A DNA stretch of 64,000 bases from Patescibacteria group bacterium (GTDB taxonomy: Bacteria > Patescibacteriota > Patescibacteriia > Magasanikbacterales > UBA922). Where the stretch lies: positions 52,300 to 116,299 of the forward strand of contig JAHJIX010000017.1 of assembly GCA_018823045.1 (NCBI GenBank), given 5' to 3'. Of the stretch, positions 1 to 64,000 are shown one piece after another (positions within the stretch are counted from its first letter, which is position 1; the number at the start of each line of letters is the position of its first letter). The notes below the pieces were generated by a model. That model searched no databases. It had not been told where the DNA came from and worked only from the letters and a program-made list of their open reading frames with translations. Made by a program: the position numbers and the translations under genes.

Positions 1-2070
1 CACATCAGCGCCATCTATTGCACGCAGTTCATCACGTACACTTGCGGCAATGTCATAACTCACACGATCTCGTTCTTTTTTATCTACTAGATTGACCATG
101 ATATTTGCGGTATGATCTCCATTATCAGCAGAATTTCCTGCATAAGCAGAAAAACCAGCACCAATCGTTGTGACATAATTATCTAACTCTGGAATAGATT
201 GAATAATAGATTCCGCCTCAAGCACACGGGCATTTGTTTTATCAACAGATGAACCTGTTGGCAAAGTAACACCTACAACAAAATAATCAAAATCAATAGC
301 CGGAAACATTTCTACTTTCATAATACCAACAATTGGCAGTGAAATCGCTACAAATACTAACACAAGCGCACTCACAATAATACTTCGTCTTTTTGCTTTA
401 GCAATTAATATCTTTCTGAGTGCCACTACATAATCTTTTTTCCACTGTTCTACTTTCTCTCTCCCCTTTTTCATGAGTGGATGTTTTTTCTTTTTTGACA
501 AATCATGACGCACATAAAAACGAGATGCCAGCGCCGGAATAATCACCAAAGCGACAAATAAAGATGCCAACAAAGTTGCAGACACCGTCTTTGGCAAAAT
601 ACTCATGTATTCTCCCATAATCCCAGAGACCAAAAGCATCGGTAAAAATGCAGCAACAGTCGTCATAGTCCCCGCTATAATTGGCCATTTATAATTCCAT
701 ACCGCTAATATTGCAGCTTCTTTTGCAGTCTTTCCGTGCTTATCCATGTATTCATTAATTCCCTCCATAACAATAATAGAATTATCCACCATGAGCCCCA
801 AAGATAGGACTAAAGAAAATAACACCATGCTATTAATCGTCATGCCTTGAAACATGATGAAAATAAAGGCAATCAAAAAGGCAATCGGTACAGAAAATCC
901 AGTAATGAGTGATCCACGTAAACCAAGGACAACTAACAAAAATAAAATAATCAATATCATTGTTTGTCCCCCACTTTTCCCTAATCGAGAAATATCTTCT
1001 TTAATATATACAGAATTATCATTTGTTTTGAGCATACTCACATCAGCCGGAAATACAGCAGAATCTTCTAATTCAGCAATGACAGACTCCGCATTGTCAA
1101 CAATACGCAAAATATTTCCGCCAGTTCGTTTATATATTTGTACAGATACGGTATTTTTTGATGCACTTTGCCCAATACCAATACGAGCACTCGTTTCTTG
1201 CTCTTTAAATCCATCTTGAATTGTAGCAATATCGCGAACATAAACCGGAGCTTCGTCAACATAGGTCACAATGACATCTTTAATATCATCAATACGAGTA
1301 AATTTACCTTGCACACGCACACTATATTCATATCCATCAATAGCAATATCTCCTGAAGGAGCATTCATATTTGACAAACGAATAGCTTGTGCTACTTGTG
1401 CCAAAGACACACCGTACAAATCTAATTTATTTTGATCAACCAGTATTTGATACTCTGGCATAATTTCTCCCACAATTGGTGCACGAGATACGTCGGGCAT
1501 GCGCTCAAATTCATCTTGCAATACTTGTGCAAACTCTCGCATTTGTACATCATTATAATCACCCACAAAACTATAGGTAACAATAGCAATATCATTGAAA
1601 TTCAACTCTTTTACCACAGGCTCTTCTGCATCTTCTGGTAAAAATGGGGCTACTTCGTCTACCGCATCTTTGACATCCGCAAGACTTTTATCAATGTCTG
1701 CTTCGGCCTCAAACTCAACAGAAATACTCGCATACCCCACACCTGCTGTTGCATTATATGCTTTTACATTATCAATATTTTTAATCTTTTCTTCAATTTC
1801 ATCTACAATCAAATCTTCAACATCCACAGGATTAGCCCCCGGATATGGCACCGTAATCATCACAAAAGGAACAGATACTTCAGGCTCAGCTTCTTTTGGT
1901 AATGTCATCATCGCATAAACACCTAACAAAATGATAACCGCCATCATCAAGTATGTCATACGAAAACGCTTGATAAAAAAATGGTTCCACGAAGAAGACT
2001 GTTGTGTTAACACCGTCTCTAATTGCTTTTCCATGTGTTCATCAACAATATGTTCTTCTTGTTCTGTCAT
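1..2070 (-). CDS. RND (AcrB/AcrD/AcrF family) efflux transporter permease; N-terminal ~690 aa present, C-terminus runs off window start
   Basis: Reverse-strand translation from ATG at 2068-2070 gives an uninterrupted frame to position 1. It begins MTEQEEHIVDEHMEKQLETVLTQQSSSWNHFFIKRF followed by the N-terminal TM helix and large periplasmic loops typical of RND pumps (…NSMVLFSLVLSLGLMVDNSIIVMEG…). It abuts the HlyD adaptor gene (stop at 2072). The ORF track omitted it because it is open at the window edge. Confidence 0.8.
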   Translation of the reverse strand, partial: MTEQEEHIVDEHMEKQLETVLTQQSSSWNHFFIKRFRMTYLMMAVIILLGVYAMMTLPKEAEPEVSVPFVMITVPYPGANPVDVEDLIVDEIEEKIKNIDNVKAYNATAGVGYASISVEFEAEADIDKSLADVKDAVDEVAPFLPEDAEEPVVKELNFNDIAIVTYSFVGDYNDVQMREFAQVLQDEFERMPDVSRAPIVGEIMPEYQILVDQNKLDLYGVSLAQVAQAIRLSNMNAPSGDIAIDGYEYSVRVQGKFTRIDDIKDVIVTYVDEAPVYVRDIATIQDGFKEQETSARIGIGQSASKNTVSVQIYKRTGGNILRIVDNAESVIAELEDSAVFPADVSMLKTNDNSVYIKEDISRLGKSGGQTMILIILFLLVVLGLRGSLITGFSVPIAFLIAFIFIMFQGMTINSMVLFSLVLSLGLMVDNSIIVMEGINEYMDKHGKTAKEAAILAVWNYKWPIIAGTMTTVAAFLPMLLVSGIMGEYMSILPKTVSATLLASLFVALVIIPALASRFYVRHDLSKKKKHPLMKKGREKVEQWKKDYVVALRKILIAKAKRRSIIVSALVLVFVAISLPIVGIMKVEMFPAIDFDYFVVGVTLPTGSSVDKTNARVLEAESIIQSIPELDNYVTTIGAGFSAYAGNSADNGDHTANIMVNLVDKKERDRVSYDIAASVRDELRAIDGADV

Positions 2071-2071
2071 A

Positions 2072-3841
2072 TTATTCTTTTATTTTCACCGTGTCTCCAA
2101 CCAACACATGACTAATTGATTCTACAATAGACTCAACATTATCTAAACCAGCAATCACTTCAACCATATTTCCCATTACTCGATCAACCACAACAGGCTG
2201 TGCTTGAACGACTTGATTTTCGTCAAGAATATATACCATAGTTCCGTCCACTCCAATACGCACACTTGATAATGGTAATAACAGTGAATTTGTTTCCATT
2301 TGTTCTGTAGATTCTTCTAAAACGATTTCCACAAAATCACCAACAACAAATTGATCAATATATTCTGCATCAATCGCTACACGTACTTCTACTTTTTTTG
2401 TTGTAGGATCAATACTTGGTGCAATATGCGTAATAGTTCCTGTTGCATGTTCACCGATATGTGCAATACCGCCAACAGCAATACGATTTCTCTCAACACT
2501 ATTAATATATCCTTTAATTTGTAATCCACTTGTGTTGACAATTGATGTCACAATATTACCAGGACTGAGTAATTCTCCTGTTTTGACCGGAAGAACAGCT
2601 ACTGTCCCAGAAATTGGTGAGCGAAATACTGTTTTATTTATTTGTGCATATAATCCATTAATAACCCCTTGTGCACGACGTAATTGCGTATCTCGCCCAC
2701 TTCGTGCTACTTCTTTTTGTGTAAGTTGTGCCTGAGAAGCAGTCACACTAGGATGGTATTGCGCTTCTGCGTATGCAAGATCACGCTCGGCTTTTTCGTA
2801 CGCAATAGTATACTGCTCTAAACTATTTCTTGCGGTATCTGTTGCTTGTATATAAGTATTGATACTTGTTTGTTGCGCTACAATACTTGACCGCGCTGTT
2901 TGGACTGAAGAAACAAGACTGTTAAGTGTTGTTTGGCTCAGTGGCCCAATTGCACGTGTATTATCTAATACAGCTGTCATATCGGTAAACAGTACTGCGT
3001 GTGCTTCAAGACCTTCTTGCACAATTGGAATAATGTCATCAAGCTGACTTGGTGTTGGATGTACCCCAACAGTAGCAAGTGCGGTATCAAGCGCTTGTTT
3101 TTTCCGTTTTGCTTGTAAATAACTCGTTTTTGCTTGTGTTTTTGCACTACTATGTAATACAGATAACACTTGCTCATAACTATCATTCACCAAACTATTG
3201 TCTACCCCTAAAATACTATCTGCTGTATTTAGTGTATTTGCAAATGTTTGCTGGGTTGTCACAATTGCGGTATACAGATTGGCATAAGCATCACGAACAA
3301 TTTGACTATTTTCCTCATCTTCAACTAATTTTAATTGTGCTTCGGCAGCTTCAAGAGCACTTTTCGCTGCAGCAATATTATGTGCTGACGTTTCTTCATT
3401 TTGTTCATGTTGTGCTTGGCCTGCAACAAGTTGTGCATCGTACTCTGCCATAGACAAACGAATTCCATCATAATCTGCGCGTGCTTGTTGCAATTGCGCC
3501 ATTAAGTCAGCGTTTACAATGCCAGCAATGACTTGTCCTTTATAAATATATTGTCCAAGACCAACAGAAACATAAGCGATCTTTCCACTGACTTCACTTT
3601 TCATGTCCACTTGATTTGACGCTTCAATTTCTCCTGTTGTTTGTATTGTCGACTGTGCCTCGCGTATATCTGCTAAACTCAGTAGTGTCACACTGGCCAC
3701 TTTTTCTTGTTGAGATTCTTCTTTCACCTCTTCTTGTACTGCTCGTACAAAAACAATACCCATGAGTGCAAGAATAACTCCTCCAATAATAATTTTCTTT
3801 TTATGTATTGTATATAGTTTTTTTATCATATGTTTATGCAT
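2072..3841 (-). CDS. HlyD-family membrane fusion protein / RND periplasmic adaptor subunit
   Basis: 589-aa ORF with an N-terminal TM anchor, a long coiled-coil (QLQQARADYDGIRLSMAEYDAQLVAGQAQ…), and a beta-barrel/lipoyl-like C-terminal region. It lies immediately upstream of the RND permease and overlaps the upstream repressor gene's stop. Confidence 0.8.
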   Translation of the reverse strand: MHKHMIKKLYTIHKKKIIIGGVILALMGIVFVRAVQEEVKEESQQEKVASVTLLSLADIREAQSTIQTTGEIEASNQVDMKSEVSGKIAYVSVGLGQYIYKGQVIAGIVNADLMAQLQQARADYDGIRLSMAEYDAQLVAGQAQHEQNEETSAHNIAAAKSALEAAEAQLKLVEDEENSQIVRDAYANLYTAIVTTQQTFANTLNTADSILGVDNSLVNDSYEQVLSVLHSSAKTQAKTSYLQAKRKKQALDTALATVGVHPTPSQLDDIIPIVQEGLEAHAVLFTDMTAVLDNTRAIGPLSQTTLNSLVSSVQTARSSIVAQQTSINTYIQATDTARNSLEQYTIAYEKAERDLAYAEAQYHPSVTASQAQLTQKEVARSGRDTQLRRAQGVINGLYAQINKTVFRSPISGTVAVLPVKTGELLSPGNIVTSIVNTSGLQIKGYINSVERNRIAVGGIAHIGEHATGTITHIAPSIDPTTKKVEVRVAIDAEYIDQFVVGDFVEIVLEESTEQMETNSLLLPLSSVRIGVDGTMVYILDENQVVQAQPVVVDRVMGNMVEVIAGLDNVESIVESISHVLVGDTVKIKE

Positions 3842-4095
3842 TACATGCTCGCTAATGTTTTAAAAATTTGTTTTATTTTTTTTCGATCTTCATCATTGGT
3901 AATCACTTCTGAAGAGCTAAAAATTTCTTCCATATACGCAACCCCTATACCATGAAAGGCTCTGTGAACCGCTTTCATTTGTGTCATTATTTTTTCATAT
4001 TGTTTGTGATCTTCTTCAACCATTTTAATAATACCATCGATTTGACCACGTACAATGCTGAGCCGACGACGAATATTCTTTTTATGTAAACACAT
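3841..4095 (-). CDS. CsoR/RcnR/FrmR-family (DUF156) transcriptional repressor
   Basis: 84-aa helical protein (RRRLSIVRGQIDGIIKMVEEDHKQYEKIMTQMKAVHRAFHGIGVAYMEE) matching the RxxRIxGQxxGIxxM signature of the CsoR/RcnR fold. It is the first gene of the repressor-HlyD-RND operon and is preceded by a palindromic operator. Confidence 0.6.
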   Translation of the reverse strand: MCLHKKNIRRRLSIVRGQIDGIIKMVEEDHKQYEKIMTQMKAVHRAFHGIGVAYMEEIFSSSEVITNDEDRKKIKQIFKTLASM

Positions 4096-4130
4096 ATATC
4101 TTTTATTTACTATTATTTAAGATACGCTAT

Positions 4131-4149
4131 TATACCCTATAGGGGTATA
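4131..4149. promoter_or_regulatory. Palindromic operator TATACCC-N-GGGGTATA (CsoR-type GC-core inverted repeat) upstream of the repressor-efflux operon
   Basis: Sequence tataccctataggggtata lies ~35 bp upstream of the repressor start. It resembles known CsoR operators (ATACCC…GGGTAT). Confidence 0.55.
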
Positions 4150-4232
4150 TGGTGTCAAGTGTGTACACTGAATAAAAACCTACAGAACAAATACTCTCAA
4201 TGTATTTTTGTTGCGGAACGTACATTAAACAC

Positions 4233-4250
4233 ATCATTGCGAGGTGGCGT
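4233..4250. repeat. Half-copy (one arm, CATCATTGCGAGGTGGCGT) of the nested-palindrome repeat family
   Basis: Matches the left arm of the 9212-9306 and 12500-12623 elements. No partner arm is present. Confidence 0.5.
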
Positions 4251-4296
4251 ATTACTCATGTATCAAAAAACAGCCCTATACAGGACTGTTTTTATA

Positions 4297-5445
4297 TTAT
4301 GCTACATGCACCGGAGAGAGATTGTGCATCGTATGCTCTTTTTTATACACTGAGATGATTTCTTCAATCACACGATCCCAGGTATATTCTTTTTCAATGA
4401 TTTTTTTGTATTGTTGTCCTTTTTTGTTCAACACGGCTTGTTCTGTTTGAAGTATTATATCAAGCAAACTTGTCAATTGCTTGATACTTCCTGCACGATA
4501 CAATGCTTCTTTATCTCCGAGTAAATACTCATGCTCCGGAATGTCTGACAATATCATAGGGAGACCATAACTCATCGCTTCAAGCACTACGATTGGTAAT
4601 CCTTCATTAAGTGAAGGGTGCACATAAAGTGATGCATGTGAGAATAATGTATAAAGATCGTTCCCGGATTGAAATCCAGTAAAGATAATACTCTTATCCT
4701 CTGCTGCCAAACGATGCAACTCCTGCACATAGGCATTCGTATGGTATCCATCTCCAACAATAACTAATTGCTTATCTTTTCCTGCCGTTCTTTTTCCCCA
4801 TGCTTTAATTAAATGATGCATTGCTTTATGTGGAATCAGACGACTCACTGCTAAAACATAATTACCTGATTGAATCTTATGTTTTGTAAGGACATCAGTT
4901 TCTTCTTTTTTTGTTGGAATATACACTGCATTTGGAATAAACACCGCATCAGTATCATACACATCACGAGCGTACTGTTGAATCGTTTTAGATACCGCAA
5001 TCGTCATATGTGGAAAATGACATGACGCCCACTCACCAACTTTAAGCATAGTGCGAGCAAACAATCCCCATTTTTCATGTTTTCTATCAATCGAATGGAA
5101 TGTTGAAATCACACGAATCTTTGGGGTAAATACACGAGGAATCCATGCTAAAAGTGATGGCCCAACTCCATGATAATGAATCACATCAACATGTTCTTTC
5201 ATTGCATGAATCGTTGACGTAAAGGTATGAGTCAAGGCATCTAAATGTTTTGTTCGAATACTTTTTGTAAAAATGGTACGGACACCATCAACTTCTGTCG
5301 TTTCTTTACCGGTATACCATAAACGGCTATACACAGTCACATCCATGCCTTCTTTTTTTAAACGCATAGCAAGATCGTGAACGTGTTTTTCAACGCCACC
5401 ATGTACAGCAGGAATACCCTTTTGTCCGATCATTGCAATACGCAT
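4297..5445 (-). CDS. Glycosyltransferase family 4 (GT-B fold, group 1)
   Basis: 382 aa. N-term MRIAMIGQKGIPAVHGGVEKHV; C-terminal domain has the EGLPIVVLEAMSYGLP motif (EX7E-like) typical of GT4 enzymes. Confidence 0.8.
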   Translation of the reverse strand: MRIAMIGQKGIPAVHGGVEKHVHDLAMRLKKEGMDVTVYSRLWYTGKETTEVDGVRTIFTKSIRTKHLDALTHTFTSTIHAMKEHVDVIHYHGVGPSLLAWIPRVFTPKIRVISTFHSIDRKHEKWGLFARTMLKVGEWASCHFPHMTIAVSKTIQQYARDVYDTDAVFIPNAVYIPTKKEETDVLTKHKIQSGNYVLAVSRLIPHKAMHHLIKAWGKRTAGKDKQLVIVGDGYHTNAYVQELHRLAAEDKSIIFTGFQSGNDLYTLFSHASLYVHPSLNEGLPIVVLEAMSYGLPMILSDIPEHEYLLGDKEALYRAGSIKQLTSLLDIILQTEQAVLNKKGQQYKKIIEKEYTWDRVIEEIISVYKKEHTMHNLSPVHVA

Positions 5446-5560
5446 AAAGGATGTTAGTAGTAAATAAAGTGAAATAATACTATGCTATATATAGCACATA
5501 TATATCTATATAACAATAGACTATAACACAACATAATGCTTTTGTCAAGTACTAAAAAGC

Positions 5561-5590
5561 AAAAAACAGCTAACCTTAGCTGTTTTTTGC
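5561..5590 (-). terminator. Bidirectional intrinsic terminator (hairpin AACAGCTAACCTTAGCTGTT flanked by A-run/T-run)
   Basis: Perfect 8-bp stem with U-run on both strands, ~95 nt downstream of the hicB stop. Confidence 0.55.
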
Positions 5591-5685
5591 ATATATTCTT
5601 TATATTATTTCAATCCAGCAGCACGTAAAATGCTTTTTAATGTTCCAATTGGGACATCTTTTGTTTTGCTGTTAAACGAGATGTT

Positions 5686-5919
5686 TTAGGCATACGCCAC
5701 ATCAAGAGAAGAAATAAAACTATTTTCATCACTTATAATCTCTTCTTCATGCTCTTCAACGCTTTCTAAATATAATTTAATAGCATCAGCAGCCATTTCT
5801 CTTGCTTCTTCTAAACTTTTACCATATGTAATACACCCAGGTAAAGCTGGTACTTGTACCGTAAATCCTCCCTCAGGTTCTGGACGAAAAATTAAATTGT
5901 AGTGTAATGTTTTTTTCAT
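5686..5919 (-). CDS. hicB: HicB-family antitoxin (UPF0150), type II TA system
   Basis: 77 aa. FRPEPEGGFTVQVPALPGCITYGKSLEEAREMAADAIKLYLESV matches the HicB N-terminal RNase-H-like fold signature. Confidence 0.75.
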   Translation of the reverse strand: MKKTLHYNLIFRPEPEGGFTVQVPALPGCITYGKSLEEAREMAADAIKLYLESVEEHEEEIISDENSFISSLDVAYA

Positions 5920-6008
5920 ATATATTATTAACGTTATGCAACCATATCTAATACAGCATATATATAGTTAGTATAGCAAAATAACATCAAAAGTCAATGA
6001 AATAATCA

Positions 6009-8003
6009 CTAAATTCCACTACTCAAGCCAATAATATCGTCTTTCCCATCAAAATCAACATCAACCGCTCTTACATCGATTCCCTCTTTTAAAAAGCTCT
6101 CATAGGCCACAAATGGCCCAGAAATACGTGTCCCATCTATACTAAATACGGAAATTTCTGGTTTTTTTCCTTTTCCTGCTCCAACAATAATTTCATCCCA
6201 TCCATCACCATCAACATCTCCTGCAGCTACGTTTATCCCACCAGTATAGCTCGCTTCATAGGGCAACCAGGTATGCTCTAACGTATATGGACGATAGGTA
6301 TATACATGTACTTTCGGAGCGTACCCCACTCCCCCAGCAATCACTAAACGATTATTTTTAACAAAGCTCTTGTTTTTAGCGACTGCCAAAGAGTAGCCAC
6401 CAGTATACCCTTCTCCAAATGGATACCAATCTCTATGTTTTTGTATACCATCATAGGTATAAATACGAATAGGTAGAGTGTCCCCCGCCCCTGGAGTTGC
6501 ATAAACTTCCATATGCCGGTCTTTATTGACGTCTGCAACATGAAACGTTACTTCTCCCTCATAATATGGAAATGGATATTTTCTTTTCATCATCGGACGC
6601 CCATCATGCTTATACGCTCGAAAACTATTTTTTGTTGCCACAAAATAATCCCGCTTTCCATCTCCATTTAAATCAATATAGGCAATACGGTCTCCCCCAC
6701 GTTCTTTTTCATCAAAAATAAAGAACCCATTTCGTACACGAGAACCATCTGGCCGAAAAAACCGAACAAAACTCCCATTTGGGAAAATAATATCTTTTAA
6801 GGTATCAAATGTTTTTAAGAGTATACGACTATCATAATAATTTAAAAATATTTCAGAAACAATATCACCACTATTTGCAAGCGGATCTTGCGTGCCATGA
6901 ATTAACTCATACTCTCCATCAAGCTCTACATGTTGTTTTTGATTGGTACTGTTTAATACCACAAGCCCATTTTCAAATGGACGTGTCCAAATGTCATAGA
7001 CATATTCTTTTACACCACTTTTAGAACTGGAGTCATCAATTGGTGCACCTAAATCAATATCATACTCATCATACCACCACGTTTGGCCATGATCTTGATC
7101 GCCGTGGTCAAAAGATGAATAGGCATTTTCAAGCAATGCGCTCCCTAAACCAAAACGCATTTGCTGATAATTATATTGATTACCTGTATTATGTGTGTTG
7201 GTATTTAATATGGTTATGTATGGCTGATCATTTTGCTTCTGATTTTTTACCAGATTATTCATAATAGTAGGCCAGGTACCATTTCCTTCCCATGGTGTCG
7301 GGAATGTTTCAAACATACGTCCATTCACATATGGCTGAAGCGCATCATGAGAAGAACCATTCATGACAATGTATCGTGTATCTAATTGTTCTTGTGCGTA
7401 TTTTAAAAAGAATGTTGTTCGTTTTAACCATTCATTATCAATCGTCAAAGCACTATCTCTTTGCCCATTTTCATCTAAATCAATATCACCATTATTTGCC
7501 CAAGAAATATTATGAGAAACCATATCAAAAAAGACCCCATCCATATCGATTTTTTCTATCATGTAGGTATTAATAAACCCAACAAGATAGCGTGACCAAT
7601 CTTCACTCATATTTATTCCTTTAAGACTTGGCCAAATATATATAGGAGACCCAGCACTACTGCGCAACCACCAATTCTCTTGCACTGTTAAATACCGAAA
7701 TATAGGATCTTGCCCCCAATACGCAGTATTATAACTTTGTATTGGAATATACGCCAAAATAATAATTTCTCTATTTTTTGCTCGAATTTGTGCAACAACA
7801 GACGGATGTGCCTTCATTTGTGCCGGCGTTAAAATAAGCAAATCATATTTTGCCATTTTTGTCGTAAATGATGGTGATGACTGCAATTCATCTAAGTAAT
7901 AATTCGCAATCAAGGGATGATCATCTGATACAGCCTTTGCAGTACTCCCCCAAAGAAAGCACAAAGCAATACTGATAACAGAAATAATTATTTTTTTATA
8001 CAT
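6009..8003 (-). CDS. Secreted protein: N-terminal TIM-barrel glycoside-hydrolase-like domain fused to C-terminal FG-GAP/VCBS-type repeats
   Basis: 664 aa. Signal peptide (MYKKIIISVISIALCFLWGSTAKA). The N-terminal region resembles putative glycosyl-hydrolase-like (GHL/GH114-type) domains. The C-terminus has repeated DxDGDGxxD loops (DLNGDGKRDYFVA, DVDGDGWDEIIVGAG, DVDFDGKDDIIG) typical of FG-GAP beta-propeller blades. Confidence 0.5.
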   Translation of the reverse strand: MYKKIIISVISIALCFLWGSTAKAVSDDHPLIANYYLDELQSSPSFTTKMAKYDLLILTPAQMKAHPSVVAQIRAKNREIIILAYIPIQSYNTAYWGQDPIFRYLTVQENWWLRSSAGSPIYIWPSLKGINMSEDWSRYLVGFINTYMIEKIDMDGVFFDMVSHNISWANNGDIDLDENGQRDSALTIDNEWLKRTTFFLKYAQEQLDTRYIVMNGSSHDALQPYVNGRMFETFPTPWEGNGTWPTIMNNLVKNQKQNDQPYITILNTNTHNTGNQYNYQQMRFGLGSALLENAYSSFDHGDQDHGQTWWYDEYDIDLGAPIDDSSSKSGVKEYVYDIWTRPFENGLVVLNSTNQKQHVELDGEYELIHGTQDPLANSGDIVSEIFLNYYDSRILLKTFDTLKDIIFPNGSFVRFFRPDGSRVRNGFFIFDEKERGGDRIAYIDLNGDGKRDYFVATKNSFRAYKHDGRPMMKRKYPFPYYEGEVTFHVADVNKDRHMEVYATPGAGDTLPIRIYTYDGIQKHRDWYPFGEGYTGGYSLAVAKNKSFVKNNRLVIAGGVGYAPKVHVYTYRPYTLEHTWLPYEASYTGGINVAAGDVDGDGWDEIIVGAGKGKKPEISVFSIDGTRISGPFVAYESFLKEGIDVRAVDVDFDGKDDIIGLSSGI

Positions 8004-9187
8004 ACTCTCTTATATACCACTTCTAATGCATGCAAATAGTTTTCTTTATTATATTTCTTTTTTGTTTCTTTATAGATACTATTTTGCATGATTTGTTTTT
8101 CTTTTGACGATCGACTATACCATAATTTTACCTTTTCTGCAAGAGCATGACTATCTCCTGCTTCACATAATAGTTCTTTTGAAACGAGCTCAGAAATTCC
8201 ACCAATGTCAGCTCCAATAACGATTTTTCCTTTTGCATGTGCTTCTAAAATACTCAATGGACAATTTTCATACCAAATTGATGGCACAACGAGTAATGAT
8301 GCCTTGTCTATATACTGTTCTAATTGTTTCCCTGTTTGCCAACCAACTAACGATACATTCTCTAATTGTTCTTTTTGTATATATGCTTTTATTTTTTTTT
8401 CTTCAGGACCAGTACCAACAATTATATAAGAAATATCTGGTGTTTCTTTTGCTGCAGCGAGCAATACATGAATTCCTTTTTCTTTTGACAATCGTCCAAC
8501 ATAAGCAACATACTTTTTTTCTTTTGTTGCCAACTCCCCAATATCAACAGCATTTGGAATGACATTTATATTTTCTTCAGACAAACCACCTGTTACAGAA
8601 ATATCTTTCATAAACTGACTAGGCGCAATATATGCATCAATCACTTGATGCCATTTTTTCCATACTCTTACATAAGCCTCAATCATTGCAAAAAAACTTT
8701 GCCCCAAAGACTCCATACAATTCCCCAATAAACAACGGTAATATTTTTTACCAATCATCTGTTTTTCAATAGCCCCATGGTGAAACAAACGATAATTTGG
8801 AGAAATCATTTTATAATCATGCAAAGTCATCACTGATGGAATGCACTTTTCTTTTACTACATCAAGTAATGAAAAAGATAGTTGATGATAAATATTATGA
8901 ACATGAACAACATCAGGCTGCACTTGCTCAATATAGGCTGCAAATTTTTTCTTGGCTTCTTTATTATAAATACTTTTCCACCCTGCAGAAATTTTTCCAA
9001 AAAATCCTAAAGAAGCATAATCAATATATGCACTAAACTGTTTTTCATCAATAGTATTTTTTGGGTGATGCATACCAAAAATAAACACCTCATGCCCGGC
9101 ATTCTCTAATAATTCTTTTGTATCAAAAAGTACGCGCTCTGCTCCACCACGAATGTACCAATATTTATTAACAAGTAATATTTTCAT
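7988..9187 (-). CDS. Glycosyltransferase family 4
   Basis: 399 aa. MKILLVNKYWYIRGGAERVL N-terminus and C-terminal E…EAHAKGKIVIGADIGG block typical of GT4/group 1 glycosyltransferases. Confidence 0.75.
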   Translation of the reverse strand: MKILLVNKYWYIRGGAERVLFDTKELLENAGHEVFIFGMHHPKNTIDEKQFSAYIDYASLGFFGKISAGWKSIYNKEAKKKFAAYIEQVQPDVVHVHNIYHQLSFSLLDVVKEKCIPSVMTLHDYKMISPNYRLFHHGAIEKQMIGKKYYRCLLGNCMESLGQSFFAMIEAYVRVWKKWHQVIDAYIAPSQFMKDISVTGGLSEENINVIPNAVDIGELATKEKKYVAYVGRLSKEKGIHVLLAAAKETPDISYIIVGTGPEEKKIKAYIQKEQLENVSLVGWQTGKQLEQYIDKASLLVVPSIWYENCPLSILEAHAKGKIVIGADIGGISELVSKELLCEAGDSHALAEKVKLWYSRSSKEKQIMQNSIYKETKKKYNKENYLHALEVVYKRVCIKK

Positions 9188-9211
9188 AACATATGTTCTT
9201 TCAACCTACGT

Positions 9212-9306
9212 ACGTCATTGCGAGGTGGCGATAGCACAGCGCGGCAATCCCATGGTTTTTGCACGGAAGAATGAGATTGCTTCGTCGTGCCTCCTCGCAA
9301 TGACGT
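9212..9306. repeat. Nested-palindrome intergenic repeat element (copy B): outer arms ACGTCATTGCGAGG/CCTCGCAATGACGT, inner arms GCGGCAATCCC/GATTGCTTCG
   Basis: Direct reading: the 14-bp inverted termini are perfect and the inner inverted pair is nested. The element occupies the gap between a GT4 gene and the radical-SAM gene. Confidence 0.85.
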
Positions 9307-9334
9307 AAACTGTAACCATTCGCCTCCATATTAA

Positions 9335-10330
9335 TTACAAATCACGCATGCCTGTAATTTTATTCTTCACAATCCAGCACGCTACTTTATGTGGGTTCTT
9401 TTTAATCGCTGTTCTTGCAGTACAAATCATCCAGGCAGGTTGCCCAATGGTGCGTACTTGTTTTCGTGATTCATTTGCTTTTTTCCCTTGCCATAAACTA
9501 TCCCAATATGCATGCTCACGCAAATTGCCCATTGGAAAATTATGCACCACAGATGGATACACCACTCCATCTGGATCAAGATAAAAGAATTTTGTTCCTG
9601 GATCATTATTTAACACCTGTTTTTTTTCTATACTAAATTTGTAGAGCCCGTGTGCAAAAAATGCACGAACCCACTTTTTCGGATTCCAGCTAGAGAGCTC
9701 ACTATTCATGATATGCAAATACTGTTTTTTTAACTCTTTTTTATCTGGATTATTATCAATATCGATGCCAAAATAGTGCTCTGAACTTTGCGCAAATGCA
9801 TGGGTAAACTGAATGCCTCGTTTTTTACTCTCATCATATACCTTACCGAAGTCTTGAATATTTTCTGGTAAAATAGTAAATGCCAAGCGTAAATTTTTCA
9901 TGCCTAATTTTTGAAGACGCTCAATCGTATCCATGTCTTTATTCCACGCATCTGGAATACGACGAATTTTTTCATGCATGTCTTTATACCCATCCACAGA
10001 AATTGCAACACCAATATCTGGCATAATCTTTAAAATTTCTTTCATGCGTTTTTCGATCAAATCAGGCATAAACCCGTTTGATGAAATAACAATACGCGCT
10101 TTAGGGCAACGCTCATGCACAACACGAACAATCTCTACAATATCTTTGCGTAAAAATGGTTCACCACCAGAGATATTAATATCTCTAAGTGATTGTGGTA
10201 ATTTTTTATATTCTGCCACTGGTAATTCTGGAGAATTTTTAATTTTCCAAATATTACACATGGTACAGCGAGAATTACAATTATACGTTGTTCCGATCAC
10301 ACAATCAATTGGTTGTTCTACTTTTTTCAT
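9335..10330 (-). CDS. Radical SAM domain protein
   Basis: 331 aa. CxxxCxxC cluster near the N-terminus (YNCNSRCTMCNIW) plus a glycine-rich SAM motif (NISGGEPFL). Confidence 0.7.
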   Translation of the reverse strand: MKKVEQPIDCVIGTTYNCNSRCTMCNIWKIKNSPELPVAEYKKLPQSLRDINISGGEPFLRKDIVEIVRVVHERCPKARIVISSNGFMPDLIEKRMKEILKIMPDIGVAISVDGYKDMHEKIRRIPDAWNKDMDTIERLQKLGMKNLRLAFTILPENIQDFGKVYDESKKRGIQFTHAFAQSSEHYFGIDIDNNPDKKELKKQYLHIMNSELSSWNPKKWVRAFFAHGLYKFSIEKKQVLNNDPGTKFFYLDPDGVVYPSVVHNFPMGNLREHAYWDSLWQGKKANESRKQVRTIGQPAWMICTARTAIKKNPHKVACWIVKNKITGMRDL

Positions 10331-10441
10331 AATCAGACATTATTTGACAAAATTGCTTTTTTATGGTATATTTTACTTACTTTTTGACGCCTCGATTTAT
10401 CGAGGAGGTTCGTCCCCCGCTTCATGCGAGGGACAGTTTTT

Positions 10442-10852
10442 TTATAGAAATTGTTTAATATACACTTCTACTATTTTTTTAAATTCATCTATTGGAACCA
10501 CACCGTCCTTATTTAACAATCTTTTACTACTTATTGTTCTTCCTTGAGTTATATTTATAACTCTTTTTTTATCACCAACACTTACAGGCACCTGATACCA
10601 AACAACTGGATTCTTTATTTGAGTAGTTAGTGGCAAAACAAAACACATATCAGCATTATATTTTTTTACAATCAATACAGGTCGATGAAAATCTTCATGT
10701 TTACCATCTACTTCCAATCCAATGTTCTTTCCTAATGCTGCCCACCAAACTTGCCCTTCATAAAAATAAATGTCTCTTTTCTTTTTTTTGATGTGATATC
10801 TTATTTTCTTTTTTGTCCAATCAATAAATGATTCTGCAATATTCATAATCAT
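10442..10852 (-). CDS. MazF/PemK-family type II toxin (mRNA interferase)-like protein with ~40-aa N-terminal extension
   Basis: 136 aa. EGQVWWAALGKNIGLEVDGKHEDFHRPVLIVKKYNADMCFVLPLTTQ matches the MazF/PemK signature (G-V-W…G-E-GK-RP-L-V…V-PLT). Confidence 0.55.
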   Translation of the reverse strand: MIMNIAESFIDWTKKKIRYHIKKKKRDIYFYEGQVWWAALGKNIGLEVDGKHEDFHRPVLIVKKYNADMCFVLPLTTQIKNPVVWYQVPVSVGDKKRVINITQGRTISSKRLLNKDGVVPIDEFKKIVEVYIKQFL

Positions 10853-10883
10853 AATATAGTGTTAATCATATAATATGTGCGAA

Positions 10884-10944
10884 TTACGAATGTGACTACG
10901 TCACTACGAATAGATTCGTATATTCGTACTATTCGTCATTCGCA
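10884..10944. promoter_or_regulatory. Array of 6-7 ACGAAT/ATTCGT hexamer repeats (direct and inverted) in the 5' region of the MazF-like gene
   Basis: ttacgaat…ctacgaatagattcgtatattcgtactattcgtcattcg; includes the palindrome CGAATAGATTCG. It resembles an operator/iteron cluster. Confidence 0.45.
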
Positions 10945-10948
10945 TCCC

Positions 10949-12451
10949 CTACTCCCATTTATCAGTAAGAAAATCACCTTTTTTCTTTTCTTCTCTCCAA
11001 AAGAGTACCATAATCCCAATCAAAATCCAAATATAAAACATTTGTGTTCTAAATTCAAAATACGGTCCAAAAAAACCAATGACCATATATCCAACTAAGG
11101 TACCCACTAATCCGGTTGCAAAAATATATAATATATTTTTTTCTCGCTGTCTTTGACGCACATAGAGTGCAGCACGAATACTTGCCCCCCAAAGTGCGAT
11201 ATAAGCAAGAAGACCAATAGTCCCAAGCTCTCCCCAGAGGCTCATCCAACTATTATCTATTTGCCCATATTTATTTTCAATACCAAATGGCATTTTTAAG
11301 CGATCATATGTTTCTGTGTTTAATAGCGCTGCTGCGACTCCTCCACCATAATTACCTGGCCCCACTCCAAAAAATGGATGGTACTGCACCACCATACGTG
11401 GCGTATTGATAATAAAGAAAATTCGTCCATATCCTTCATAACTTTCTCGCCATGCCCGCAAACTCACTGCCTCAAGCATACGCTCTGGAATAGATTGGTT
11501 TGGTGTCTCGACTATATGCGAAACATTTTCTTGTACCATGACAAACATACCAATATAGCCAATCATACAGGCCGCAAAAGCTCCAACAGCAATCATGATT
11601 CTTTTATCTTTCATGAGAATAATTCCCATGGTCATCACCGCTGCTACATATCCAATCCAACTTGCTCGTGAATATGTTAGCACTAAGGCAAGAATACCAA
11701 TTGCACTTGCAACCCAATACAAATAATATTGAGTACTCTGTTTTTTAAGTACATATAAAAATGGAAACAGCATGCTCAATCCAATAGCAAGTAAACTTCC
11801 TAAACGATCATAACGCCCCATAGTAGCAAAAACACGACTGCCAGGAGTCCAAAATTGCTCAATGCCACCCAAAACTGCGGTATTCCCAATATTAACCACA
11901 GCTGTAGAAAATAAATAGGCATCAAGTCGTCCACCTGCAGCGTATTGGAGTAAGCCTAATACAGCTTGAAAGAGTATCATGACTCCTCCTAAATATAGCA
12001 ATCGGATAAGAATTGGCTTTTCTAGTCGCAAAAATAATAAAACAAAAAATATTAGACCAAAGCGGAGTATTTGCCGCATACCCAATAACCAAACAAATGG
12101 TTCATATTGATTGAGTATAAGCGAGATACAGGCAAACAAAACAAATAGAACAAACCACTTATTGAGTGGATTTTTAGGAAGAATTTGCCGTGCATTTCGT
12201 ATATAATGCACCCACGCACCAATAGTTAAACTATACAATAATAATTCTGGAATATATTTTATATATGCGTAATAATCGATTGGCGCATATTGCAAAATCA
12301 GACTTTCAAACGGAAACCAAATAATAAGTGCATAAATAATCCAATATGTTCTTTTTATTTGAAACAAAAAGAATAGCCCAAAGAATGCTGTAAATAGTAA
12401 CAGACAAAATAAAATAATATTTGGTGGTAGGTATGCAAGAATGGCTGACAT
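10949..12451 (-). CDS. O-antigen ligase/polymerase family (Wzy_C domain) integral membrane protein
   Basis: 500 aa, ~12 TM helices, with the characteristic LTYSRASWIG motif and a large periplasmic loop. Confidence 0.7.
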   Translation of the reverse strand: MSAILAYLPPNIILFCLLLFTAFFGLFFLFQIKRTYWIIYALIIWFPFESLILQYAPIDYYAYIKYIPELLLYSLTIGAWVHYIRNARQILPKNPLNKWFVLFVLFACISLILNQYEPFVWLLGMRQILRFGLIFFVLLFLRLEKPILIRLLYLGGVMILFQAVLGLLQYAAGGRLDAYLFSTAVVNIGNTAVLGGIEQFWTPGSRVFATMGRYDRLGSLLAIGLSMLFPFLYVLKKQSTQYYLYWVASAIGILALVLTYSRASWIGYVAAVMTMGIILMKDKRIMIAVGAFAACMIGYIGMFVMVQENVSHIVETPNQSIPERMLEAVSLRAWRESYEGYGRIFFIINTPRMVVQYHPFFGVGPGNYGGGVAAALLNTETYDRLKMPFGIENKYGQIDNSWMSLWGELGTIGLLAYIALWGASIRAALYVRQRQREKNILYIFATGLVGTLVGYMVIGFFGPYFEFRTQMFYIWILIGIMVLFWREEKKKGDFLTDKWE

Positions 12452-12499
12452 AGTGACATCATAGATGTCATCTTTAATTCTTATTTACAGACAATACTC

Positions 12500-12623
12500 A
12501 CGTCATTGCGAGGTGGCGTGAGCACACCGCGGCAATCCCGTTGTTAAAGAAAAACAATTGTTTTAAGACATAAACAAAGGGATTGCTGCGCCCCGTTTTA
12601 CAAGACGGAGCTCGCAATGACGT
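12500..12623. repeat. Nested-palindrome intergenic repeat element (copy C)
   Basis: ACGTCATTGCGAGGTGGCGTGAGCACACCGCGGCAATCCC…GGGATTGCTGCGCC…GCTCGCAATGACGT. It has the same outer and inner inverted pairs as copy B, with a longer AT-rich central loop. Confidence 0.85.
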
Positions 12624-12713
12624 AAAGTACTGTAGCACTCAAATTAAGGATGACAGTAATATTGTCATTATACCAAAAATAAGCTCTTTTGAGAAGAAAA
12701 AATAAGTATTATA

Positions 12714-12752
12714 AAACCCTGTCTCCGAAGAAACAGGGTTTTGTTTTTTTTG
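12714..12752. terminator. Intrinsic terminator hairpin (AACCCTGTCTCCGAAGAAACAGGGTT + T8)
   Basis: 11-bp stem followed by TTGTTTTTTTT on the plus strand. A weaker U-run is on the minus strand downstream of the TSP3 gene. Confidence 0.5.
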
Positions 12753-12885
12753 ATCTCATACCACCGAAGTGATTTGAGATACATACCACAGAGCTTTTAG
12801 GTAGCAATGTGGCTAGAGTTACGTGTGCCCTACTCACTCAAACCTAATTTTGAGTGGATCGTTGGGTAGCACTGATGAGTATTAT

Positions 12886-14805
12886 TTATTGATTGTCGCC
12901 GTTGTGGCTACAACCAACAGCGCCTGAAGGCAGCGGTGCGCAGGAATAATCCCCGTTCACCGTGTGGCATATGCACGTGGAAAAGTCCCAAGTGGACACG
13001 CTACACTCGCCTTGCTCGCTCCAGTGCCGGCCGTCAGAAACGGCCTCGTTACGAGAAGCACCTCGGACGGGCCACCACTCAAGGTAGGCCTGGTTACCGG
13101 GGGCGCTCGCGGACGCCGTGATAGTCACTGCAAATGAATTGCAATTGCCAGCTTGAGCGATCTGGACGCAGAGGTCCAATACACAGCTCTCACCGTCAGC
13201 GCAGTCAGCATCGTCCATGCAGGTATCCGCGGGAGGCGGAACCTCACAGAGATTACTGACGCAAACTTCGCCATCACCCTGGCAGGGGTTCTGCGGGTCG
13301 CAGTAGCCGGGGATGGGTAGATTTGCGCAGACACCGCTGTTGCAGGTGTCGTTGGTGCTCGGATCGGAGTCATCACAGTCCGCGTCGGTGACGCAGACTG
13401 CACAACCCTCGTTGATCTCACCGTCACAGTCGTTGTCGGCCATGTCATCACAGAGCTCAGGAGCTCCTGGGTAGACACTCGAGTTTCCGTCTTGGCAATC
13501 GACGTCGGCAGTAAAGCCGTCGCCGTCCAAGTCTTCCTCGCCGGGAGTGAAATCACACGCGCCGGGGGCGTCTTCAACGCCGTCACCGTCACAATCGCTG
13601 TCACAGGCGTTGCCGAGGCCGTCGAGGTCGAGGTCTTCTTGACCGGGGTTGGACACGTTGGGGCAGTTGTCGAGGACGTCGGGCACGCCGTCGCCGTCGA
13701 GATCGCTCTCACAAGCGTCGCCGATGCCATCGCCGTCCTGGTCGCACTGGACCGGATCCGTTGTCGGATCATCGTCGCAGTCGGAGGGGGCGTTGGCTAC
13801 GTCAGGGCAGTTGTCTTCGTCGTTGAGGACGTCATCACCGTCGAGGTCGCCGTCGCAAACGTCGCCGTCGCCGTCACCGTCCGTGTCGAGCTGGTTACGG
13901 TTGGCGAGGATACGACAGTTGTCGTCATCATCGTTCCCAGCGATGCCATCGTGGCCATCGTCAGGGATGCGGTCGTTGTCGTCGTCATCGTCACAGGCGT
14001 CGCCGAACTCGTCGTCGTCGCTGTTCAACTGGTCGACGTTGTGGATATCGGGGCAGTTGTCCACGTCGTTGTCGTGGTCATCGCCGTCACGATCGGTGTC
14101 ACAGACATCGCCGAACTCGTCGCCGTCCATGTTCTCTTGGTTGGGGTTCGCGGTGTCGGGGCAGTTGTCGATGCCATCGCCGATGCCATCGCCGTCACGA
14201 TCGTCCTCACAGACGTCGCCAGTGCCGTCACCGTCGGTGTCAATCTGGTCGGCGTTGGGGACGAGGCGGCAATTGTCGTCGTCTTCGTTTCCGTCGACGC
14301 CGTCATCACCGAAGTCAAGGACGCCGTCGTTGTCGTCATCGTCGTCGCAAGCGTCGCCGAGATCGTCGTCGTCGGTGTTCGCTTGCATCGGGTTGGGCAC
14401 GTCGGGGCAGTTGTCGTCATCGTTGCCGAGGGCGTCGTTATCGCGATCGCTGTCGCACTCGTCGCCGATGCCATCGCTGTCGATGTCGATCTGCCGAACG
14501 CACATGTTCTCGACGCAGAAGATCGGAGCAGCGAACTTGGCGCCATCGGGCCCCACCATGATGGCGGGGATGTCGATGCAGTCGTTGGCGTCGGCGCAGG
14601 CCACGGGGGCCTCGTCGACGAGCGCGGGCTCAGCGGGGGGGTTGGCGGTGCGGGGGCAGTTGTCAGCCCCGATGGGGATGCCGTCGGGGGTCAAGGCCGC
14701 CTCAGAGGCGGACGTGGAAGAGGGACCCTGGCCGGTCGCGCTACACGCGACGGCGAAGATCGAGAAGAGAAACAGGGCGATCATGCGCTGCATGACTTTC
14801 TCCAT
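12886..14805 (-). CDS. Thrombospondin type-3 (TSP3) repeat calcium-binding lipoprotein, Asp-rich
   Basis: 639 aa. Signal peptide + lipobox (LFSIFAVAC|S). More than 10 tandem repeats fit the TSP3 consensus DNCPxxxNxxQxDxDxDGxGDxCDxDxDNDG (e.g. [63 protein letters not shown]). Cys-rich C-terminal domain. ~65% GC. Confidence 0.8.
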
Positions 14806-14882
14806 TACTGGTATCGTGTATGATCTTTATGCTTAAAAAGATTACTTCATATCACGATACGTTAACAAAACCAGAAACTTTT

Positions 14883-15677
14883 CTAGAACGTCCAGCCGGT
14901 AGACACACCTAAGCGTGTCGCACCGAAACCGGATTCTTGCGTCGGAACCATGGGCGGCTCTGTCCCTGCTGGGAAGAGACCGACCTGGGGGCGTTGCGCC
15001 ACCCACTCAGAATGACCGAAACCGACTTGAAGGCCGATCCGAAAACCAGAGTTAAACAGACGCTCAACCTGCAGCTCGCCCATGTGGGTCTGCAACAGGT
15101 CGCCCTCGATATCAGCAGTTTCATCCCAAATGAGAAGACCTCGATACCCAAGCGCAAAGCGCCAGGCATCGATTCCTCGATACTGGGTCCCGAGAAACAC
15201 CGAAGTGCCTCCGGGTTTGAAACCGTCCATGTAGGCCGGAGCCCACGCGGTCGTTCCACGTCCATACCAGTTCTCGGCTATGCGGAGGTTTAACTCCAAA
15301 CCAAGTTCCAATAAAAACGCGTTGTCACCGTTGTCTGGTGTGATCAAGGCCACGGGGGTTAACCCGAGTCCCCAATCCCACTTTTTCTCCAAAGTCTCAA
15401 CCCTCTTTACAATCTGAGGGTCGGCTTGTGGCGGGGGCGGAGGAACTGGACATGAAACGATTTCAGAGGCCGTCTGCTCGTCAGAGCAGATGCCCGTTAT
15501 GCGAACCTTCTTACCAGGCGCACACTCGTTTAGGTCAAGGACCTTTTCCAATACCTCTCCATCCGGACAGGTAAGCTTAACTTTCCAACTGTTTTGTGCG
15601 TTAACCGGGTTCAGCCCGGCACTGATCACGGCCAGCATGGCCGTGACGAAGAGCGCCTTAATGGTGCTCCTTATCAT
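14883..15677 (-). CDS. Outer-membrane beta-barrel-like protein (signal peptide, C-terminal …TGWTF)
   Basis: 264 aa. N-terminal signal peptide (MIRSTIKALFVTAMLAVISAGLNPVNA). Alternating amphipathic beta-strand pattern in the C-terminal half, ending in an aromatic residue (F) as in OMP barrels. Immediately upstream of the TSP3 gene (operon-like). GC-rich. Confidence 0.5.
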   Translation of the reverse strand: MIRSTIKALFVTAMLAVISAGLNPVNAQNSWKVKLTCPDGEVLEKVLDLNECAPGKKVRITGICSDEQTASEIVSCPVPPPPPQADPQIVKRVETLEKKWDWGLGLTPVALITPDNGDNAFLLELGLELNLRIAENWYGRGTTAWAPAYMDGFKPGGTSVFLGTQYRGIDAWRFALGYRGLLIWDETADIEGDLLQTHMGELQVERLFNSGFRIGLQVGFGHSEWVAQRPQVGLFPAGTEPPMVPTQESGFGATRLGVSTGWTF

Positions 15678-15727
15678 ACCAACCTCCTTGCCAGCCGTTT
15701 AGGTGGCGGGGTTTATGTGTTTGGTAA

Positions 15728-15770
15728 CTACAGGATTAAAGAAAGTATATTACTTTGCTTAATCCTGTAG
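15728..15770. repeat. Perfect 12-bp inverted repeat CTACAGGATTAA…TTAATCCTGTAG with a palindromic 19-bp loop, in an AT-rich spacer inside the GC-rich island
   Basis: Direct reading of both arms. No T-run follows. Confidence 0.6.
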
Positions 15771-16026
15771 TCCAAATACAATTGGTAGATATGATGTATA
15801 TTAGTTTAATACTCATCAATTGTAATGATCGATTTAGGATGTGTTAAATCCTCAATCATCATTTAACTTGTCATAAGCATAAATGATGATAGTTGGATCC
15901 TCTATACAAGAAAGTATAGAGGTTAAGGCTCATCTAATAGTTGATCTACGTTGTGGACGTAATTCAATTATATAACGATGCTATCACGCGCCTTGAGGTG
16001 AGTGTGATAGTATTTGAAGATAGAAA

Positions 16027-17004
16027 TTAGGGAATGTACTCCGTCTCCAAACGGGGACGAGCACGAGCAGTCCTTCGACTGTCTCCTAATGATGTGGGGT
16101 TGGAGGCCGGAGCAGGCTTCTTCGCCTTGGCGACGGCCTTATTCTCCTTCTCCCACTTGTTGATTGAATTTTTTGTTAACCAGACACCGTGATCCTTGCG
16201 GATCTTTTTGCGGCACTCTTTGACGCTCTTGGAGGAATTTCGGCAAAGTTTGTACTCTTCCTCATGTCCCTTGGAGCGGAAAGATCGGATGGCGTAGGCC
16301 TGTTGGTTTACCTTTAAAGACAAATTCTTGAAATCATCGTCGTGATCATCTAACCGATCACTGTTGATCTTGATATCTACCCTGTTATCCTTGATCAACT
16401 TTAAATGTCCATCGAAGACGGTCTTGGCTGTTGCAAAGGCCTTATCGTGATTACCGAGACGGGTATCATGACCAGCGAGCTTCGTGTCGTGGTCGACGAG
16501 GCGAGCCTCGACGGCAGTGATACGATCATCTTGGTTATGATTCCAATCCATGAAACCGTCACGAGAAAACACCCAGACCATCGCCAAGATGAGAACTAAG
16601 ATGAGGGCCAAGACCCCCCAGAGCCAGCCTTTCCCGGTAGGGAGGTTGCTCAGGACGGCTTGGAGTCTATCTTCGCGAACGAGCTTATTGTTTGTGCGCC
16701 CGTTGTTGTTCTCGAACGTGTTCAAACGATCAGTGATGTAGGTGTCACGATCATGGTTGGCGAGCTGCGCGGCGGTCTGAACCGCGAGGTAGATCTTGAG
16801 GGCGGCGGCTTGATCGGTAGGGTCAGTGATATCCCTCTTGATCACAGCTTGCCCCTTTGAGGGATCAGCGATGATTTCGTTGAGAGCGGACTCGCTGAGC
16901 CCTGGAATGAGTTCCTTGAGTTTATCCTTCACGGTTCGTTCTTCCTTTGGCCACTGGGGCCGGCTTTTTGGTAAGCCCCAAGTACAGGGCCAGTGACACC
17001 GCAA
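16027..17004 (-). CDS. Hypothetical membrane protein (single TM, His/Asp-rich repeats HD-T-K-L-A-G-HD), GC ~52%
   Basis: 325-aa ORF. TM segment LWGVLALILVLILAMVWVF. Repeated xHDxxL motifs (VDHDTKLAGHDTRLGNHDKAF). The true start is uncertain. Confidence 0.4.
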   Translation of the reverse strand: MRCHWPCTWGLPKSRPQWPKEERTVKDKLKELIPGLSESALNEIIADPSKGQAVIKRDITDPTDQAAALKIYLAVQTAAQLANHDRDTYITDRLNTFENNNGRTNNKLVREDRLQAVLSNLPTGKGWLWGVLALILVLILAMVWVFSRDGFMDWNHNQDDRITAVEARLVDHDTKLAGHDTRLGNHDKAFATAKTVFDGHLKLIKDNRVDIKINSDRLDDHDDDFKNLSLKVNQQAYAIRSFRSKGHEEEYKLCRNSSKSVKECRKKIRKDHGVWLTKNSINKWEKENKAVAKAKKPAPASNPTSLGDSRRTARARPRLETEYIP

Positions 17005-17176
17005 CGATTGTCGCGGCAGGTTTCGGTTTTAATTTTTTTCTATCTTCAATTGTAGGGTACAGTGTTATCTGTAAAGTATATTTTCATACACTTATCATAT
17101 AACAGCACACTATAACACACTTTCAGACTTTTGTCAAGTCTTTCTGTGTGTATAATTATTTTTTGGCTTAAATAAG

Positions 17177-17211
17177 CAAAAAAAGAATCAGATATTACTC
17201 TGATTCTTTTT
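17177..17211 (-). terminator. Bidirectional intrinsic terminator (AGAATCAGATATTACTCTGATTCT flanked by A7/T5)
   Basis: 9-bp stem. U-run on the minus strand directly downstream of the 1779-aa gene. Confidence 0.65.
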
Positions 17212-17227
17212 ACTCTATTATAACTTA

Positions 17228-20200
17228 TTAACTAAAAGTATATACTGGTTTACCATTTTCAAATTTAATTCCTAGAACTTCACTTTGAGCAGCTCCATCT
17301 ACTTTATATAATTTTTCACCATCTGTTTCAAATGTATATCTGTTATCATCAATAAAGACATGTTTTCCTTCTGGTGTTAAATATTTAATTCCATGCCCAT
17401 CAGCAGATACGGCATATGGATTACTCTGATCTACAGGATCAAGTAAATTACCATATCTTGGATGCTCTAAATCACTGATATTATCTTTTAAATTAAAAGC
17501 ATCTCCTGAAGGATTGTTAAGAACTTCTTGTAATTTATCTACAATATGTTTAGCATCCTCACCAATAACATCTAATTTACTCAACATATCATTAGCTTCT
17601 TCAACAGTAGGTTCCATGTCAAAACCATCTATATCATCGCTTTGTTCAATATCTGAAGTAAGATCTTCTTGATATATATTAGCAGCATCTGCTTCAACAG
17701 CGTCAGAACTACCTGATATCTCTTGCAACTTTTGATCTATCTGACTAGAATCTATACTACCCTCATTTAATTTATTGTGAATATCTAGATGTTTATTAAT
17801 ATTTTCTTCCTCAACCAAGATACTCCTCCCCTTATATTCAGCATATATAGCATTACTCTCTGACTCAACTGTATATGCTATATCATGTCCCAATACTTTA
17901 TTGTTTCCTTGAGCATTTGCTATTAACCCCTTTAAGTTCATCAACTTGTCATGAGAATTAGATAAGCCATTAATTGTATCTAATCGTCCTTCTTCTATAG
18001 ATACATCTGCTACCACATCACTACTAACTTCTTGCTCACTAAACAAAGACTTATTGCTCACCTTTGGATGAAAAGCCTTTTTATTGGTATCGATAACCTC
18101 TCTACCACTACGTTCTACCGTTTTTACAGGAGCACCCTCTCCTGCTATAGCACCAGATCCACCTTTCGCATGTACACCAAGCGCATCTTCTCCTGTTTTT
18201 ATAGCTTCAGGCGTCATTGTTTTTTGCTTGATAATATCATCTACAAAATTACGTCTGTCTGTAGGTAAAGGATCTGTTACAAATCTCCCTTCTTCTACTC
18301 TTGGTGGGTTTGATCCTTTAAGTGCATCTAAACTTGTCTTAATAACCGTACCGCTTCCTGTCTTAATATGAACATCTCCAGTTTTTTTATCTGCCCAAAA
18401 TTCATAGCCAAAATCGTCAGATCCACTAGAAGCTGCTAATCCAGTTCTCTTACCTAATCCTTCAGGAAGTTTATCTAGCACCTCTCCACTACTTGCTACA
18501 CGTCGAAGTTCTGCAGCGGCTTGTTCATTATATTCTGTGGTATTCCACTTATCTACCTCTTGATAATTATCATCTGTAACATTAGCTTGTTGATTTGTTT
18601 CAACAACGGTTGTTTCTCCACCACCACGATGATATTCTTTTACGTTGTCAAATAGGTTAATTTGATTGTCTTCTGCAACAATATGGAAATGTGGGTTTCC
18701 TTTTGCGTCAAAAGCAAGCTGAATTTTAGCTCCTGGACGAAGGGTAAAGCCTCTCGCTTCAACTCCCCCACCAATCTTAATTTGCCACTCTTTTAATTGT
18801 GCTCTATACATTCCTTGAATATCTTTATCTGAATGACCATATCCTTCAAGAAGACGTTTCATCGCACGGATTTCTGCTCCACGGACATTATCTGCCCCCA
18901 CATCTATCTCAGCAGCAAGACGTTGCCCATCTGCATTCACTAAATTTTTATCATCAAAATAATTAACATTTGAGACCTTAGCCCCAATTTTTGGTAACTC
19001 TATAGCTGGTTTTAGCTCTGGCGTTGGTTCTGCTTGTTCTGGAGCATTTTTATTTTCTGTACTTCCTTCCTCTTGACTTTGAGTATTAGCAGAGTCTTGA
19101 TGTGTCTCTGCACTGCTTTGAGTTCCCCAATTCTTAGCAACCAATTCACCATCTTCATTATATACTCCTGTTTTTACAGATGCACCAGCTGTTTCACCAG
19201 CAGCAACCATTCTTACAGTATCCTTTGCCTCTTGAACTCCCCAACCAACTAATAAAGCAGCACCTGTACCTAATGTAGCACCAGCTAGTACCCCTATTGC
19301 TCTATATTTGAGCTTACTTTTTCTTTTTCGTGCATCAGCAGTTTCTAATACTTGCCCTGCATTTTTCATTGCACGCACACCGGCTTCTAAATTCATTTTT
19401 TGTTCAGGACTTTCAAGCAAAACGCCTTCTTTCTCTACCTCATATACTAACTGACGAATTTCCGTTAACAATAGTTTATCTCGCATGATCACTTGCTTTC
19501 CATCTTCATCTGCTTCCCAATACATTACTGCTGTCATTTCTTCTGGAGAAGCTGTTCCATGCAATAATCGTTTTAAGTATAATGTTTGCTGTTTTAATTC
19601 CTTCATCTCAGGATTCTCCTTACTAGGATCCAAAAATGCACGAAGATTATCTAAAACACTACTTACATGCGCTTTTTCTTCTTTTCTCTCTCCACTCAAA
19701 CGCATTCCTTCTGCCATACGATAGCCTGTGAGTGTTCCTGCAGCAGCTCCCATAGCCCCTCTATAGATCATACTATCAAACATAATAAACCCTGTTGCGG
19801 CAGCTCCTAATAGGATACTTACTCCTAAACTTTTCTTACCACCAAATGCTTGTAATACGTATTCTAATTTACTAATGACAATAGGATCAACAGTTCCATC
19901 TTCAATTTGTTTTTCTAAATCACCACTGAGACGATCCCCTTGATCGCGCATAACAAAAATAGCTTTTGCAAGTTGCAATTTTTTTGTTTCATTTCCAGCA
20001 TCTGCTCGTTCAATTAATTGATCAAGCATTTGTTGATATACTTTTCTTTCATCTGCAGTTAATTTTGCTAATTCTGTATCTAATTCTTTATTTCCTTCCT
20101 CTGTTCCTTGCACTTGTTCTGTAAGAGCGCGGAGTGTTTGTGACATAATTGCACCAGCCTGTTCTAAATGCTGTGTCATATCTAAAACACCATTATTAAA

Positions 20201-22567
20201 ATCTAAGAGCTCACTTACAATTTCTTGTTTTATTCGTTCTTCTTGTTCTGTCTTAACCGCATCTTGTCCTTTTTTAAACTTACCATTTAACCATGCATTG
20301 TTTGCAATTAAATGACGAAAAGCACCACCAACACCACCACCAGCAACAATCGTTCCTGTAGCGGCTAAACCAGTCAATGCAAAACCTCCTGCAATCAAAC
20401 CAGCTCCTGTTGCTGCACCACCAACTAATCCAATCGTTAACCCCGTTTTTATTGCTAATTGCTTCCACAGTTTCTCTTGCTTCTTTACAAATTCACCTAA
20501 ACCATGCATTCTTTCTGCTACTTTTGCACGCACGGTCTCTTCTGCAGAAATAGCATATGTTTTGGCAACAACTTCAGCAAAACGTCCTTTCCATAGTTCA
20601 ACAAATTCTGGAGACTCTCCCTCTTTTAAAATATCTTGAAATTTACTTAAAATTTCTTGTGACAAAGAACCATTAAATCCATGCTCAACAATATGAGTAT
20701 ATAATTCTTTTAATGCTGCTTGTAATTTCTTCGAATCAATTTTCTCTTTTGCTTCTTTAAGAGACAAATCAAATTCTTTTCCTTGATATTCTCTCCCAGA
20801 AACCCGTTCTTGTAATTCAGCTGTTTCTTGTCTCTTTTTTGCTTTTTCTGCTTCAACTGTAGCTTGGTTGCTAGCTTCTGTGTGTAATGCTCCAAAATGT
20901 TGTTCTTTTAATTTTTTTAATGCTGCTTTTCTATCAGTTACAGCATTTTTACGTTGTTGTGTTATTTGATCTTCCACGGACAGTGAGACATGATTATAAA
21001 CAATACTACTACTACTAGCCAAAACACCCACCAAACTTCCCCCCAATGCTTTCATGTTCTTTGCTAGAGTAATAAATGTATCAATACTATCCTTTAAATT
21101 ATTATCAGTCACCTGAGCCTTTAATGCTTCTGCTTCTATCACTAACGCATCCATTTCTGCCTCAAAATCAAACATTCCCTCTTCGATAGTGTCGGGTCTT
21201 TGTACATTTTCCCAATCATTTAGGAGCTCTTTTAAAATATCAGCAGAACGTGAATCTTTAATACCTAATACATAATCAGTTTCAGCAACAATTCCTACAG
21301 CAACACCACTTGCAGCAAGTTCGGATTCAGGAATTGGATTATGATTACTATCTACAAAATCATCACCAATCTTTTTATATAAAGTGTCACCTTTTTTTTC
21401 TACATTATCTCCAATAAGCTCTTGCTCAGCCTGTTTTTTTCTTTTTTTATCAACTTCATTCCATATATATTGATATAAAGGGTGAGAATTACTCTCTAAA
21501 GAATGAAAAATATCAATATAGACATCTTCTTCTACATGAGCTAACTGATCATTATAATCGGCAATTACTGCTGGAGATAACTTTACTTCATTTGCGTTAA
21601 AATCATTAATTGTAGGAATAATCAACTGTCTTGGAGGAGCACCTCTTCTTCCTCCACCTTGATATTTTACAGGTAAATGATGTTGTTTTAATAATGCTTC
21701 TCTTTGACGATCATTTGCATTTCTAAATTCATCACCACTTAACGTATTCCCTGCTTCATCTCTTGCAGCATTAACCAAATCACTTAAGATAGTCTTCCTA
21801 TCCTCTTCAATATTATTTTTTATCAACTTAATTTCTTTTTCAATTTGTTCTAAAATTCTTTTTGCTAAATCTTTCTTTTCTTTCACCTCTGCTGCAGCAG
21901 GAACCGCTTCAGTCCAATTAGGATCTTTTTCTAATTGAGAAGCCCCTTTTACTTCTTTTACAGCCCTTTCTAGTTCTGCAATCACATCTTGCGCTTGTGT
22001 GTGCAACGCTTCTAATTTTTTTACTCTTTCTTTTATTGCACGCTTTCCTAAATGCGCAATATTTTCCATAGATAAAATTGCCTCTGCTTCAGCAACTGTT
22101 TTTTGTACTTCAGTAATACCTGTTTGTAAAGTAATACCTTCAGCAGATAAAACACCTGTAACTTCTCCTTTTAAACTATCTAATAAATCGCGTGTTTTTT
22201 GTAAATTTTTTAATGCATCGATTATCTCTTGTCCAACTGTATATGTTTCACCACTATGGTTCAATGTATACTCTACAGCACCATTTTTTTCAGATACATT
22301 TGTATCACCTATATTATATCCAGCAGGCAATCCATCTCCTGCCTTATCAACAATATCTGGTGCATAATCAAGCTGAATTGCATCACCATCTCCTTCTAAC
22401 ACAAGAATAAATTTTCCATCTTTACTAATTCGTGCTGGTTTTGCAAGTTTCCTTTCTTGCCATGTATTTCCAATATTAACAACAACCGTTGTATCTTTTA
22501 TATATTGGCTTAGCTCCATTGGCTGTTCCTGTCCTTCTCTATTTTTAAATTTTATTTCTTGTGACAT
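17228..22567 (-). CDS. Giant (1779 aa) hypothetical protein: long coiled-coil regions interrupted by three Gly-zipper hydrophobic hairpins. No signal peptide.
   Basis: ORF track. Gly-zipper segments GLTIGLVGGAATGAGLIAGGFALTGLAATGTIVAGGGVGGAF, GVSILLGAAATGFIMFDSMIYRGAMGAAAGTLTGY, AIGVLAGATLGTGAALLVGWGV. Extensive K/E-rich heptad-like stretches. Beta-rich C-terminus. Confidence 0.6.
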   Translation of the reverse strand: MSQEIKFKNREGQEQPMELSQYIKDTTVVVNIGNTWQERKLAKPARISKDGKFILVLEGDGDAIQLDYAPDIVDKAGDGLPAGYNIGDTNVSEKNGAVEYTLNHSGETYTVGQEIIDALKNLQKTRDLLDSLKGEVTGVLSAEGITLQTGITEVQKTVAEAEAILSMENIAHLGKRAIKERVKKLEALHTQAQDVIAELERAVKEVKGASQLEKDPNWTEAVPAAAEVKEKKDLAKRILEQIEKEIKLIKNNIEEDRKTILSDLVNAARDEAGNTLSGDEFRNANDRQREALLKQHHLPVKYQGGGRRGAPPRQLIIPTINDFNANEVKLSPAVIADYNDQLAHVEEDVYIDIFHSLESNSHPLYQYIWNEVDKKRKKQAEQELIGDNVEKKGDTLYKKIGDDFVDSNHNPIPESELAASGVAVGIVAETDYVLGIKDSRSADILKELLNDWENVQRPDTIEEGMFDFEAEMDALVIEAEALKAQVTDNNLKDSIDTFITLAKNMKALGGSLVGVLASSSSIVYNHVSLSVEDQITQQRKNAVTDRKAALKKLKEQHFGALHTEASNQATVEAEKAKKRQETAELQERVSGREYQGKEFDLSLKEAKEKIDSKKLQAALKELYTHIVEHGFNGSLSQEILSKFQDILKEGESPEFVELWKGRFAEVVAKTYAISAEETVRAKVAERMHGLGEFVKKQEKLWKQLAIKTGLTIGLVGGAATGAGLIAGGFALTGLAATGTIVAGGGVGGAFRHLIANNAWLNGKFKKGQDAVKTEQEERIKQEIVSELLDFNNGVLDMTQHLEQAGAIMSQTLRALTEQVQGTEEGNKELDTELAKLTADERKVYQQMLDQLIERADAGNETKKLQLAKAIFVMRDQGDRLSGDLEKQIEDGTVDPIVISKLEYVLQAFGGKKSLGVSILLGAAATGFIMFDSMIYRGAMGAAAGTLTGYRMAEGMRLSGERKEEKAHVSSVLDNLRAFLDPSKENPEMKELKQQTLYLKRLLHGTASPEEMTAVMYWEADEDGKQVIMRDKLLLTEIRQLVYEVEKEGVLLESPEQKMNLEAGVRAMKNAGQVLETADARKRKSKLKYRAIGVLAGATLGTGAALLVGWGVQEAKDTVRMVAAGETAGASVKTGVYNEDGELVAKNWGTQSSAETHQDSANTQSQEEGSTENKNAPEQAEPTPELKPAIELPKIGAKVSNVNYFDDKNLVNADGQRLAAEIDVGADNVRGAEIRAMKRLLEGYGHSDKDIQGMYRAQLKEWQIKIGGGVEARGFTLRPGAKIQLAFDAKGNPHFHIVAEDNQINLFDNVKEYHRGGGETTVVETNQQANVTDDNYQEVDKWNTTEYNEQAAAELRRVASSGEVLDKLPEGLGKRTGLAASSGSDDFGYEFWADKKTGDVHIKTGSGTVIKTSLDALKGSNPPRVEEGRFVTDPLPTDRRNFVDDIIKQKTMTPEAIKTGEDALGVHAKGGSGAIAGEGAPVKTVERSGREVIDTNKKAFHPKVSNKSLFSEQEVSSDVVADVSIEEGRLDTINGLSNSHDKLMNLKGLIANAQGNNKVLGHDIAYTVESESNAIYAEYKGRSILVEEENINKHLDIHNKLNEGSIDSSQIDQKLQEISGSSDAVEADAANIYQEDLTSDIEQSDDIDGFDMEPTVEEANDMLSKLDVIGEDAKHIVDKLQEVLNNPSGDAFNLKDNISDLEHPRYGNLLDPVDQSNPYAVSADGHGIKYLTPEGKHVFIDDNRYTFETDGEKLYKVDGAAQSEVLGIKFENGKPVYTFS

Positions 22568-22606
22568 ATAACGATGAGTTTATACAAATGATCAGATGAT
22601 AAAATA

Positions 22607-22813
22607 TTAATGATTGGTATCGATATCTTTTAAAACTTCAGCAAGCTTTAGTTTATCAATATCTTTATGAAGTGCTTGCAGGGTTTCCTGTTCTTTTTTT
22701 TCAATATCTTTCCAGGTAGCCAAAAAATGATCATATGCGCGTTGAAGCTTATTAATCTTTATTTGCGTATCATCAATTTCTTGTTGAATATGTTGTGAAT
22801 CTAAGACAGGCAT
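22607..22813 (-). CDS. Small (68 aa) coiled-coil hypothetical protein, co-operonic with the giant protein
   Basis: ORF track. 7-nt gap to the upstream gene, 40-nt gap to the giant gene. Confidence 0.45.
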   Translation of the reverse strand: MPVLDSQHIQQEIDDTQIKINKLQRAYDHFLATWKDIEKKEQETLQALHKDIDKLKLAEVLKDIDTNH

Positions 22814-22819
22814 AGATAT

Positions 22820-23146
22820 TTATGACATGACAGATGCAAATTCTTGTGCAAAATCATCTAATGTTTGTTTGACAATAGCATCAAACTCAGGCACATTGGT
22901 TTGCCAAAACTGTTGTAATTTTTCTGGTGAAATATTTTCATCTTCAAGTAAGCCTTGAAGTTGCTTTGCAGCAGGTTCATCAATTTTATCAATCAGTGCT
23001 AGACCAATACGACGTTGCGCTTCTGCTACAAACTGTGGAATATATTGTGCGCGAGATTCTTCTGAAAGTGTATCAAAACCATGCTGATCTAAAAGTTGTT
23101 CGATGTATTGATTTAAAAAATCAAACTGCTCATTTTGTTGTGACAT
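22820..23146 (-). CDS. Small (108 aa) acidic helical hypothetical protein, first gene of three-gene module
   Basis: ORF track. Acidic, helical (MSQQNEQFDFLNQYIEQLLDQ…). Confidence 0.45.
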   Translation of the reverse strand: MSQQNEQFDFLNQYIEQLLDQHGFDTLSEESRAQYIPQFVAEAQRRIGLALIDKIDEPAAKQLQGLLEDENISPEKLQQFWQTNVPEFDAIVKQTLDDFAQEFASVMS

Positions 23147-23288
23147 ATGTCTTTGAAGTTAGATAATAATTATATATACGATTATTTTATTGTAAACGGC
23201 TTACTATAGCATAAAAAAGCCCTTTTGTCAATTATAGCATGTTTTGGGTGATATGAACAAGCAAAAAAAGTCTGATTGTGCTTGAGGA

Positions 23289-23385
23289 TGGGATTGCTTC
23301 GTCATTCCGCTTCGCTCCATTCCTCGCAATGACGTGCTTTTATTACGTCATTGCGAGCCCTGTGAAACAAGGGCGCGGCAATCCC
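23289..23385. repeat. Nested-palindrome repeat, circularly permuted copy D (GGGATTGCTTCG…CCTCGCAATGACGT | ACGTCATTGCGAG…GCGGCAATCCC)
   Basis: The same four arm sequences as copies B/C, with outer and inner pairs swapped. It abuts the GIY-YIG gene. Confidence 0.8.
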
Positions 23386-23685
23386 TTACTTCATATCCTC
23401 AATCCATTGTTTATATAAATCCTCCCATTTAGGATTGTTTTTATTAATCAATAACTCTTTTTTTACACGCGAACCTGATTTTAACTGTTTTTCACGACTG
23501 ATTGCATCTTTTATACTGTCATATGTTTCTACATGTACCAACATATGTACATTATATTTTTTTGTAAAATGAGAACCGATTCCTTGTTTATGTTCAATAA
23601 TTCTTTTCTGTATATTTTGTGTTACTCCTACATATAATACGGTCTTTCTAAAATTTGTTAAAATATAGGTATAGTATGTATCCAT
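23386..23685 (-). CDS. GIY-YIG nuclease family protein (small YhbQ/UPF0213-like)
   Basis: 99 aa. YTYILTN…VLYVGVTQNIQKRIIEHKQG matches the GIY-x10-YIG motif with the downstream R and E. Confidence 0.7.
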   Translation of the reverse strand: MDTYYTYILTNFRKTVLYVGVTQNIQKRIIEHKQGIGSHFTKKYNVHMLVHVETYDSIKDAISREKQLKSGSRVKKELLINKNNPKWEDLYKQWIEDMK

Positions 23686-23710
23686 ATTTAATGTTTAGTG
23701 AGTTGTTGTA

Positions 23711-23757
23711 TGGGATTGCTTCGTCATTCCGCTTCGCTCCATTCCTCGCAATGACGT
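23711..23757. repeat. Half-element copy E of the repeat family (identical to first half of copy D)
   Basis: TGGGATTGCTTCGTCATTCCGCTTCGCTCCATTCCTCGCAATGACGT. It supplies the last 11 codons and the stop of the KilA-N ORF. Confidence 0.8.
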
Positions 23758-24104
23758 GGTAAAAAAAAGGGGTCGAATTCAAAAGCAATGTCTTTGTGTG
23801 CAAAAGTGCCACCATATCGACCCGCTTTTGATACGATACCTATGGCATTAACACCTTCAATCCATCGTTTTGATGTCATGACAAAATGATTTAACCCAGC
23901 CTCCATTCTAAACCCAGGGTTATTAATTTGCTCCCATAACCCCAAAAACTGCAAAGTATTTTTATTCCTTAACCAATTTTTAATGACATCATCCATTCTT
24001 TTTGCATCTTTAAATCGTGCAATATCAGTTAACGAAATAAAGTCATGCTCATTTTTAACAAAAAAATTGACATGAATATCTTTTACAATAAGATCTTGTT
24101 TCAT
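23724..24104 (-). CDS. KilA-N domain protein
   Basis: 126 aa. FISLTDIARFKDAKRMDDVIKNWLRNKNTLQFLGLWEQINNPGF resembles the KilA-N/APSES-type DNA-binding domain. The C-terminal PRHCEEWSEAE* is encoded by the repeat element. Confidence 0.5.
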   Translation of the reverse strand: MKQDLIVKDIHVNFFVKNEHDFISLTDIARFKDAKRMDDVIKNWLRNKNTLQFLGLWEQINNPGFRMEAGLNHFVMTSKRWIEGVNAIGIVSKAGRYGGTFAHKDIAFEFDPFFLPRHCEEWSEAE

Positions 24105-24184
24105 ATGCTCCTCCTTTTTTAATATCTAAAAGTCTAACCGTGTCAAATTCGACACGGTTAACTGTATTACTACATTCAGTAATA

Positions 24185-24802
24185 CTACCCAAAATGCCTT
24201 TTTTGCTTTTGCAAAACAAGTACTGCCCCAAATAGCAAACCAGCAAACAATCCAAATAGACCATTTACAACAATATTTGGACGCACTGGCCATTTTGTTA
24301 CTACTGGGCGATTAACAATTTTCATGGTGACGTCTCCCCCAACATACTCCCAACCTTTTGAGACAAGCGCATCAACGGTAGCACCCGCAAAAGCGATTGC
24401 TTGATTTTTATCTGTATTATACGCACTTACCCGCAAGACTCCTGTACCAAATACAACTGAAGATTGTACCATCTTCCCCCATGCTTTTCTTTTTTCTCTT
24501 GCACTGAGTGCATCTAATTCTAATGTATCTAAACTATACCCTGGCTGATCAATGACTTTTGCATAAAAATCATCTGTCGCAGTAATTTGTGCAAGATTTT
24601 CTCCCACACGTTCCGCTGATTTAATAACGGTATACGGGTCGACCCCATAGCGTGTTTTTGAAATAATAAGTACATCAGCATCTGCACGATATTCAAGTGG
24701 CAACACAATAGTCACCAATAAAGAAATAACCATAAACAACGCCCCCATAAGAAAAAGGAAGTTTTTTCGTTTGAGTAAGAGACGCATAGGATGATGATGC
24801 AT
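24185..24802 (-). CDS. Wzz/CpsC-like polysaccharide chain-length-determinant-type membrane protein (N- and C-terminal TM helices)
   Basis: 205 aa, two terminal TM segments flanking a soluble domain (LRVSAYNTDKNQAIAFAGATVDALV). Confidence 0.4.
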   Translation of the reverse strand: MHHHPMRLLLKRKNFLFLMGALFMVISLLVTIVLPLEYRADADVLIISKTRYGVDPYTVIKSAERVGENLAQITATDDFYAKVIDQPGYSLDTLELDALSAREKRKAWGKMVQSSVVFGTGVLRVSAYNTDKNQAIAFAGATVDALVSKGWEYVGGDVTMKIVNRPVVTKWPVRPNIVVNGLFGLFAGLLFGAVLVLQKQKRHFG

Positions 24803-24900
24803 ATACTTGTAATAAAAAATAAATGATAGATTTATAATAATATTATAGCATTTTTTTTGTTTTGATGCGAGAGGACATAGAAAAACATAATTTATCTCTC

Positions 24901-24983
24901 ACGTCATTGCGAGTGTAGCGAAGCAATCCCGCACTTTAATACCCTAAACATTGAGATTGCCGCGCTGTGCTAACGCCAGCTCG
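24901..24983. repeat. Nested-palindrome repeat copy F (variant with inner arms swapped: CGAAGCAATCCC … GATTGCCGCG)
   Basis: ACGTCATTGCGAGTGTAGCGAAGCAATCCC…GATTGCCGCGCTGTGCTAACGCCAGCTCGCAATGAC. Confidence 0.85.
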
Positions 24984-25059
24984 CAATGACATATATTTTT
25001 TTTGACAAAATAAATAATTCATGTTAATCTAAAGTTAATCTATATATAAACTTCAGAAT

Positions 25060-25287
25060 ATGCAAAAAACATACCCTATTATTGGCGTAAAAGAGTTGCG
25101 AGAAAATTTAAATTTCTATATTCAACAAATAAATGAAGGGCACAGCTTCACCATTGTAAAAAGATCAAAGCCTGTTTTTCATATAACCCCAATACAAGAA
25201 GATGAAGCATGGGAACAAGTCGCTGATTTTACACAAATCCAAACCGGTGGAGTAAACATACAAGACATCTTGTCTCGATTATCATAA
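25060..25287 (+). CDS. Phd/YefM-family antitoxin
   Basis: 75 aa. IIGVKELRENLNFYIQQINEGHSFTIVKRSKPVFHITP is the typical Phd/YefM N-terminal domain. 1-nt gap to the toxin gene. Confidence 0.7.
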   Translation: MQKTYPIIGVKELRENLNFYIQQINEGHSFTIVKRSKPVFHITPIQEDEAWEQVADFTQIQTGGVNIQDILSRLS

Positions 25288-25288
25288 T

Positions 25289-25528
25289 ATGGTCGACAAA
25301 ATAACAAAAACATTACAACGCCTCTCTCCAAAAGAAAAAAAATGGGTAAAAAATATTCTTACACAACTTAAAAAAAAAAATTTGAAACATCTTGATATAA
25401 AAAAGCTAAAAGGAAGAACTGATGTGTACAGAATAAGAAAAGGAAAAATACGTATTATGTTTCGGATGCACAAAGAAGATATCTATTTACTTGCAATAGA
25501 AAGACGTGCAGATACTACATATAACTAA
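25289..25528 (+). CDS. RelE/ParE-family toxin
   Basis: 79 aa. GRTDVYRIRKGKIRIMFRMHKEDIYLLAIERRADTTY matches the RelE/ParE core (R…YRIR-G-YRI…L-I-HR). Confidence 0.7.
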   Translation: MVDKITKTLQRLSPKEKKWVKNILTQLKKKNLKHLDIKKLKGRTDVYRIRKGKIRIMFRMHKEDIYLLAIERRADTTYN

Positions 25529-25547
25529 TATATAAGTATAAAGAACC

Positions 25548-25639
25548 ACGTCATTACGAGTGTAGCGAAGCAATCCCATTGTTTGGTGCATTAAACGATA
25601 AGATTGCCGCGCTGTGCTAACGCCAGCTCGCAATGACGT
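25548..25639. repeat. Nested-palindrome repeat copy G (same variant and orientation as copy F)
   Basis: ACGTCATTACGAGTGTAGCGAAGCAATCCC…GATTGCCGCGCTGTGCTAACGCCAGCTCGCAATGACGT. It shares ~85% identity with copy F over the shared arms and forms a direct repeat with it around the TA pair. Confidence 0.85.
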
Positions 25640-25694
25640 ATATAATAAAAAAAAGAAGAAAAGCATCTTCTTTTTTTTATCTTGAATCTAGCGA

Positions 25695-26789
25695 TTAAAT
25701 TGCAACCTTTTCCACCTCAATATCAAGCACCTCAGATCCGCGTAACACTTGAAATGTAATCGTACTTGTTCCGCTCGTTAAGATATCTTTTGCAATTGTT
25801 TGTGCGTGAAACGGACGACCTTGTACAGTCAAAATAACATCACCAATACGCAGTGTACTTTTTGCTAACTGATACGGCACAAAAGAAATATAAAATCCTT
25901 CTATTGCTGTTTGACTACCCTCTTCTGTTTGCATATATGAGACCACTTGCCCTTTTAGTGGAATTCCACTATAAGCAATCACTCCTTGATCAAATAAAGA
26001 AGCTAACTGTGTTGCCATATACCAAGAAGGAAGCAAAGTACCATCTTCGCGCATAAATCCAACAAATGCTCCACGGTCGGTAACCAGCGGCTGGTTAATC
26101 AATGCATCAATCTCTTTACCTGCATCAAGCTCTAATGCTTGTGTTTCTTGAGATAATACAATAGTATGTTGGTCAACCATTGGCACTGAAGAACCAATCG
26201 TTATCGGTGTTTCTGTATCAACGACACTCCACAAGATATTTCCAGGAGTAATTTCTTCCCAATCTGGAAAATGAACATCACCACGAAATCCTTCACCACG
26301 TAATTGTATATATAACACATCACTCATTGGATCTTGAATAACCGTTTCTACAGAAGCAATGTGTCCTTGATGATCAACCACTTCCATATATTGCTCCATA
26401 CCACGAGTGTATTGTGGAATCATCACTGTTGCCCATCCTTCATTACTCAAGACAATCGCATGCCCAAGCAAGGCATTTTTTGTATAATAGCCTCCAGATA
26501 ATTTTTCTCGTGTATCAAAAATTTGCACCATTCTTTGCGCTACTTGTTGCTGTACAAAAGAATCCAACTGTGGTGTTTCTTCTGTAACATGTGTATAATT
26601 TGAAGAAATAAATGGTTGATACATCATTGAAGGGTTTGGAACAACCCAGGCAATCGCAACCATTGTTGCCGCAAAACCACTCACAATAGCTAAAATAACA
26701 ACCATAAATACCCATGGAAGTGATTCATAGGTACGACGTAAACGAATATGACAAGCTTTTGGTGGTAAATGTGGCGGAAAATACTTCAT
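25695..26789 (-). CDS. Membrane-anchored PDZ-domain protein
   Basis: 364 aa. N-terminal TM (VFMVVILAIVSGFAATMVAIAWVV). C-terminal PDZ-like block (LRIGDVILTVQGRPFHAQTIAKDIL…ITFQVLRGSEVLDIEV). Confidence 0.45.
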   Translation of the reverse strand: MKYFPPHLPPKACHIRLRRTYESLPWVFMVVILAIVSGFAATMVAIAWVVPNPSMMYQPFISSNYTHVTEETPQLDSFVQQQVAQRMVQIFDTREKLSGGYYTKNALLGHAIVLSNEGWATVMIPQYTRGMEQYMEVVDHQGHIASVETVIQDPMSDVLYIQLRGEGFRGDVHFPDWEEITPGNILWSVVDTETPITIGSSVPMVDQHTIVLSQETQALELDAGKEIDALINQPLVTDRGAFVGFMREDGTLLPSWYMATQLASLFDQGVIAYSGIPLKGQVVSYMQTEEGSQTAIEGFYISFVPYQLAKSTLRIGDVILTVQGRPFHAQTIAKDILTSGTSTITFQVLRGSEVLDIEVEKVAI

Positions 26790-26816
26790 AACAATCTTTC
26801 TTTTTTAATCAATGTC

Positions 26817-27605
26817 TTACACCCAACGGACGAAGAGCCATAACAATAGCACAAACAAGACCACATTTGCAATAAGGAAGGCCTTTTGTTTTTCCCAAAG
26901 TACTCCACGACTGGTAAAATGAAAACGCGCAAGCAGCTGAAATACATACCATACCCATGTCACAAAAAATCCTAAAATTGGGTATCCAAAGGGTAATAAA
27001 TGCACGACCCAGATTAATTCCATGGTCACAACGCCCATAATAAGCATCCAAAAAAGAAAAGCTTTTACTTGGACACGAAAATACAAACGCCACATAAATA
27101 AAGACAGTACAGCAAACCACAGCCCACCTAACACGGTAAAAAGTAGTGGCAAACGTGGTGATGAAGTAAATGAAGAGAGCGCAAAAAAGAATGTTATGAG
27201 CGCATAGGCATCAAAAGCAAGCACCATAGAGGCAAAACGCCGAAAAGGCTTTTCACTCTTCCACCCCGCATCAATGCGCACTATCCCCCATCCATAGAGC
27301 GCTCCTACAATGGCAGCAATGACAACTATTAATACAAAACGAATTTGCGCACGCTCAACAACAGATAATAAACTAAATAAAGAAAAAACAGTCACCAATA
27401 TATATGCAAGCAATGGATACTTCCATCCAAAACGAATATCAATATACCAATATGCTAAAATAAGCAACACAAGCCAAGATACCATGACTGGAAAAAAGAC
27501 AGCTAATGATGGAAATTGATGCACAGTAAATAACGCGGCAGCACTCAACGCCCCTATAATGGCTCCAATATGTGTAGGTGATTGCATAAACAGTCTTTGT
27601 AACAT
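26817..27605 (-). CDS. Polytopic integral membrane protein, hypothetical
   Basis: 262 aa, ~8 hydrophobic helices. Confidence 0.4.
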   Translation of the reverse strand: MLQRLFMQSPTHIGAIIGALSAAALFTVHQFPSLAVFFPVMVSWLVLLILAYWYIDIRFGWKYPLLAYILVTVFSLFSLLSVVERAQIRFVLIVVIAAIVGALYGWGIVRIDAGWKSEKPFRRFASMVLAFDAYALITFFFALSSFTSSPRLPLLFTVLGGLWFAVLSLFMWRLYFRVQVKAFLFWMLIMGVVTMELIWVVHLLPFGYPILGFFVTWVWYVFQLLARFHFTSRGVLWEKQKAFLIANVVLFVLLLWLFVRWV

Positions 27606-27701
27606 ACAAAGGAAACATTTTCCCCTTGTAAAAATAATCTAAGTATAGTATACAATATTGACTATATATAGTACAATGTATACAGGAAATAATCAAGTAA
27701 A

Positions 27702-28154
27702 TTGTATATGCCTACTCTTGCCAAAAACAAAAAAGCATTTTTTGACTATACGATCCTCGAGAAATTTGAGGCGGGTTTAGTATTGACCGGGCAAGAAGTA
27801 AAATCGCTACGTACAGGCAATATTCGCCTTACTGGGGCCTATGTGACTTTTCACAAAGATAGCCCACAATTAACCAATGTACATATTCCACTGTATAAAT
27901 ACGCAAGCCCAAAAGAAGAATACGATCCTGAACGATCACGGGCGCTCTTATTAAAGAAAAAAGAAATAGCTTATTTAAGAGGAAAAACACAAGAAAAAGG
28001 CTTGACAATAGTGCCACTTTCAGTATATACTAAAGGACGAAAAATAAAGATAGAAATCGGTATTGCTCAAGGAAAAAAACAATACGACAAACGACGTGCA
28101 ATCCAAAAAAGAGATCAGCAACGAGAAGATCGACGAATGATGAAAGAAATGTAA
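27702..28154 (+). CDS. smpB: SsrA-binding protein SmpB
   Basis: 150 aa. KKAFFDYTILEKFEAGLVLTGQEVKSLRTGNIRLTGAYV matches SmpB (NRKARHDY…E-EAGI-L-GTEVKSLR). Confidence 0.85.
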   Translation: MYMPTLAKNKKAFFDYTILEKFEAGLVLTGQEVKSLRTGNIRLTGAYVTFHKDSPQLTNVHIPLYKYASPKEEYDPERSRALLLKKKEIAYLRGKTQEKGLTIVPLSVYTKGRKIKIEIGIAQGKKQYDKRRAIQKRDQQREDRRMMKEM

Positions 28155-28282
28155 CTTTTTTCAAAAAGTTCCTTACAATTTTACCCATACAATAAAGCAC
28201 TTGTCCTTGCGAAAAAAGACATAAGCTCTGCCACCATTCTCATGTAAATATATTGCATACGATTGTTTTGTGGCAACAGCCG

Positions 28283-28314
28283 GTCACGTAAAAGCCCTAC
28301 CGGGCTCACGTGAC
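28283..28314. repeat. 31-bp hairpin motif GTCACGTAAAAGC…GCTCACGTGAC (inverse orientation of the motif found downstream of ssrA)
   Basis: Its arms are the reverse complements of GTCACGTGAGC / GCTTTTACGTGAC at 28788-28818 and 28893-28923. Confidence 0.6.
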
Positions 28315-28342
28315 GCTCAAAAAAGCTTACGCTTTTTTTCGC

Positions 28343-28760
28343 GGGGATGACAGGCTTCGATAGACGGCAACGTTATCTATGTATGCATACCAAGAGTGTC
28401 ATCTCTTGTAAATCAATGACAAATCGATACGTGTAAACGTTATCAGTCGAGTAAAAGGCGCTATTGCTAACGCATTTAGCATGCCACAACTCGCATCTGT
28501 TGTTGCCTAAATAAGGCTAAACGACCATCGCCATGAAGATACTCGCTATTCATATCCGCGGTGTCAACCATACAGAGTTCGTCTCTGTGAGCGAGCGTAG
28601 AATATATGTGCTGACTGACGCGTATATTTGAACTTCCATCAGTATGTAGTGTGTTTCTTTTTGATATTTTTAAAAAAGCACATGAACCAACAAAATATCT
28701 ATGTATGTAGAGTACCTAGCTAACCCGATCTAGACCCGGGTTCAATTCCCGGCATCTCCA
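28343..28760 (+). ncRNA. ssrA: tmRNA (ssrA)
   Basis: 5' end GGGGAUGACAGGCUUCGAUAGACGG matches the tmRNA 5' consensus (GGGGxUGA…GGxUUCGA…ACGG). 3' end GACCCGGGUUCAAUUCCCGGCAUCUCCA has a T-arm and an acceptor 3' strand complementary to the 5' GGGGAUG, with the G3·U pair. It lies immediately downstream of smpB. A candidate tag frame ends …GCA UCU GUU GUU GCC UAA-A-UAA (28496-28512). Confidence 0.75.
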
Positions 28761-28785
28761 CGAAAAATGGCGCTAGCTATTTTTC

Positions 28786-28974
28786 GTGTCACGTGAGCAC
28801 GAAGTGCTTTTACGTGACCAGTATAAACATACCCGTCCTAGCACGGCGCCATCTCGTGGCGAGCCAATCAAAATGATACAGCAATATTAAGTGTCACGTG
28901 AGCACGAAGTGCTTTTACGTGACCAGTATAAACATACCCGTCCTAGCACGGCGCCATCTCGTGGCGAGCCAATC
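28786..28974. repeat. Tandem direct repeat, 2 × 84 bp separated by 21 bp, each starting with a GTCACGTGAGCACGAAGTGCTTTTACGTGAC hairpin
   Basis: Copies at 28786-28869 and 28891-28974 are identical by eye. They lie immediately 3' of ssrA and 5' of a GIY-YIG gene. Confidence 0.85.
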
Positions 28975-29002
28975 CAACACAAAACAATAAGGAGGAACAC
29001 AT

Positions 29003-29260
29003 ATGTATATTATCTATTTTCTAGAGTCTATCCAAGATAATACAAGACATTATATTGGATATACAACAAATCTAACACAACGCATAAAAACACATAACAA
29101 CGGTTCTGTTTCTTCAACAAAAAGATATAGACCCTGGAAAATAATCTATGCAGAAGCATATATACACCAACAAGATGCACGTGGAAGAGAAAAATTCCTT
29201 AAAAGTGGATCTGGATGGAAATACTTAAAAAAACAGCTAACACATCACTTTAACACTTAG
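29003..29260 (+). CDS. GIY-YIG nuclease family protein (second small YhbQ-like paralog)
   Basis: 85 aa. MYIIYFLESIQDNTRHYIGYTTNLTQRIKTHN (GIY…YIG, R, E/H). Strong SD AAGGAGG 8 nt upstream. Confidence 0.7.
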   Translation: MYIIYFLESIQDNTRHYIGYTTNLTQRIKTHNNGSVSSTKRYRPWKIIYAEAYIHQQDARGREKFLKSGSGWKYLKKQLTHHFNT

Positions 29261-29264
29261 ATCT

Positions 29265-29813
29265 ATGCGAATATCCCGAAAAAAACGCCCAAAGAAATCC
29301 CTAGTCCCTCGTTATAACCTGAATCACAGTATTACAGCAAAAGAAGTACGTGTGCTTGGGGCTGATGGATCAAATGTTGGTGTTATGACTCTATCAGCTG
29401 CGATTTCAATGGCAAAAGACCTAGAACTCGATTTGGTAGAAATTAACCCAAAAGCACTCCCTCCTGTAACACAAATCCTTGATTTCAAGCATTTCAAATA
29501 CCAAAAAGAAAAAGAAATGCGAAAACAAAAAAATAATTCTCATGTAAGCGATATAAAAGGAATTCGCCTTTCTATGCGTATTGGTGCAGGTGATATGGAA
29601 ACACGAAAAAATCAAGCAGTAAAATTTCTTGATCGTGGTGATAAAGTAAAGGTTGAAATCATCCTTCGTGGTGCAGAAAGATACAAAACTCCCCTTGCAT
29701 TTGACGTTATTGGTAAATTTTACACCTTATTACATGAAGAAATGAACGTAAAATACGAACAAGAAGCCCTTCGTCAAGGAAACAAAATTACAGCAATTAT
29801 TATAAAATCATAG
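29265..29813 (+). CDS. infC: Translation initiation factor IF-3
   Basis: 182 aa. N-domain ITAKEVRVLGADGSNVGVMTLSAAISMAKDLELDLVEINPKALPPV and C-domain VKVEIILRGAERYKTPLAFDVIGKF are IF-3 hallmarks. Confidence 0.85.
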   Translation: MRISRKKRPKKSLVPRYNLNHSITAKEVRVLGADGSNVGVMTLSAAISMAKDLELDLVEINPKALPPVTQILDFKHFKYQKEKEMRKQKNNSHVSDIKGIRLSMRIGAGDMETRKNQAVKFLDRGDKVKVEIILRGAERYKTPLAFDVIGKFYTLLHEEMNVKYEQEALRQGNKITAIIIKS

Positions 29814-29889
29814 AATAGTGCACAGCCTCCTATTGACTTAATGGCGAGATATAGTGTATACTTCCTGCGTCTTATCTAAGAAAAATTGT

Positions 29890-30105
29890 ATGCCAAAAAT
29901 AAAAACACACAAGGCAACAGCAAAGCGATTTCGCGCAACCAAGCCAAAAGACAAAGCTAAAGTTAAATTCATGCACGCAACTGGTGGACGTGGACACTTT
30001 AATGGAAAAGAGAGTGGCAATACGGGAACAGCGAAAAGAACTGATGCTAGCGCAGTACGCGCAGATGTTTCAACTATTAAACGATCTATGCCGTACGCTG
30101 CATAA
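29890..30105 (+). CDS. rpmI: 50S ribosomal protein L35
   Basis: MPKIKTHKATAKRFRATKPKDKAKVKFMHATGG… The start is taken at the internal Met of the ORF-track frame. Confidence 0.8.
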   Translation: MPKIKTHKATAKRFRATKPKDKAKVKFMHATGGRGHFNGKESGNTGTAKRTDASAVRADVSTIKRSMPYAA

Positions 30106-30119
30106 TTAATGAAGAATAT

Positions 30120-30464
30120 ATGCCTAGAGTAAAACGTGGTTTAGGACACTTAAAGAAACGCCGTTCACTCATGAAACGAGTAAAAGGATTTCGTGGTGGC
30201 CTCAGAAAATTACAAAAACAAGCAAAAACAGCTGATACACGTGCCGGAATGCATGCATACCGTGATCGTCGTGTAAAAAAACGTCTCTTCCGCCGTCTAT
30301 GGCAAGTACGTATCAATGCAGCTATACGTAACTACGATATGAGTTACAGTGCTTTCATGGGTAAACTCAAAGAAAAACAAGTTGGTTTAAACAGAAAAAT
30401 GCTTTCAGAAGTAGCAGCATCAAAACCAGAAGTGTTTAAAAAAATTATAGAGTTTGTCAAATAA
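30120..30464 (+). CDS. rplT: 50S ribosomal protein L20
   Basis: MPRVKRGLGHLKKRRSLMKRVKGFRGG…RDRRVKKRLFRRLWQVRINAA. Canonical L20. Confidence 0.9.
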   Translation: MPRVKRGLGHLKKRRSLMKRVKGFRGGLRKLQKQAKTADTRAGMHAYRDRRVKKRLFRRLWQVRINAAIRNYDMSYSAFMGKLKEKQVGLNRKMLSEVAASKPEVFKKIIEFVK

Positions 30465-30684
30465 TTATCAAAAAAACTCTCTATATTGATATATAATTAG
30501 AGAGTTTTTTTATACACTAAAAAAATAGACCACCTTTTTAACATATTGGATATAACAGATCATTGTTTATATAATACATATAATTATCCACAACACATAT
30601 ATTAAACAAAGGGGTCCCCTACTTGACAAAATGCTCATAAACTGTTATACTGGGGCATCATCAAAAATGGAAATGGTCAATATC

Positions 30685-30935
30685 ATGTTCGCACATGAGC
30701 AGGAGCACCCCCTCCTTTGCTCCTTTGCTCTGTGTGAACATCATGTTGATCAATACAATCAAACAAAGGTCTCGAGAATGTTCGCACATGAGCAGGAGCA
30801 CCCCCTCCTTTGCTCCTTTGCTCTGTGTGAACATTCTCGAGATCTATAACAATAAATGCCCACTGTATGTTCGTACATGAGCAGGAGCACCCCCTCCTTT
30901 GCTCCTTTGCTCTGTACGAACATACAGTGGGTTTT
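30685..30935 (+). repeat. Three tandem copies of a 57-bp hairpin-forming element (ATGTTCGCACATGAGCAGGAGCACCCCCTCCTTTGCTCCTTTGCTCTGTGTGAACAT). The third is extended and followed by T7, acting as the rplT operon terminator.
   Basis: Copies at 30685-30741, 30778-30834, 30867-30923, with spacers of 36 and 32 bp bounded by TCTCGAGA. The last copy sits in the stem CCCACTGTATGTTCG…CGAACATACAGTGGG + TTTTTTT. Confidence 0.8.
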
Positions 30936-31222
30936 TTTATACCCATAAAAACCTTGACAATTCTATCATATTCTAGTATCATATGCTTGTAATTTGTTAG
31001 CAAAATATATGGGACTTCGAAAGAAAAACAACCAAAAAAGATACCAACAACGATTGATTGCAAAAGCAAAAAGAAATATCAAAAAATTGAACCGTCTTGC
31101 AAAAGCAAAAACTCCCGGTCAAACACTTCACGATACAATGCATAGAAGAAAAGAGGCATAATCACTTTGCAAAAAAATAAATATATGATATACTCTTATC
31201 TATAATAAGATAAGAGGTTACT

Positions 31223-31296
31223 GGATCGGTAGTTCAACTGGTTAGAGCACCGCCCTGTCACGGCGGAAGTTGCGGGTTCGAGTCCCGTCCGGTCCG
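31223..31296 (+). tRNA. tRNA-Asp (anticodon GUC)
   Basis: Cloverleaf: acceptor GGATCGG/CCGGTCC; D-arm GTTCAACTGGTTAGAGC; anticodon loop CTGTCAC; T-arm GCGGGTTCGAGTCCCGT; discriminator G. CCA is not encoded. Confidence 0.85.
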
Positions 31297-32847
31297 CTCA
31301 ACGGAAGGCAAAGCACCCGAAAGGGTGTTTTTTGCTTTTGTTAAGCTATTTTCTGAAGTTCTAAAGCTTGTATTACGTTTCATTATCATTTCGAACGGTT
31401 TTCTATACTCTATAACTAATTTCTTATCGATAAGCTGACAGTTCGAAAGTAAATATCCAAGTAGCTCCCTTTTCTCTTCATCATTAGCCATACGGTATAA
31501 TTTAGAAGCCTTATGAGCTAATTCTAATATACCTGAACCATAACGATAATAATCAATATCAGCTTGCGTATAATTTGAAATACGACTATCTAAATCTGTT
31601 ACCTGCTCCGTATACTCATTAAATTTTCTATTATAAAAATCCTCAGTAATATTATTATCTAACTTATCCTCATAAAGTCTATCGAGACGTGTCATTAGTT
31701 TTATCTTTCTATCCTCTAATCGTTTACGTTCTCTATCCGTTGTATCACGTTTAATATCCAATGAATCTTTTAATGCTTCGGTAATATAGTCAACGGTATC
31801 TTTTGGCAATTCAATATCTTTTAATGCTTGCTCTATCTGCTCGTTAATAGCATTCTCATTAACTGGCTTTTGTGAACACTCACTCTTATATTTTGTACAA
31901 CGATAATAAACATACTCCTTACCTGAACTCTTTGTTTTCTTATCTCCCGTAACAGTTCTATGACACTCTCCACACTCAAGTAACCCTTTAAATGTAAAGT
32001 GCCTAGTCCCCCATTTGGCTTGCTTTCCTCTATTTTCTCGACTATCCAGTATATCTTGTACATTCTTCCATAATACTTTATTGATAATCGGCTCATGTAC
32101 TCCTACATGAATTTTATCTTTCCAAATGAAATCACCGTAATAAATAGGATTACGTAAAATCCTTTGAACAGAGCTTTTACTTATTTTTTTTAGTTTAGAG
32201 CTTCTCGGAAAATTTTCAGGTATAACAATACCCTCCTTATACAATTCATCAATAAGACTCTTCAAAGAATATCTACCAGTAGCAAATCTCTCAAACATAG
32301 CTATTACTAAATCTCTATTCAATTCATCTACTACAGGACCCGCCTTATCGGCTATCTTCCCCATCTTGTAACCTAACGGGGGCATACTACAAGGATATAT
32401 TCCCTGCTCTGCTTTTTGTTTGAGTCCTTTCTTTACTTCTTCACTCAAATTATCTACATAGTTTTTTGCCATCAAGACCTTAATTCCATGCATGAACTTT
32501 TGATGAGAAGAGGCTTCTTTTCCAATAACTTCATTTTCTTTAACCAAAAAAACCGTAACATCAAGCTCGTCTATCAAAACGTAATCTTTAAAGTTACGGT
32601 ATAGTCTATCCGTCTTTTCGACAAGAATTGTATTTACATCTTTGTGTGACTTTACATAGTCCACCATTGCCCCAAAATTGCTCCTACCGGAACTTTTAGC
32701 CGTCTCATCGTCCTCAAACTCCTGTACTATACTAAAGCCATTCTGACGTGCAAATTCTTTAAGTAACTTCCTCTGAGCAGGTATTGAATACCCCTCTTGT
32801 TTTTGTTCACGAGAAGATACACGTACGTAAATGACGGCTTTTTTCAT
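31258..32847 (-). CDS. Large serine recombinase (resolvase domain + recombinase domain + zinc ribbon)
   Basis: 529 aa. Begins [12 protein letters not shown]…GYSIPAQ (catalytic Ser motif) and has a Cys-rich zinc ribbon (CGECHRTV…[11 protein letters not shown]). The ORF's last ~13 codons overlap tRNA-Asp (31258-31296), so the real stop may differ. Confidence 0.75.
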
Positions 32848-33023
32848 ACTTTAGTCTTCTCTAAAAAATCAGCAAAATCTTCTGTGGAAATCCTAAACTC
32901 CTTACCTAACTTATTAGCTTTTAGCTTACCCGCTTCTATATATCTATAAACTGTCATCTTTGAAATTCTTAATTTGCTTGCTATTTCTTCAACTAAATAA
33001 AAATCTTTATCTATTTCTTTCAT
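32844..33023 (-). CDS. Small helix-turn-helix DNA-binding protein (excisionase/AlpA-like), overlapping recombinase start by 4 nt
   Basis: Manual translation: [59 protein letters not shown] (59 aa). HTH is EIASKLRISKMTVYRYIEAG. Below the ORF-track size cut-off. Confidence 0.55.
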   Translation of the reverse strand: MKEIDKDFYLVEEIASKLRISKMTVYRYIEAGKLKANKLGKEFRISTEDFADFLEKTKV

Positions 33024-33031
33024 AAACTAAA

Positions 33032-33955
33032 TTAAGTAGATAAAACTTTCTCAATTTTTTTTGCTATAGCTCGTATTACAGGTACAGCAACACTATTCCC
33101 AAATTGTTTATAACACTGTACATTACTAACAGTTAATACAAAATCTTTGGGAAATCCTTGTAGTCGAGAAGCTTCTCTTGGAGTAATCTTTCGAGGATTT
33201 TTATTTTTTTGTCTAATCAAAATTTCAGAACCATCTTTATAATACCTAGCTGACATAGTACTTGTATATGCAGAATTGGCATCAAATAGACTATATCCAA
33301 ATCCATTACCCTTTAATTTATGAGCTTCCTTTCTTCTTTTATGACCTGCCCACAATTTATCTGATATTGTATATTTTTCATCAACTTTTTCTTCTAAAAT
33401 ATCTCCTAATTTAACTTTTTTGTATGAAGGAGTTGGAAAAACAAATTCGTTATAATTTTTTACTTTCTTTTTATTAAATGCAATTATATATATTCTCTCT
33501 CTATTTTGAGGTACACCGAAGTCTTTAGCATTAAATATCTTATCAAAAACATGATAATCTAGTTTTTCTAAACTTTCTTTTACTATCTTAAAGGTATTCC
33601 CCTTATCATGTGATTTAAACCCTTTAACATTTTCTAAAAAAACTAGCTCAGGTTTATGATAAGCAATTATTTTTTCAATATAAAAAAACAATGTCCCTCT
33701 AGTATCTTGAAAGCCCTTTTTAAGACCAGCATTAGAAAAAGGCTGACAAGGAAATCCCGCAAGAATTATATTATGTTTAGGTATATCAGCAACCTTAATT
33801 TTAGTTATATCTCCATCGGGACACTCACCAAAGTTATCTTTATATGTTTGTTGAGAAAACTTATCCCACTCAGAAGTAAATACACAGTTATAACCAATTT
33901 CATCAAATGGAATTCTAATTCCACCAATGCCTGCAAATAAATCAATAAATTTCAT
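33032..33955 (-). CDS. DNA (cytosine-5)-methyltransferase
   Basis: Motif I DLFAGIGG, motif IV GFPCQPFS, motif VI ENVKG, motif VIII QNRERIYII. The start is taken at the Met of MKFIDLFAGIGG (the ORF-track frame extends to 34012). Confidence 0.8.
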   Translation of the reverse strand: MKFIDLFAGIGGIRIPFDEIGYNCVFTSEWDKFSQQTYKDNFGECPDGDITKIKVADIPKHNIILAGFPCQPFSNAGLKKGFQDTRGTLFFYIEKIIAYHKPELVFLENVKGFKSHDKGNTFKIVKESLEKLDYHVFDKIFNAKDFGVPQNRERIYIIAFNKKKVKNYNEFVFPTPSYKKVKLGDILEEKVDEKYTISDKLWAGHKRRKEAHKLKGNGFGYSLFDANSAYTSTMSARYYKDGSEILIRQKNKNPRKITPREASRLQGFPKDFVLTVSNVQCYKQFGNSVAVPVIRAIAKKIEKVLST

Positions 33956-33959
33956 ATTT

Positions 33960-34847
33960 TTATTTCCAATAATCAAGATATTTAGGAATTTCTTCAAAGA
34001 AATATTCTTCAAAACTAATTATATTTTTGCAGTCCAACAAACTGTCACTATCTGCCAATTCTTTTGAAGTCACAATAACTATATTATGCATACCCATTTC
34101 TTTTGCTTTACTACCCGCAATATGAGTATCAACCGTTAATAAATGAATTTCAGGTATTTTTGTACGTTCAATTTCTTCTGCTACTTCCTGCCATCTTTCT
34201 CTAAGACTTGTTTTCATCGTCCCTATAATAGTTTTGTTTCTTCTTCGCTTGAATTCTTCTATACTTGGTAAAACAGAATCAACTTTTTTACCAAGTCCCA
34301 CAGACTCAAACACCTTTCTTCCAACTTTTCCTTGAGAATCAAATGGATAATCTAAAATATCATATATTTTATATATAATAGCTTCAAATGTTCTACCTGA
34401 CCTCGATCTTCGTGAATTAGTATTACTTAAAGAAAGCATATATACATATGGAGCAACTCGTCCAGCATATTCTCCACATACACTATAGATAGCAACCTTT
34501 AATTCTTCACCCGTCTTATTAACAATCTCACTAGTAACTAAAAAGTCTAAAATTTTCTTAGGTGTTTCAATTCTTTTATGTAAATCCTTTAAAAGTGTTG
34601 CATTAAACTCTGCCTCCTCTTTCAAAAATAAATTATAAGCACGCTCTCTTACCTCTAATATTACCTTAGACACATCTTTATGCTCTATGATCTCTTTTGA
34701 ATAATTACCTTCATCAAAAACCTGAGCAACAAATTCATCAGATGTTCTTATAGATTCTTTTCTTGTCTTTTTTATTAAATTAGCAAATATTTCCTTCTCT
34801 GATTCAGGAACATCAATCAAACTCCTAATATCCTTATTTACATCCAT
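33960..34847 (-). CDS. Putative type II restriction endonuclease partner of the m5C MTase
   Basis: 295-aa ORF immediately upstream and co-directional with the MTase (gap of a few nt). No recognisable family motif by eye. The call rests on the R-M context only. Confidence 0.4.
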   Translation of the reverse strand: MDVNKDIRSLIDVPESEKEIFANLIKKTRKESIRTSDEFVAQVFDEGNYSKEIIEHKDVSKVILEVRERAYNLFLKEEAEFNATLLKDLHKRIETPKKILDFLVTSEIVNKTGEELKVAIYSVCGEYAGRVAPYVYMLSLSNTNSRRSRSGRTFEAIIYKIYDILDYPFDSQGKVGRKVFESVGLGKKVDSVLPSIEEFKRRRNKTIIGTMKTSLRERWQEVAEEIERTKIPEIHLLTVDTHIAGSKAKEMGMHNIVIVTSKELADSDSLLDCKNIISFEEYFFEEIPKYLDYWK

Positions 34848-34927
34848 ACTTATATTTATAAAACTTATTGATACAATATTATAATATCTACTATATCATA
34901 CTTTACAATGGTTAACAATTAGTCCTA

Positions 34928-36016
34928 TCAATCCATCCTTTGAGCTACAAATTTTAAGAGCTCTTCCTTACTCAAAGAAGCAACATTTACTCTAGTAAGG
35001 TTATTAAATGAAATTTCTTGTATTATTCTTGCCTGTTTTAGTGAGTCAATATGTCCATACCCATAACTTCCAAAAGTGGTACCAACATTTTCATGACCCA
35101 AATTTTGACTAAAAGCTTTCTTTTGTATTTCAGTAAGTGGTAATTTAGATATTTCACTCACCAACAAATTTCTAAAGGTATGAGGATGAAAATATGTTAC
35201 TCCTGCCTGCTTAAATCGCTTTTCAAATATCTTTCTCAAAGAAGTAGTACTCTTCCAAAACGTAGCTTCCACTTCCCCATTACTATAAAATCCTAAATTT
35301 TTTTTACCTACTTCTGTTTTTGTTGCAGGGAAAATAGGATCAACAGGTTTAAAACCTTTCTGCACCTCAAGATATTCTACCCATTCCATAAAATACTTTT
35401 GTGCTTTTTTGTATGGAATAGGTACAAAAACGGAAGTTATCCTTTTACTGAACTTTGTTTTTACACCCAACTTAGGATTTTGATCGATAATCATAGTCTT
35501 TTTATCAAAACACTGCAAAGACAAACTAGCTAATGCTGAGATACGTATCCCCGTTAATAAATTAAGAGAAATAAGTGCTTTATCTCGCATTTCAACTTCT
35601 GTATTACCCTCAATATGCTCTATCACCGTTTTTACTTGATCAATTGATGGAAAACTAGTATTAGTGCTTTGTGTAGCTATTCTATTTTCTGCCTTTGTGA
35701 GATTAAGATATTCTACATCTTGCTCATGTACCTTTGATTTATATCCATCTTGTTTAGACAACCACACAAAAAAAGATTTCAAATATCTTATATTATTATA
35801 GCAATAAGATAAACTCACATTACCTTCACCATGTTTCTTTTTTTTTGATTTCAACCAACTTTTGAAATCAATAGCTTTTTGTTTATTAAATAAAGCAAAA
35901 TCATCTTGAACTGAGAACTCTTCCCAAAGCCAAATTCCTTTCTCATAACATCTAATCGATTTTGTTGAATACTGCTTTGCATTTTCAAGATATACATAAA
36001 AACTTCTTATTGTCAA
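34928..36016 (-). CDS. Tyrosine-type site-specific recombinase/integrase
   Basis: 362 aa. Box I R (ALISLNLLTGIRISALASL), HxxR (HPHTFRNLLVS) and the catalytic Tyr region (GHENVGTTFGSYGY). Confidence 0.75.
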   Translation of the reverse strand: MTIRSFYVYLENAKQYSTKSIRCYEKGIWLWEEFSVQDDFALFNKQKAIDFKSWLKSKKKKHGEGNVSLSYCYNNIRYLKSFFVWLSKQDGYKSKVHEQDVEYLNLTKAENRIATQSTNTSFPSIDQVKTVIEHIEGNTEVEMRDKALISLNLLTGIRISALASLSLQCFDKKTMIIDQNPKLGVKTKFSKRITSVFVPIPYKKAQKYFMEWVEYLEVQKGFKPVDPIFPATKTEVGKKNLGFYSNGEVEATFWKSTTSLRKIFEKRFKQAGVTYFHPHTFRNLLVSEISKLPLTEIQKKAFSQNLGHENVGTTFGSYGYGHIDSLKQARIIQEISFNNLTRVNVASLSKEELLKFVAQRMD

Positions 36017-36093
36017 TATACATTATACTTTATTTTGACAAATACGACAGTCTGATATAAGCTATTACTATAATTAATAAAAAAACGAATAAT

Positions 36094-36432
36094 ATGGCTA
36101 CAATAACAATGAAACTAGAACCAAAGCCTTTTGATGCTATAAAATCTAAAAAAAAACAAATTGAACTACGCCTATACGATGATAAAAGAAAAAACATTAA
36201 TATTGGAGACATTATTGAATTTAAAAGAGAACCTGAACGAACAATATCCATTAAAACGCGGGTTGTCGCACTACTCAGATATGAAAATTTCTCAAAATTA
36301 TTTGAAGACTTTGAACCTAGTATATTTGGAGGAAATAATAAGCAAGAATTACTTGATGGTGTTACACGATTTTATTCAAAAGAAAAACAAAATGAATACG
36401 GCATACTAGGCATAAAAATAGAATTACTCTAA
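36094..36432 (+). CDS. ASCH (PUA-like) domain protein
   Basis: 112 aa. MKLEPKPFDAIKSKKKQIELRLYDDKRKNINIGDIIEF is an ASCH beta-barrel signature. Confidence 0.5.
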   Translation: MATITMKLEPKPFDAIKSKKKQIELRLYDDKRKNINIGDIIEFKREPERTISIKTRVVALLRYENFSKLFEDFEPSIFGGNNKQELLDGVTRFYSKEKQNEYGILGIKIELL

Positions 36433-36493
36433 AAAAAGAAAAAAGGGGTCCGATGAAAGACCTCTTTTAATTTATCTGGGAAGAATCCCCGCG

Positions 36494-36844
36494 CTATACA
36501 ACCTCTTCAAGTTGAAACACCAGAACTCCTAACCTCTCCTTGTTTGGTGGAAAAATCTTCCTTATGTTACGCAACTGTTGCTCCGCACTACGATACGGGT
36601 TTATTTTTTGTACATCCTCGTTAGCCAACATCTCTCTAAAGTTGTTGTACTTGCTCACACGCACGACGCGTCTATCGCAAGAACGCTGTTTACAAAGGAA
36701 GCGTACAGTATCCCCTCTCTGAATGCGCAGCAAACTACTGTATGCGACACGAACCTCCACAGTTTTTGTTCCTTCGACGATCATGTCAAAGTATTGTTTA
36801 TAGATCTGGAGAGTCCGGATCCGTTTTTTTTTCGCCATTTTCAC
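36494..36844 (-). CDS. ASCH (PUA-like) domain protein
   Basis: 116 aa. IYKQYFDMIVEGTKTVEVRVAYSSLLRIQRGDTVRF. Confidence 0.5.
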   Translation of the reverse strand: MKMAKKKRIRTLQIYKQYFDMIVEGTKTVEVRVAYSSLLRIQRGDTVRFLCKQRSCDRRVVRVSKYNNFREMLANEDVQKINPYRSAEQQLRNIRKIFPPNKERLGVLVFQLEEVV

Positions 36845-37935
36845 TCTTCCTTTCGATAGGCTTCAAGAAGCCTCATTATCTCGGTGTAGGTATAACATCT
36901 GAACATGTGCCTCGGATGACTCAAAAACTGTTGAACCAACCAAATCATCTTTGACACATAGTCAGGATGTTCTTCACGGAATTTACTCATATCTAAGAGC
37001 CAATTAGGCACATCAAACATACTACCATCATTATCTCTTATGAGAGATTTAGATAACTTAGCTCCTGTCCCCGTAATGACCTGAGGAGTAAAAAACCTCA
37101 TTGGTGTATTGACTGAGGTATAACCTAATGCACCAAGTGCCCAATCAACGGGCTGTGTGCTCATAGTCCAGTCCCCGCCTTTTACCATAACACCAAGTGT
37201 ACCATTTTCTTGACTGTAAACAGCCTCTTTTATTACATTCCTATATAATGTATTCAAATCAAGATAGGTACCATCATCACCATCGACAGAAACCATTTTT
37301 TCATAAAATCTTCCATCTCTAGCACGACACCTAAACAATACCTTGTCTTTCCCTGTATAAATAATTTTTGTATGCTCCCCCCTTTTTTGAGCATAAAAAT
37401 CATCATCAGAGTTAGGTAATCGCACTCTCAAAATACCATTTGAAGGTGCTACACACCAACGGATAACTTCTTGAAATTGCAAAGACTTGATGAATTGATA
37501 GCGAAATGAAGGCATACTTTGCTGATCTTTATAAGTAGACCAACTATATGAGATACCCACAATTTTTGCTAATTCATCAAAAAAATCTAAATAGTGCACA
37601 GATAATAAATCATGTAATTCCAAAGAGGATAATACATGACCATAGGCGCGCTGGAATTCGGTACCATCCTTCCCTTGTGTAATATCATAAGGAGCATTAT
37701 CAAGTGCTCCAAAGCAAACCTCACAAGGGATATCAAACTTTTCTTGGATCATTCCGGCGAGTACAAAACTTGTCGTCTGGACGAGATATGTACCAATGTG
37801 CGGGATACCATTAATCTGAGTACCCACTGAAAATACTACGCGCTCAGGATTTGAAATAGCAATACGAGCACCAATGAGATCAATTGCACAGTTCAAGCTA
37901 TTAGCCAAAACGGTATTTGGAGAGTGGATGAGCAT
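36841..37935 (-). CDS. Class I aminoacyl-tRNA-synthetase-like protein, catalytic domain only (HIGH-like PHIGT and KMSKS-like KLSKS motifs)
   Basis: 364 aa. GTQINGIPHIGTYLV near the N-terminus and TGTGAKLSKSLIRDNDG ~240 aa later. This spacing is typical of class I LysRS (LysK)/GluQRS-type Rossmann domains. No anticodon-binding domain. Confidence 0.45.
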   Translation of the reverse strand: MLIHSPNTVLANSLNCAIDLIGARIAISNPERVVFSVGTQINGIPHIGTYLVQTTSFVLAGMIQEKFDIPCEVCFGALDNAPYDITQGKDGTEFQRAYGHVLSSLELHDLLSVHYLDFFDELAKIVGISYSWSTYKDQQSMPSFRYQFIKSLQFQEVIRWCVAPSNGILRVRLPNSDDDFYAQKRGEHTKIIYTGKDKVLFRCRARDGRFYEKMVSVDGDDGTYLDLNTLYRNVIKEAVYSQENGTLGVMVKGGDWTMSTQPVDWALGALGYTSVNTPMRFFTPQVITGTGAKLSKSLIRDNDGSMFDVPNWLLDMSKFREEHPDYVSKMIWLVQQFLSHPRHMFRCYTYTEIMRLLEAYRKEE

Positions 37936-38124
37936 TGTTTTTCCCTTTGTTGTAGTGAACGAAACCTTTTTATTTAGATACCAGATCTAAATAACTATTA
38001 TAAAAAGGTTAGCAGATTTCCCTACTTTTGTCAACCATTTTAAAGAAACCGGAATTTTTATAATCACAGTCAATTTTGACCCAATCTAAAGTTCTAAAAT
38101 CGTCCCGTAAGCCCCGCTAATGGA

Positions 38125-38147
38125 ATATACCCCTAAATGGGGTATAT
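38125..38147. promoter_or_regulatory. Second CsoR-type operator-like palindrome ATATACCCC-TAAAT-GGGGTATAT
   Basis: Perfect 9-bp arms. Same core as the operator at 4131-4149. Located in the 383-bp intergenic region between 37935 and 38319. Confidence 0.5.
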
Positions 38148-38318
38148 TTTATTTGTGTATTGTGATATCTGAAGGTCCCGCGTGCCCCGCAATGGCTAGG
38201 ACAGATGAAGCGATAGCGAATCTGCCTAAGACATGTTCCTTCATAGATCCTGTTCACTAATAAAAAACATTTTTGTCAATCTATGCTATACTATATATAG
38301 TTAATTTTAAAAAAATCT

Positions 38319-38690
38319 ATGAACAGCAAACTCAAAACATTTTTTATGGTCATTGGAATTATTTCTACCATTGCCCTCATTATTATCATTATTGTTATTT
38401 TTGGTGTCTATAATATTATTAAAAACATGACAGGATCATATACAACAGCACCAATAAATACAGATGGAGTAAACACAGAAGAAGTCTACGATCACCCAGC
38501 ATTGTCTGAAGATCAAGAACAAACACTAGATAAACTTGGTATTGATGTCTCAACACTTCCAACAAGTATTACTCCTGAACAACAAGCCTGTGCTGTTGAA
38601 AAACTTGGACAAGACCGAGTTCTTGAAATAGTTGGCGGCGCATCACCTAGTGCTATAGAATTAGTAAAAGCAGGATCTTGTTTTAAATAA
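38319..38690 (+). CDS. Small membrane-anchored hypothetical protein
   Basis: 123 aa. N-terminal TM (FFMVIGIISTIALIIIIIVIFGV). C-terminal soluble domain with two Cys. Confidence 0.4.
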   Translation: MNSKLKTFFMVIGIISTIALIIIIIVIFGVYNIIKNMTGSYTTAPINTDGVNTEEVYDHPALSEDQEQTLDKLGIDVSTLPTSITPEQQACAVEKLGQDRVLEIVGGASPSAIELVKAGSCFK

Positions 38691-38755
38691 TACATCTTTA
38701 TACAAAAAAAATAACTGATATACTCAGTTATTTTTTATTTACACAATATTATCTA

Positions 38756-40153
38756 TTAAAACAACTTATCAATTAATACCAAACCACTAAAAAATCCAAA
38801 GAATAAGAAAATACCGATCATGACAATCTTTCTCCACCAACGTGGACGGTATGCCTTTGGTAATAGTTTGTGATTGACAACAAAGACCAACCCGACATGA
38901 ACAAACATGGCAAATGCATTAATAACAGCGGCTAAGACAAGAAGAGTCTTTGGCTCATAAATATTAAATAAAAACAAGAGAATGCCAAATCCAATTTGCG
39001 CCCACAAAAAAATATAATATAATTTGCTTAGGTTCACCGTTTCTTTTTTATCATGTTCTACTTGCTTGATTGCAACATTTTCTGCCATAATTCGAGAGGT
39101 TGAGTCCATAACCCCTAATTGTGTCTGAAATAACATAACTCCAACAACAAATAAAAAGCTGACACCTACCGCAGGGAATAATTGCGATCCAATAGCAGCC
39201 CCTTCATAGATAACAAACAGAATGCCCTCTTCTGTGCCTGTGGAGCCGTATACAGTAACATAAGCCAACAACATGAGCAAACACATAGACAAGAGCCCTA
39301 CAAACCAAAATATAAGTCCATGCTCAATACTAATCATCTTCCACCACTGATTAAATCGTGCACGATGTTCTTTATTGTCGACAAAAGAAGTCCCTGTCAA
39401 CTTAATCTTTTGAGCACCATCTTTACTTGCAAAAAGACCAGCTATCTTTTGGGCGTACTTCCCCATGCCATAGCCTTTTTCTTTTACGTAAATTGATTGG
39501 GTTAAATTTAAATTACCAGCAGCACCAGAATACGCAAATGCAGCCAAAAATGTCGCAAATGATATTCCCGCTGGGAAAAATGTATATCCCTCACCTTTAC
39601 CCATTAATCCTTGAAATAAGGTCCCCCAGTCACTTGATTGACTTAATACAATTGTAAGAACAAATACAAAAGGAACACCTATTAAAATAATCGTACGAGT
39701 AAGCCCCTCCATAAGGGTATAGACTGTTTTCCCAACAGAAAGAATAATACCAATCAATAGTAAAAAGATAATCGCAATCCACTTAAATTGTTCTACGCCT
39801 ATAATTGAACCAAATACTTGGGCAGAAGCCGCAATAATACCAGGTAAACCAAAACCGATAAATGTAGAAAAAATAAACCAATACACTGCTTTTGGAAAAA
39901 TTTTAGCAATACCAACAAAAACGCTCTCCCCTTTTACTAAGGCATAGCGCTCAATTTCCATGTTAATAAAATATTGAAATGTAATCCCTAAAAATGCTCC
40001 CCAGGCTATCCCTAAGCCATAATTTGATACCATATACGGCCAAAGGATGACTTCTCCTGACCCGAGCCCTAAAGCCAAAATAATAAAACTAGGACCAATA
40101 AGTTGTTTAAAGGGAACCGGTTTTGGAAATACTTTTTTTGATTGTTTTTTCAT
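38756..40153 (-). CDS. Polytopic membrane transporter, Nramp/APC-superfamily-like (putative divalent-metal transporter)
   Basis: 465 aa, ~11 TM helices. N-terminal LIGPSFIILALGLGSGEVILWPY resembles the Nramp GPGxL…DPGN region. Confidence 0.4.
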   Translation of the reverse strand: MKKQSKKVFPKPVPFKQLIGPSFIILALGLGSGEVILWPYMVSNYGLGIAWGAFLGITFQYFINMEIERYALVKGESVFVGIAKIFPKAVYWFIFSTFIGFGLPGIIAASAQVFGSIIGVEQFKWIAIIFLLLIGIILSVGKTVYTLMEGLTRTIILIGVPFVFVLTIVLSQSSDWGTLFQGLMGKGEGYTFFPAGISFATFLAAFAYSGAAGNLNLTQSIYVKEKGYGMGKYAQKIAGLFASKDGAQKIKLTGTSFVDNKEHRARFNQWWKMISIEHGLIFWFVGLLSMCLLMLLAYVTVYGSTGTEEGILFVIYEGAAIGSQLFPAVGVSFLFVVGVMLFQTQLGVMDSTSRIMAENVAIKQVEHDKKETVNLSKLYYIFLWAQIGFGILLFLFNIYEPKTLLVLAAVINAFAMFVHVGLVFVVNHKLLPKAYRPRWWRKIVMIGIFLFFGFFSGLVLIDKLF

Positions 40154-40517
40154 ACGATAGAAGAAAAAATATATTTATATTAGTATAAGTATAACATAAT
40201 TACTCCTCTTTGATTAATTCTCCCCCTACGAGGGGGAGTTAGAGGGGGTCCATCTTTGCAATTTAAATGGTTTAGTCTATGATATTCTTTATTTACTTCA
40301 AAAGACCCCACCTAACCTCCCCTCACAGGGGAGGAATATTTCCCAAAAAATAACTACAAAAAATATATTATTTTTAGTAGTATTTTTTAGCTAACCTTAG
40401 CCAAGTCAATAGGCACAGCTATTGACAAAAGGAATAAAATGTGGTATAGTATGCTGTTGTAAGGGAGTCCGTTAGGGACTTTTTTTATTACAATATATTC
40501 AGTCATAATCAATACAT

Positions 40518-41033
40518 ATGAATACATTACTCCTTATATTTTTCGGATTTACGAATCTTGCAACAAACCACGTAAATACTATCCCCATGATTTCAACGGC
40601 TATCATACCCCAAGAAATTGTAGAACAAGTAGAAGTAGATACACGTGCTGCACGTGTTGATGCATACTTTGCAAAAAGAAACATGCCCCTTGAAGGGTAT
40701 GGTGCACAATTTATAGAAACAGCAGATAAATATAACATGGACTGGAGATTACTTCCTGCGATTGCCGTACGTGAATCATCTGGTGGAAAAAATCTTATGA
40801 ACAACAATCCATTTGGTTGGGGTTCTGCAAAAATTCCATTTGAGGATTTTAATCATGCAATTGACATTGTTGGCATGCATTTATCTGGTAATCACGAAGC
40901 AACTGCTCGTTATTACAAAGATAAAGATGTATATGATAAATTATACTCATATAACGGAACAGTACTTCCATCATACCCAAATGAAGTTATTGCCATCATG
41001 GATTTATTTGAAACAACTTCTATTGATGCCTAA
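40518..41033 (+). CDS. Secreted hypothetical protein with glucosaminidase (FlgJ/Bax-like)-type motif
   Basis: 171 aa, signal peptide. AIAVRESSGGKNLMNNNPFGWG resembles the ESGWG…NNxFG motif of the glucosaminidase domain. Confidence 0.3.
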   Translation: MNTLLLIFFGFTNLATNHVNTIPMISTAIIPQEIVEQVEVDTRAARVDAYFAKRNMPLEGYGAQFIETADKYNMDWRLLPAIAVRESSGGKNLMNNNPFGWGSAKIPFEDFNHAIDIVGMHLSGNHEATARYYKDKDVYDKLYSYNGTVLPSYPNEVIAIMDLFETTSIDA

Positions 41034-41178
41034 AAACTTGATCTCTATGCGAGATCAAACAGAGAAAAGAAAACTGGCCTTTTTAAAGCCGTATAAAAGA
41101 TATTATACAGGTTCTACACAAGATACAAAGAAAAACATCCCGACGTAGTCAGGATGTTTTTTTATATCTAATATATTT

Positions 41179-44100
41179 TTATTTTTCTTTTGCTAAGTCA
41201 TTAGCATCACAAACCTGCCAAGCATCTGGTACATCACAAGGAGTTGCAAATGCCTGACAACTACCCTCTTCATTCTTTCGCGCATAGGTAACCATTTGTA
41301 CACAAACTCGCTTTTCACGCACATCCCAATGATTCCACGCATATGACTCATCTTCCAAAAAGACAATGGTATCCAAGATCTCTTGCAAATGCTCCCCATT
41401 TCCATTTATTTCTATTATTTTTTCTTCATCAATCGGAATTTCAATAATAGTCATAGTTTGTTTATTTACCCCGTCTCCAATAACCTCTTCAAAACGCCAG
41501 GCTTTCTTTTCTCCTACCAGTACCGTTGTTTTATTTTTTTGGTCAATCGGGTGATCTACCAGTTGTAAAAAGAGACTAACATACTCTTCGCTCGATCTGT
41601 CTTCAAAAACGACCCCATTTGGCCAACGCGTTGTTGCCCAAGTACTCGGAAAACTCAATGTTAAATTCGCAAATGTTTTATCTTCAAATACAGATACACG
41701 ATTAGCAAATTCTTCTTCTTTTTTCTGTGTTGTTTTTTCTACAGTACGCTCCCGAATTGCCGCAGGTGAAATATAATTATCAGTATGTACAGCAATATCT
41801 TGTGTTGGACTAACACATCCTGCGCCAACTGATAATATTCCTGCAGCAAGCAAACCAAATGCAACAACTAACCCTAAAAATGGCTTATTCGTCTTTTTCC
41901 CTTTTTTCCCTAATGTCTTTTCAAGAGCCGCTATTTGTGTTTTTGTTTCAATTACTTTGTCTGGATTAATCGAAATACTATCAATCCCCTGTTTCACGAT
42001 CCACTCCGCAAACTCAGGAGAATCACTCGGTGCTTGCCCACAAATACCAATCTTTTTCTTATGTTTATGTGCTACTTTAATAACTGACTGAATCAATTTT
42101 TTTACGGTTTCATCTTGTTCATCATAAATATGGCTCACTAAGGCCGAATCTCGGTCAATACCTAAAGCAAGTTGAGTCAAATCATTTGAACCAATACTAA
42201 ATCCATCAAATATCTGTGCAAAATCTTCTGCTAAAATAACATTTGATGGAATTTCACACATCACATACACCTGCAAGCCATTTTCTCCTTGTTTCAAGCC
42301 AAAAGACTCCATGGTTTTTAGCACTTTTCTTCCTTCTTCTGGTGTTCGACAAAATGGAATCATGACAATCACATTTGTTAATCCCCAATCTTCTCGTACT
42401 TTTTTAATTGCCGCACACTCAAGTCCAAATGCTTCTTTGTATTCTTTTGAATAATATCTACTTGCACCACGCCAACCAATCATTGGATTTTCTTCTTTTG
42501 GTTCAAATTCTTTTCCACCAATTAATGTCGCATATTCATTTGTTTTAAAATCACTTAAACGAATAATCACGGGCTTATCGTAAGCGGCAACAGCAATACG
42601 TGCAATACCTTCTGCTAATTTATTAACACAATAATCTGATTTTTTCTTATACCCTCGTGTCATGTCTGAAATCAATTTTTTTGCCTTTTTATCTTTTAGT
42701 GTTTTATAGTGAATCAATGCAAGTGGATGAATTCGGATAAAATGAGAAAAAATAAATTCTTCTCGTGCAAGACCAATACCATCATGTGGCAAAAAGGATA
42801 ATGCAAACGCATTGTCAGGGTCTCCAATATTCATCATGATTTTTGTCTTTGTTTTTGGCAACACTTTTACTTCGGTCTTTTTTACCTCAAAAGAAAGCGC
42901 CCCTTTGTAAATCATACCAACATCTCCTTCTGCACATGATACTGTCACTGCTTGACCATTTTTACATATCTTTCGCGCATCAGCAGCCCCCACAATACAT
43001 GGAACACCAAGTTCACGTGATACAATTGCAGCATGGCTTGTTTTTCCACCTTGCTCAGTAACAATGGCTGAAGCCATACGCATAATTGGCTCCCAATCAG
43101 GATCAGTAATACGCGTTACCAATACCTCCCCTTTTTTAAATTGTTTCATCTCTGTAGGAGTTTGAATAATTCTCACTTTTCCAACTCCAATCTTTTGCCC
43201 AACAGCAACACCCCGCAATAATTCTTTCCCGACTGTTTTGAGCTGATATTGTTCAATAATCGTTTTACTTCCTTGAGATTTTACTGTTTCAGGTCGAGCT
43301 TGAACAATATAAAGTTTTCCACTCTCCCCGTCTTTTGCCCATTCAATATCTTGCGCCTTACCATAATGTTCTTCAATCAACATTCCCCATGTTGTCAATG
43401 TTGTTAAATCTTCTTGTGAAATAGAAAACGTATCTCTTTTTGCTTTTGGTACCGTTGCCTGTTTTGTTCCTCCATTTTTTCCATATATCAACTTCACATC
43501 TTTTGTTCCTAAAATGCTACTGATCACAGCTTTTTTTCCTTTTTTTACTCCTGCTTTAAATACATAAAATTGATCTGGCGTTACACGGCCTTTCACTATA
43601 TATTCTCCTAAACCATAACTCGAATTAATAAGTGTGACACCCTCAAAACCAGATTCTGTATCAACAGTAAACATCACTCCGCTACTCCCCATATCTGAAC
43701 GAACCATGATTTGAACCGTAACGGACAAAGCCACATGATGATGTTGAAATCCTTTTGTTTCTCTGTATGAAATTGCACGATCAGTAAAGAGTGACGCTAT
43801 ACATTTTTTTGTTGCCAAAAGCAATGCTTTTTCTCCAACAACATTTAAATACGTTTCTTGCTGCCCTGCAAAACTCGCATCTGGCAAATCCTCGGCTGTG
43901 GCACTTGATCTTACTGCTACAGCAATATTTTTCGTACTACCTAAACGCTTATATGCATGTACAATAGCTTGCTCAATTTCTTTTGGAATATCAGCCGCTA
44001 AAATAAGTGCTCGAATTTTTTTTCCTGTTTTTTCTAACGCTGCAATATCATGAACATCTAAACCACTGAGTATTTTTTTAATCTGTTTATCTAACCCTGT

Positions 44101-44286
44101 TGTACGCAAAAATTGCCAATACGCATCGGCAGTCATGGCAAAACCATTTGGAACATTTACTCCTTTTTTCGTCAAATGACGATACATTTCTCCTAAACTG
44201 GCGTTTTTTCCACCAACAATAGGGACATCTTGTATAGAAATATCCTCAAACCAGCGAACAAATTGTGTTTGCTTTACTCCTTTCAT
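41179..44286 (-). CDS. ppsA: Phosphoenolpyruvate synthase (pyruvate, water dikinase) with a ~250-aa C-terminal TM + unknown-domain extension
   Basis: FVRWFEDISIQDVPIVGGKNASLGEM N-terminus (ATP-grasp). Phospho-His domain (GGKTSHAAIVSRELGVPCIVG). PEP-utilising TIM barrel. The frame continues into KPFLGLVVAFGLLAAGILSVGAGC… and a Cys-containing C-terminal domain. The start is set at the Met preceding KGVKQTQF. Confidence 0.8.
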   Translation of the reverse strand: MKGVKQTQFVRWFEDISIQDVPIVGGKNASLGEMYRHLTKKGVNVPNGFAMTADAYWQFLRTTGLDKQIKKILSGLDVHDIAALEKTGKKIRALILAADIPKEIEQAIVHAYKRLGSTKNIAVAVRSSATAEDLPDASFAGQQETYLNVVGEKALLLATKKCIASLFTDRAISYRETKGFQHHHVALSVTVQIMVRSDMGSSGVMFTVDTESGFEGVTLINSSYGLGEYIVKGRVTPDQFYVFKAGVKKGKKAVISSILGTKDVKLIYGKNGGTKQATVPKAKRDTFSISQEDLTTLTTWGMLIEEHYGKAQDIEWAKDGESGKLYIVQARPETVKSQGSKTIIEQYQLKTVGKELLRGVAVGQKIGVGKVRIIQTPTEMKQFKKGEVLVTRITDPDWEPIMRMASAIVTEQGGKTSHAAIVSRELGVPCIVGAADARKICKNGQAVTVSCAEGDVGMIYKGALSFEVKKTEVKVLPKTKTKIMMNIGDPDNAFALSFLPHDGIGLAREEFIFSHFIRIHPLALIHYKTLKDKKAKKLISDMTRGYKKKSDYCVNKLAEGIARIAVAAYDKPVIIRLSDFKTNEYATLIGGKEFEPKEENPMIGWRGASRYYSKEYKEAFGLECAAIKKVREDWGLTNVIVMIPFCRTPEEGRKVLKTMESFGLKQGENGLQVYVMCEIPSNVILAEDFAQIFDGFSIGSNDLTQLALGIDRDSALVSHIYDEQDETVKKLIQSVIKVAHKHKKKIGICGQAPSDSPEFAEWIVKQGIDSISINPDKVIETKTQIAALEKTLGKKGKKTNKPFLGLVVAFGLLAAGILSVGAGCVSPTQDIAVHTDNYISPAAIRERTVEKTTQKKEEEFANRVSVFEDKTFANLTLSFPSTWATTRWPNGVVFEDRSSEEYVSLFLQLVDHPIDQKNKTTVLVGEKKAWRFEEVIGDGVNKQTMTIIEIPIDEEKIIEINGNGEHLQEILDTIVFLEDESYAWNHWDVREKRVCVQMVTYARKNEEGSCQAFATPCDVPDAWQVCDANDLAKEK

Positions 44287-44357
44287 ATATATTGAGTATA
44301 TCATGAATATATGAAGAAAACAATGAACTATACACAAAAAAACCTCTGTGAATTTGA

Positions 44358-45797
44358 TTAATCCAAATCCCGTACTTCAAGCAAATTTACATGCCCTTTT
44401 TGTCCAACAGGCTCTCCAGCAACGATAATAATTCTGTCTCCTTTTTTTAATAATTTTTTTTCTTTTAAATGCACCAAAGAACGTTCAATCAGTTCTTCAA
44501 TCGTATGACAACGAGGCAAGACAAATGGTTGCACTCCCCATGAAAGAGCCAACTGGGCCTCAACACGCTTATTTTCTGCCGCAACAAATACTGGCAACTC
44601 TGGACGATACCGACTAATTAAACGACCTGTTTCTCCTGATAAAGAAGCCGCTAAAATAGCTTTTGCTCCAACATCTTCTGCAAGCACTCGAGAAAGACCA
44701 CTAATAATATCATCTACATTATGTTTATTTTTTTGAATATATACAGGTAACGAATCGTAGGTTGATTTTTCAACTTCAGAAATAATAGCATGCATCATTT
44801 CCACTGATTTTACTGGATAAGCCCCCATAGCAGTTTCATTTGATAACATAACTGCATCTGTATGATCAATAACAGCATTTGCCACATCAGACACTTCCGC
44901 ACGTGTTGGTCGTGGATTACTATACATGGAATCAAGCATCTGAGTTGCAACGATAACCGGTTTTGCCTGAAGAAGACATGCATCAATTAACCGTTTTTGA
45001 ACGAGTGGAACCTGTTGAACAGGAATTTCAATTCCTAAATCACCGCGCGCAACCATAATACCATCAGATACTTCAATAATTTCTTTCATATGCTCAACAG
45101 CTTCTCTTCGTTCTATTTTTGCAATAATTTTAATTGGATGTTCTTGTACAATATTTTTTTCTTGTACATATGCATCAATAAAATATCGTAAATCTAAAAT
45201 ATCTTGTGGACGAGTCACAAAAGACATCGCAATCATGTCTACTTGTTGCTCTATACCAAACAACACATCTTCTTTATCTTTATCAGTAAGTACGGGAATA
45301 TGAGAAACAACATCAGGAACATTAATCCCTGCATAAGAAAATATTTTTCCAGCAACAACTACCACAGCATATATTCGAGTACCAACAATACTGGTAATAG
45401 ATACTTCTACTTTTCCATCTGATAACAATAAACGCTCTCCTGCTTGTACCATCGTATGCAATTGATCATATCCTATTGGAATAATATCTTCATGATATTT
45501 TTCTAATCCTGTATCAAATATAATCGCCTCATCTTCAGCAAGCATAATTCCTTCTTCAGGAAGTATTCCTAAACGAATTTTTGGTCCCTGTATATCTTGA
45601 AGAACACCAACAACTTGTTGTTTTTCTGTGGCAACCGCACGTACAATACGAATAAAGTTTGCATGATTTTCGTGTGTACCATGAGAAAAATTAAGGCGAG
45701 CAACATTCATTCCAGCATCAATTAATTGACCAATTTTTTCTTCGGTATTACAGGCTGGCCCAAGTGTACATACAATTTTCGTTCTTTTCTTGATCAT
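44358..45797 (-). CDS. pyk: Pyruvate kinase
   Basis: 479 aa. TKIVCTLGPA…ARLNFSHG…MVARGDLGIEIP motifs. Confidence 0.9.
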   Translation of the reverse strand: MIKKRTKIVCTLGPACNTEEKIGQLIDAGMNVARLNFSHGTHENHANFIRIVRAVATEKQQVVGVLQDIQGPKIRLGILPEEGIMLAEDEAIIFDTGLEKYHEDIIPIGYDQLHTMVQAGERLLLSDGKVEVSITSIVGTRIYAVVVVAGKIFSYAGINVPDVVSHIPVLTDKDKEDVLFGIEQQVDMIAMSFVTRPQDILDLRYFIDAYVQEKNIVQEHPIKIIAKIERREAVEHMKEIIEVSDGIMVARGDLGIEIPVQQVPLVQKRLIDACLLQAKPVIVATQMLDSMYSNPRPTRAEVSDVANAVIDHTDAVMLSNETAMGAYPVKSVEMMHAIISEVEKSTYDSLPVYIQKNKHNVDDIISGLSRVLAEDVGAKAILAASLSGETGRLISRYRPELPVFVAAENKRVEAQLALSWGVQPFVLPRCHTIEELIERSLVHLKEKKLLKKGDRIIIVAGEPVGQKGHVNLLEVRDLD

Positions 45798-45861
45798 AAT
45801 ACTTATACATGATAAATAATGAAACTTGTTATAGAATACACATCTACGGTAACCAAGTCTA

Positions 45862-46185
45862 CTACTTTAATAAACCCTCTAATTGCTGAAAAAATGAAGA
45901 AGAAATTCCATCTGCACTTGAATTTCCAAACTCTTGAATATACGTATCAACATACCCTGGTAGATAAAAAATACTTAATAAAATAGCAATAATGATAGGC
46001 AAATAGACAAATACAAAACGGATAAGATTCCCAATACTCATCCACAACAGACGACGCTGGATTTTTTCATTCTGTGCATAAATATCCTCTAACATTTTTT
46101 TTTCAACCACAACAAACTCTTCTTTCTTTTTTTTCTTTGATACGGATTCTTGCACCTTTTCTATTTTTTTGGGCAACATACACAA
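45862..46185 (-). CDS. Small membrane hypothetical protein
   Basis: 107 aa. K/E-rich N-terminus, one TM helix. Confidence 0.35.
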   Translation of the reverse strand: MCMLPKKIEKVQESVSKKKKKEEFVVVEKKMLEDIYAQNEKIQRRLLWMSIGNLIRFVFVYLPIIIAILLSIFYLPGYVDTYIQEFGNSSADGISSSFFQQLEGLLK

Positions 46186-46190
46186 AAAAG

Positions 46191-46646
46191 TTAACTATTT
46201 TTTTTTAGAGATTGCACTGTTTCTTTAAATGTATCAACATCACTAAATGCACGATAAATTGATGCAAAACGAATGTAACCTACATGATCAAAGGCTTTTA
46301 GTTGATCCATTACAATATCTCCAATAACTTTACTCGATATTTCACGTTGTTTCTTTTTTTGAATATCTCGCTCTATTGCAAATAATAATTGGTCAATATC
46401 TTCCTGACCATATGGTAATTTTATAAGAGAATGTTTTATTCCTTCAAGAATTTTATCTCGCTGATAGGCTTCTCTTTTTCCTGTTCTTTTTATCACAATA
46501 ATATCAAGCAATTCAATCTGCTCAAGTGTAGAAAATCTATATTCACAGGCAGTACATTCGCGTCGACGGCGAATACTCATTCCATCAGTACTACCTCTTG
46601 AGTCAACAACTTTTATATCAGGTGATTGGCAAATTGGACAAAACAT
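46191..46646 (-). CDS. nrdR: Transcriptional repressor NrdR (zinc ribbon + ATP cone)
   Basis: MFCPICQSPDIKVVDSRGSTDGMSIRRRRECTACEYRFST… The start is taken at this Met (the ORF-track frame extends 8 codons upstream). Confidence 0.85.
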   Translation of the reverse strand: MFCPICQSPDIKVVDSRGSTDGMSIRRRRECTACEYRFSTLEQIELLDIIVIKRTGKREAYQRDKILEGIKHSLIKLPYGQEDIDQLLFAIERDIQKKKQREISSKVIGDIVMDQLKAFDHVGYIRFASIYRAFSDVDTFKETVQSLKKNS

Positions 46647-46765
46647 ATTATGTAAGAATAGAAATAACATGCCTATTCGGCTTATTTTACAACAAGTCTA
46701 TTATAGCATTTTTTCTTTTATCATAAAAGAAGGCAGTCAACTACCTTCTTTTTATTAAACATTTT

Positions 46766-48097
46766 TTACATTCCCATCTTCTTTCGAATAAATGCAGGGA
46801 TTTCTAAATCATCAGCAGGATCATCATCACTTTTATTCTTTTTTTGTGCAAGTGATTGCTGCATAGACTGCGTTGACATTGTTGATGAATTAATGACCGG
46901 TTTTTGATGTACATCTTCTTCTGTATCAACAACCTGCTTTGTCGTAAATCGTCTCTCTTGCGTAGTAGTTGGTTCAGAAAACATATATTCTGACTCTTCT
47001 CGTTTTGGAGACTCAGGTTCTACTGGTTTTTGAGCAAACGGAGAACGATATGGTTTACTGACTCGTTTAGTAAACACTGAGTGTATTTCTTTTTCTGAAA
47101 GATCCTTTTCAGCAGGAATAATACTTGATGAAATAGAATTTCCACCACGATCAAATCCTGTAGCAATAACAGTAATACGAACATCTTCGCCAAGGCTTTC
47201 ATCAATAACCGTCCCAAAGATTACTTTCACATCATCTGAAGCGCTACTGGTAACAATTTGTGCTGCCTCAGATACTTCTTGCATACCAAGACTTTTTCCA
47301 CCAGTAATAGTAAAAAGAATACCACGCGCACCTTCAATAGACATTTCAAGAAGTGGACTAGAAATTGCCGCTTTTGCAGCATCTGCTGCACGACTTTCTC
47401 CTGAACCAACACCAATACCCATAAGAGATGATCCCTTATCTTTCATAATCGTTTTTACATCAGCAAAATCAACGTTGATTAACCCAGGGACAGTAATTAA
47501 TTCTGAAATTCCTTGCACTCCTTGCCTAAGCACATCATCAGCAATCTTAAATGCATCGAGCATTGAAGTCTTTTTATCTATAATTTGTAAAATACGATCA
47601 TTTGGAATAGTAATGATCGTATCAACATTACGGACCAAATCTTCATATGCTTGATTTGCAATTTTCGTTCTTTGTGGTCCTTCAAAGGTGAATGGTTTTG
47701 TAACAACGGCAACAGTTAAAGCACCAACTTCACGTGCAATTTGAGCAATAGTAGGACTTGCTCCTGATCCGGTTCCTCCACCAAGTCCACAGGTAACAAA
47801 AACCATATCCGTGTCTTTAAGCAATTCACGAATTTCATTTTGTGATTCTTCAGCACTGCGTTTTCCCATTTCAGGATCCATTCCTGCCCCGAGTCCTCGA
47901 GTAACGGTTTTTCCAATATGTAATTTGGTTGCAGCACTATTATGATGCAAGGCTTGTACGTCTGTATTCATGACAACAAATTCAACCCCTCGAATACCGG
48001 TTTTTACCATTCGGTCAACTGCAGAATTTCCTGATCCCCCTACACCGACGACTTTAATTTTTGCAAATGTTTCAACTTCTGGTTTCACTTGCGGCAT
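46766..48097 (-). CDS. ftsZ: Cell division protein FtsZ
   Basis: GVGGSGNSAVDRM…GLGGGTGSGASPTIAQIARE tubulin signature. Long low-complexity C-tail ending in a conserved peptide. Confidence 0.95.
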   Translation of the reverse strand: MPQVKPEVETFAKIKVVGVGGSGNSAVDRMVKTGIRGVEFVVMNTDVQALHHNSAATKLHIGKTVTRGLGAGMDPEMGKRSAEESQNEIRELLKDTDMVFVTCGLGGGTGSGASPTIAQIAREVGALTVAVVTKPFTFEGPQRTKIANQAYEDLVRNVDTIITIPNDRILQIIDKKTSMLDAFKIADDVLRQGVQGISELITVPGLINVDFADVKTIMKDKGSSLMGIGVGSGESRAADAAKAAISSPLLEMSIEGARGILFTITGGKSLGMQEVSEAAQIVTSSASDDVKVIFGTVIDESLGEDVRITVIATGFDRGGNSISSSIIPAEKDLSEKEIHSVFTKRVSKPYRSPFAQKPVEPESPKREESEYMFSEPTTTQERRFTTKQVVDTEEDVHQKPVINSSTMSTQSMQQSLAQKKNKSDDDPADDLEIPAFIRKKMGM

Positions 48098-48228
48098 AGC
48101 TGTTAGTTATTGAACAATTTTTATACTCACTAAAGAAAACTCCTCTAGTATCTATAGTGTATCTTGTTTTTCCTTATAGGTCAAGATACAGCTGGGTACT
48201 ATATAATCATCCGATAGATATACCTATT

Positions 48229-49500
48229 CTACGGAACTAAAAATTTAAATATCTTTCGCATATGAGTGGCTACCTGCTTTCCACCTGGGAACCGAATCAT
48301 ACTTTTATCCCCACTTCTCATATTCATCAGTGCACCCCATTTAACTAAACCAATGGCTCCTGTATATGCAGAATCTTTAATTTTATCAGTGGCACTTTGT
48401 ATCCCATGTGGATATCCAAGTGTTGCATTAACTTGCAATACTTGCTTTGCAACATCAGTCATTCCACGCAACTTTGAACCACCACCTGCAAAAATAGCTC
48501 CTGCAGGTAACAGTGCTTTTCGTTGAATACTTAGTAATTCTGCATTAATTTTTTCCATTAATTCTGTTACGCGAGCTGAAATAATTTCTACCATAAATGC
48601 TTTTGATACAGGCTGAGGCTCTTCACCAAATTCAGATAGGTCAATAATATCATCTGATGAAACTCCTTTCATGGTACATTGACCATAAGCCATCTTTATT
48701 TGATCAGCAACATCAATTGAAGTTTGTAACCCTAAAGCTAAATCATTCGTAATATGATTTGATCCAATAGGAATAACCGCAGAATGAATCATATTTCCTT
48801 CTTCATACACAGCAATAGTCGTAGTGCTTCCACCAACATCAACCATAACAACACCTAATTCTTTTTGACGTGAGGTAAGCACAATATCTGCAGTAGCAAC
48901 AACAGATAACACCAAGTCATCAATATCTATCCCTGTACGATATACAGCTTTACTAATATTTTTAATATGAGAACTTGCGCCATAAATCATTTGTGCATCA
49001 ACTTCTAAACGAATTCCTGTCATACCAACAGGATCTTTTACTCCTGTTTGCCCATCAACAGTAAACGTTTTTGGTAAAATATGAATTACTTCATAATTTA
49101 ATGGTGCAGCAACTGTTTGTGCCGCGTCAACTACTCGTGAGACATCTTCATAAGAAATTTCTCCATCACTTTTAGCTACAGCAACAACTCCCCTACTTTC
49201 TTGAGAAATAATTTGCGCACCACATATACCTATCCAAGCATGCTCAACAGGAACACCAACTAAACGTTCAGCTTCTTCAAGTATATGAGAAACAGATGAG
49301 ACCACTTCTTCAATACTCGTTATAGTGCCCCGATGCATCCCTTCAGATGCTACTTCTGCGGTACCAATAATTTGAATATCAGGTGCTTGACCATCAGTAA
49401 ATACATATTGTCCTATGGCAATACGAATAGCCGTTGACCCAATATCCAGGCCAGCAATAATATCTGTATGTGTGTTCCCACGAACCATATTGGTATTCAT
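48229..49500 (-). CDS. ftsA: Cell division protein FtsA
   Basis: Actin-fold motifs GLDIGSTAIRIAIGQ and VMVDVGGSTTTIAVYEEG. Lies immediately upstream of ftsZ. Confidence 0.9.
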   Translation of the reverse strand: MNTNMVRGNTHTDIIAGLDIGSTAIRIAIGQYVFTDGQAPDIQIIGTAEVASEGMHRGTITSIEEVVSSVSHILEEAERLVGVPVEHAWIGICGAQIISQESRGVVAVAKSDGEISYEDVSRVVDAAQTVAAPLNYEVIHILPKTFTVDGQTGVKDPVGMTGIRLEVDAQMIYGASSHIKNISKAVYRTGIDIDDLVLSVVATADIVLTSRQKELGVVMVDVGGSTTTIAVYEEGNMIHSAVIPIGSNHITNDLALGLQTSIDVADQIKMAYGQCTMKGVSSDDIIDLSEFGEEPQPVSKAFMVEIISARVTELMEKINAELLSIQRKALLPAGAIFAGGGSKLRGMTDVAKQVLQVNATLGYPHGIQSATDKIKDSAYTGAIGLVKWGALMNMRSGDKSMIRFPGGKQVATHMRKIFKFLVP

Positions 49501-49613
49501 GAAATACTTACGTTCTTTATATGCGTAAGCGATGAGTAAATATCACCCTCTTTTTCTTCTACATTGTGTATATAAACACAAAAAAGTGCTTCGTATACAT
49601 TAGTATATCATTT

Positions 49614-49973
49614 TTACCAAAAGAACTCAAACATATACGGCCAAAATAATATCCCTCCAATAACAACGGCTCCTATTGATGCCATCAACACCATTGCCGC
49701 TAACATATCCTTTACAATCTTTACCTGATATACCAAACGAGGTCTGAGTACATCAAGCATCTTTTCAAATACCGTATTTAATATTTCAAGTGTCAATACC
49801 GCTAAACTCATTGCAACAACAACAATCATCTCCCAACGATTCATCCCCACAAAAATTCCTCCAGCTATGACAATATAGGCACAAATCAATTGTAAACGAA
49901 AATTATATTCATGTTGAAATACATAAACTATACCTTCCCAAGCATACAAAAAACTTTTTAATACTTTTTTCAT
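49614..49973 (-). CDS. dgkA: Diacylglycerol kinase (DgkA family)
   Basis: 119 aa, three TM helices. ENxxR-type N-terminus and LEILNTVFEKMLDVLRP core. Confidence 0.7.
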   Translation of the reverse strand: MKKVLKSFLYAWEGIVYVFQHEYNFRLQLICAYIVIAGGIFVGMNRWEMIVVVAMSLAVLTLEILNTVFEKMLDVLRPRLVYQVKIVKDMLAAMVLMASIGAVVIGGILFWPYMFEFFW

Positions 49974-50392
49974 AAGAACTTTTTTATATACTGTTCTTGC
50001 AACTGATACATCTGTTGTGCTTCTTTTTCTTTTTGATGGTCATGCCCCAATAAATGAAGGAGGCCATGTACTAACATGCGCATACTTTCTTCACGATACG
50101 ATACATCAAAACGTTTTGCCTGTGCACGAATATATGGTACTGAAATAAAAATATCACCTAAATCTTCTGTTGGTGTAATCCACTCTCCCTCTTGCTGTGC
50201 AAACGATAAAACATCGGTAGAATACTCTTTTCCTCTATATTGTTTATTTAGACGTTTCATTTTTGTATCTCCAATAAAATGCACACTCACATCTCCATGT
50301 ACCTTAGACTGTTTTAATATAAAAGAAACAAGTTCTTTAATTGTCTTTTCTGAAACACCTTTCTTTTTTACTGTTGAATATATACTAATCAT
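49970..50392 (-). CDS. ybeY: rRNA maturation endoribonuclease YbeY
   Basis: 140 aa. HGLLHLLGHDH zinc-binding motif. 4-nt overlap with dgkA. Confidence 0.85.
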   Translation of the reverse strand: MISIYSTVKKKGVSEKTIKELVSFILKQSKVHGDVSVHFIGDTKMKRLNKQYRGKEYSTDVLSFAQQEGEWITPTEDLGDIFISVPYIRAQAKRFDVSYREESMRMLVHGLLHLLGHDHQKEKEAQQMYQLQEQYIKKFL

Positions 50393-51534
50393 AGCGTTGA
50401 AGAAACAGAGCTTGTCACTACAGGTTCGGGAAGAACAGTTTGCTCTGGAATCACAATATTTGTTTTGCTTGGACGAAAACTTTCCAAAAGCATATTCATA
50501 ATATATGGATATGCAACTGTTTTTGTATCTCCAAATTGATATGTGATCACATAAACAAATGACTCTGACGGAACATACGCCACTAATCCATCATTTCTTT
50601 TATATGCCTCTACGGTAAATATATTAGAAAAACGACTGATATCACTATATGACTCCCCCGTTGCATAACGTGCAAACCATGAACGAAAATTTTCTATATC
50701 AGCTAATGGAATTGCTCGAATATCAATATAATCTCCTGTAATACTACTCACTAATACATGCGCTGATTTTGGGTCAACACTTGCAGCATTCCATGACAAT
50801 GGATAATATAAACGATATCCATACTCTGGATTAATATATTCTCGCACCAATCCAGAATCAATTAATTTCATAGGTGCTACACCTTTTGGATTATATAAGT
50901 GTGCAACTTCTTGTCCATCATAATATCCATCTCCATCTGTATCCCAAACAGACAAATCAACGCCAAACACTTCTTCTTCTGCGTCAGTCAGCTCATCATT
51001 ATCTTGATCAGCTCCTTTTGTAAAAAATATATTAGGGAATTGTAAAGGAAGAATAGTTACAATCCCCATATTTGATTCTTCTTTTATGATCGTTGATGTT
51101 GTACTTGTCACAACAATTGGGATCACTTCTTCTTTCACTTCAGGAAGAGTTGAGGAAACAATAGGCACTACAACCTCTTGTTCGGGTACAAATACTTGAG
51201 GAATAACTGTTGCTTGTTGTTTTTTTGCATCAGACAAATAATACCACGTAGCTCCTGTAATAAATATAATAAAAAAAAGTATAAATGCAACAATCCAAGG
51301 CCATTTTTTCTTTGGTCTGTCTTGAGGAATATACTCATATACTGATTTCTTTTTTTCTCTAATATCTTCAGAAAATCGTGCAGGAATAGATTTGTTTTCT
51401 GCCATTTGTTCTTCAGGAGATTTTTTATAAATTTCAGGATTTTTTCCACCATAAAAAGAACTCGGTATTATTTGAATATCTACCGCGTCTTTTTTTTGTT
51501 GTTCTGCTTTTGGTTGTACTAAAGTAGATTTCAT
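50389..51534 (-). CDS. Membrane-anchored hypothetical protein with one EF-hand-like loop (DTDGDGYYDGQE) + GYNPxG motif (paralog 1 of 3)
   Basis: 381 aa. Charged N-terminus, single TM (WIVAFILFFIIFITGATWYYL), then DTDGDGYYDGQEVAHLYNPKG. Confidence 0.5.
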   Translation of the reverse strand: MKSTLVQPKAEQQKKDAVDIQIIPSSFYGGKNPEIYKKSPEEQMAENKSIPARFSEDIREKKKSVYEYIPQDRPKKKWPWIVAFILFFIIFITGATWYYLSDAKKQQATVIPQVFVPEQEVVVPIVSSTLPEVKEEVIPIVVTSTTSTIIKEESNMGIVTILPLQFPNIFFTKGADQDNDELTDAEEEVFGVDLSVWDTDGDGYYDGQEVAHLYNPKGVAPMKLIDSGLVREYINPEYGYRLYYPLSWNAASVDPKSAHVLVSSITGDYIDIRAIPLADIENFRSWFARYATGESYSDISRFSNIFTVEAYKRNDGLVAYVPSESFVYVITYQFGDTKTVAYPYIMNMLLESFRPSKTNIVIPEQTVLPEPVVTSSVSSTL

Positions 51535-51564
51535 ATTGAAATATAGTACATTTAAATACCGATC

Positions 51565-52776
51565 CTACATACCTTCAGGAATACGTGCACACGCGGCTAA
51601 TTGCTTAGCAATATCTTCTACTACTTTATTATATACTACTAAATCTTCCCATAACTCTGGTTTTTGCAGTAATGTAATGTCTTGTGCAAGTGCTGCAGGA
51701 ATACTATATCCCTGCGCATCTAAATCAAGCATTACTGTTTCAACAGCAAGCAAAATATCTTCACCAGTACACTGACTTAAATCAACACTATTGGTTGGTT
51801 CAGATATGGGTTTTACTTCTAAAATACGTCCAGGTCCAGCAGGATTATATCCATTTTTTACTTCTTGACCATCAAGATAGGTATCGCCATCACTGTCTTG
51901 GACTAATGGATCTGTTTTCCAAATAGTAACTTCATTTCCATCACTTAAATCATCTCCATCAGTATCCCAATTATACGGATCTGTCCGTAGTGTTTCTTCT
52001 CGTAAATCATCAAGCCCATCTTCATCTGAATCAAGTGGCTGACCAAATAAAATATCATTTTCTCTTGTTTTTGTAGTATTAAGTGCATTGTCTTCTACTG
52101 GATTTAATATCTCATCAATAACAGGTGTTGTAAACTCTTCATCTAAAGTAGTGTCTACCAATGGCTCTTGAAATGCAGGAACAACGACGGTTGGCTCAAC
52201 AATAAATGATTGATAAATCCAAAAACCACCACCACCTAAAATAGCAACCACCACCACAATGATAATAGCAGACATAATTCCCCGACTCAGTGCAGGCTCT
52301 TTAATCCGATACAAATCATCTTGTGCTCCTTGTGGAAGTACATCAATTCCTCCGATATCTCCACCGGAAATTTGTCCATCCATATATGATGGTGCTTGAC
52401 CAGTCATCGGTATTTTTTCTTGAATTTGGTGCTGTGTTCTTGCAATTAACGGCTCTTCAAACGTTGTTGGTGGCACTCCTTCCATAGCAGGTGCCACTTG
52501 TGGAATGACTGGCTCTGGTGGCACTGTAGGAGAAACAGGATCAACTGACGGCATTTGATCAACTTGCTTTGGACGCAAAATTCCAGCATCAAGTGCACTT
52601 GGAGGTGCCTGAGGTATTTCTGGTGGAATAGCCCCTGGTACCGCCTGCACTGGCATTTGTGGCACAGCTGGTGTTGCCATAGGGTCCGTTCCCGCAAAAA
52701 TATCTTCAGTGCCATTAGCAATTGGTAAATTTGGTGGGATTTGTCCTAGGGCAACTCCCTGATGATCATCAAACAT
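51565..52776 (-). CDS. Membrane-anchored Pro-rich hypothetical protein with two EF-hand-like loops (paralog 2 of 3)
   Basis: 403 aa. Pro-rich N-terminus, TM (IMSAIIIVVVVAILGGGGFWIY), then DTDGDDLSDGNEV and DSDGDTYLDGQEVKNGYNPAGPG. Confidence 0.5.
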   Translation of the reverse strand: MFDDHQGVALGQIPPNLPIANGTEDIFAGTDPMATPAVPQMPVQAVPGAIPPEIPQAPPSALDAGILRPKQVDQMPSVDPVSPTVPPEPVIPQVAPAMEGVPPTTFEEPLIARTQHQIQEKIPMTGQAPSYMDGQISGGDIGGIDVLPQGAQDDLYRIKEPALSRGIMSAIIIVVVVAILGGGGFWIYQSFIVEPTVVVPAFQEPLVDTTLDEEFTTPVIDEILNPVEDNALNTTKTRENDILFGQPLDSDEDGLDDLREETLRTDPYNWDTDGDDLSDGNEVTIWKTDPLVQDSDGDTYLDGQEVKNGYNPAGPGRILEVKPISEPTNSVDLSQCTGEDILLAVETVMLDLDAQGYSIPAALAQDITLLQKPELWEDLVVYNKVVEDIAKQLAACARIPEGM

Positions 52777-52788
52777 ATAACAATAATT

Positions 52789-53286
52789 TTATTGAACAGG
52801 AATATTTCCTGCGCCATTAGGATTATAGCCTTTTAATATTTCAAAACCGTCAGCAAATCCATCGCCATCTGTATCTCTATTTAATGGATCAGTATTCCAC
52901 ACAGTTATTTCTACTTGATCACTTATCCCATCTCCATCAGTATCAAAATCATCTGATGATGTGCCGAGTCGCTCTTCTTCACTATTTGAAATACCATCTC
53001 GATCAGTATCATCTGGATATAAATCAATACGCTCAACCACTTCTTTTTGTTCTTCTATTATCTGTGGAACATCAGTGTTATCTTTTTCTTTTGAAAGAGA
53101 AGAAAAGACAAGTACTAATAGAACACTCACCAACACAAATATACCGACAAGCAAAAATACTCCCCATTTTCTTTTTTTCGACGGAGGAACAGGAGAAACA
53201 GCCGGCATTTGTGCTTGCCTGTTTTGCGGTTGATATTGTGGTGGCATTTGTTGATATGTTGGTTCCATAATGATGTACGTTATCAT
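52789..53286 (-). CDS. Membrane-anchored hypothetical protein with three EF-hand-like loops (paralog 3 of 3)
   Basis: 165 aa. TM (WGVFLLVGIFVLVSVLLVLVF), then DTDRDGISNSEE, DTDGDGISDQVE, DTDGDGFADGFEILKGYNPNGAGN. Confidence 0.5.
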   Translation of the reverse strand: MITYIIMEPTYQQMPPQYQPQNRQAQMPAVSPVPPSKKRKWGVFLLVGIFVLVSVLLVLVFSSLSKEKDNTDVPQIIEEQKEVVERIDLYPDDTDRDGISNSEEERLGTSSDDFDTDGDGISDQVEITVWNTDPLNRDTDGDGFADGFEILKGYNPNGAGNIPVQ

Positions 53287-53398
53287 GTACGCTATATTTT
53301 TTCACAAATATTTTTATCATTGCACAATCGTGTATCTAGTATACCATAAAACAAGTACACCCGTCATTATATCTTTATAATGACGGATAACTTATTTG

Positions 53399-56300
53399 TT
53401 AATTAATAGGAATAGGATGACGAGGAATATTTCCAAAGATTTGTTTAAGATTTGTTTCAACTGTTCCTATTGGTCGTATATTTTGACCGACTTTACTCAC
53501 ATTAAATACATGCCAATACTTTGCTGCTAAGTTTTCACTTGTATCTACCGATGCACTATCAAAAGTAAATGAATAATCTGGTGTATAGAGTGAGAGTAAA
53601 CCAAGTTGCTCTTTATGATATTCGTACACATCAACACTAATCCCTAAGTCAATAAAATTACCTATAGATAACTCTGCACCATCTGCAGAAATAATACTGA
53701 CAAAGAAAGCATAATGATAATCACTTGAAGTCATATCACCTATACCCAAAGTCATTGCACTGGCAACTGTTTCTTCTAATTCTCCAAATGCATGCATATA
53801 TACTCTATCAGACTGAGGATCACTTTCAAGATGACGTGTATTTGTTAGTTTTAACCATGCACAACTTGCTGCCGGTACCCAATATTCATCTTTTTCTTGT
53901 AAATCTCCACAAATATATGGTTGATCTTGGGTTGCTGACATGACTTGTAGTGCATTTAATGTATGAAATGTACTACTTGCTAATGGATAATTGGTCGTAT
54001 CATCTTGAAATCCATCTTCTGAATACAAATTCGCTAAAACAATAATATCTTCATCAATTTTTGATTTATCATAACGCACTACAATACGATAGACCTCTTC
54101 AGGTACAGCAGGAGAAAGCACAAACTCACGATTAATTACTCCTGCTTGATGAGTTACTGGATATGGGAAGAAGCTTGTATATTTTTCAATCTCATAACCA
54201 TACGTATCTTCATCTACAACAGCACTCTCTTGCCATGGATCACCAATGTTTAAACTATTTATGATACTCTCTCGATTAAATACCACCGCATATTCATCTT
54301 TACATAATGGATAGGTCTTTATTCCTAATTGAAGAGAATCTTCAATCCAGTTTCCATTATCCAAACGTTCTCTTTCGAAAAAGGCATCAAATGGATAATC
54401 ATTATTGTCAGCAAGTAACCATTGTGAATCTGTATATTTTTTATAATTAACACCTTCCCTATATCGATAATCTGGAAATACAGTATCTGAAATATCTTTC
54501 CAAAATGAATTACCTAACAAATCAGGATTTCCTAATTCATCCATATCAAATAATTCTTTTCTTATGGTAGGGCCCCACTGTTCTTCAGCATTCGGAATCC
54601 AAATATTTTCTCCCAAATCAAGTGTTTGATTATCTGTATATGTATCAACAACTGTATACCCATCACCCCCTTTTGTCGCTAAAACATTAAGCACAGATAT
54701 TTTTGGTACCGCTGACTCTGGGTCATTTGTCACCACTCCACATTCAACACAATTATTCACTACTTTTTTACAATCATCTGAACACTCATATGCCCCTTTA
54801 TCTGTACAAATTGCTTCTGCCACAGTTATACCATTTTCTTGGAAGCTTTCTGTCAACCAAGTTTCTGCTGCATCATATTTTTTAATAACAATACCATCTT
54901 GTGTATCACACTCTTCATAAGCTGGATCACCATTTTCGTCTACACCAACTTGATCAGTATCAATAATTCCATTACCGCACCATGCTGTTTGCTCACGGGT
55001 CATGACTCGACAATCAGCACTACAATACTCACAACTTTCACCATATGCAGGGTCACATACGATACCATTTTCTTCTCCTAAATCACAAACTTCGCGGAGA
55101 TTATCTACATTTGGTGATTGCACAACACCATCACCACAAGTTCCTGGTGGCGTTGTTGGTGGTGCTTGTTGGCCATCGTAAACTCCATCACAATATACGG
55201 CAACAAACAAGCTATGCTCTACTTGATTTTCCAAAAAATCTAATCCTAAAAATTCTGTTAAATCAGTTTCACAATCTACTGCACTGTCTCTTCCATAAAA
55301 TATAGTTGTATAATCACAGGTGAGACCATATGCCCTACAAACATCAGCTGCAGTTGTATTTTCATAGCAAGAATCAATTTGAGTATCAAAAAGATAATCA
55401 TCTCCCTCATTATTTATCACCACCATTGTACTCCCCACAGGATTTTCACTAAATGTTGCCTCGGCCTTACAAGCAAAATTTTCTTTCTGACATTCATTAC
55501 TACACCCATCTAAACTCTCTCTATTTCCATCATCACAAGCTTCACCTTCATCATATTGTACTTCTCCATCACCACAATATTCACCGTAATCTTGACAGGT
55601 GTATGAACAAGATTTTTCTTTCTCAAGTGCGTATGAGTTAAATTCATAAATTCTACTTCCTGAACCTTGACTAGAATATACAGAAGCATCACAGAGCTCT
55701 AATAAAGCAAGTGGTTGATCAGGAGAATTTGAAGCTTTATTAATAAATCCATCTTTATTTCTATCTAGATAGTCTTTTTCTATATTCCCACAAAACTGCC
55801 AATGTGGCCCTTTACATGCTTTTACACGATTAGGATCATCACCACCCAAATAATCAGAACAGTGACCATATGTTCCATTTAACTCACCATCATCACATAC
55901 TTCATACCTTTCAATAATACCATTACCACAGTCAAATTCGGGTTCACAACTTCCATACTCAAACTCACAAGTATCAGAACATGTTTTTTGTGCATGATTG
56001 TTATCAAAACAACTACCATTATCAGTTTCTACCACCCATTCAATAAACTTCCCGGGTGGATCACATTGTTCACCACTACTTACAATACCATCACCACAAC
56101 GAGCACCAAAAGGACTGTGCACCTGCTCTGGTTGGCACCAACGAGTATCACTTACATGATCACTATTAATACCAAATACTTCTGACACAATATTATATGA
56201 TGTATCAAAATATTCAAACGGAACATGTAATGTATAATCATCTCCCTGACTTTCATATTCAAAAGTACTCATGCTCACAGGGCAAATAAATTGTGCAACC

Positions 56301-59300
56301 CCTTCATCCCAACAGGTTTGTGCATCGAGCTGTGTACAGGTATTATTTTCTCCCGGGCAATCACTATCTGCAGTACAACTCGTTACTTGTACTGTTTGAC
56401 CACTTGCGACTACTTGTTGTGGTAGCGATTCATTTGGTACACCATCTAAATTATCATCCAGTCGCCACTCCCCATCAAGACAAACCTTATTACTACCATA
56501 TTCTAATCCCCGCACTGCTGTATCCCATATTTCTCCATCAGGACGACAAGAATCATCTTCTGGCATAAATCCACATTCATTTCTTCCACAACACACACCT
56601 ATATCTCCCCCTATTTTACTACATTTTCCTGTTTGACATTCATTATCTTGTGTACACTCACTTTGTCTCGCTAAATCTCCTGTTTCACCTAAAAATTCTT
56701 CTACAGGAACTTCAACTATTTCTGTACAACGACCACAACTACTCCACTGATCAATTGGATCTTTTTGCGTCGTTCCAATGGCAGCACCAAATACATTGCC
56801 CCATGATGGCCAACGACTATTCACATAGTTTGGAATATACGTTCCTGAAGCAAGTGCAGGGTACAAACTATCTCCTGCATAATCTTCTAATTTGTCAACA
56901 ACTGTTCCTGCACGATTTAAACGATCCCAATCACGTAAAAATTTTGTTTTCACATTAGAACACACTCCGTTTGTCCCTTCACGTGGATATCCTTCACTCG
57001 TACGACAATCTAAATCAGTAGAACAAGACACATCAACATCAGCAACAATATTTGCTCGATCATCATGAGGAACACGTCTATTAATTAATGGAATATTTTC
57101 ATCAACATCACTGGCAAGACAATATCCTAAATCACTTAAATTTGTATTAAAGGCAAGAGAAGCTAGTAATTGATCAAAGACGGTTCGTGTACTATCTTGT
57201 GCTCCAGCATTAATACTTAAGAGCATTATATTATTATATACATTACCATTACTTTCATTGAGCACATTTATATAGTAATTATTTCCATCAGTAATGGCAT
57301 CATACCCTGCCACTGAAATTCCTTGCATATCATCAGCACTCCCTGGTAATGTAAATTGATCTAAAAACCAACTCATTGCAGACATACGCTCGGTATTTGA
57401 AAATAATTGCATTCCTATGACATCTTCATTTTGTTCATTAAAGAATAATGTTCTGTAAAGTAAATTTTCACCCATGGCTACATTAAAACTACCTGTATCT
57501 TCTGGTTTACAATCAGGAATACCATTTTGATTTGTATCAATTATAGCAGATAAACCACCTTGAGATAATAACGATTTATCATTACTATTAATAACTCCAT
57601 TACAATCAATGTCTGCTTCATTTACTGTTGATTGCATACATCCTTCCATACCCACAATCATCCATCCATAACATTGAACATCTAGTATCGTTATTTGTCC
57701 ATCATTTGTAATATCTCCATACAAAGAAGTATTACGATCAGCGGTCACCACAGCACGTAAATACGGCAAATCATCTGTCTCAATACCAGACAAACCATCA
57801 TCTGTACAATACCCCATACTAAAATTATAAACATCATTTGTGTATGGATACAATACTCGTTCAGGCCAAGGTCTTTCACAAAAATCAGCAATAAGTTGTG
57901 TCGTCCCACTGATAATATTTCCCTCTTGATCTCCACTACTATCTGCAACAATGGTTACTTGTGCAGCGGCAAATAATTCTCCTTCAATATCTTTTGAGGC
58001 AATCGTTATTTGTGCAGTTTCATCTGTCTCTGGTGGTAATGGAATAGAAAACAATGCATTATTTTCTGGTCCCCAAGACCATACCCAGTCATATGAATCT
58101 GTCGGTTGAATAAATTGTCCAGATGTACTTTCTACTAATGCCTCAAATACTTGTGATTCTGATGGCGTTGTAAAGAGTGCAGTACTTGGTACAACTGAAA
58201 TTTCTTTAATGCGACAAATATCTTCACCTGTGCTAAAAGTAAACACATCATCAGATGGGAAGACTCCTTGTATCTCATTTTTTCCACGAATACTGACTCC
58301 TTCTGCATTCACAATACCTGAAAGACCACCTTGTAATACCACGGCATATGTTTCTGTTGGATCTAAAATATCTGTAAGCTGAACATGAATTTGTGTTTGG
58401 ACTTCGTCGGTATCCACTTCTTCAATATAATTTACTTCTGTTTGTACTCCTGGGACAAGACACCATACTGCCATATCTCCTGCAGCAGCAGAAACATTAT
58501 CGCTAAATAATCCAACAAACCAATCACGAATTGATTGCCAGATTCGTTTAAAAAATCCGACAGGCTCACCTGCTTGTACAAAGAATTGATGGACATCGTT
58601 CGTTACATCTTTTGTCACACAAATATGCTCTTCATCAGTGTACCCTTGCGCAAGTAACACAGAACCTTCAACACTGTCTTCATCAATACGCTCATCAAAT
58701 GTGACAGAAATAGCCACATTTCGACACATCCCAATCGCTTCATCTTCAGGATAGGTATAACTATATGTTGGACGAGGATAACAGCAAGAATTAAATCCAA
58801 CACCCTCTGTATTCCCTTCATTATCAGGGCAATCGTTTACTGTACTTACTGGGACATCTGTATAGGCAACAATACGCACATCATCAATAAATGCAATGCC
58901 CCCTGAATTACTAAATCGAGTTAAAAATGGAGTCCCAGCATTTTCTGGAAGAGTAAATACTCGCTCATAATATACCCAAGAACCATTTGTTAACCCAAGT
59001 ATAGAACCTGCACCTTCAAAATCATTATTTGCACGATTATTTACACCAATAATATGTGATAGGGTTCCAGAATCAATACGATACCAAAATGATACTTGAT
59101 ATGTTTTTCCTGCCTCCATTGCTAAATCTGTTTGATATAGTCCTCCCCCATTTATTGTTTCTCCTAATAACAAACTTCTATTTCCATTATGAAAAACATC
59201 TGTTGTTTTTCTCCAATCAGTATTGCCACCCCAACCACGCCAAAAATCAATATCATCTCTTTCCATGTCACCATCATTGACCAAATTACTCGTATATGCG

Positions 59301-62300
59301 GTTGAAATCCATTCGCTATATCCACACATCAATTGATACGCCCCATCACCATACACATCTTCTTCAATATCAACCAATGTACTATCTGGTAACTCAAGAC
59401 GAAGCGCCCGTGCACGTACACTTGTTTCTTGTACCGGGTCTTCTGCCGCAATATTTTTACCAACGGCAGTAACTACTTGTATTGGATTTTGTCCTAATTG
59501 TGCCCGTGTTTGTGCTGTAACAACTTCACAACCTGCATATTCTCCAATACCGACAACACTATCACCACAAAATGATGATTCATCATAAAGTACAGAAGAA
59601 CCAATTAATTGACATGTTGCATCATAGCACCCCGGTGTTCCTGGTTGACAACGAAGTCCCCCAAGGTCAACACTACGTACAGCTAATCCTAATTCACAAA
59701 TATTTACTGCCAAACAACTATTACTACAATATCTTTCCGGATTTCTATTACGAGGAAGTGTTACTCTTCCATTTTGTCCTGCAAGATAGAGATTTCCATC
59801 AATAACTTCACATGACTCTCCTACTTCAAATATACCATTTCCACAAACACTAAGAGCAGAACTACAGGCACGATAAATTTCATCTGAATCATCTTGATGA
59901 ATACTACACCATACTTGAGATAATGATGTCCCTTCGTGCAAACATTGTGCAGAACATAATTCACTAGATAAATATTTTTGATCTTCTGGAGCACCAGCAT
60001 ATGACAAAGCAATATCACAATCTTCTCCTGTAGTTACTTCTCGACTTCCACACCATGGAACATCTTCCCCTTGTGGTTCTTGTCTTGATGAACCGGTATT
60101 TAAACAAGTATTTGAACAAAAATCACTATCATTATCACATTCTTCTCCAACAGATGCTTCAACAACACCATTTCCACATGATCCAGCCCCATTCCCCACT
60201 TGCTCATTTCCTGGACGAAGACAAGATAAGGTACAACTTGCACCAATAACTTCTTGTGGCAACGCAATATCACAATCTTCTCCTGGACCAACGACTCCAT
60301 CACCACATAAAGATGGTAATCGTGTATAGTCAGCACTAGACACATCACTTCCAGCAAGTAAACAACCAGAAGTACAGTAGGGTTTTTCTTCTACAGCAGA
60401 AGCAAAGTCGCTAATAGTAGCAACGGAAGAATCAAGTACTGACCAATTCCAACCATATTCCCACGGATTTAATTCTTGTCCAATAGGACTACACTCATTT
60501 CTTGCACTGTATGGTAATGATAAATATTTTGTTTTTTCTCCAATATTATTTGCAACAAAAGATACAGGATCGATCCGAATAGAATCAAGAACACAATACC
60601 CATCAACTGATTTTGTTCTAAATTTCCAACTAAACGGAGTAAGCGCTGGTCCTGCTAATGGAAGAGGCTCTGCAAAACGTGCAATAGAATCAATTGCGTC
60701 TGTTGCTTCAACAAGATACCAAGTATTTTCTTCTAAGACCTCTCGTGGATTTGCACGATATATATAATAATTTTCCTGTAGAGCATCCAGAGCTATTTCA
60801 TCAGTAACACGATTAATATCTTCCATTTGACACGCCTCATTGGCACAACGATACAAATGGATGCCGTCATCATACGTATCAGGAATCATTGCGCGATTAA
60901 ACCGAAGTCCAATGACTGCATTCGTACATGATTCTGCACAGTTTGGCCAATTATCAATAACTTTTGGATCTCCAATATTTATGACTAATTCAGATAAAGC
61001 TTGCATTGGTCCAAGTGCATCTTCATTAGATAAGTTCGCTGTAATTTCTACCACATCTGGCGCAGTATGTTCTAAAGCATCAACCACTGCACGAGAGTCA
61101 GTATACACACGACCACCGACATTTCCTGCCTGTAATTGTACCTCTGCACGCAAGTCATTACTTCTCCATTCCCATCCTAAACCATCGGCTGATAATGGTT
61201 GACATACTTTTTCTCCTCGTCCCCACACATTATAATATAATGGATATACAGGATTAAAAATATGTGTACTATCAAAAGCATAACGTGGATCTTGTAGACG
61301 CCCTAAATAACTGGCCGTATGATCGGGTGGTTCAATTGCGGCATGTTGAATTTCGCAAGCACCATTCCCTGTTTTAAATTCAAAACAATACGCTGTTCCA
61401 TCTCCACAAGGACGTGTTGCTTGTAGTGGATATGATTTTTCTTCAATTGCTCCTAAAATTTGTACTTGTTCAAGTGATTGAATACTGTCAGCTAACTCTA
61501 CACGATACCATTGGTTTGGATTTAACAGGATACCATCATGAGGTTCCCAAATATAGAGTGCTGGATGGATATAACTAATAACCGTGTCATTAACTTCTTG
61601 TTTATTTGTACAATCAGGACTTCCATAAAGTTCATCACAAGTAAACATTTTCACAAAATCACTTGTAAGTGTCTCTTCATCCATTCCAACACTAAATTTC
61701 ACAAGAATTGATGCATTTAAACAAGATTCTTGCCCTTGAGGGCGTTGCGCCCAAGGTGCAGGTGATGGCAATGCCATTGCCGCTCCCTCTGTATGCCATT
61801 CTCCTTGTGCACATTCTTCAAGCACACGAGGAAAATTAGGGATAATTCCTGAACTAAATCTCCAGACATACCCAGCGTCTCGTGTTTCTCCTGCACAAAT
61901 AAATCCTTCTTCTTTCCATTGTCCCGCTTCCGTTCCACTTTCACAACAATGATAATTTTCTCCAGGATTCCCATCTCCATCACGACAATCAAGTACAGTG
62001 TAATACACAGGATTACTTAACTTTCCATCAACAACCACTCGGATAGGATTGTCTCCTCGCATGAGCGTTTGTCCTTCATCAGTAAATGGAAGGTATGTTT
62101 TTAACATGTCTCCATCATTATTTGATACTACTCCTGCAAGAATAGCATCACCATTCATCCGTGTTTCATTTGCTGAAGATAACCACGTACTCATGATGTC
62201 ATTAAGATCATCACTTGCTTGTGCGGCTGTATTCCAATAATATACCGTTGGATCATTTGAAATATTTATTCCGTAAATTGCAAGTGGGTCAGCATCTTCT

Positions 62301-64000
62301 GCTAATGGAGCAGTCCCTATTTGTGGGAGTATTGCACAAAGCCCTGGTTGTGGACCACCAGCAATAATATCTAAACGTTCGGTGCTATTTGATAAAAATC
62401 CATCGGCATTACGCACGACTGGATAATATGTCCCTTCTTCTACTTCTGCTGTGTTTGGAATTTTTATAATAATATGATTATTACTCCATGTATCTCCGCA
62501 AAAAGCATGTTCTACTTCTGCCAACACACATGTTTGTGGTGTACACGTTTGCCCAAGTTCTGGATTTGTAGCCAAATAAACAACACCTACGGCTTCCCCA
62601 AACCGTTCTCCACTCACAGTAACAAAACTACCTTTTGTTGTCTCTCTTGGACTAATATCTGTAATGAATGGCGTATGCTCTGCAGCATTTGGGTCAGCAA
62701 TATTTAAAGGATATTGATTACTCACTTCTCCTTCTACTTCTACAAAAACACCAACACGCCCAAAGATACGAGGGACTTCTGTTTGTACCATCGTATTATT
62801 CCAAAAACTAAAACCATTATCACGAGTACCAAACACTATTTTTCGGTCTCCTTCTGTCCCAAAGCCTTTTCCTTGTACTGCAACGGCTATTTCAGGAGCA
62901 GCCGCAGTAATAACTGGCCCAATATTTCCATCAACAATTTCTTTTATGACACAAATACCCGGGCGACTTACATTATTATTTACAAATATTCCTAAGCGTG
63001 GACCTGGTTTTGGTCCATGTGCGTCGGTACTTGTATCTTCAAAAGTAAGATCCATTGCTTTTTGTACACGAATACGTGCTGGAGTTCCTTGTGGCAATGC
63101 TGCCGGCACACTCACGATAATCCAATTATCTCTCCATAAATCATTTCCTAAACATTCCTCAGGTAAAAATGCTTCATAGCTTTGAAGAACAACACCGCTA
63201 TCATTTACTGTATCAAAAAATACACGTCCAACATCTTCTCCAAAAAACTTTCCTTCAATAGTTACTAAATTACCACTTGCACCATCCCAAGAATTTGGGG
63301 TCATCCCAGTAATCATTGGCCATACAATACATTGATTATCCACACAACGATTTGACGCGCACTCCCAATCTTCAGTACAAGCACCCATACCTAAACATGA
63401 ACCACCAATATCAACTCCTGTCTCATCTCCATCTTGAATACCATTTGAACATGTTTCTCCAACCAATACAAAATGACTTTCTTTTACTTCTTGATTTGAA
63501 TCAATATCAGTAGCAGTCATCACAACCGTATATCGCGCAGGGACAGGAATACCTACCCCAAGTGGAAATTGATACAATATGTCTATCGCATTTTTAGCAG
63601 CATCAATGTCTACCCGTGGTGCATTATAGCGAAATACTTCATCATCACCGCCATCACGAAATACATGTGTTTCGACGAGTGATACTCCTCCTTGATCATT
63701 TTTACGATCTTTTACAACACTCTGCACAGAAAAATTTTGTCCTCGCTGTAATATAATTCCATTAACACCCGCTACTTCTTCTGTTTTCCCATCAATTTCA
63801 ATTGCATCTATTGTTGGTTTTACTTGATCTAGTTGATCTTTATTATTTTGAAATTTACTCTTTGCTTTAAAGACACCACACACCGTATCTGTTTGTAAAA
63901 CTTGTCCAAAATTATCTTCTAATAGTTCATTTACATCTACGATATACGTATCTACTGGCAAACAAGACTCATGCTGATTGTTTTGACAAACGGCAGTATC
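53399..64000 (-). CDS. Giant (>3530 aa) Cys-rich surface protein with Myxococcus-type cysteine-rich repeats (CGDG…E-CDDGN). 5' end beyond window.
   Basis: The ORF-track frame starts at a TTG at 63961, but the frame remains open to 64000 (…DTAVCQNNQHESCLPVDTY…). Multiple CGDGVV…GE-CD/ CGNGII…CDDGELNG repeats and DTDGDG motifs. No internal stops over 10.6 kb. Confidence 0.8.
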   Translation of the reverse strand, partial: DTAVCQNNQHESCLPVDTYIVDVNELLEDNFGQVLQTDTVCGVFKAKSKFQNNKDQLDQVKPTIDAIEIDGKTEEVAGVNGIILQRGQNFSVQSVVKDRKNDQGGVSLVETHVFRDGGDDEVFRYNAPRVDIDAAKNAIDILYQFPLGVGIPVPARYTVVMTATDIDSNQEVKESHFVLVGETCSNGIQDGDETGVDIGGSCLGMGACTEDWECASNRCVDNQCIVWPMITGMTPNSWDGASGNLVTIEGKFFGEDVGRVFFDTVNDSGVVLQSYEAFLPEECLGNDLWRDNWIIVSVPAALPQGTPARIRVQKAMDLTFEDTSTDAHGPKPGPRLGIFVNNNVSRPGICVIKEIVDGNIGPVITAAAPEIAVAVQGKGFGTEGDRKIVFGTRDNGFSFWNNTMVQTEVPRIFGRVGVFVEVEGEVSNQYPLNIADPNAAEHTPFITDISPRETTKGSFVTVSGERFGEAVGVVYLATNPELGQTCTPQTCVLAEVEHAFCGDTWSNNHIIIKIPNTAEVEEGTYYPVVRNADGFLSNSTERLDIIAGGPQPGLCAILPQIGTAPLAEDADPLAIYGINISNDPTVYYWNTAAQASDDLNDIMSTWLSSANETRMNGDAILAGVVSNNDGDMLKTYLPFTDEGQTLMRGDNPIRVVVDGKLSNPVYYTVLDCRDGDGNPGENYHCCESGTEAGQWKEEGFICAGETRDAGYVWRFSSGIIPNFPRVLEECAQGEWHTEGAAMALPSPAPWAQRPQGQESCLNASILVKFSVGMDEETLTSDFVKMFTCDELYGSPDCTNKQEVNDTVISYIHPALYIWEPHDGILLNPNQWYRVELADSIQSLEQVQILGAIEEKSYPLQATRPCGDGTAYCFEFKTGNGACEIQHAAIEPPDHTASYLGRLQDPRYAFDSTHIFNPVYPLYYNVWGRGEKVCQPLSADGLGWEWRSNDLRAEVQLQAGNVGGRVYTDSRAVVDALEHTAPDVVEITANLSNEDALGPMQALSELVINIGDPKVIDNWPNCAESCTNAVIGLRFNRAMIPDTYDDGIHLYRCANEACQMEDINRVTDEIALDALQENYYIYRANPREVLEENTWYLVEATDAIDSIARFAEPLPLAGPALTPFSWKFRTKSVDGYCVLDSIRIDPVSFVANNIGEKTKYLSLPYSARNECSPIGQELNPWEYGWNWSVLDSSVATISDFASAVEEKPYCTSGCLLAGSDVSSADYTRLPSLCGDGVVGPGEDCDIALPQEVIGASCTLSCLRPGNEQVGNGAGSCGNGVVEASVGEECDNDSDFCSNTCLNTGSSRQEPQGEDVPWCGSREVTTGEDCDIALSYAGAPEDQKYLSSELCSAQCLHEGTSLSQVWCSIHQDDSDEIYRACSSALSVCGNGIFEVGESCEVIDGNLYLAGQNGRVTLPRNRNPERYCSNSCLAVNICELGLAVRSVDLGGLRCQPGTPGCYDATCQLIGSSVLYDESSFCGDSVVGIGEYAGCEVVTAQTRAQLGQNPIQVVTAVGKNIAAEDPVQETSVRARALRLELPDSTLVDIEEDVYGDGAYQLMCGYSEWISTAYTSNLVNDGDMERDDIDFWRGWGGNTDWRKTTDVFHNGNRSLLLGETINGGGLYQTDLAMEAGKTYQVSFWYRIDSGTLSHIIGVNNRANNDFEGAGSILGLTNGSWVYYERVFTLPENAGTPFLTRFSNSGGIAFIDDVRIVAYTDVPVSTVNDCPDNEGNTEGVGFNSCCYPRPTYSYTYPEDEAIGMCRNVAISVTFDERIDEDSVEGSVLLAQGYTDEEHICVTKDVTNDVHQFFVQAGEPVGFFKRIWQSIRDWFVGLFSDNVSAAAGDMAVWCLVPGVQTEVNYIEEVDTDEVQTQIHVQLTDILDPTETYAVVLQGGLSGIVNAEGVSIRGKNEIQGVFPSDDVFTFSTGEDICRIKEISVVPSTALFTTPSESQVFEALVESTSGQFIQPTDSYDWVWSWGPENNALFSIPLPPETDETAQITIASKDIEGELFAAAQVTIVADSSGDQEGNIISGTTQLIADFCERPWPERVLYPYTNDVYNFSMGYCTDDGLSGIETDDLPYLRAVVTADRNTSLYGDITNDGQITILDVQCYGWMIVGMEGCMQSTVNEADIDCNGVINSNDKSLLSQGGLSAIIDTNQNGIPDCKPEDTGSFNVAMGENLLYRTLFFNEQNEDVIGMQLFSNTERMSAMSWFLDQFTLPGSADDMQGISVAGYDAITDGNNYYINVLNESNGNVYNNIMLLSINAGAQDSTRTVFDQLLASLAFNTNLSDLGYCLASDVDENIPLINRRVPHDDRANIVADVDVSCSTDLDCRTSEGYPREGTNGVCSNVKTKFLRDWDRLNRAGTVVDKLEDYAGDSLYPALASGTYIPNYVNSRWPSWGNVFGAAIGTTQKDPIDQWSSCGRCTEIVEVPVEEFLGETGDLARQSECTQDNECQTGKCSKIGGDIGVCCGRNECGFMPEDDSCRPDGEIWDTAVRGLEYGSNKVCLDGEWRLDDNLDGVPNESLPQQVVASGQTVQVTSCTADSDCPGENNTCTQLDAQTCWDEGVAQFICPVSMSTFEYESQGDDYTLHVPFEYFDTSYNIVSEVFGINSDHVSDTRWCQPEQVHSPFGARCGDGIVSSGEQCDPPGKFIEWVVETDNGSCFDNNHAQKTCSDTCEFEYGSCEPEFDCGNGIIERYEVCDDGELNGTYGHCSDYLGGDDPNRVKACKGPHWQFCGNIEKDYLDRNKDGFINKASNSPDQPLALLELCDASVYSSQGSGSRIYEFNSYALEKEKSCSYTCQDYGEYCGDGEVQYDEGEACDDGNRESLDGCSNECQKENFACKAEATFSENPVGSTMVVINNEGDDYLFDTQIDSCYENTTAADVCRAYGLTCDYTTIFYGRDSAVDCETDLTEFLGLDFLENQVEHSLFVAVYCDGVYDGQQAPPTTPPGTCGDGVVQSPNVDNLREVCDLGEENGIVCDPAYGESCEYCSADCRVMTREQTAWCGNGIIDTDQVGVDENGDPAYEECDTQDGIVIKKYDAAETWLTESFQENGITVAEAICTDKGAYECSDDCKKVVNNCVECGVVTNDPESAVPKISVLNVLATKGGDGYTVVDTYTDNQTLDLGENIWIPNAEEQWGPTIRKELFDMDELGNPDLLGNSFWKDISDTVFPDYRYREGVNYKKYTDSQWLLADNNDYPFDAFFERERLDNGNWIEDSLQLGIKTYPLCKDEYAVVFNRESIINSLNIGDPWQESAVVDEDTYGYEIEKYTSFFPYPVTHQAGVINREFVLSPAVPEEVYRIVVRYDKSKIDEDIIVLANLYSEDGFQDDTTNYPLASSTFHTLNALQVMSATQDQPYICGDLQEKDEYWVPAASCAWLKLTNTRHLESDPQSDRVYMHAFGELEETVASAMTLGIGDMTSSDYHYAFFVSIISADGAELSIGNFIDLGISVDVYEYHKEQLGLLSLYTPDYSFTFDSASVDTSENLAAKYWHVFNVSKVGQNIRPIGTVETNLKQIFGNIPRHPIPIN

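Follow-up and report, generated by a model that had tools for sequence, protein, structure and literature searches.

Two CsoR-type palindromes in a Patescibacteria genome: a probable autoregulatory operator and a predicted terminator-like hairpin at an island junction

Do two copies of an operator-like palindrome, about 34 kb apart in one bacterial genome, mark a small regulon? The question arises in a stretch of 64,000 nucleotides from a Patescibacteria group bacterium (contig JAHJIX010000017.1), referred to here as the window. A preliminary description had placed one CsoR-type palindrome before a repressor-adaptor-RND pump operon and a second one near a mobile element and an Nramp-like metal transporter, and had read the pair as a metal-responsive regulon. 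Both palindromes are present exactly as described, TATACCCTATAGGGGTATA at 4131-4149 (site 1) and ATATACCCCTAAATGGGGTATAT at 38125-38147 (site 2), and the gene calls around them hold as well: a PF02583 repressor, an HlyD-type adaptor and an RND pump at the first, an aaRS-like gene and an Nramp gene near the second.

The pattern ATACCC-N3-7-GGGTAT, proposed as a search for further copies, matches just these two sites in the window. The expectation from dinucleotide shuffles is 0.01 matches, and two matches occurred in none of the 100 shuffled sequences. When spacers of 1-11 nt were allowed, the half-site ATACCC again gave two perfect matches in the window and none in 30 shuffles; the numbers of sites with one mismatch (1 found, 0.77 expected) and two mismatches (22 found, 18.6 expected) were at background. 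A one-mismatch site upstream of the Nramp gene (40683-40700) was rejected, as it lies inside a coding region and belongs to a chance-level count. Site 2, to which no strand is assigned, is a perfect 9-5-9 palindrome (ATATACCCC-TAAAT-GGGGTATAT; TAC-N11-GTA), and each of its arms is identical to the left half-site of site 1 (9 nt, ATATACCCC). The gap between ATACCC and GGGTAT is 5 nt at site 1 and 7 nt at site 2, a 2-bp difference that the preliminary description had overlooked.

Judged from its sequence, site 1 is very probably a CsoR-type operator. Its minus-strand reading, TATACCCCTATAGGGTATA, has the form TAC-CCCTATAGG-GTA (N9) and is embedded in a perfect sigma-70 promoter at 4129..4158 (minus strand), whose -35 (TTGACA, 4158-4153) and -10 hexamers (TATAAT, 4134-4129) show 12/12 consensus matches. 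The box occupies the 18-nt spacer of this promoter and overlaps the -10. Downstream follow, on the same strand, an 84-aa CsoR/RcnR-family repressor gene of family PF02583 (3841..4095), the gene for an RND membrane-fusion (HlyD-type) adaptor (2072..3841; 589 aa if started at the first ATG, while the public record starts it at 3829 and has 585 aa) and the 5' part of an RND (ACR_tran) transporter gene (1..2070; 1055 aa in full), which runs past the window start.

Type-2 CsoR operators of Streptomyces have the consensus ATATACCCCTNAGGGGTATAT, 5'-TAC-N9-GTA-3' (PMC3902906), to which the site 1 box is close. Site 1 has both the geometry and the promoter overlap of this operator type, whereas site 2, with its N11 spacing, departs from the geometry and overlaps promoter-like matches of background level only. 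Like the csoR/copZA operators of Streptomyces lividans (PMC3902906), site 1 has these half-sites, the N9 spacing and an interrupted G/C tract, and it sits autoregulatorily at the promoter of the repressor itself. The two systems differ in that the operon in the window encodes an adaptor and an RND pump instead of copZA, and in that its repressor lacks the Cu(I) ligands.

Comparable boxes recur in relatives. In six of these (L014, L015, L016, L017, L074, L076), a G-tract palindrome with a spacing of 8 or 9 stands directly upstream of the organism's own csoR-like gene, lying in promoter-like sequence or overlapping its -35; in L074, the -35 is clear and the -10 is not. The promoter and operator of L017, a member of the Gracilibacteria, are near-identical to those in the window (93.5% identity over 31 nt), and L014 has the same gene order, a repressor followed by an adaptor of roughly 600 aa. 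Promoter, spacing and relatives thus bear out the claim that site 1 is the autoregulatory operator of the repressor-adaptor-RND operon. We infer that this operon is negatively autoregulated: the repressor, presumably a tetramer like the rest of its family, would occupy the G-tract pseudopalindrome, which takes up the spacer of the consensus promoter and reaches into its -10, and would thereby block RNA polymerase.

The repressor itself matches PF02583 over residues 4-82 with 53.2 bits (gathering cut-off 22.8) and is the sole protein of this family encoded in the window. Its structural model, which covers the monomer only (pLDDT 87.9), is an all-alpha three-helix protomer with helices at residues 3-27, 33-61 and 68-83. 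The top PDB matches of the model were FrmR, CsoR, CstR and InrS, with TM scores of 0.6-0.73 and the weak Foldseek E-values of a short helical protein; FrmR (5lbm, TM 0.73) was the best.

In an alignment to 3AAI, 4M1P and 19 relatives, from which we read the ligand positions, the known sensing positions X, Y and Z of the repressor are all lost (Cys to Tyr33, His to Ile58, Cys to Ser62). It lacks the x-C-H-C set of Cu(I)-sensing CsoR proteins (an alpha2 Cys, and a His and a Cys four residues apart), the X and Z cysteine pair of CstR-type persulfide/thiol sensors, which its closest relatives retain, and both the H-C-H-H set of RcnR/InrS and the Pro2 and Cys35 of FrmR; it has only Cys2 and His4 in its N-terminus, MCLH. 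Its NCBIfam scores are 21-35 bits against equivalog cut-offs of 133-175 (for RcnR, InrS and FrmR, 21-23 against 133-138). With both sensor cysteines and the histidine ligand absent, the repressor belongs to no described type of sensor, be it for copper, nickel, persulfide or formaldehyde, and the earlier impression that its ligands are incomplete for a copper sensor was correct.

The nearest relatives of the repressor (P0002, P0004, P0006, P0013 and others) retain precisely the two cysteines of the sensors CstR and Thermus TTHA1953 (PMC10318464), have no histidine there, and adjoin thioredoxin or efflux adaptors. Because its own sensing residues are absent and these relatives are of the two-cysteine, thiol type, metal sensing by the repressor is unsupported. 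The two-cysteine sensors have their operators in the promoter, as is the case here, but the window repressor carries Tyr33 and Ser62 at both cysteine positions, and the thiol switch is therefore inoperable in it. Other members of the family, RcnR with His3 and FrmR with Pro2, use N-terminal residues in sensing. The remaining candidate sensing residues of the repressor, Cys2 and His4, are likewise N-terminal, and FrmR is its best structural match, yet the partner residues Cys35, His60 and His64 are absent. Most likely, the repressor restrains a very strong promoter in a homeostatic manner, or it responds to a signal other than those of the described types, possibly via Cys2/His4.

Site 2 lies at the distal junction of an inserted island of ~6.8 kb (31258..37935, minus strand), in the 340 bp that separate the final gene of the island from the first one of the core genome. 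The proximal junction adjoins a tRNA-Asp gene (31223..31297, plus strand). The island is absent from a syntenic relative (L004-L006), in which a terminator with a 5-nt loop directly follows tRNA-Asp. It carries genes for a large serine recombinase (31258-32847), a tyrosine integrase (34928-36016) and, as its last gene, a LysRS-like protein with a class I lysyl-tRNA-synthetase-like fold (36841-37935, minus strand), together with an HTH_17 gene, a Dcm methylase, an EcoRII-C endonuclease and two ASCH genes. Two 364-aa proteins that we considered as paralogues proved not to be paralogous. Beyond site 2, the core genome continues with the gene for a 123-aa membrane-anchored protein (38319..38690, plus strand), which has its own promoter at 38273-38301 and a homologue beside Nramp in L009, and with the convergent gene of the Nramp divalent-metal transporter (38756..40153, minus strand; 290 bits), whose promoter lies above 40153.

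As RNA, site 2 is predicted to form an extended plus-strand hairpin (38119..38158) of 15 pairs, two of them G.U, followed by a U-rich tail. Its folding energy of -18.6 kcal/mol is like that of the real terminators in the window (-15.9 and -19.6), compared with -8.1 kcal/mol for site 1. The hairpin is terminator-like on the plus strand only, the strand of tRNA-Asp, and is one of just three perfect hairpins in the window with at least 9 bp and a T tail, the other two having unrelated stems. It resembles Rho-independent terminators in its stable stem-loop, its energy and the U-rich tract on one strand, but differs from them in that just 4 of its pairs are G-C, its lower stem is rich in A/U and an upstream transcription unit was not found: no plus-strand gene or small ORF convincingly ends at site 2, and an Rfam search of 37900-38350 returned noise only.

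We lean, with reserve, towards a joint explanation in which site 1 is the autoregulatory operator and site 2 a terminator-like hairpin at the island junction, not a working operator of a regulon. The similarity of site 2 to the operator would in that case be accidental, arising from an AT-flanked CCCC/GGGG stem, or site 2 would at best be a weak secondary binding site. As to its origin, site 2 may be a tRNA-Asp terminator that was displaced when the island inserted just after this gene, an unproven idea. Searches for a significant att repeat or tRNA remnant found none: site 2 and the tRNA-Asp end share no k-mer of 10 nt or more, and relaxed ARAGORN matches are as common in shuffled sequence (24 vs 29). 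The left flank of site 2 as a displaced tRNA-Asp 3' end was likewise rejected, with a local alignment score of 18 against a background of 25-28. Weighing against the joint explanation as a whole are the missing upstream gene or known RNA, the small number of perfect T-tailed hairpins in the window and their unrelated stems, the improbability that chance produced a second perfect 9+9 half-site match (for the 6+6 core alone, 0.01 are expected per window) and the existence elsewhere of N11 boxes embedded in promoters as operators. In L029, an N11 and an N9 box stand in tandem before a csoR gene of the canonical C-H-C type, and in L041 an N11 box lies within a thioredoxin promoter.

The tandem boxes of L029, and the identity of both site 2 arms to a site 1 half-site at a chance expectation of 0.01, also favour the reading in which this one repressor binds site 2 as a true second operator, in a two-promoter regulon of the RND pump and either the LysRS-like/ASCH module or the 123-aa protein. 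We consider this unlikely, though it is the alternative that survives best. Both arms of site 2 contain a -10-like TATATT hexamer, and a promoter-like sequence with 9/12 matches on the minus strand (TTCAGA-16-TAAAAT, 38173-38146) would put the box at a transcription start, but matches of this quality are at background in the window (12 found, 7.0 +/- 3.0 expected) and no -35 was found beside site 2. The better promoter candidates of both neighbouring genes are ~125-170 nt away, and no box is present upstream of the LysRS-like homologues (L010-L013) or the 123-aa homologue (L009). With N11, site 2 is an outlier against the 7 operators of the subfamily, its spacing exceeding that of all of them by 2 bp. 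In TTHA1953, binding depends critically on spacing: one added spacer nucleotide weakens it ~10-fold and one removed ~15-fold (PMC10318464). A stem extended by G.U pairs and a one-sided U tail would, moreover, be useless to a DNA operator. In metagenomes, we found the N11 palindrome in 55 stretches (37 distinct), of which one adjoins a PF02583 gene, a count that is indicative only, as it has no matched N9 control; T tails occur in 7/37 of the distinct sequences.

We give little credence to a new sensory type of repressor that, having no inter-helix site, would sense an electrophile or a metal by Cys2/His4 and would bind both N9 and N11 operators, coupling the RND pump to the horizontally acquired LysRS-like/ASCH module. 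Under such a reading, Cys2 would become a free 1,2-aminothiol after removal of the initial Met.

Similarly improbable is that site 2 serves a different CsoR-family paralogue from another part of the genome, or that it is a relic operator carried in by the island from a donor. The half-site ATACCCC/GGGGTAT is common to the family from Streptomyces to Patescibacteria, and the half-sites of site 2 equal the Streptomyces consensus (PMC3902906); the promoter-embedded N11 boxes by a canonical csoR gene and a thioredoxin gene in other organisms, and the position at the island junction, would fit as well. Against this, the window contains a single PF02583 gene, and site 2 has neither an adjoining target of the copper or thioredoxin type nor a promoter context. 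The least probable reading makes site 2 a recombination core site of the island, for instance one with 8-bp arms around a 7-bp overlap at which the tyrosine integrase would act, or a portion of an att site that the serine recombinase would use. Its inverted repeats would suit the core site of a tyrosine recombinase, it falls within the 340-bp junction and a 16-nt GC-rich direct repeat, GTCCCGnnnGCCCCGC, flanks it on both sides (38102-38117 and 38177-38192), but the tRNA-Asp end has no matching core or repeat of at least 10 nt, similarity to the 3' end of the tRNA does not rise above background and perfect palindromes are not expected of hybrid attL/attR sites.

A regulon linking sites 1 and 2 is therefore not supported: we found site 2 neither placed to control a gene nor associated with the same genes in relatives. 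The proposed metal-responsive regulon of the RND pump with Nramp and other membrane genes likewise lacks support, as site 2 overlaps no promoter and the homologues have no box. Nramp in particular, named earlier as a nearby gene, is encoded on the minus strand, has its promoter above 40153 and lies outside the control of site 2 because it is convergent with the 123-aa gene between them. The supposed metal response also finds no backing in the nearest relatives of the repressor, which are of the thiol/redox type.

These findings do not overturn current knowledge. They do advise caution: even where an operator half-site recurs without a mismatch, a regulon should be called only if spacing, promoter context and RNA-level features all agree. 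Gene regulation has hardly been studied in Patescibacteria (CPR), and the promoters that carry the box confirm the use of near-consensus sigma-70 promoters in these organisms. Being conserved across Magasanikbacteria-like, Gracilibacteria and Shapirobacteria genomes, the promoter-embedded box is a concrete, testable cis-element, and the repressor, which has lost both sensor cysteines, offers a natural test case for how a CsoR-family protein functions without the usual switch.

Two operator-like palindromes lie where the preliminary description had placed them, TATACCCTATAGGGGTATA at 4131-4149 (site 1) and ATATACCCCTAAATGGGGTATAT at 38125-38147 (site 2). A search of the window for ATACCC-N3-7-GGGTAT, the pattern suggested there, returned these two matches only, against 0.01 expected, and two were reached in none of 100 shuffles. 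In a separate scan with spacers of 1-11 nt, perfect matches again numbered two, while boxes with one mismatch (1 observed, 0.77 background) and two mismatches (22 and 18.6) stayed at background level. The pair is real, and base composition does not account for it.

On the minus strand, the region of site 1 reads TTGACA-cc-ATATACCCCTATAGGG-TATAAT, a sigma-70 promoter matching the consensus at 12 of 12 positions with an 18-nt spacer; the palindrome occupies this spacer and overlaps the -10. The repressor ORF (3841-4095, 84 aa) begins 27 nt beyond the inferred start site, matches PF02583 with 53 bits and has a predicted three-helix fold of the CsoR/FrmR/CstR type in its structure model. Its stop codon is overlapped by the gene for a 589-aa membrane-fusion adaptor (TIGR01730, 127 bits), after which an ACR_tran RND pump of 1055 aa extends beyond the window start. 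The operon had therefore been described correctly, with a repressor gene followed by those for an HlyD-type adaptor and an RND pump.

Site 1 has the geometry TAC-N9-GTA (nine nucleotides between the triplets) and is close to the published consensus of Streptomyces type-2 CsoR operators, ATATACCCCTNAGGGGTATAT, in which binding needs the TAC/GTA dyad (PMC3902906). The repressor itself is nearly an orphan, with 25 matches at E < 1e-3 among 1.84 billion representatives, and upstream DNA was readable for six relatives. All six carry a G-tract palindrome directly before the csoR-like gene, within promoter-like sequence or overlapping its -35: TATACCCATAGGGGTATA in L014, where a 601-aa adaptor gene follows, TTGACAcccTATGCCCCTATAGGGTATAAT in L017 (Gracilibacteria), TTGACACCCCCAGGGGGTGTactgTATAAT in L016 and TTGACACCCCCCCTAGGTGTactgTATACT in L015, both followed by a thioredoxin gene, TTGACACCCCATGGGGGTAT in L074, which has a clear -35 and no clear -10, and TTGATACCTATGGGGGTAT...TATAAT in L076. 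In each of the seven operators, site 1 included, the xAC and GTx triplets stand 8 or 9 nt apart, the value for L076 after correction by hand. The relatives' boxes form a phylogenetic footprint, and we take the promoter-embedded site 1, with its N9 geometry, to be very probably an autoregulatory CsoR-type operator, as had been proposed, and infer that it is bound. The control region of L017 (4954-4984) is 93.5% identical to window positions 4128-4158 over 31 nt, whereas the proteins are only ~36% identical, which suggests strong constraint on the control region or its transfer.

Site 2 does lie between an aaRS-like gene and a small membrane-protein gene, in a 383-bp gap between divergent genes at 36841-37935 (-) and 38319-38690 (+). 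The latter, for a 123-aa membrane-anchored protein, belongs to the core genome, and its homologue adjoins Nramp in the comparison locus L009. The 364-aa product of the former has no Pfam or NCBIfam match, but its structure model is confident (pLDDT 92) and shows a catalytic domain resembling that of class I lysyl-tRNA synthetases. Its best PDB match is class I LysRS 1IRX; HIGH and KMSKS motifs (PHIGT, KLSKS) are present and an anticodon-binding domain is lacking. In Patescibacteria it always occurs with one or two ASCH-domain genes (window 36094-37935; loci L010-L013), and in many actinomycetes it is fused to ASCH (~480-500 aa); together they resemble a conserved module of two parts, uncharacterised so far, that may act on RNA.

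The Nramp gene (38756-40153, -), whose protein is closest to Candidatus Magasanikbacteria proteins, is convergent with the 123-aa gene and has its promoter on the far side from site 2. It therefore cannot be controlled from site 2, and the suggested metal regulon reaching this region finds no support. A box with one mismatch, ATGCCCCTTGAAGGGTAT at 40683-40700, precedes the start of the Nramp gene by 530 nt; we rejected it as an Nramp operator, as it falls inside the coding region of a 171-aa gene (40518-41033) and the one-mismatch count is at chance level.

Site 2 lies at the distal junction of a ~6.8-kb island (31223-38100) that is integrated after tRNA-Asp and holds a large serine recombinase, HTH_17, a restriction-modification pair (Dcm methylase and EcoRII-C endonuclease), a separate tyrosine integrase, two ASCH genes and the LysRS-like gene. 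The recombinase gene (31258-32847, 529 aa) ends, at its 3' end, inside the tRNA-Asp gene. Direct repeats of at least 10 nt were not found at the island ends. In a syntenic relative lacking the island (L004-L006), tRNA-Asp is followed directly by a terminator with a 5-nt loop and then by the Nramp region. On the other side of tRNA-Asp, towards rplT, 30672-30937 comprises three tandem units of ~90 nt, each a long inverted repeat around a conserved core, GAGCAGGAGCACCCCCTCCTTTGCTCCTTTGCTC, with no real match in Rfam; the NCBI assembly of this organism lacks ~126 nt in this region, which points either to a variable number of units or to their collapse during assembly.

Five features separate site 2 from all seven operators: its spacing, the lack of a -35, an RNA stem, the island junction and the lack of a conserved box. 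The spacing is N11, 2 bp beyond the N9 of site 1; in TTHA1953, a CsoR-family member, one additional spacer nucleotide weakens binding ~10-fold and one fewer ~15-fold (PMC10318464). There is no -35 at site 2, where the sole overlapping promoter-like match scores 9/12, a class at background frequency, and better promoter candidates of both neighbours lie >100 nt away (TTGTCA-17-TATAGT at 38273-38301; TTGACA at 38036-38031). The plus-strand RNA stem reaches 15 pairs via two G.U pairs, with a U-rich tail behind it, and folds with -18.6 kcal/mol, similar to the tRNA-Asp terminator (-15.9) and the terminator at 5559-5590 (-19.6) and in contrast to site 1 (-8.1). The box is absent upstream of homologues of the LysRS-like/ASCH module at four other loci and of the 123-aa homologue.

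In our leading reading, to which we give somewhat less than even probability, site 2 forms a hairpin or resembles a terminator on the plus strand where the island joins the core genome, and it may be the terminator of tRNA-Asp, displaced by the island. Its strand and position make such a displacement attractive, but neither a significant att repeat nor a tRNA remnant was found. A GC-rich direct repeat, GTCCCGnnnGCCCCGC (13/16 identical, 38102-38117 and 38177-38192), flanks site 2 in the AT-rich gap and resembles tRNA 3' ends, with a score no higher than background.

The same five features argue against a second operator of the window repressor, which we consider unlikely, even though another perfect half-site pair by chance is improbable (0.01 expected) and the stems of the window's other long hairpins are unrelated. 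N11 boxes also sit in promoters elsewhere: a metagenome scan for ATATACCCC-N5-GGGGTATAT gave 55 stretches (37 distinct), one adjoining a PF02583 gene and seven with T tails. The stretch adjoining a PF02583 gene is L029, where a canonical C-H-C csoR gene is preceded by an N11 box within the promoter spacer and an N9 box just downstream; in L041 an N11 box lies within a thioredoxin promoter. Both cases suggest that N11 boxes can serve as operators, at least with longer G runs. The N11 palindrome also occurs in a longer conserved hairpin, GTTACAT-ATATACCCC...GGGGGTATAT-GTAAC, on many metagenome contigs, and as multi-copy arrays within single contigs (L019, L020, L026, L030, L035, L036, L044, L045, L048, L058, L072; also L024, L032, L049, L061); such copies probably represent repeats or origin-like elements that are unrelated. 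An operator of another or former CsoR-family member is improbable and a recombination site slightly more so; the rest of the probability falls to none of these readings.

Elsewhere in the window, GC content at 12886-14805 is 0.49-0.55 against ~0.36 outside it; the stretch, rejected as rRNA, encodes a 639-aa protein of thrombospondin type 3 repeats, whose codons explain the shift in composition.

The ligand positions of the repressor, which the preliminary description had flagged as incomplete, were placed by alignment to solved CsoR structures and 19 relatives. Tyr33, Ile58 and Ser62 stand where the X cysteine, Y histidine and Z cysteine belong, whereas in its nearest relatives the two cysteines are retained and only the histidine is missing. 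By these residues the relatives are assigned to the thiol or persulfide type, which their thioredoxin neighbours fit. The designation as metal-responsive is thus unsupported, and judged from its substitutions the window repressor matches none of the described sensor classes. Its sole cysteine is Cys2, within an N-terminal MCLH. RcnR and FrmR use their N-terminal region for sensing; the window repressor shares that location but lacks their partner residues. Most simply, the protein would be an autorepressor that keeps a very strong promoter in homeostasis; a new type of sensor at the N-terminus is a possible but speculative alternative. Site 1 and its operon belong to a known kind, and the unusual twist is a repressor without sensor residues.

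Follow-up and report, generated by a model that had tools for sequence, protein, structure and literature searches.

The window, by which we mean the whole 64,000-nt stretch of Patescibacteria DNA that was analyzed, contains 11 complete copies (30–46 nt each) and one truncated copy of a hairpin module, together with a gene, ssn, that encodes a GIY-YIG nuclease and lies exactly between two inverted modules, M6 and M7 (Table 1). The 12 copies are located at seven intergenic sites inside 21 kb, with none in the other 38 kb of the window, and a scan of the window with the outer arm of the module found no copies between 25.7 and 64 kb. All seven sites had been named in a preliminary description of this DNA and all are present, with the corrections that copy F spans 24901–24992 rather than ending at 24983, and that the fragment placed at 4233–4250 starts at 4231. 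The conception of a modular, hairpin-forming, intergenic family of the REP kind that is clustered in accessory DNA was borne out.

Table 1. Hairpin modules and the ssn gene in the 64,000-nt window.
Feature	Coordinates	Strand	Composition, position or basis
Truncated module, decayed copy	4231..4250	+	Outer arm and 7 nt of interior (ACATCATTGCGAGGTGGCGT), no inner arm
M1, left half of doublet B (9212-9306)	9212..9251	+	ACGTCATTGCGAG-GTGGCGATAGCACAGCGCG-GCAATCCC; arm scans, folds
M2, right half of doublet B	9273..9306	-	Between GT4 and radical-SAM genes
M3, left half of doublet C (12500-12623)	12500..12539	+	Edge of high-GC island
M4, right half of doublet C	12579..12623	-	Interior forms its own 6-bp stem
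M5, solo module	23290..23335	-	Adjoins the ssn unit outer end to outer end, 9-nt gap
M6, terminal module of ssn unit	23345..23385	+	Inner end touches stop codon of GIY-YIG gene
ssn, 99-aa single-domain GIY-YIG nuclease, presumed cognate enzyme	23386..23685	-	PF01541, SsnA homology
M7, second terminal module of ssn unit	23712..23757	-	26 nt upstream of ssn start codon
M8, left half of doublet F (24901-24992)	24901..24930	+	Arm scan
M9, right half of doublet F	24953..24992	-	Arm scans
M10, left half of doublet G (25548-25639)	25548..25577	+	One stem mismatch (ATTAC)
M11, right half of doublet G	25600..25639	-	Arm scan

The motif of the module is ACGTCATTGCGAG-(variable)-GCAATC(C/T)(C/T), or in full 5'-(AC)GTC-ATTGC-GAG...variable...G(A/C/T)(A/G)-GCAAT-C(C/T)-3', which describes a stem of 5 bp, then a purine-rich internal loop (GAG//G-N-R) and a variable interior of 9–25 nt. 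The reading GTC-ATTGC...GCAAT-C is common to the 11 complete modules, with a single stem mismatch, in M10, and the GTC 5' of the stem and the C 3' of it are kept in 11/11. Matches to the outer arm ACGTCATTGCGAG with up to two mismatches numbered 12 in the window versus 0.91 expected (the maximum in 100 shuffles was 4), and those to the inner arm GCGGCAATCCC with up to one mismatch numbered five versus 0.31 expected. The notion that the variable interior always forms a stem of its own was rejected, as such stems barely exceed the shuffled expectation (the longest perfect stem averaged 2.93 bp versus 2.48 bp in shuffles and was at least 4 bp in 38 of 162 interiors).

The basic unit is one oriented hairpin module, and the "nested palindrome" described previously is two inverted modules. 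Such doublets are present at four sites (B, C, F and G), are 92–124 nt in length with terminal inverted repeats of 13 nt, and have long bipartite hairpins, rather than four-way junctions, as their predicted minimum-energy folds. Copy D, which had been regarded as one element with its halves swapped, is actually two modules, M5 and M6, and copy E, regarded as a stray right half, is the terminal module M7 of the ssn unit. M5 and M7 are identical and lie within a 49-nt perfect direct repeat with a spacing of 422 nt, while doublets F and G are direct repeats, 86% identical, on either side of the Phd/ParE pair. The truncated module matches the initial 20 nt of a complete module at all but one position. 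The statement that copies lie exactly in gene gaps holds by the ORF map, with the exception that the last codons and stop codon of the KilA-N ORF fall inside 23712–23757.

The preliminary description had mentioned the GIY-YIG gene as a mere neighbor of the repeats; bracketed as it is by two inverted modules, we presume it to be their cognate gene. Its 99-aa product is a single domain with no extra DNA-binding domain, for which PF01541 (E 1e-14, residues 4–73) was the sole Pfam match above the curated cut-off, and its homologues are 86–105 aa in length barring spurious extensions. Among solved structures, the closest to it are 1zg2 and 1ywl, both labelled UPF0213 proteins. Pairwise BLASTP against the N. 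gonorrhoeae orthologue of SsnA gave 44% identity over 85 aa, gap-free, at an E value of 5e-24. Tyr6, Tyr17 and Glu64 of SsnA, mutation of which abolishes cleavage (PMC11893778), align to Y7, Y18 and E65 of the window protein, with all three residues kept. Among 33 diverse homologues Y18, G20, R28, H32 and E65 are invariant and Y7 is nearly so. By homology, the window protein is probably a member of the Ssn family, its E value being well under the cut-off of E < 1e-10 used for homologues by the authors who defined that family as CDD cd10448 (GIY-YIG_unchar_3) (PMC11893778).

In the Ssn/SRM system, that of Ssn nucleases and Ssn-related motifs (SRMs; Chenal et al., Nat Commun 2025; PMC11893778), the Neisseria enzyme SsnA binds the hairpin repeat NTS/dRS3 (NTS being CGTCATTCCCGCGMAVGCGGGAATCYRG) solely as ssDNA and cuts a few bases upstream of it. 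Cleavage is limited to ssDNA and the RNA form of the site is not bound; the GTC is critical for cleavage and the C 3' of the stem for binding (PMC11893778). An SRM was found nearby in 71% of Ssn homologues and on both sides in 42%, and an effect of SsnA on transformation was shown in Neisseria (PMC11893778). The window repeats, a family called unrecognizable in the preliminary description, fit these SRM/NTS repeats published in 2025. We conclude that they are in all likelihood SRMs, that is, hairpin sites for the ssDNA endonuclease encoded at 23386–23685 (a probability of roughly 85%), and judged by their sequence they are of this known kind, not a new family. Literature searches by other routes returned little: the arm sequences matched only unrelated primers in full text, and nothing relevant was found by pairing GIY-YIG with REP, MITE, REPIN, terminal inverted repeats or palindromic intergenic repeats. 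What is new in the window is the Patescibacteria host, a TGCGAG-type stem that fails the published pattern and a module content unlike that of a related genome.

The association between gene and repeat was surveyed at 80 loci of ssn homologues from many phyla using a strict detector of hairpins with GTC and an AT stem. Such a hairpin was present upstream in 50 of the 80 loci, an inverted one downstream in 45 and both in 35. Modules numbered ~4.6 per kb at distances of up to 230 nt from the gene versus 0.2 per kb elsewhere in the same 80 loci, and roughly half of the latter figure is what the detector would return by chance. The hairpins that bracket ssn homologues start with GTC-AT and end with AT-C, and their stems co-vary. 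In a covariation test that imposed no stem requirement on GTCAT sites, the reverse complement of the next three bases followed by ATC was found at 106 of 160 flanking sites (permuted triplets gave a mean of 26.7 and a largest value of 41). Thirteen different triplets contributed, and with the TGC type left out the count was 54 of 97 versus 7.6. TGCGAG is the commonest motif type around the homologues closest to the window protein and was found at 33 of the 80 loci. The gonococcal ssn gene is itself inside an NTS cluster, among dRS3-like repeats, and four RIME-like doublets, which may be RIMEs, flank the S. meliloti homologue. Sixty-nine stretches of viral contigs also carry the module type, and no ssn gene was found in the DNA of them that was examined; modules therefore occur far from the gene too, and this set provides no test of the association.

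The published degenerate SRM pattern, HGTCWYN(0-2)YYVSBRHN(0-5)WNVSBRGN(0-2)RNCYNB (PMC11893778), had no matches in the window, even with its loop widened to 30, versus nine in 5.3 kb of a Neisseria control. It was found near nine of the 80 ssn loci, compared with 68 for the generic hairpin with GTC and an AT stem, and at none of the 33 TGCGAG-type loci. The pattern is a search tool and not a definition of the family. Since it misses the TGCGAG type, the reported prevalence of SRMs is probably an underestimate for the branch closest to the window protein. Counting against the SRM reading are the misfit of the window modules to the pattern, their short 5-bp stem with its internal loop (the NTS stem has 8 bp), the near-chance level of further stems in the interior, the UPF0213 label of the closest structures, and the 69 viral stretches in whose examined DNA no ssn gene was found.

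The genes on either side of a doublet share a strand and the gaps are transcribed, with M7 necessarily in or before the 5' leader of ssn, as might be expected if the repeats were cis-acting RNA structures, such as a terminator, a REP-like mRNA stabilizer or a small RNA. Folding of the doublets as RNA, a check that had been proposed for them, gave z-scores of -4.7 to -9.7, indicative of strong folding; these scores are not specific because any inverted repeat folds well. The Rfam search, also proposed, identified only tmRNA and tRNA-Asp in the window, with nothing relevant in 23200–25700 at E values up to 10 and no family for the repeats. In addition, because they come in inverted pairs, the modules favor neither orientation with respect to genes, doublet G has a separate terminator after it, and the failure of SsnA to bind RNA (PMC11893778) also speaks against a role as RNA. 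We consider that explanation improbable.

The doublets could also be regarded as classical MITE- or Correia-like elements, i.e., deletion derivatives of a DDE-transposase insertion sequence that move by cut-and-paste through their terminal inverted repeats, and their shortness (~100 nt), 13-nt inverted termini and intergenic positions are what such elements have. The likeness to MITE, REP and Correia repeats drawn in the preliminary description nevertheless stood only for REP: no target-site duplications flank any of the four doublets, no transposase was found among the window genes scanned, and the window has no IS with such ends. Moreover, the supposed terminal repeats also occur solo and abutted outer end to outer end, and across phyla the gene between such ends is a GIY-YIG nuclease, not a transposase. 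A MITE or Correia origin is thus very improbable. Even less credible is that the doublets are integron-like attC sites that mark gene cassettes, such as the toxin–antitoxin pair, for recombination by a tyrosine integrase. An attC site has the core GTTRRRY in an R''/L''-L'/R' palindrome and belongs to an array next to intI. Each doublet is an imperfect palindrome about as long as an attC site, with an outer and an inner pair of arms; two of the doublets flank the toxin–antitoxin pair, and there is a tyrosine integrase gene at 34928–36016. However, the arms ACGTCATTGCGAG and GCAATCCC have no GTTRRRY core, this sole integrase belongs to a distinct tRNA-Asp island 9 kb away, on the far side of core genes, and the same hairpins bracket ssn genes across the 80-genome survey.

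How the repeats have spread is a further question. One answer, which is compatible with their being SRMs and adds to it a claim on spread, is that the unit of module, ssn and module is a present or former mobile element akin to a REPIN/RAYT system, with the gene-less doublets as non-autonomous derivatives copied by Ssn on ssDNA. The unit is laid out like an insertion sequence, and the same idea was raised by the authors of the Ssn study (PMC11893778). Several observations would fit it. CCCAGAGTTAAA opens both the doublet spacer in the related genome L151 and the ssn 5' leader in L156; the layout in L156 is as in the window, while L151 has a module upstream only and a doublet downstream, with the same module type at four places. 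Module content differs between the window and a syntenic relative at about 75–80% DNA identity, the copy at 4231 is decayed, the spacing of the 49-nt direct repeat equals one unit length, and tandem ssn units are present in Mesonia L144. Doublets are also common elsewhere: the 80 loci contain 74 head-to-head module pairs, and the viral contigs 35 doublets. Against this, neither empty sites nor recent insertions turned up: in five collinear assemblies of the relative, indels are absent at modules, and a metagenome scan for empty sites found no relatives of the neighboring 364-aa protein. Target-site duplications, as noted, are absent, and no Y1 (HUH) REP-associated transposase was identified among 28 window ORFs scanned, the flanked gene being a GIY-YIG nuclease. 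The two terminal sites are on opposite strands, unlike the ends of IS200/IS605 elements, and ssn is usually at one or two places per replicon, like a domesticated gene. Finally, cutting is the sole demonstrated activity of Ssn, with no strand transfer or joining reported (PMC11893778). We therefore hold the mobile-element origin of the unit to be a doubtful, if tentative, possibility, and think it unlikely that the gene-less doublets are REPIN-like copies propagated by the nuclease via single-stranded intermediates. If true, this would amount to a class of bacterial mobile elements driven by a GIY-YIG enzyme, an idea that for Ssn is a hypothesis only (PMC11893778).

Homology, site architecture, gene–repeat association and stem covariation were all observed here. 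By analogy with Neisseria SsnA, the window protein may cut sites of the M1–M11 type, with effects in its host. When the module strand is single-stranded, ATTGC would pair with GCAAT and the resulting hairpin would be bound by Ssn, the C directly 3' of the stem weighing most for this binding. Cleavage, governed by the GTC, would then fall on that strand a few bases 5' of the module; the enzyme would not act on duplex DNA, on RNA or on the complementary strand. As a doublet consists of a module, a spacer and an inverted module, it would offer one cuttable site per strand, at its two outer edges, and the ssn unit would share this geometry with the gene as its spacer. The likely outcome would be cutting of site-bearing ssDNA, either taken up from outside or present as intermediates of recombination or replication, and recombination might be altered around the flanked accessory genes (the glycan genes, the toxin–antitoxin pair, KilA-N and ssn).

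These results place an Ssn/SRM pair in the Patescibacteria, which are very small, host-dependent bacteria that are generally thought to rely on the uptake of foreign DNA. For such bacteria, an enzyme that cuts incoming ssDNA at marked sites could thus be of consequence. The pair is also a new candidate enzyme–site combination for single-stranded-DNA tools, and the repeats account for spurious peptide extensions and small false ORFs in protein databases.

The repeats can be compared with several known systems. REP/RAYT systems and REPINs likewise have short hairpin repeats, both solo and in inverted doublets, that flank a single-copy nuclease gene, are recognized as single-stranded hairpins and make no target duplications. 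They differ in that Ssn has a GIY-YIG rather than an HUH/Y1 fold, with no covalent intermediate or joining activity known for it, and in that the window repeats have no conserved GTAG-type tetranucleotide. The "peel-and-paste" elements of the IS200/IS605 family resemble the ssn unit in having subterminal hairpins that are read on ssDNA, with cutting beside the hairpin and no target duplications, whereas their ends are same-strand and not mutual inverted copies, their enzyme is an HUH transposase, and their mobility is proven where that of the ssn unit is hypothetical. Correia elements and MITEs have target-site duplications and DDE transposases, neither of which was seen in the window. The NIME arrays of Neisseria, one of which contains gonococcal ssnA, and the RIME elements of Rhizobium are mosaic intergenic arrays of hairpin repeats, with different stems (ATTCCC...GGGAAT; CTCATCCCTGTG...). 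The closest likeness is to the Ssn/SRM system itself, with which the window shares a single-domain GIY-YIG protein of ~95–100 aa with the same catalytic residues, oriented GTC-AT...AT-C hairpin repeats with inverted copies on either side of the gene, and many extra intergenic copies clustered at accessory genes. It differs in its host, a member of a group absent from the main text of PMC11893778, in its 5-bp ATTGC/GCAAT stem with a GAG//G-N-R loop versus the 8-bp stem of the Neisseria NTS, and in that inverted doublets make up most of its copies; the Neisseria pair is known biochemically and that of the window from sequence alone.

The family of intergenic repeats put forward in the preliminary description is real: within the 64-kb window, the 13-nt outer arm, ACGTCATTGCGAG, has 12 matches with up to two mismatches, versus 0.91 expected and a maximum of 4 in shuffled sequence, and the inner arm has 5 matches versus 0.31 expected. 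The repeat unit is a single oriented module, which on direct reading of the sequence has the consensus 5'-ACGTCATTGCGAG, 9-25 variable nt and GCAATC(C/T)(C/T)-3'. Eleven complete modules and one stump are present, and the structures described earlier as nested palindromes are doublets, that is, inverted module pairs. The sites reported were all recovered, but one doublet ends at 24992 and the arm-only fragment starts at 4231. The doublets fold far above shuffled sequence, as any inverted repeat would. Their placement in gene gaps also held, all modules being inter-ORF with the sole exception of the one at 23712-23757, within which a KilA-N ORF ends. No comparable repeat was found in the 25.7-64 kb portion of the window. 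The GTC 5' of the stem and the C 3' of it were kept in all 11 modules; the stem has only 5 bp, and after it comes a conserved internal loop, rich in purines, in which GAG faces GAA, GCG or GTG. Additional stems within the variable part were not a general feature of modules of this TGCGAG type.

Positions of the hairpin modules, doublets and ssn gene in the window
Feature	Position	Strand	Description
Complete modules	9212, 12500, 23345, 24901, 25548	plus	
Complete modules	9306, 12623, 23335, 23757, 24992, 25639	minus	
Stump	4231 (start)		20 nt
Doublets	9212-9306, 12500-12623, 24901-24992, 25548-25639		inverted module pairs, spacing between modules 21-39 nt
ssn ORF	23386-23685	minus	99-aa GIY-YIG domain protein, PF01541, E 1e-14

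The GIY-YIG gene, designated here as ssn, had been regarded as a mere neighbour of the repeats, whereas it is exactly bracketed by two mutually inverted modules, one (23345-23385) ending exactly at its stop codon and the other (23712-23757) ending 26 nt ahead of its start codon, so that ssn is in the position of the short spacer of a doublet. Two sites had consequently been misread: the supposed copy with swapped halves (copy D) comprises an extra solo module (23290-23335) and the first of the ssn-unit modules, and the supposed right half (copy E) is the other flank of the gene. The solo module and the module upstream of ssn belong to a perfect direct repeat of 49 nt whose copies are spaced by 422 nt, equal to one unit length; this looks like one ssn unit (module, ssn and inverted module) and the start of the next. 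The KilA-N domain gene (23724-24104) has its stop codon within the module upstream of ssn, and it is absent from the syntenic locus of a relative, L151, where that module comes straight after the preceding 201-aa gene.

A search of a plasmid collection with a homologue matched records that were actually N. gonorrhoeae chromosomes, in which the gene is located within a cluster of CGTCATTCCCGCGCAGGCGGGAATCTAG repeats of the dRS3 type. Over a gap-free 85 aa, the window protein and the gonococcal orthologue share 44% identity (E 5e-24). The N. meningitidis SsnA, a 94-aa GIY-YIG protein, binds this dRS3-type hairpin repeat (NTS) only as ssDNA, cuts a few bases upstream of the NTS and is inactive on duplex DNA, RNA and the reverse strand (Chenal et al. 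2025, PMC11893778). Cleavage is governed by the three bases, GTC, directly ahead of the palindrome and binding by the C after it, and the loop tolerates change or extension (PMC11893778). Equivalents of SsnA Y6, Y17 and E64, at which mutation causes loss of cleavage, are kept in the window protein. Based on the 44% identity, these catalytic residues and the GTC and C of every module, we assign the repeats on sequence grounds as Ssn-related motifs (SRMs) and ssn as a gene for an Ssn-family nuclease, which places a family thought not to be recognisable in a known system described in 2025 (PMC11893778). What is new here is the phylum, the window being part of a metagenome-assembled Patescibacteria genome, and the motif type, not the system. 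That the repeats are an RNA element is unlikely given that they have no Rfam match and no orientation bias, and that SsnA ignores RNA. Integron attC sites were excluded by sequence and context.

Homologues of the window protein number in the hundreds and span many phyla; among 33 that were aligned, Y18, G20, R28, H32 and E65 are invariant. Scanning a single genome per species yielded at least 588 confirmed relatives, of which 80 loci were retained, from Bacteroidota, Pseudomonadota, Cyanobacteriota, Chloroflexota, Planctomycetota, Bacillota, Saccharibacteria, Omnitrophota and others. Almost everywhere, the gene is flanked by a GTCAT-hairpin-ATC upstream and its inverse downstream, with a lineage-dependent stem sequence (TTGCGAG...GCAATC, CCCGAGCGAAG...GGGATC, TTCCCGCGAAAGCGGGAATC, CCTACGG...CCGTAGGATC and others). 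By a strict detector (GTC, then a perfect stem of at least 5 bp starting AT), a module was identified upstream at 50 of the 80 loci, downstream at 45 and on both sides at 35, and at least one was within 250 nt of the gene at 68. Module density near the gene was ~20-fold that elsewhere in these loci, a background of which about half is at the detector's chance level (119 matches in shuffled sequence versus 466 observed). The published figures for bacterial Ssn homologues are at least one SRM nearby in 71% and SRMs on both sides in 42% (PMC11893778). In a stem-free covariation test, which asks for GTCAT and, within 55 nt, the reverse complement of the next three bases plus ATC, 106 of 160 flanking GTCAT sites were positive (permuted triplets: mean 26.7, maximum 41). 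These involved 13 triplet types, and without the TGC type the count was 54 of 97 versus 7.6, which indicates that pairing matters and not sequence alone.

The window's own TGCGAG type is the commonest near these homologues (33 of 80 loci), and 107 loci yielded 162 distinct modules of it. It is found as well in 69 viral-contig stretches, often as doublets, and on large plasmids, among others those of Novosphingobium, Methylosinus and Methylocystis, with no annotation beneath. The Ssn homologue entries P0036, P0077, P0101, P0104, P0105, P0025 and P0026 are extended at the N or C terminus by hairpin repeats read as protein (for example VIARSPVLRDDEAIS, IATSLRSSQ and CHPRESGDL); such extensions are gene-calling artefacts from flanking modules. 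In Sinorhizobium meliloti (CP090106.1; L158, 1840-2940), four ~110-nt doublets of CTCATCCCTGTGCTCGTCACAGGGATCC modules, with CTC in place of GTC, surround an ssn homologue that lies downstream of hfq-hflX. We take these doublets to resemble the RIME elements of Rhizobium; if they are RIMEs, that family would be related to SRMs.

The data do not support a DDE-type MITE or Correia element, as no target duplications flank the repeats, no matching transposase was found among the window genes scanned, and single and abutted modules exist; of the likenesses first suggested, that to REP elements stands. Ssn might also spread the repeats, which would make the ssn unit and doublets mobile. The Magasanikbacteria-like L151 has ~70-83% DNA identity to the window across aligned blocks. 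The module upstream of ssn is unchanged in place there, but downstream of ssn are a decayed remnant and a doublet, and a solo module follows a Phd-like gene, where the window has two doublets around a Phd/ParE pair. These differences imply that module content turns over, with gene gains and losses at module edges. The spacer of the L151 doublet starts like the 5' leader of ssn at another locus, L156, which is consistent with doublets deriving from the ssn unit by loss of the gene. Tandem arrangements also occur: Mesonia sediminis (L144, 9548-10711) has three copies of ssn with its modules at 423-nt spacing, and L079 and L120 each have one full and one partial copy. The spacer-leader match and the Mesonia tandem speak for mobility; against it are the lack of target duplications, the failure to find an empty site in related assemblies or a metagenome scan, and the fact that only cleavage, and no joining, has been reported for Ssn. 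The authors of the Ssn study themselves remarked on the likeness to insertion sequences and REP/RAYT (PMC11893778).

The Phd/ParE pair (25060-25528) is located between two directly oriented 97-nt doublets (24900-25643) that are 86% identical, and the L151 Phd-like gene is on the opposite strand relative to ssn; the two layouts suggest rearrangement at modules. Between tmRNA and infC lies a second GIY-YIG gene, at 29003-29260, whose 85-aa product is more distant, matching gonococcal SsnA at 36% identity across 72 aa (E 1e-7). Ahead of this gene is a 98-nt tandem duplication (28775-28872 and 28880-28977, 95% identical), each copy with a different hairpin, GTCACGTGAGCACGAAGTGCTTTTACGTGAC, and the ~430-nt insert with this gene (28775-29260 region) is absent from L151. 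This gene and its hairpins may be a second enzyme-site pair. An AT-rich island of ~7.4 kb (31223-38760) adjoins tRNA-Asp, has no hairpin modules inside and encodes a large serine recombinase (31258-32847), a C5 DNA methylase and an EcoRII-C-like endonuclease, a tyrosine integrase and two ASCH proteins; L151 lacks this island, and the corresponding flanks there are ~0.9 kb apart. The doublet at 12500-12623 is at the left edge of a high-GC island (12600-16000; 0.49-0.55 versus ~0.35 elsewhere) that encodes a 639-aa protein with thrombospondin type 3 repeats and a 264-aa protein without a Pfam match.

By homology, once the module strand is made single-stranded, ATTGC would pair with GCAAT, and Ssn would bind the hairpin and nick a few bases 5' of the GTC. 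A doublet would present one such site per strand, at its outer edges, as would the ssn unit. Probably, ssDNA that carries sites would be cut, for example imported DNA or intermediates of recombination and replication, and recombination near the accessory genes that the modules flank would thereby be modulated. In Neisseria the system reduces transformation by repeat-bearing DNA, and Ssn biochemistry comes from four proteins, of Neisseria and Wolbachia only (PMC11893778).

Compared with the published Ssn/SRM system, the main text of which does not mention Patescibacteria (PMC11893778), the window modules differ in that they fail the degenerate SRM pattern (0 matches versus 9 in a 5.3-kb Neisseria control): their stem starts TGC where the pattern demands pyrimidines, and their interior is longer. 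Among the 80 loci the published pattern matches near only 9 genes, versus 68 for the generic hairpin. The closest analogue in behaviour is REP/RAYT, of which the enzyme is HUH, whereas that of the window is GIY-YIG.

Follow-up and report, generated by a model that had tools for sequence, protein, structure and literature searches.

Within a window of 64,000 nucleotides from contig JAHJIX010000017.1 of a Patescibacteria group bacterium, we identified three consecutive minus-strand open reading frames encoding proteins of 108, 68 and 1779 aa, all three present at the sizes claimed in the original prediction. The features at this locus, together with those of the three genes that precede the triad, are listed in the order in which the genes are read.

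26817..27605 (-): gene 1, a 262-aa polytopic membrane protein (TM262)
25695..26789 (-): gene 2, PDZ364, an HtrA/DegP-like protein of 364 aa, anchored in the membrane and carrying a PDZ domain at its C-terminal end
24185..24802 (-): gene 3, Wzz205, a Wzz/polysaccharide-co-polymerase-like protein of 205 aa containing two TM helices
24134..24161 (-): terminator-like hairpin following Wzz205, a 12-bp stem and then a T-rich tail
23288..24104 (-): inserted selfish DNA splitting the block in the window genome, outside the conserved module
23724-24104: KilA-N ORF within the insertion (Pfam KilA-N, E 3.8e-12)
23386-23685: GIY-YIG ORF within the insertion (Pfam GIY-YIG, E 9.7e-15)
23203..23231 (-): sigma-70-type promoter-like site ahead of the 108-aa gene, putatively serving the triad (TTGACA, 17 nt, TG-TATAGT)
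22820..23146 (-): gene 4, a DUF5663 protein of 108 aa, acidic, all-helical and predicted to be cytoplasmic
22607..22813 (-): gene 5, a 68-aa helical, coiled-coil-like protein matching no known family
17228..22567 (-): the giant protein of 1779 aa, ORF including stop codon
17180..17211 (-): intrinsic terminator-like hairpin at the end of the triad, a 13-bp stem, 6-nt loop and T7 run

The 108-aa protein is acidic, as claimed (20 D+E vs 7 K+R), and the two small ORFs share a reading frame in the window, separated by a TAA stop and two codons. The strong terminator that had been proposed was likewise found at 17180-17211, 17 nt past the stop codon of the giant. The promoter-like site matches the consensus at 11 of 12 positions and has an extended -10 element; it is a consensus match only, and putative.

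We recovered 23 related loci, and identified the same three genes, tightly spaced, in every one of them (with gaps of 2-15 nt, or 4-nt overlaps, in most), indicating that the triad is not a chance arrangement. A wider block order, consisting of TM262, HtrA-PDZ, Wzz-like, DUF5663, a 61-72-aa helical protein and the giant, all on the same strand, was kept in all 23 loci wherever the contig reaches far enough, and in most genomes the triad is packed in one block with the three upstream envelope genes. The block is always divergent from smpB/infC/rpmI/rplT, and nothing is conserved downstream of the giant. The fixed order, and the fixed position next to smpB/infC, indicate vertical inheritance and a chromosomal function, and point to the triad as ancestral, vertically inherited DNA. 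It has no phage or plasmid linkage, and neither phage nor secretion genes were found near it, as had been noted. The triad is a real three-gene unit with a terminator, but constitutes the distal half of a conserved six-gene block. The description of it as self-contained and flanked by mobile-type DNA is misleading, as the triad occupies a fixed chromosomal locus by smpB/infC, and an insertion splits the block in this genome.

In the window genome the hairpin at 24134-24161 marks the point at which the block is broken into two halves. Within the insertion beyond it, perfect 49-nt direct repeats of family D5 (23288-23336 and 23710-23758, 100% identical) bracket the GIY-YIG ORF. The corresponding distance from the Wzz-like gene to DUF5663 is ~15-100 nt in most other loci. 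A different selfish insert (23S_rRNA_IVP) is present in one related locus, L001, elsewhere in the block; selfish insertions were found between block genes and never within the triad. As both the terminator and the insertion separate them here, co-expression of the triad with the three upstream genes is not obligatory.

We investigated the three upstream genes for similarity to known families. TM262, for which we found no Pfam or PDB-sequence match, occupies the same position in 15 loci and the window, is 40% identical to its syntenic counterpart in L001, and has invariant residues including R123, W217, W219, Y220, R227 and F228, with H229 nearly invariant. PDZ364 is syntenic in all loci that extend far enough, and a profile built from 14 orthologues matches DegP, DegQ and DegS chains in the PDB across profile positions 105-353 (best E 3.6e-16), revealing the trypsin-fold protease domain and PDZ domain that define HtrA/DegP proteins. 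In the 14-sequence alignment neither His nor Ser is invariant where the catalytic residues would be, and the region equivalent to GNSGG reads QGxFVGF. The sole invariant His sits in a cytoplasmic PHLP motif, which is itself invariant, preceded by a nearly invariant Pro and followed by a TM helix. PDZ364 is apparently a pseudoprotease, HtrA/DegP-like and devoid of a conserved His-Asp-Ser triad, a reading made by alignment and not by structural superposition. Of the six block genes, Wzz205 is conserved best (62% identity to L001); its sequence shows hydrophobic helices at both ends and has no PDB relative. All 15 of its orthologues match Pfam Wzz (PF02706, best E 1.1e-8), while the window protein scores 19 bits, below the 25.5 cut-off. 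Both PDZ364 and Wzz205 are predicted to have extracytoplasmic domains of envelope type.

For the small proteins of the triad, we identified the 108-aa protein as a member of Pfam DUF5663 (PF18908; E 6.1e-9, 36.8 bits vs a gathering cut-off of 23.7), with the match spanning model positions 1-84 of 84. Its syntenic orthologues match the same family above the gathering threshold in 18 of 18 cases (best E 2.5e-11). No TM helix or signal peptide is evident in the 108-aa protein, and it has no PDB-sequence relative. DUF5663 is a family of no known function, with no mention found in the literature searched, and the giant locus gives it its first genomic context. The slot of the 68-aa protein holds an ORF of 61-72 aa in every locus, falling into two sequence subgroups; the window protein is 47% identical to its counterpart in L001 and has only weak coiled-coil matches in the PDB. 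As far as we could find, the obligate pairing of DUF5663, a ~68-aa protein and the giant has not been described previously.

An exhaustive HMMER search of 1.84 billion representatives identified only 32 relatives of the giant, nearly all of 1400-2100 aa, and those that are named are all hypothetical proteins of Patescibacteria or Magasanikbacteria. The family is confined to a single group of CPR bacteria, which are ultra-small. Placement of the giant in a well-known family had been named as evidence against the original prediction; we found no Pfam, NCBIfam, PHROG or PADLOC family for it, and no PDB sequence match. Its core profile touches only two PDB sequences, B14.7 (E 0.0064) and SlyB (E 7.9), in matches that are compositional, 35-44 residues long and not significant. 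These Tim17/22/23-type and SlyB / Rick_17kDa_Anti-type proteins share with the giant the repeated motif [GAS]xxx[GAS]xxx[GAS] in hydrophobic segments of hairpin length, but their size and context are entirely unlike those of the giant.

The giant can be divided into the following regions.

22232..22567 (-): aa 1-112, all-beta N-domain of tandem small SH3/Tudor-like barrels, predicted cytoplasmic
20459..22231 (-): aa 113-703, long helical heptad-rich stalk, predicted cytoplasmic
20318..20458 (-): aa 704-750, first Gly/Ala-zipper hydrophobic helical hairpin (in-out-in; Kyte-Doolittle peak 1.72)
19718..19852 (-): aa 906-950, second Gly/Ala-rich hydrophobic hairpin (Kyte-Doolittle peak 1.76)
19229..19306 (-): aa 1088-1113, Gly/Ala-rich single-span TM helix (Kyte-Doolittle peak 1.77)
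17228..19228 (-): aa 1114-1779 and stop codon, fast-evolving C-terminal region, predicted extracellular

The N-domain was modelled confidently (pLDDT 91) as tandem small beta-barrels running into a long helix, with weak fold matches of the Tudor/SH3 class. The claimed coiled-coil character is supported by 227 heptad-like amphipathic windows, compared with 68 +/- 19 in shuffles. Heptad-like segments lie at aa 105-212, 224-269, 462-515, 583-649 and 669-709, and helices are modelled at aa 600-690 (pLDDT 72-85). The window giant lacks LRxxGIKNW, the best-conserved cytoplasmic motif of the family.

Three glycine-zipper hairpins had been described, of which the first two are of hairpin length, and the third, at ~26-29 aa (family median 29 aa), constitutes a single span and not a hairpin. 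Hairpin 1 has a family median of 45 aa and a median of 6 [GAS]xxx[GAS]xxx[GAS] motifs, with G748 invariant, and both of its flanks are positive family-wide (K+R 3.2 vs D+E 0.7-0.8). Hairpin 2 (family median 48 aa) has a short polar break between its halves, expanded in some relatives by acidic insertions; G910 is invariant, R936, G940 and G948 are nearly so, and its charge flanks are ambiguous. The flanks of the last helix (left, K+R 5.2 and D+E 1.0; right, K+R 1.8 and D+E 2.1) indicate an in-to-out orientation. The N-terminus contains no hydrophobic segment, and the giant thus has no signal peptide, as claimed. Together, hydropathy and the positive-inside rule, the only basis of this topology, suggest a resident N-in/C-out membrane protein with its C-terminal ~650 aa outside the cell. 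AlphaFold models the membrane core poorly (pLDDT 55.7, with hydrophobic parts below 50).

The hydrophobic segments are the most conserved parts of the giant (30-34% identity), with the helical linkers between them at 22-27%. The C-terminus is the least conserved (13-15%); over the C-terminal region mean identity to relatives is 13-18% and 52-82% of columns are alignable, and the region has no Pfam, PHROG or PDB match; a motif W-x-x-Q...G...H-x-G-A...D-x-x-G-x-P-H was identified within it in about two thirds of the family.

We additionally identified covariation in evolutionary rate within the triad. When the Wzz-like and HtrA-like genes were used to control for phylogeny, partial rate correlations were 0.72 between the 68-aa protein and the N-domain, 0.60 between DUF5663 and the N-domain, and 0.57 between DUF5663 and the stalk (permutation p = 2e-4, in partial Mantel tests that are liberal on tree-structured data). 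The control neighbour TM262 gave values of -0.10 to 0.25. Found together, tightly spaced and covarying in rate, the three genes form a real module, as was first proposed, although such covariation can also result from faster evolution of the whole triad in particular clades, with no physical contact between the proteins.

We consider the best explanation, to which we assign a probability of roughly 40%, to be that the proteins of the triad form a resident, envelope-spanning scaffold complex specific to the Magasanikbacteria (CPR/Patescibacteria). The giant would be an integral protein of the cytoplasmic membrane. Its first ~700 residues would form a long helical coiled-coil stalk inside the cytoplasm, with a tandem Tudor/SH3-like barrel interaction domain at the tip. 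Two glycine-zipper hairpins (in-out-in) and a final single-span helix would anchor it, and would probably drive tight helix packing or oligomerisation, and the last ~650 residues would lie, and evolve fast, outside the cell. DUF5663 and the ~68-aa protein would be made by translational coupling with the giant, and may act on its N-domain and stalk as stoichiometric cytoplasmic subunits or assembly chaperones. The complex would presumably work with TM262, the catalytically dead HtrA-PDZ protein and the Wzz-like co-polymerase, the whole block organising or tethering a component of the cell surface, for example the wall, a surface layer or a host-contact site.

A large part of bacterial diversity belongs to the Patescibacteria (CPR), which are mostly uncultivated, and little is known of how they build envelopes and contact hosts. 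The block offers a concrete testable unit in this context, consisting of an uncatalogued giant membrane protein family, its two obligate small partners and the three envelope genes linked to them, with the same fixed locus throughout the Magasanikbacteria. For experiments, the analysis supplies domain boundaries, an N-domain model of high confidence, a hypothesis for the topology, and the N-domain and stalk as the predicted surface of interaction. The novelty is that of a giant family assignable to no known kind of system, not that of a demonstrated new mechanism, and as conserved hypothetical families are common in CPR genomes, it should surprise specialists only moderately.

A narrower version of the scaffold complex, with a specific cellular role, would have the giant act in division or polarity as a cytoskeletal or landmark scaffold, much like TipN, EzrA, MapZ or HubP, its stalk and Tudor-like tip recruiting division or nucleoid components, its extracellular part reading the wall, and the small proteins acting as regulators. 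These four are membrane-anchored coiled-coil scaffold or landmark proteins that, like the giant, are large and combine membrane anchors with cytoplasmic coiled coils and an interaction domain. Landmark proteins are usually lineage-specific and fast-evolving, as is the giant family, whose long heptad-rich cytoplasmic region, membrane anchors and extracellular tail would suit such a role; ftsA and ftsZ lie in the same window, 24 kb away, and CPR genomes lack many canonical divisome parts. However, the giant has no homology to these or any other known scaffold, and no conserved linkage to division genes, its neighbours being envelope-type proteins and smpB/infC, and Tudor/SH3-like barrels are generic interaction modules. 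The giant further differs from the four in its mid-protein 5-helix anchor, which leaves a large domain on either side of the membrane, in its obligatory pairing with two small proteins, and in its linkage to HtrA-like and Wzz-like genes. We consider this specific role unlikely.

The set of secretion substrate, chaperones and translocator that had been suggested found no positive evidence. Under this reading the giant would be a secreted or translocated pore-former whose hairpins insert into the membrane of a host or competitor, while its two small partners would hold it in soluble form and direct it to export, on the model of T7SS LXG toxins with Lap1/Lap2, or of T3SS translocators with class II chaperones. 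CPR bacteria are regarded as epibionts that need to reach into host cells, and T7SSb LXG glycine-zipper pore-formers such as TelE resemble the triad in several respects of general organisation. In both, two small alpha-helical proteins directly precede a large protein that has a conserved N-terminal part, a variable C-terminus and glycine-zipper membrane segments (with no signal peptide in the giant), and the small proteins covary with its N-terminal part. In contrast to the LXG systems, the triad gave no Pfam match to WXG100, LXG or Lap-type families (DUF3130/DUF3958), nor to T3SS chaperones or translocators, whether in its three proteins from the window, in 26 giants or in 18 DUF5663 orthologues. 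No EssC/FtsK-type secretion ATPase, core T7SS gene or other secretion gene was found among the ORFs scanned across the 64-kb window or in the conserved flanks, and no immunity-like gene is conserved downstream. The giant is single-copy at a fixed locus, has an all-beta N-terminus where LXG domains are helical, and is most conserved in its hydrophobic core and not at its N-terminus; conserved membrane segments with positive-inside flanks are expected of a resident membrane protein. An exported pore-former is, on this evidence, improbable.

Alternatively, the three (or six) genes may have no joint function, being kept together by low rearrangement, with the giant acting alone. Gene order conserved within one small-genome candidate phylum, from which all of the loci come, could partly reflect inertia, and the adjacent smpB-infC-rpmI-rplT order is also conserved with no functional tie to the block. 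Against this, gene order downstream of the giant is wholly lost over the same evolutionary distance, the insertions between other block genes spare the triad, its gaps are short or replaced by overlaps, and the rate covariation is specific to it, being absent from the TM262 control. We regard simple inertia as an improbable account of the triad.

A more ambitious proposal, which we hold to be very doubtful, is that the block encodes a previously undescribed trans-envelope apparatus of an epibiotic CPR lineage. Giant oligomers, assembled via the glycine-zipper hairpins, might form a membrane conduit or anchoring ring, with the Wzz-like oligomer and the dead HtrA-PDZ protein as an extracytoplasmic collar. 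The hypervariable extracellular C-terminus would bind host or wall, and the long cytoplasmic stalk with its Tudor-like tip, carrying both DUF5663 and the 68-aa protein, would link this contact to the cell interior. If true, this would be a new machine for cell-cell contact or uptake, with no homologue in cultivated bacteria.

Finally, we rejected the proposed analogy to a phage tape-measure protein with tail-assembly chaperones, here as a degenerate prophage tail module, which failed every test run and is extremely improbable. As in tape-measure and gpG/gpGT systems, a pair of small genes stands ahead of one for a very long and mostly helical protein, which has Gly-rich hydrophobic segments but lacks a signal peptide, and selfish genes (KilA-N, GIY-YIG) lie nearby; unlike them, the triad sits at a fixed housekeeping locus across a candidate phylum, with other tail genes absent and no phage structural genes in any related locus. 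No giant (0/26) matched tape-measure families in PHROGs or Pfam, the two PHROG matches obtained being unannotated, in one member each, with E > 0.003. The family motif had 0 matches in 2.9 M IMG/VR viral contigs, compared with 21 true matches in metagenomes, and neither tblastn searches of 50,697 phage records with giant aa 1-1135 and with DUF5663 nor a BFVD fold search found anything. A check for a -1 frameshift had been suggested at 22813-22820, where the small ORFs share a frame; elsewhere this geometry is not conserved, as the relative frame varies among 0, 1 and 2, with a stop codon and 2-15 nt between the ORFs and no overlap, excluding a gpG/gpGT-type frameshift. In PADLOC, none of the six block proteins gave a match, and the only ORF to do so was the inserted KilA-N ORF, which matches the candidate family PDC-S22 (E 3.3e-46).

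The three genes of the triad were found where the original prediction had placed them, all on the minus strand, in chromosomal DNA of a low-GC bacterium; the window also carries ftsA, ftsZ, pyruvate kinase, PPDK, infC, smpB, tmRNA and one tRNA. The triad and its flanking signals are as follows.

23203-23231, extended -10 promoter-like site, near-consensus, upstream of the 108-aa gene, the first of the triad
22820-23146, minus strand, gene for the 108-aa protein
22607-22813, minus strand, gene for the 68-aa protein
17228-22567, minus strand, giant gene, 1779 aa
17180-17211, terminator with a 13-bp stem and a T-run, after the stop codon of the giant gene

We identified the 108-aa protein, which is acidic (20 D+E versus 7 K+R), as a member of Pfam DUF5663 (36.8 bits, cut-off 23.7). 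For the 68-aa protein and the giant, no significant match was found in Pfam or NCBIfam, nor any among PADLOC or PDB sequences, and the giant likewise had no match in PHROGs. Profile searches of the PDB with the giant core, DUF5663, the 68-aa protein, the Wzz-like protein, the 262-aa membrane protein TM262 and an extracellular mini-domain gave no significant match, and 26 aligned members of the giant family, scanned singly against Pfam and PHROGs, had no family in common. An exhaustive HMMER search with giant residues 1-1200 against 1.84 billion cluster representatives (E < 1e-3) recovered only 32 relatives, almost all of 1400-2100 aa, which share an N-terminal region (aa ~10-215) and, above all, a core (aa ~650-1130) containing all three hydrophobic segments and the helical linkers between them. 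Every named member is annotated as a hypothetical protein from Patescibacteria or Candidatus Magasanikbacteria, the latter a candidate phylum in the NCBI taxonomy; the triad proteins themselves are entered at NCBI as hypothetical proteins of "Patescibacteria group bacterium" (KKG22_02080-02090). Nothing relevant to DUF5663, Magasanikbacteria giant proteins, or coiled-coil or glycine-zipper proteins of Patescibacteria was found in the literature searched. Of the features tested for placing the triad in a known system, only the DUF5663 assignment of the 108-aa protein was found. Neither the giant family nor the 68-aa family, nor the conserved gene block taken as a unit, is catalogued or described in the sources searched, and none can be assigned to a known kind; families of conserved hypothetical proteins are frequent in CPR genomes.

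We investigated the gene order around the triad in related loci. In L001, a Magasanikbacteria contig, a DUF5663 gene (51% identical to that of the window) is followed by a 69-aa ORF (47% identical to the 68-aa protein) and a 1896-aa ORF, which is 24% identical to the window giant over the N-domain and over aa 431-1125, all three hydrophobic segments included. The genes upstream also correspond, the 262-, 364- and 205-aa proteins of the window having counterparts of 258 aa (40%), 387 aa (37%) and 200 aa (62%), and there is no correspondence in the gene downstream of the giant. Public metagenome contigs, those with matches coming from groundwater and sediment samples, were then sampled with a degenerate DNA pattern composed by hand to encode the motif GIK[ND]WxxF[KQ]xxW of the family, and the 26 matching loci were resolved, with HMMs from proteins of the window and of two related loci (L001 and L008), into 21 true family loci and five chance matches. 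In every locus, for each gene that the contig reaches far enough to show, one order is kept on one strand: polytopic membrane protein, PDZ protein, Wzz-like protein, DUF5663, small ORF and giant. One subgroup has no match to the small-ORF HMM, yet a 61-69-aa ORF fills the slot and is recognisably related through an FL...IEKE...KI pattern. The triad stays together in every related locus wherever the contig extends far enough, with no insertion within it in any; in most loci its genes lie 2-15 nt apart or overlap by 4 nt, and the remaining junctions of the block are likewise mostly short. Upstream of the block, most loci carry a divergent smpB, then infC, rpmI and rplT, while no conserved genes lie downstream of the giant. 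The constant order, the smpB/infC neighbourhood and the short junctions thus indicate that the ancestral state is a compact block of six genes, fixed in place at a housekeeping locus. The triad had previously been read as a self-contained operon flanked by mobile DNA; that arrangement is instead derived and local, and the module itself is an old part of the chromosome whose order is kept in related loci.

In the window, the following elements lie between the Wzz-like gene and DUF5663 and break the block in two.

24134-24161, terminator-like hairpin, between the Wzz-like gene and DUF5663
23724-24104, KilA-N ORF, 126 aa, its 3' end overlapped by the second 49-nt repeat
23386-23685, GIY-YIG ORF, 99 aa, flanked by the 49-nt repeats
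23288-23336 and 23710-23758, perfect 49-nt direct repeats

The KilA-N ORF is a strong match to PDC-S22, a candidate defence family of PADLOC (E 3.3e-46, over only the N-terminal half of the model), and the stretch 23288-24104 appears to be a small insertion, of selfish or defence type, by which the conserved block was split. The block of L001 also carries a selfish insert, different in kind and position: at L001 6323-6700, as in four further loci (L002-L005), a 125-aa ORF of the 23S_rRNA_IVP family lies between the HtrA-like and Wzz-like genes. Two other loci (L028 and L034) have ~700-nt gaps between the Wzz-like gene and DUF5663. We additionally identified short MITE-like intergenic repeats, with ends of the type CGTCATTGCGAG ... 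GCAATCCC, at 24900-24996, 25547-25643, 9207-9257 and 12495-12545, and related sequence in the 23288-23390 region. The "repeat copy D" of the original prediction is probably a member of this family; a palindrome pattern written for it gave no match.

For the upstream partners, the profile of the 364-aa family strongly matched DegP/DegQ/DegS (E 3.6e-16). At the catalytic positions, the alignment of this family shows neither an invariant His nor an invariant Ser. The family does have an invariant cytoplasmic PHLP motif, preceded by a nearly invariant Pro, together with a TM helix and a PDZ domain at the C-terminus; the 364-aa protein is accordingly annotated here as a predicted membrane-anchored HtrA-like pseudoprotease. 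All 15 orthologues of the 205-aa protein examined match Pfam Wzz, with hydrophobic helices at both ends. TM262 is polytopic and matches nothing in Pfam or the PDB; assignments as an exosortase or CPBP-like protein were dropped, there being no invariant Cys and no Pfam match.

The giant has a hydrophilic N-terminus and, as predicted, no signal peptide. Its heptad-like amphipathic windows number 227, against 68 +/- 19 in shuffled versions of the same protein. The N-domain was modelled confidently (AlphaFold2, aa 1-150, 22 sequences, pLDDT 91.1) as an array of nine beta strands that leads into a long helix beginning at aa 113. Fold searches gave only weak likenesses, all to small barrels of the tandem Tudor, SH3, Sm or KOW type (in Foldseek, the 53BP1 tandem Tudor, E 0.02, prob 0.85-0.89), and none among the viral structures of BFVD; on this pattern of likeness, the modelled domain is best described as a generic interaction module without a specific family. 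The model of the membrane core (aa 590-1135) was poor (pLDDT 55.7), with values of 70-85 in the soluble helical linkers and below 50 in the hydrophobic parts.

Three Gly/Ala-rich hydrophobic segments (aa 704-750, 906-950 and 1088-1113) had been proposed as glycine-zipper hairpins. Across 26 sequences, this holds for the first two, which are of hairpin length (medians 45 and 48 aa), each with 5-6 [GAS]xxx[GAS]xxx[GAS] motifs at the median, and fails for the third, a single span (median 29 aa). In the same sequences, hairpin 1 is flanked by positive charge on both sides (K+R 3.2 versus D+E 0.7-0.8), and the last helix is preceded by K+R 5.2 and D+E 1.0 and followed by 1.8 and 2.1; the flanks of hairpin 2 are ambiguous in charge, and insertions in its middle are acidic. 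Read by the positive-inside rule, these charges suggest a topology with the N-terminus inside, two in-out-in hairpins, a final in-to-out helix and the last 550-780 residues outside the cell. Identity across the 26 sequences is highest in the hydrophobic segments (30-34%), lower in their helical linkers (22-27%) and least in the C-terminus (13-15%, only half of it alignable), where one short motif past the last helix, common to about two thirds of the family, matches nothing known. The best-conserved cytoplasmic motif of the family, LRxxGIKNW, in which L and G are nearly invariant in other members, precedes hairpin 1 and is missing from the window giant (~20600-20680, aa ~630-655), where only the following F..LW is kept. 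This loss is not an assembly error, since three NCBI records contain the identical protein.

We investigated evolutionary-rate covariation in 12 loci with all genes. Pairwise distances were computed protein by protein, and separately for three parts of the giant; as a proxy for phylogeny, the distance averaged over the two neighbours (Wzz-like and HtrA-like) was regressed out, and the residuals were correlated.

Table. Rate covariation of the small proteins with the giant (partial r; permutation p), from partial Mantel tests, which are liberal on tree-structured data and whose signal a clade-wide acceleration of the triad would mimic.
68-aa protein and giant N-domain: 0.72; 2e-4
DUF5663 and giant N-domain: 0.60; 2e-4
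DUF5663 and giant stalk: 0.57; 2e-4
68-aa protein and giant core: 0.26; 0.043
TM262 (control) and DUF5663: 0.03; 0.42
TM262 (control) and 68-aa protein: -0.10; 0.70
TM262 (control) and giant regions: 0.11 to 0.25; 0.04 to 0.23

Given these limits, the covariation supports the triad as a co-evolving functional unit, short of proof of contact, and this co-evolution most likely involves the N-terminal part of the giant, which is predicted to be cytoplasmic.

The most likely mechanism, to which we give a probability of about 0.4, is that of an envelope complex built on the giant. The giant would be a resident cytoplasmic-membrane protein with a five-helix anchor, whose glycine zippers would favour tight packing or oligomerisation, and with a ~700-residue cytoplasmic stalk tipped by the Tudor/SH3-like domain. 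DUF5663 and the 68-aa protein, presumably made through translational coupling, may act as subunits or assembly factors that bind this tip or stalk. The C-terminus, ~650 residues long and fast-evolving, would lie on the cell exterior, where an oligomer of the Wzz-like protein and the inactive HtrA-PDZ protein are candidate partners, and the complex would organise or tether a surface component, whether wall, surface layer or host contact.

A minority alternative is that the giant is a secretion substrate and the small proteins its chaperones, as the original prediction had also considered. The geometry of the triad is loosely like that of LXG-Lap and tape-measure sets, but positive evidence was sought and not found: the proteins have no domain of the WXG, LXG, Lap or T3SS-chaperone type, neither the 64-kb window nor the conserved flanks encode a secretion ATPase, and the giant is not followed by an immunity-like gene. 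A division or polarity scaffold, for which the loosely similar architecture of the membrane-anchored coiled-coil scaffolds TipN, EzrA, MapZ and HubP might speak, is improbable, and a host-directed pore equally so. The suggestion of a phage tape measure with its chaperones is rejected: no member of the family shows PHROG or Pfam likeness, no locus contains tail genes, the family motif occurs in none of 2.9 M viral contigs (against the 21 true matches in metagenomes), and tblastn against 50,697 phage records gave no match. Nor is there support from a frameshift, since the small ORFs, which in the window share a frame with TAA and two codons between them, stand in relative frames 0, 1 or 2 across loci, a geometry that is not conserved and on which programmed frameshifting or readthrough was rejected. 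A defence system was rejected on the basis of PADLOC, which matched none of the six block genes.

Beyond the envelope complex favoured here, we noted further features of the window. Directly downstream of the giant gene lies a GC island (~12886-17004; about 61% GC at 13-15 kb versus a background of ~36%), which was probably acquired horizontally, because it is not syntenic in related loci. It holds three ORFs, one encoding a 639-aa thrombospondin-type-3-repeat protein with internal ~108-nt repeats and an MtsC-like NCBIfam match (E 4e-55, below cut-off), and two others, of 264 and 325 aa, without a significant family match. A second giant, of surface type, is encoded on the minus strand by a 3520-aa ORF (53399-63961), whose domains are TIG, CBM_4_9, Big_5 and dockerin, and two TSP3_bac-repeat proteins (50389-52776) lie just downstream of it.

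A tRNA-Asp gene (31223-31297) adjoins the gene of a large serine recombinase (31258-32847). Next, at 33032-36016, come genes for a cytosine methylase of the Dcm type, an endonuclease of the EcoRII-C type and a tyrosine integrase; GC falls to 28-31% across 31223-36016, which is probably an integrated element with a restriction-modification system. Two 98-nt direct repeats (95% identical, 28775-28977) come immediately after the tmRNA gene, and three 84-nt repeats (30672-30937), each with an internal palindrome, overlap a 128-aa ORF without a family match. Finally, a glycosyltransferase gene cluster (2072-12451) encloses a PemK/MazF-type toxin ORF (136 aa, 10442-10852), located between radical-SAM and Wzy_C/O-antigen-ligase-like genes.

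Follow-up and report, generated by a model that had tools for sequence, protein, structure and literature searches.

Palindromic repeats tagged with CGTC were catalogued in 2013 by Di Nocera et al., and comprise, among others, dRS3 of Neisseria and RPE-4 and RPE-6 of Rickettsia (PMC3733652). These CGTC REPs, with an 8-9 bp stem and a 4-5 nt loop, were reported without a dedicated enzyme. Chenal et al. (Nat Commun 2025) then described the repeat NTS, CGTCATTCCCGCGMAVGCGGGAATCYRG, which together with related hairpins named SRMs flanks the gene ssnA (PMC11893778). In Neisseria meningitidis, SsnA is a single-domain GIY-YIG protein of 94 aa (CDD cd10448). Its binding to the repeat requires single-stranded DNA (ssDNA), which it cuts a few nucleotides before the repeat, while the reverse strand, double-stranded DNA and RNA are not substrates (PMC11893778). 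Among SsnA homologues, 71% have an SRM nearby and 42% have SRMs on both sides, and the NTS-ssnA-NTS layout was likened to an insertion sequence (PMC11893778). Another described system in which a nuclease gene goes with hairpins is REPIN/RAYT (Bertels and Rainey 2011; Nunvar et al. 2010), whose enzyme is an IS200/IS605-type tyrosine (HUH) transposase and whose repeats carry the tag GTAG.

We analyzed a 64-kb stretch of DNA from Patescibacteria, called the window below, in which a small GIY-YIG gene lies between copies of a hairpin repeat. The core of this locus is explained by the system published in 2025 (PMC11893778). Judged from its sequence and that of its surroundings, the small protein matches a putative Ssn-type nuclease beside its cognate hairpin repeats. 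The initial annotation had proposed that it might be the nuclease associated with the spread of the repeat, and its role as a repeat-associated nuclease is in line with both the published Ssn/SRM link (PMC11893778) and our survey of 80 loci of relatives. The features discussed here are collected in Table 1.

Table 1. Features of the window, with positions counted from its first nucleotide.
Feature	Position	Strand	Remarks
Partial SRM	4232..4250	+	head only; CATCATTGCGAGGTGGCGT
SRM doublet	9213..9305		tails facing; 9213-9251 (+), 9273-9305 (-)
SRM doublet	12501..12622		12501-12539 (+), 12579-12622 (-)
SRM_y copy 1	23288..23336	-	100% identity to copy 2 over 49 bp
SRM_x	23346..23385	+	opposite orientation to SRM_y; abuts ssn stop codon; interior differs from SRM_y
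ssn-like gene	23386..23685	-	99-aa single-domain GIY-YIG nuclease, between SRM_y copies
SRM_y copy 2	23710..23758	-	upstream of ssn; core CGTCATTGCGAGGAATGGAGCGAAGCGGAATGACGAAGCAATCCC at 23712-23756, - strand
KilA-N ORF	23724-24104	-	126 aa; ends in ...FEFDPFFLPRHCEEWSEAE and stop (also given as ...AFEFDPFFLPRHCEEWSEAE and stop)
Non-homologous KilA-N tail	23724..23774	-	DPFFLPRHCEEWSEAE and stop; 16-nt filler 23759-23774, then SRM_y copy 2
KilA-N homologous part	23775..24104	-	residues 1-110; from alignment and tblastn
SRM doublet	24900..24996		24902-24930 (+), 24953-24991 (-, TGTC head); left flank of Phd/ParE-like cassette
SRM doublet	25547..25643		25549-25577 (+), 25600-25638 (-); right flank of Phd/ParE-like cassette
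Second GIY-YIG gene	29003-29260		different subfamily, 39% identical to the first

The nuclease gene and the repeats of the window

The Pfam GIY-YIG family matches residues 4-73 of the ssn-like gene product (E=9.7e-15), and no second domain exceeds its cut-off. Residues Y7, Y18, R28, H32 and E65 are invariant in our alignment of relatives (alignment A2), and the spacing of Y7, Y18 and E65 (11 and 47 residues) is identical to that of the catalytic residues Y6, Y17 and E64 of N. meningitidis SsnA. Relatives with 46-83% identity are spread over many phyla. NCBIfam gave a family for neither of the two GIY-YIG proteins of the window, a sequence search of the PDB returned two UPF0213 proteins only, with weak E-values, and PADLOC produced marginal matches only for the nucleases. 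We rejected an I-TevI-type homing endonuclease: there is no second domain, the score against the NCBIfam group I intron endonuclease model is 17 bits for a cut-off of 56, and the chromosomal position of the gene is kept in relatives. The probable assignment to the Ssn family is drawn from a chain of observations, namely the catalytic spacing, the hairpin flanks and the existence of proteins with 55-57% identity beside canonical SRMs. No Neisseria entries are found among the best 120 matches to a protein flanked by NTS-type repeats.

The window has 11 full CGTC-tagged hairpin copies and one partial copy. Read on the CGTC strand, the family consists of CGTCATTGCGAG, a variable part of 8-24 nt and GCAATC(C/T)(C/T), with GCAATCC as the typical end; one of the 11 full copies has a TGTC head and one reads ATTACGAG. 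The heads of all 11 are CGTC or TGTC followed by ATT, and the core 11-mer TCGCAATGACG, with at most one mismatch, occurs 12 times in the window for an expectation of 0.81. In this architecture, an unpaired CGTC head precedes a short stem, ATTGC/GCAAT, that encloses a variable interior and is immediately followed by a C. Predicted stems are of 5-6 bp and close interiors of 12-26 nt, often with a second small hairpin inside, and single copies fold as ssDNA moderately better than shuffles (z from -0.4 to -2.5). The copies have lengths of 27, 31, 37, 38, 42 and 43 nt, occur in both orientations and are nearly all intergenic. Away from the GIY-YIG locus, they are arranged as four tail-to-tail doublets, at about 9.2, 12.5, 24.9 and 25.6 kb, and the rightmost of these is 86% identical to the one on the other flank of the Phd/ParE-like cassette. 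A scan of the window with Rfam gave nothing besides tmRNA and one tRNA.

These elements have much in common with the Ssn/SRM system: a GIY-YIG protein with no further domain, about 94-99 aa long and identical in the spacing of its catalytic Tyr/Tyr/Glu, multi-copy hairpins with a (C/T)GTC head, a stem of the form ATT.../...AAT and a C right after it, and repeats that also flank other small gene cassettes. The general description of the system, flanking on both sides by (C/T)GTC hairpins of 20-50 nt with a C after the stem, applies to the window locus. The differences concern the host, which belongs to Patescibacteria (CPR), and the shape of the repeat, which in the published system has an uninterrupted 9-bp stem and a 4-nt loop, and in the window a stem of 5-6 bp with an interior of 12-26 nt. 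In addition, the published pattern HGTCWYN(0-2)YYVSBRHN(0-5)WNVSBRGN(0-2)RNCYNB has no match in the whole window. Since it also finds its target in only 5 of the 80 loci of relatives, the name SRM, as used here for the window repeats, implies a broader definition. The repeats resemble the CGTC REPs in the CGTC (sometimes TGTC) head, the A-T pairs at stem positions 1 and 2, the short unpaired tail, the tendency to form inverted dimers and the occasional overlap with coding sequence. They differ from them in having shorter stems and longer interiors, and in that a GIY-YIG gene adjoins them, both here and in 68 of the 80 loci of relatives, whereas the CGTC REPs were described with no enzyme (PMC3733652). 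With REPIN/RAYT, they share the inverted hairpin doublets and a single-copy, vertically inherited nuclease gene flanked by the same repeats. Identity with that system was rejected on account of the enzyme (GIY-YIG, not HUH) and of the tag (CGTC, not GTAG). Integron attC sites were also rejected, as there is no integrase and there are no RYYYAAC/GTTRRRY ends.

At the GIY-YIG locus, the 47-mer GGGATTGC...AATGACGTG occurs at 23290-23336 and at 23712-23758 with 0 mismatches, when shuffles lead one to expect 0 such pairs. The initial annotation had reported this 47-bp module on either side of the gene, with coordinates that were off by one base. The full exact identity between the two SRM_y copies covers 49 bp, which corresponds to the repeat and exactly 2 further nt at either end, and the other copies of the window are at most 86% alike. 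The perfect identity shows what is presumably a recent copying, or gene conversion, of one repeat unit together with these 2 nt on each side. The ssn stop codon is directly adjoined by SRM_x, and SRM_y copy 2 lies 24 nt from the ssn ATG, so that the gene sits inside a doublet whose CGTC heads point outward; in orientations relative to the ssn gene, these two copies give the order repeat(+)-gene-repeat(-). In its predicted ssDNA fold (-8.9 kcal/mol), SRM_x has the ATTGC/GCAAT stem and an inner hairpin. Past SRM_x, at a distance of 11 nt (23335-23345), SRM_y copy 1 is present in addition, and on the CGTC-bearing strand the approximately 20 nt that follow its tail resemble the ssn 5' leader of a related locus, L002 (p=0.0016 relative to shuffles).

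One border of the 49-bp identity lies 2 nt 5' of CGTC, near the position where SsnA cuts in Neisseria ("few nucleotides upstream"). By analogy, this border may hint at the trace of a cleavage a few nucleotides 5' of the repeat.

Repeats beside related nuclease genes

We surveyed 80 loci from 80 species encoding relatives of the nuclease at 46-60% identity, in Bacteroidota, Chloroflexota, Cyanobacteria, Ignavibacteria, Nitrospirota, Pseudomonadota, Bacillota, Patescibacteria and others. Hairpins were searched for as HGTC, a 5-nt stem, 4-45 nt, the complementary 5 nt and then a C, with shuffles, the comparison of near and far densities and a second GIY-YIG subfamily as controls. At least one HGTC-tagged hairpin was found at 200 bp or less from the gene in 68 of the 80 loci, and hairpins were present on both sides in 49 of the 80. 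Their density is 6.2 per kb near the gene, as against 0.81 per kb in the remaining sequence of the 80 loci; the same detector finds about 0.17 per kb on random shuffles of the window. The nearest upstream hairpin has the orientation of the gene (+) in 47 of 59 loci (median distance of 38 nt), and the nearest downstream one is reversed relative to the gene (-) in 39 of 58 (median distance of 30 nt). The usual layout, repeat(+)-gene-repeat(-), is also that of the window locus.

The hairpin itself is supported by a covariation test that presupposes no pairing. We took 325 HGTCAT heads near the genes and searched within 55 nt for the complement of the next three bases followed by ATC. The matching complementary triplet was found after 61% of the heads, against 0.9% for non-matching triplets, and more than 10 stem types were represented. 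The loci that match the published SRM pattern include L035 and L053, whose proteins are respectively 55% and 57% identical to that of the window and whose genes are flanked by CGTCATTCCCGCGTAYGCGGGAATCCAG, a sequence that fits the pattern and nearly fits the Neisseria NTS. The commonest type near the genes is ATTGC/GCAAT, which accounts for 98 of about 197 hairpins.

For the second GIY-YIG protein of the window, Pfam T5orf172 gives a score as well. Upstream of the gene, one conserved sequence is common to all six of the closest relatives of this protein (64-71% identity), and for three of them (L095-L097) ARAGORN confirms a tmRNA gene there. The intergenic module of these relatives comprises a hairpin and a GGCRCCRYCTCGTGGCG motif, and in the window this module, of 105 bp, is duplicated in tandem beside the gene (28786-28974). 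SRM-like hairpins are absent near the gene in all 16 of the 16 loci of relatives from this subfamily. The initial annotation had placed this second gene next to repeats as well. It does adjoin the 105-bp tandem duplication, which is a repeat other than the SRMs, but the 84-bp repeat that was meant (84/89 bp, 30685-30923) lies 1.4 kb away, past the ORFs 29265-29813, 29854-30105 and 30120-30464. The idea of GIY-YIG paralogues beside repeats is thus borne out by the Ssn-type gene only.

The KilA-N reading frame and the neighborhood in relatives

The initial annotation noted that the last codons of the KilA-N ORF, encoding PRHCEEWSEAE, are located entirely inside the repeat, and we confirm it: everything from P116 (CCA, the last two bases being the CA that precedes CGTC) to the stop is within SRM_y copy 2, which encodes the last 11 codons and the stop codon. 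By homology, the ORF is a truncated gene fragment and not an intact gene with a new end. It matches profile positions 12-85 of 107 in Pfam KilA-N and 5-121 of 281 in PADLOC PDC-S22, which means that more than half of the family length is lost. In an alignment with 19 homologues, the similarity is strong up to F110 (...HKDIAFEF) and is followed by divergence; the homologues go on with ASWISVEFKLYLIKEFQRLK... and about 100 more residues in the longest rows, where the window has DPFFLPRHCEEWSEAE and a stop. The homology found by tblastn ends at 23775, 16 nt before the repeat and 18 nt from CGTC, and the same method finds the missing C-terminal part nowhere else in the window. None of the 19 aligned homologues has the PRHCEEWSEAE tail, and among the 120 best KilA-N matches a peptide of the RHCE or repeat type is found in the window protein only. 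The tail thus originates from the repeat and is not ancestral, which agrees with what the initial annotation suspected. A homologue of 118 aa (L108) ends at the same residue, in a 187-kb contig that is repeat-free nearby, so the short KilA-N could be a tolerated domain-only protein and not dead DNA. Between KilA-N and ssn, we found no good match to a promoter.

In loci of Candidatus Magasanikbacteria (L002-L007), an 83%-identical nuclease is encoded between Wzz-like and DUF5663 genes, as in the window. The order in these loci is Wzz-like gene, SRM, 20 nt, ssn, SRM doublet and DUF5663, with no KilA-N. When the DNA of the window is compared with that of L002, the similarity runs through the Wzz-like gene, stops, and resumes in the tail of the upstream SRM (GCAATCCCAT) and through the nuclease gene. 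The more distant L008 (73% identity) has the same SRM(+)-gene-SRM(-) frame as the window, again with no KilA-N. Since the relatives have an SRM about 20 nt upstream of the orthologous nuclease gene in the absence of KilA-N, the position of the repeat is resident. This goes against an insertion of the repeat at the gene's 3' end, as put forward in the initial annotation, and so does the fact that KilA-N is a truncated fragment whose homology stops 16 nt short of the repeat.

The interior of the upstream SRM is CTGCCGATAGGACAG in both L002 and L008, while that of the window is the SRM_y interior, identical to the one in the extra downstream copy. From this comparison, the interior of the resident upstream repeat is, in the window lineage, apparently replaced by recent copying or conversion. 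As for KilA-N, it could have been gained in this lineage or lost in the relatives. In L008, the gene that abuts the same repeat head is a fragment of the RhuM family (profile positions 15-70 of 252). The two cases hint that repeat heads may be places where foreign DNA is joined and cut down.

Competing explanations and implications

In our opinion, the locus is probably an Ssn/SRM unit with a resident repeat-gene-repeat frame, outside of which a truncated foreign KilA-N fragment is read into the repeat. An Ssn-type nuclease gene would lie between copies of its cognate hairpins, the SRMs being CGTC-tagged REPs, and, to judge from SsnA of Neisseria as a homologue, the protein would bind ssDNA copies of the repeat only and cut a few nt 5' of CGTC. 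The frame would be vertically inherited at its chromosomal position, with the same neighbors in related Magasanikbacteria. KilA-N would be the piece of a foreign gene, of phage or defence type, truncated at its 3' end and situated outside the upstream repeat. As its original end is lost, the reading frame would continue across 16 nt of filler and into the repeat as far as a stop, and the PRHCEEWSEAE tail would thus result from accidental read-through.

One may instead think of an autonomous IS-like element, made of inverted repeats and a GIY-YIG "transposase", that transposed into a complete KilA-N gene and thereby removed the 3' end of the latter. Such a jump would account for a gene framed by inverted SRMs with heads outward, in the manner of terminal inverted repeats, and for a KilA-N truncated beside one end of the unit; the IS-like architecture was itself remarked by Chenal et al. 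(PMC11893778). The spacer of the L002 doublet also resembles the ssn 5' leader of L008, ATG included (p=0.0005), as if the coding sequence had been deleted. Yet, over 9 loci, only 4 of 18 comparisons between leader and spacer are at rank 0.05 or less (mean z 0.55), and these resemblances only hint that some doublets may be ssn units without their coding sequence. Furthermore, the 3' part of KilA-N is found neither across the unit nor elsewhere in the window, and there is no target-site duplication at the ssn unit, where the 49-bp identity is the repeat itself. The same two neighbors surround the unit in relatives that lack KilA-N, which argues that it is not newly inserted. We consequently regard the jump as unlikely.

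The repeats could also be ordinary elements of the REP type that act at the RNA level, as terminators or mRNA stabilisers, and whose adjacency to a GIY-YIG gene is a coincidence. Their copies are intergenic, often just past stop codons, and CGTC REPs were described in these terms before 2025. This view is very hard to reconcile with an approximately 8-fold enrichment at 200 bp or less from ssn-type genes, on the 5' and 3' sides and with a preferred orientation, with the absence of the hairpins around the other GIY-YIG subfamily and with the binding by SsnA of the DNA form and not of RNA (PMC11893778). Besides, a terminator scan of 23100-24300 gave a single terminator-like site, which is not at a repeat. 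The initial annotation offered a further option, that the repeat is a conserved short coding module added to proteins, in which case the RHCEEWSEAE tail would be functional. The KilA-N ORF does run in frame through the repeat, and REPs within genes are known in Rickettsia and other bacteria. However, the repeats are mostly intergenic, occur in both orientations, and have variable interiors and lengths that are not multiples of three. The SRM-type peptide is present in none of the 119 other KilA-N homologues listed, and the KilA-N protein is without more than half of the family length, which makes a functional tail extremely improbable.

Beyond the resident unit that we favor, there is a small chance that the repeats of this candidate-phyla lineage do more than serve as passive binding sites. 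As discrete units of about 45-49 bp, they would still be copied, their heads would be break-and-join points that capture, truncate and invert foreign DNA, and the doublets would derive from repeat-ssn-repeat units by deletion of the coding sequence. Ongoing copying is suggested by the perfect 49-bp duplicate that ends 2 nt before the CGTC head. The role of the heads as break-and-join points is suggested by the KilA-N fragment, by the RhuM fragment of L008 and by the toxin-antitoxin cassette framed by doublets, at which L002 has an inverted antitoxin-like gene only.

The novelty of these results lies in the host phylum, Patescibacteria, for the pairing of Ssn with SRMs, in a very common type of repeat, with ATTGC/GCAAT and a variable interior, that escapes the published pattern, and in a small set of comparative evidence on the copying of repeats and on truncated foreign genes at repeat heads. 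The variant that escapes the pattern makes up about half of the hairpins beside the genes of relatives, in many phyla, and for this reason the published percentage of Ssn genes accompanied by cognate repeats is probably too low. Such variants are candidate enzyme/site pairs for ssDNA tools. For genome annotation, ORFs that end in ...RHCEE... or ...IAS... by such repeats would be best taken as read-through and not as having real C-termini. Finally, if the repeats are still copied and their heads do join and truncate foreign DNA, Ssn/SRM would be a counterpart of RAYT/REPIN built on a GIY-YIG enzyme, and would shape small gene cassettes as well.

Gene ends at the SRMs

The truncated KilA-N reading frame that runs into the SRM (the CGTC-tagged hairpin repeat) upstream of ssn, the single-domain GIY-YIG nuclease gene, has a parallel in a relative whose nuclease is 73% identical to that of the window. 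In this locus (L008), a fragment of a RhuM-family gene (400-910), covering positions 15-70 of the 252 of the profile, abuts the head of the upstream SRM. A further example of an ORF end supplied by a repeat is found in a gammaproteobacterial relative (L035, 2255-2310), where ssn itself reads into the downstream repeat of the Neisseria type (NTS) and takes its final residues (...GFPRTRE*) and stop codon from that repeat.

A 187-kb contig (L108) also carries a KilA-N homologue (1501-1857) whose last residue (…DIAFEF) is exactly the one at which homology ends in the window ORF; no repeat was found near this gene. Its coding sequence at that end, GACATTGCGTTTGAG, is similar to the repeat head GTCATTGCGAG.

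The interiors of the SRMs appear to belong to a small number of types that are kept across phyla. One version, CGTCATTGCGAGGAGGCACGACGAAGCAATC, is shared without change by the window (9275-9305), L008 (1233-1264) and a Flavobacterium MAG (L068). The sequence GCGAAGC, a very stable DNA mini-hairpin, is present in many SRM copies.

The second GIY-YIG gene and other repeats

In the window, the second GIY-YIG gene is preceded by a tmRNA gene. The same holds for its closest relatives (L092-L097, confirmed in three of the six). More distant ones (L099, L104) adjoin tRNA genes. The intergenic region holds a conserved module, containing a hairpin (GTCACGTGAGCAC-GAA-GTGCTTTTACGTGAC) and the motif GGCGCCATCTCGTGGCGAGCC, which is duplicated in tandem in the window with a period of 105 bp, is partially duplicated in L096, and has no match in Rfam. 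The tmRNA flanks are complementary past the acceptor stem (GCTCACGTGAC... with ...GTCACGTGAGC) and may form a precursor processing stem.

Other repeats also occur in the window (see table). The tandem units at 30685-30923 are each a long imperfect palindrome centred on GAGCAGGAGCACCCCCTCCTTTGCTCCTTTGCTC, and they bear no relation to the SRM family. The degenerate repeats at 13499-14493 are GC-rich, a composition unlike the 37% GC of the window.

Features of the window discussed in this part
Feature	Coordinates	Remarks
Degenerate GC-rich repeats, GACGGCGACGGC-like	13499-14493	period ~108 nt; within 639-aa ORF 12886-14805
SRM doublets with enclosed genes	24900-25643	
Phd/YefM-like antitoxin gene	25060-25287	
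ParE/RelE-like toxin gene	25289-25528	
tmRNA gene	28343-28763	in region 28155-29002
Complementary tmRNA flanks	28301-28354, 28748-28801	
Second GIY-YIG gene	29003-29260	
Three tandem units	30685-30923	~89 nt each; between ORF 30120-30464 and tRNA-Asp

A toxin-antitoxin cassette between SRM doublets

Two doublets of SRMs with facing tails, each of 97 nt and 86% identical, frame the antitoxin and toxin genes in the window. In the syntenic Magasanikbacteria contig (L002), all that is left of this cassette is a 67-aa antitoxin-like gene, in the opposite orientation and with one SRM adjoining. This lone, flipped gene with its single repeat, compared with the arrangement in the window, suggests that a rearrangement took place between inverted repeats.
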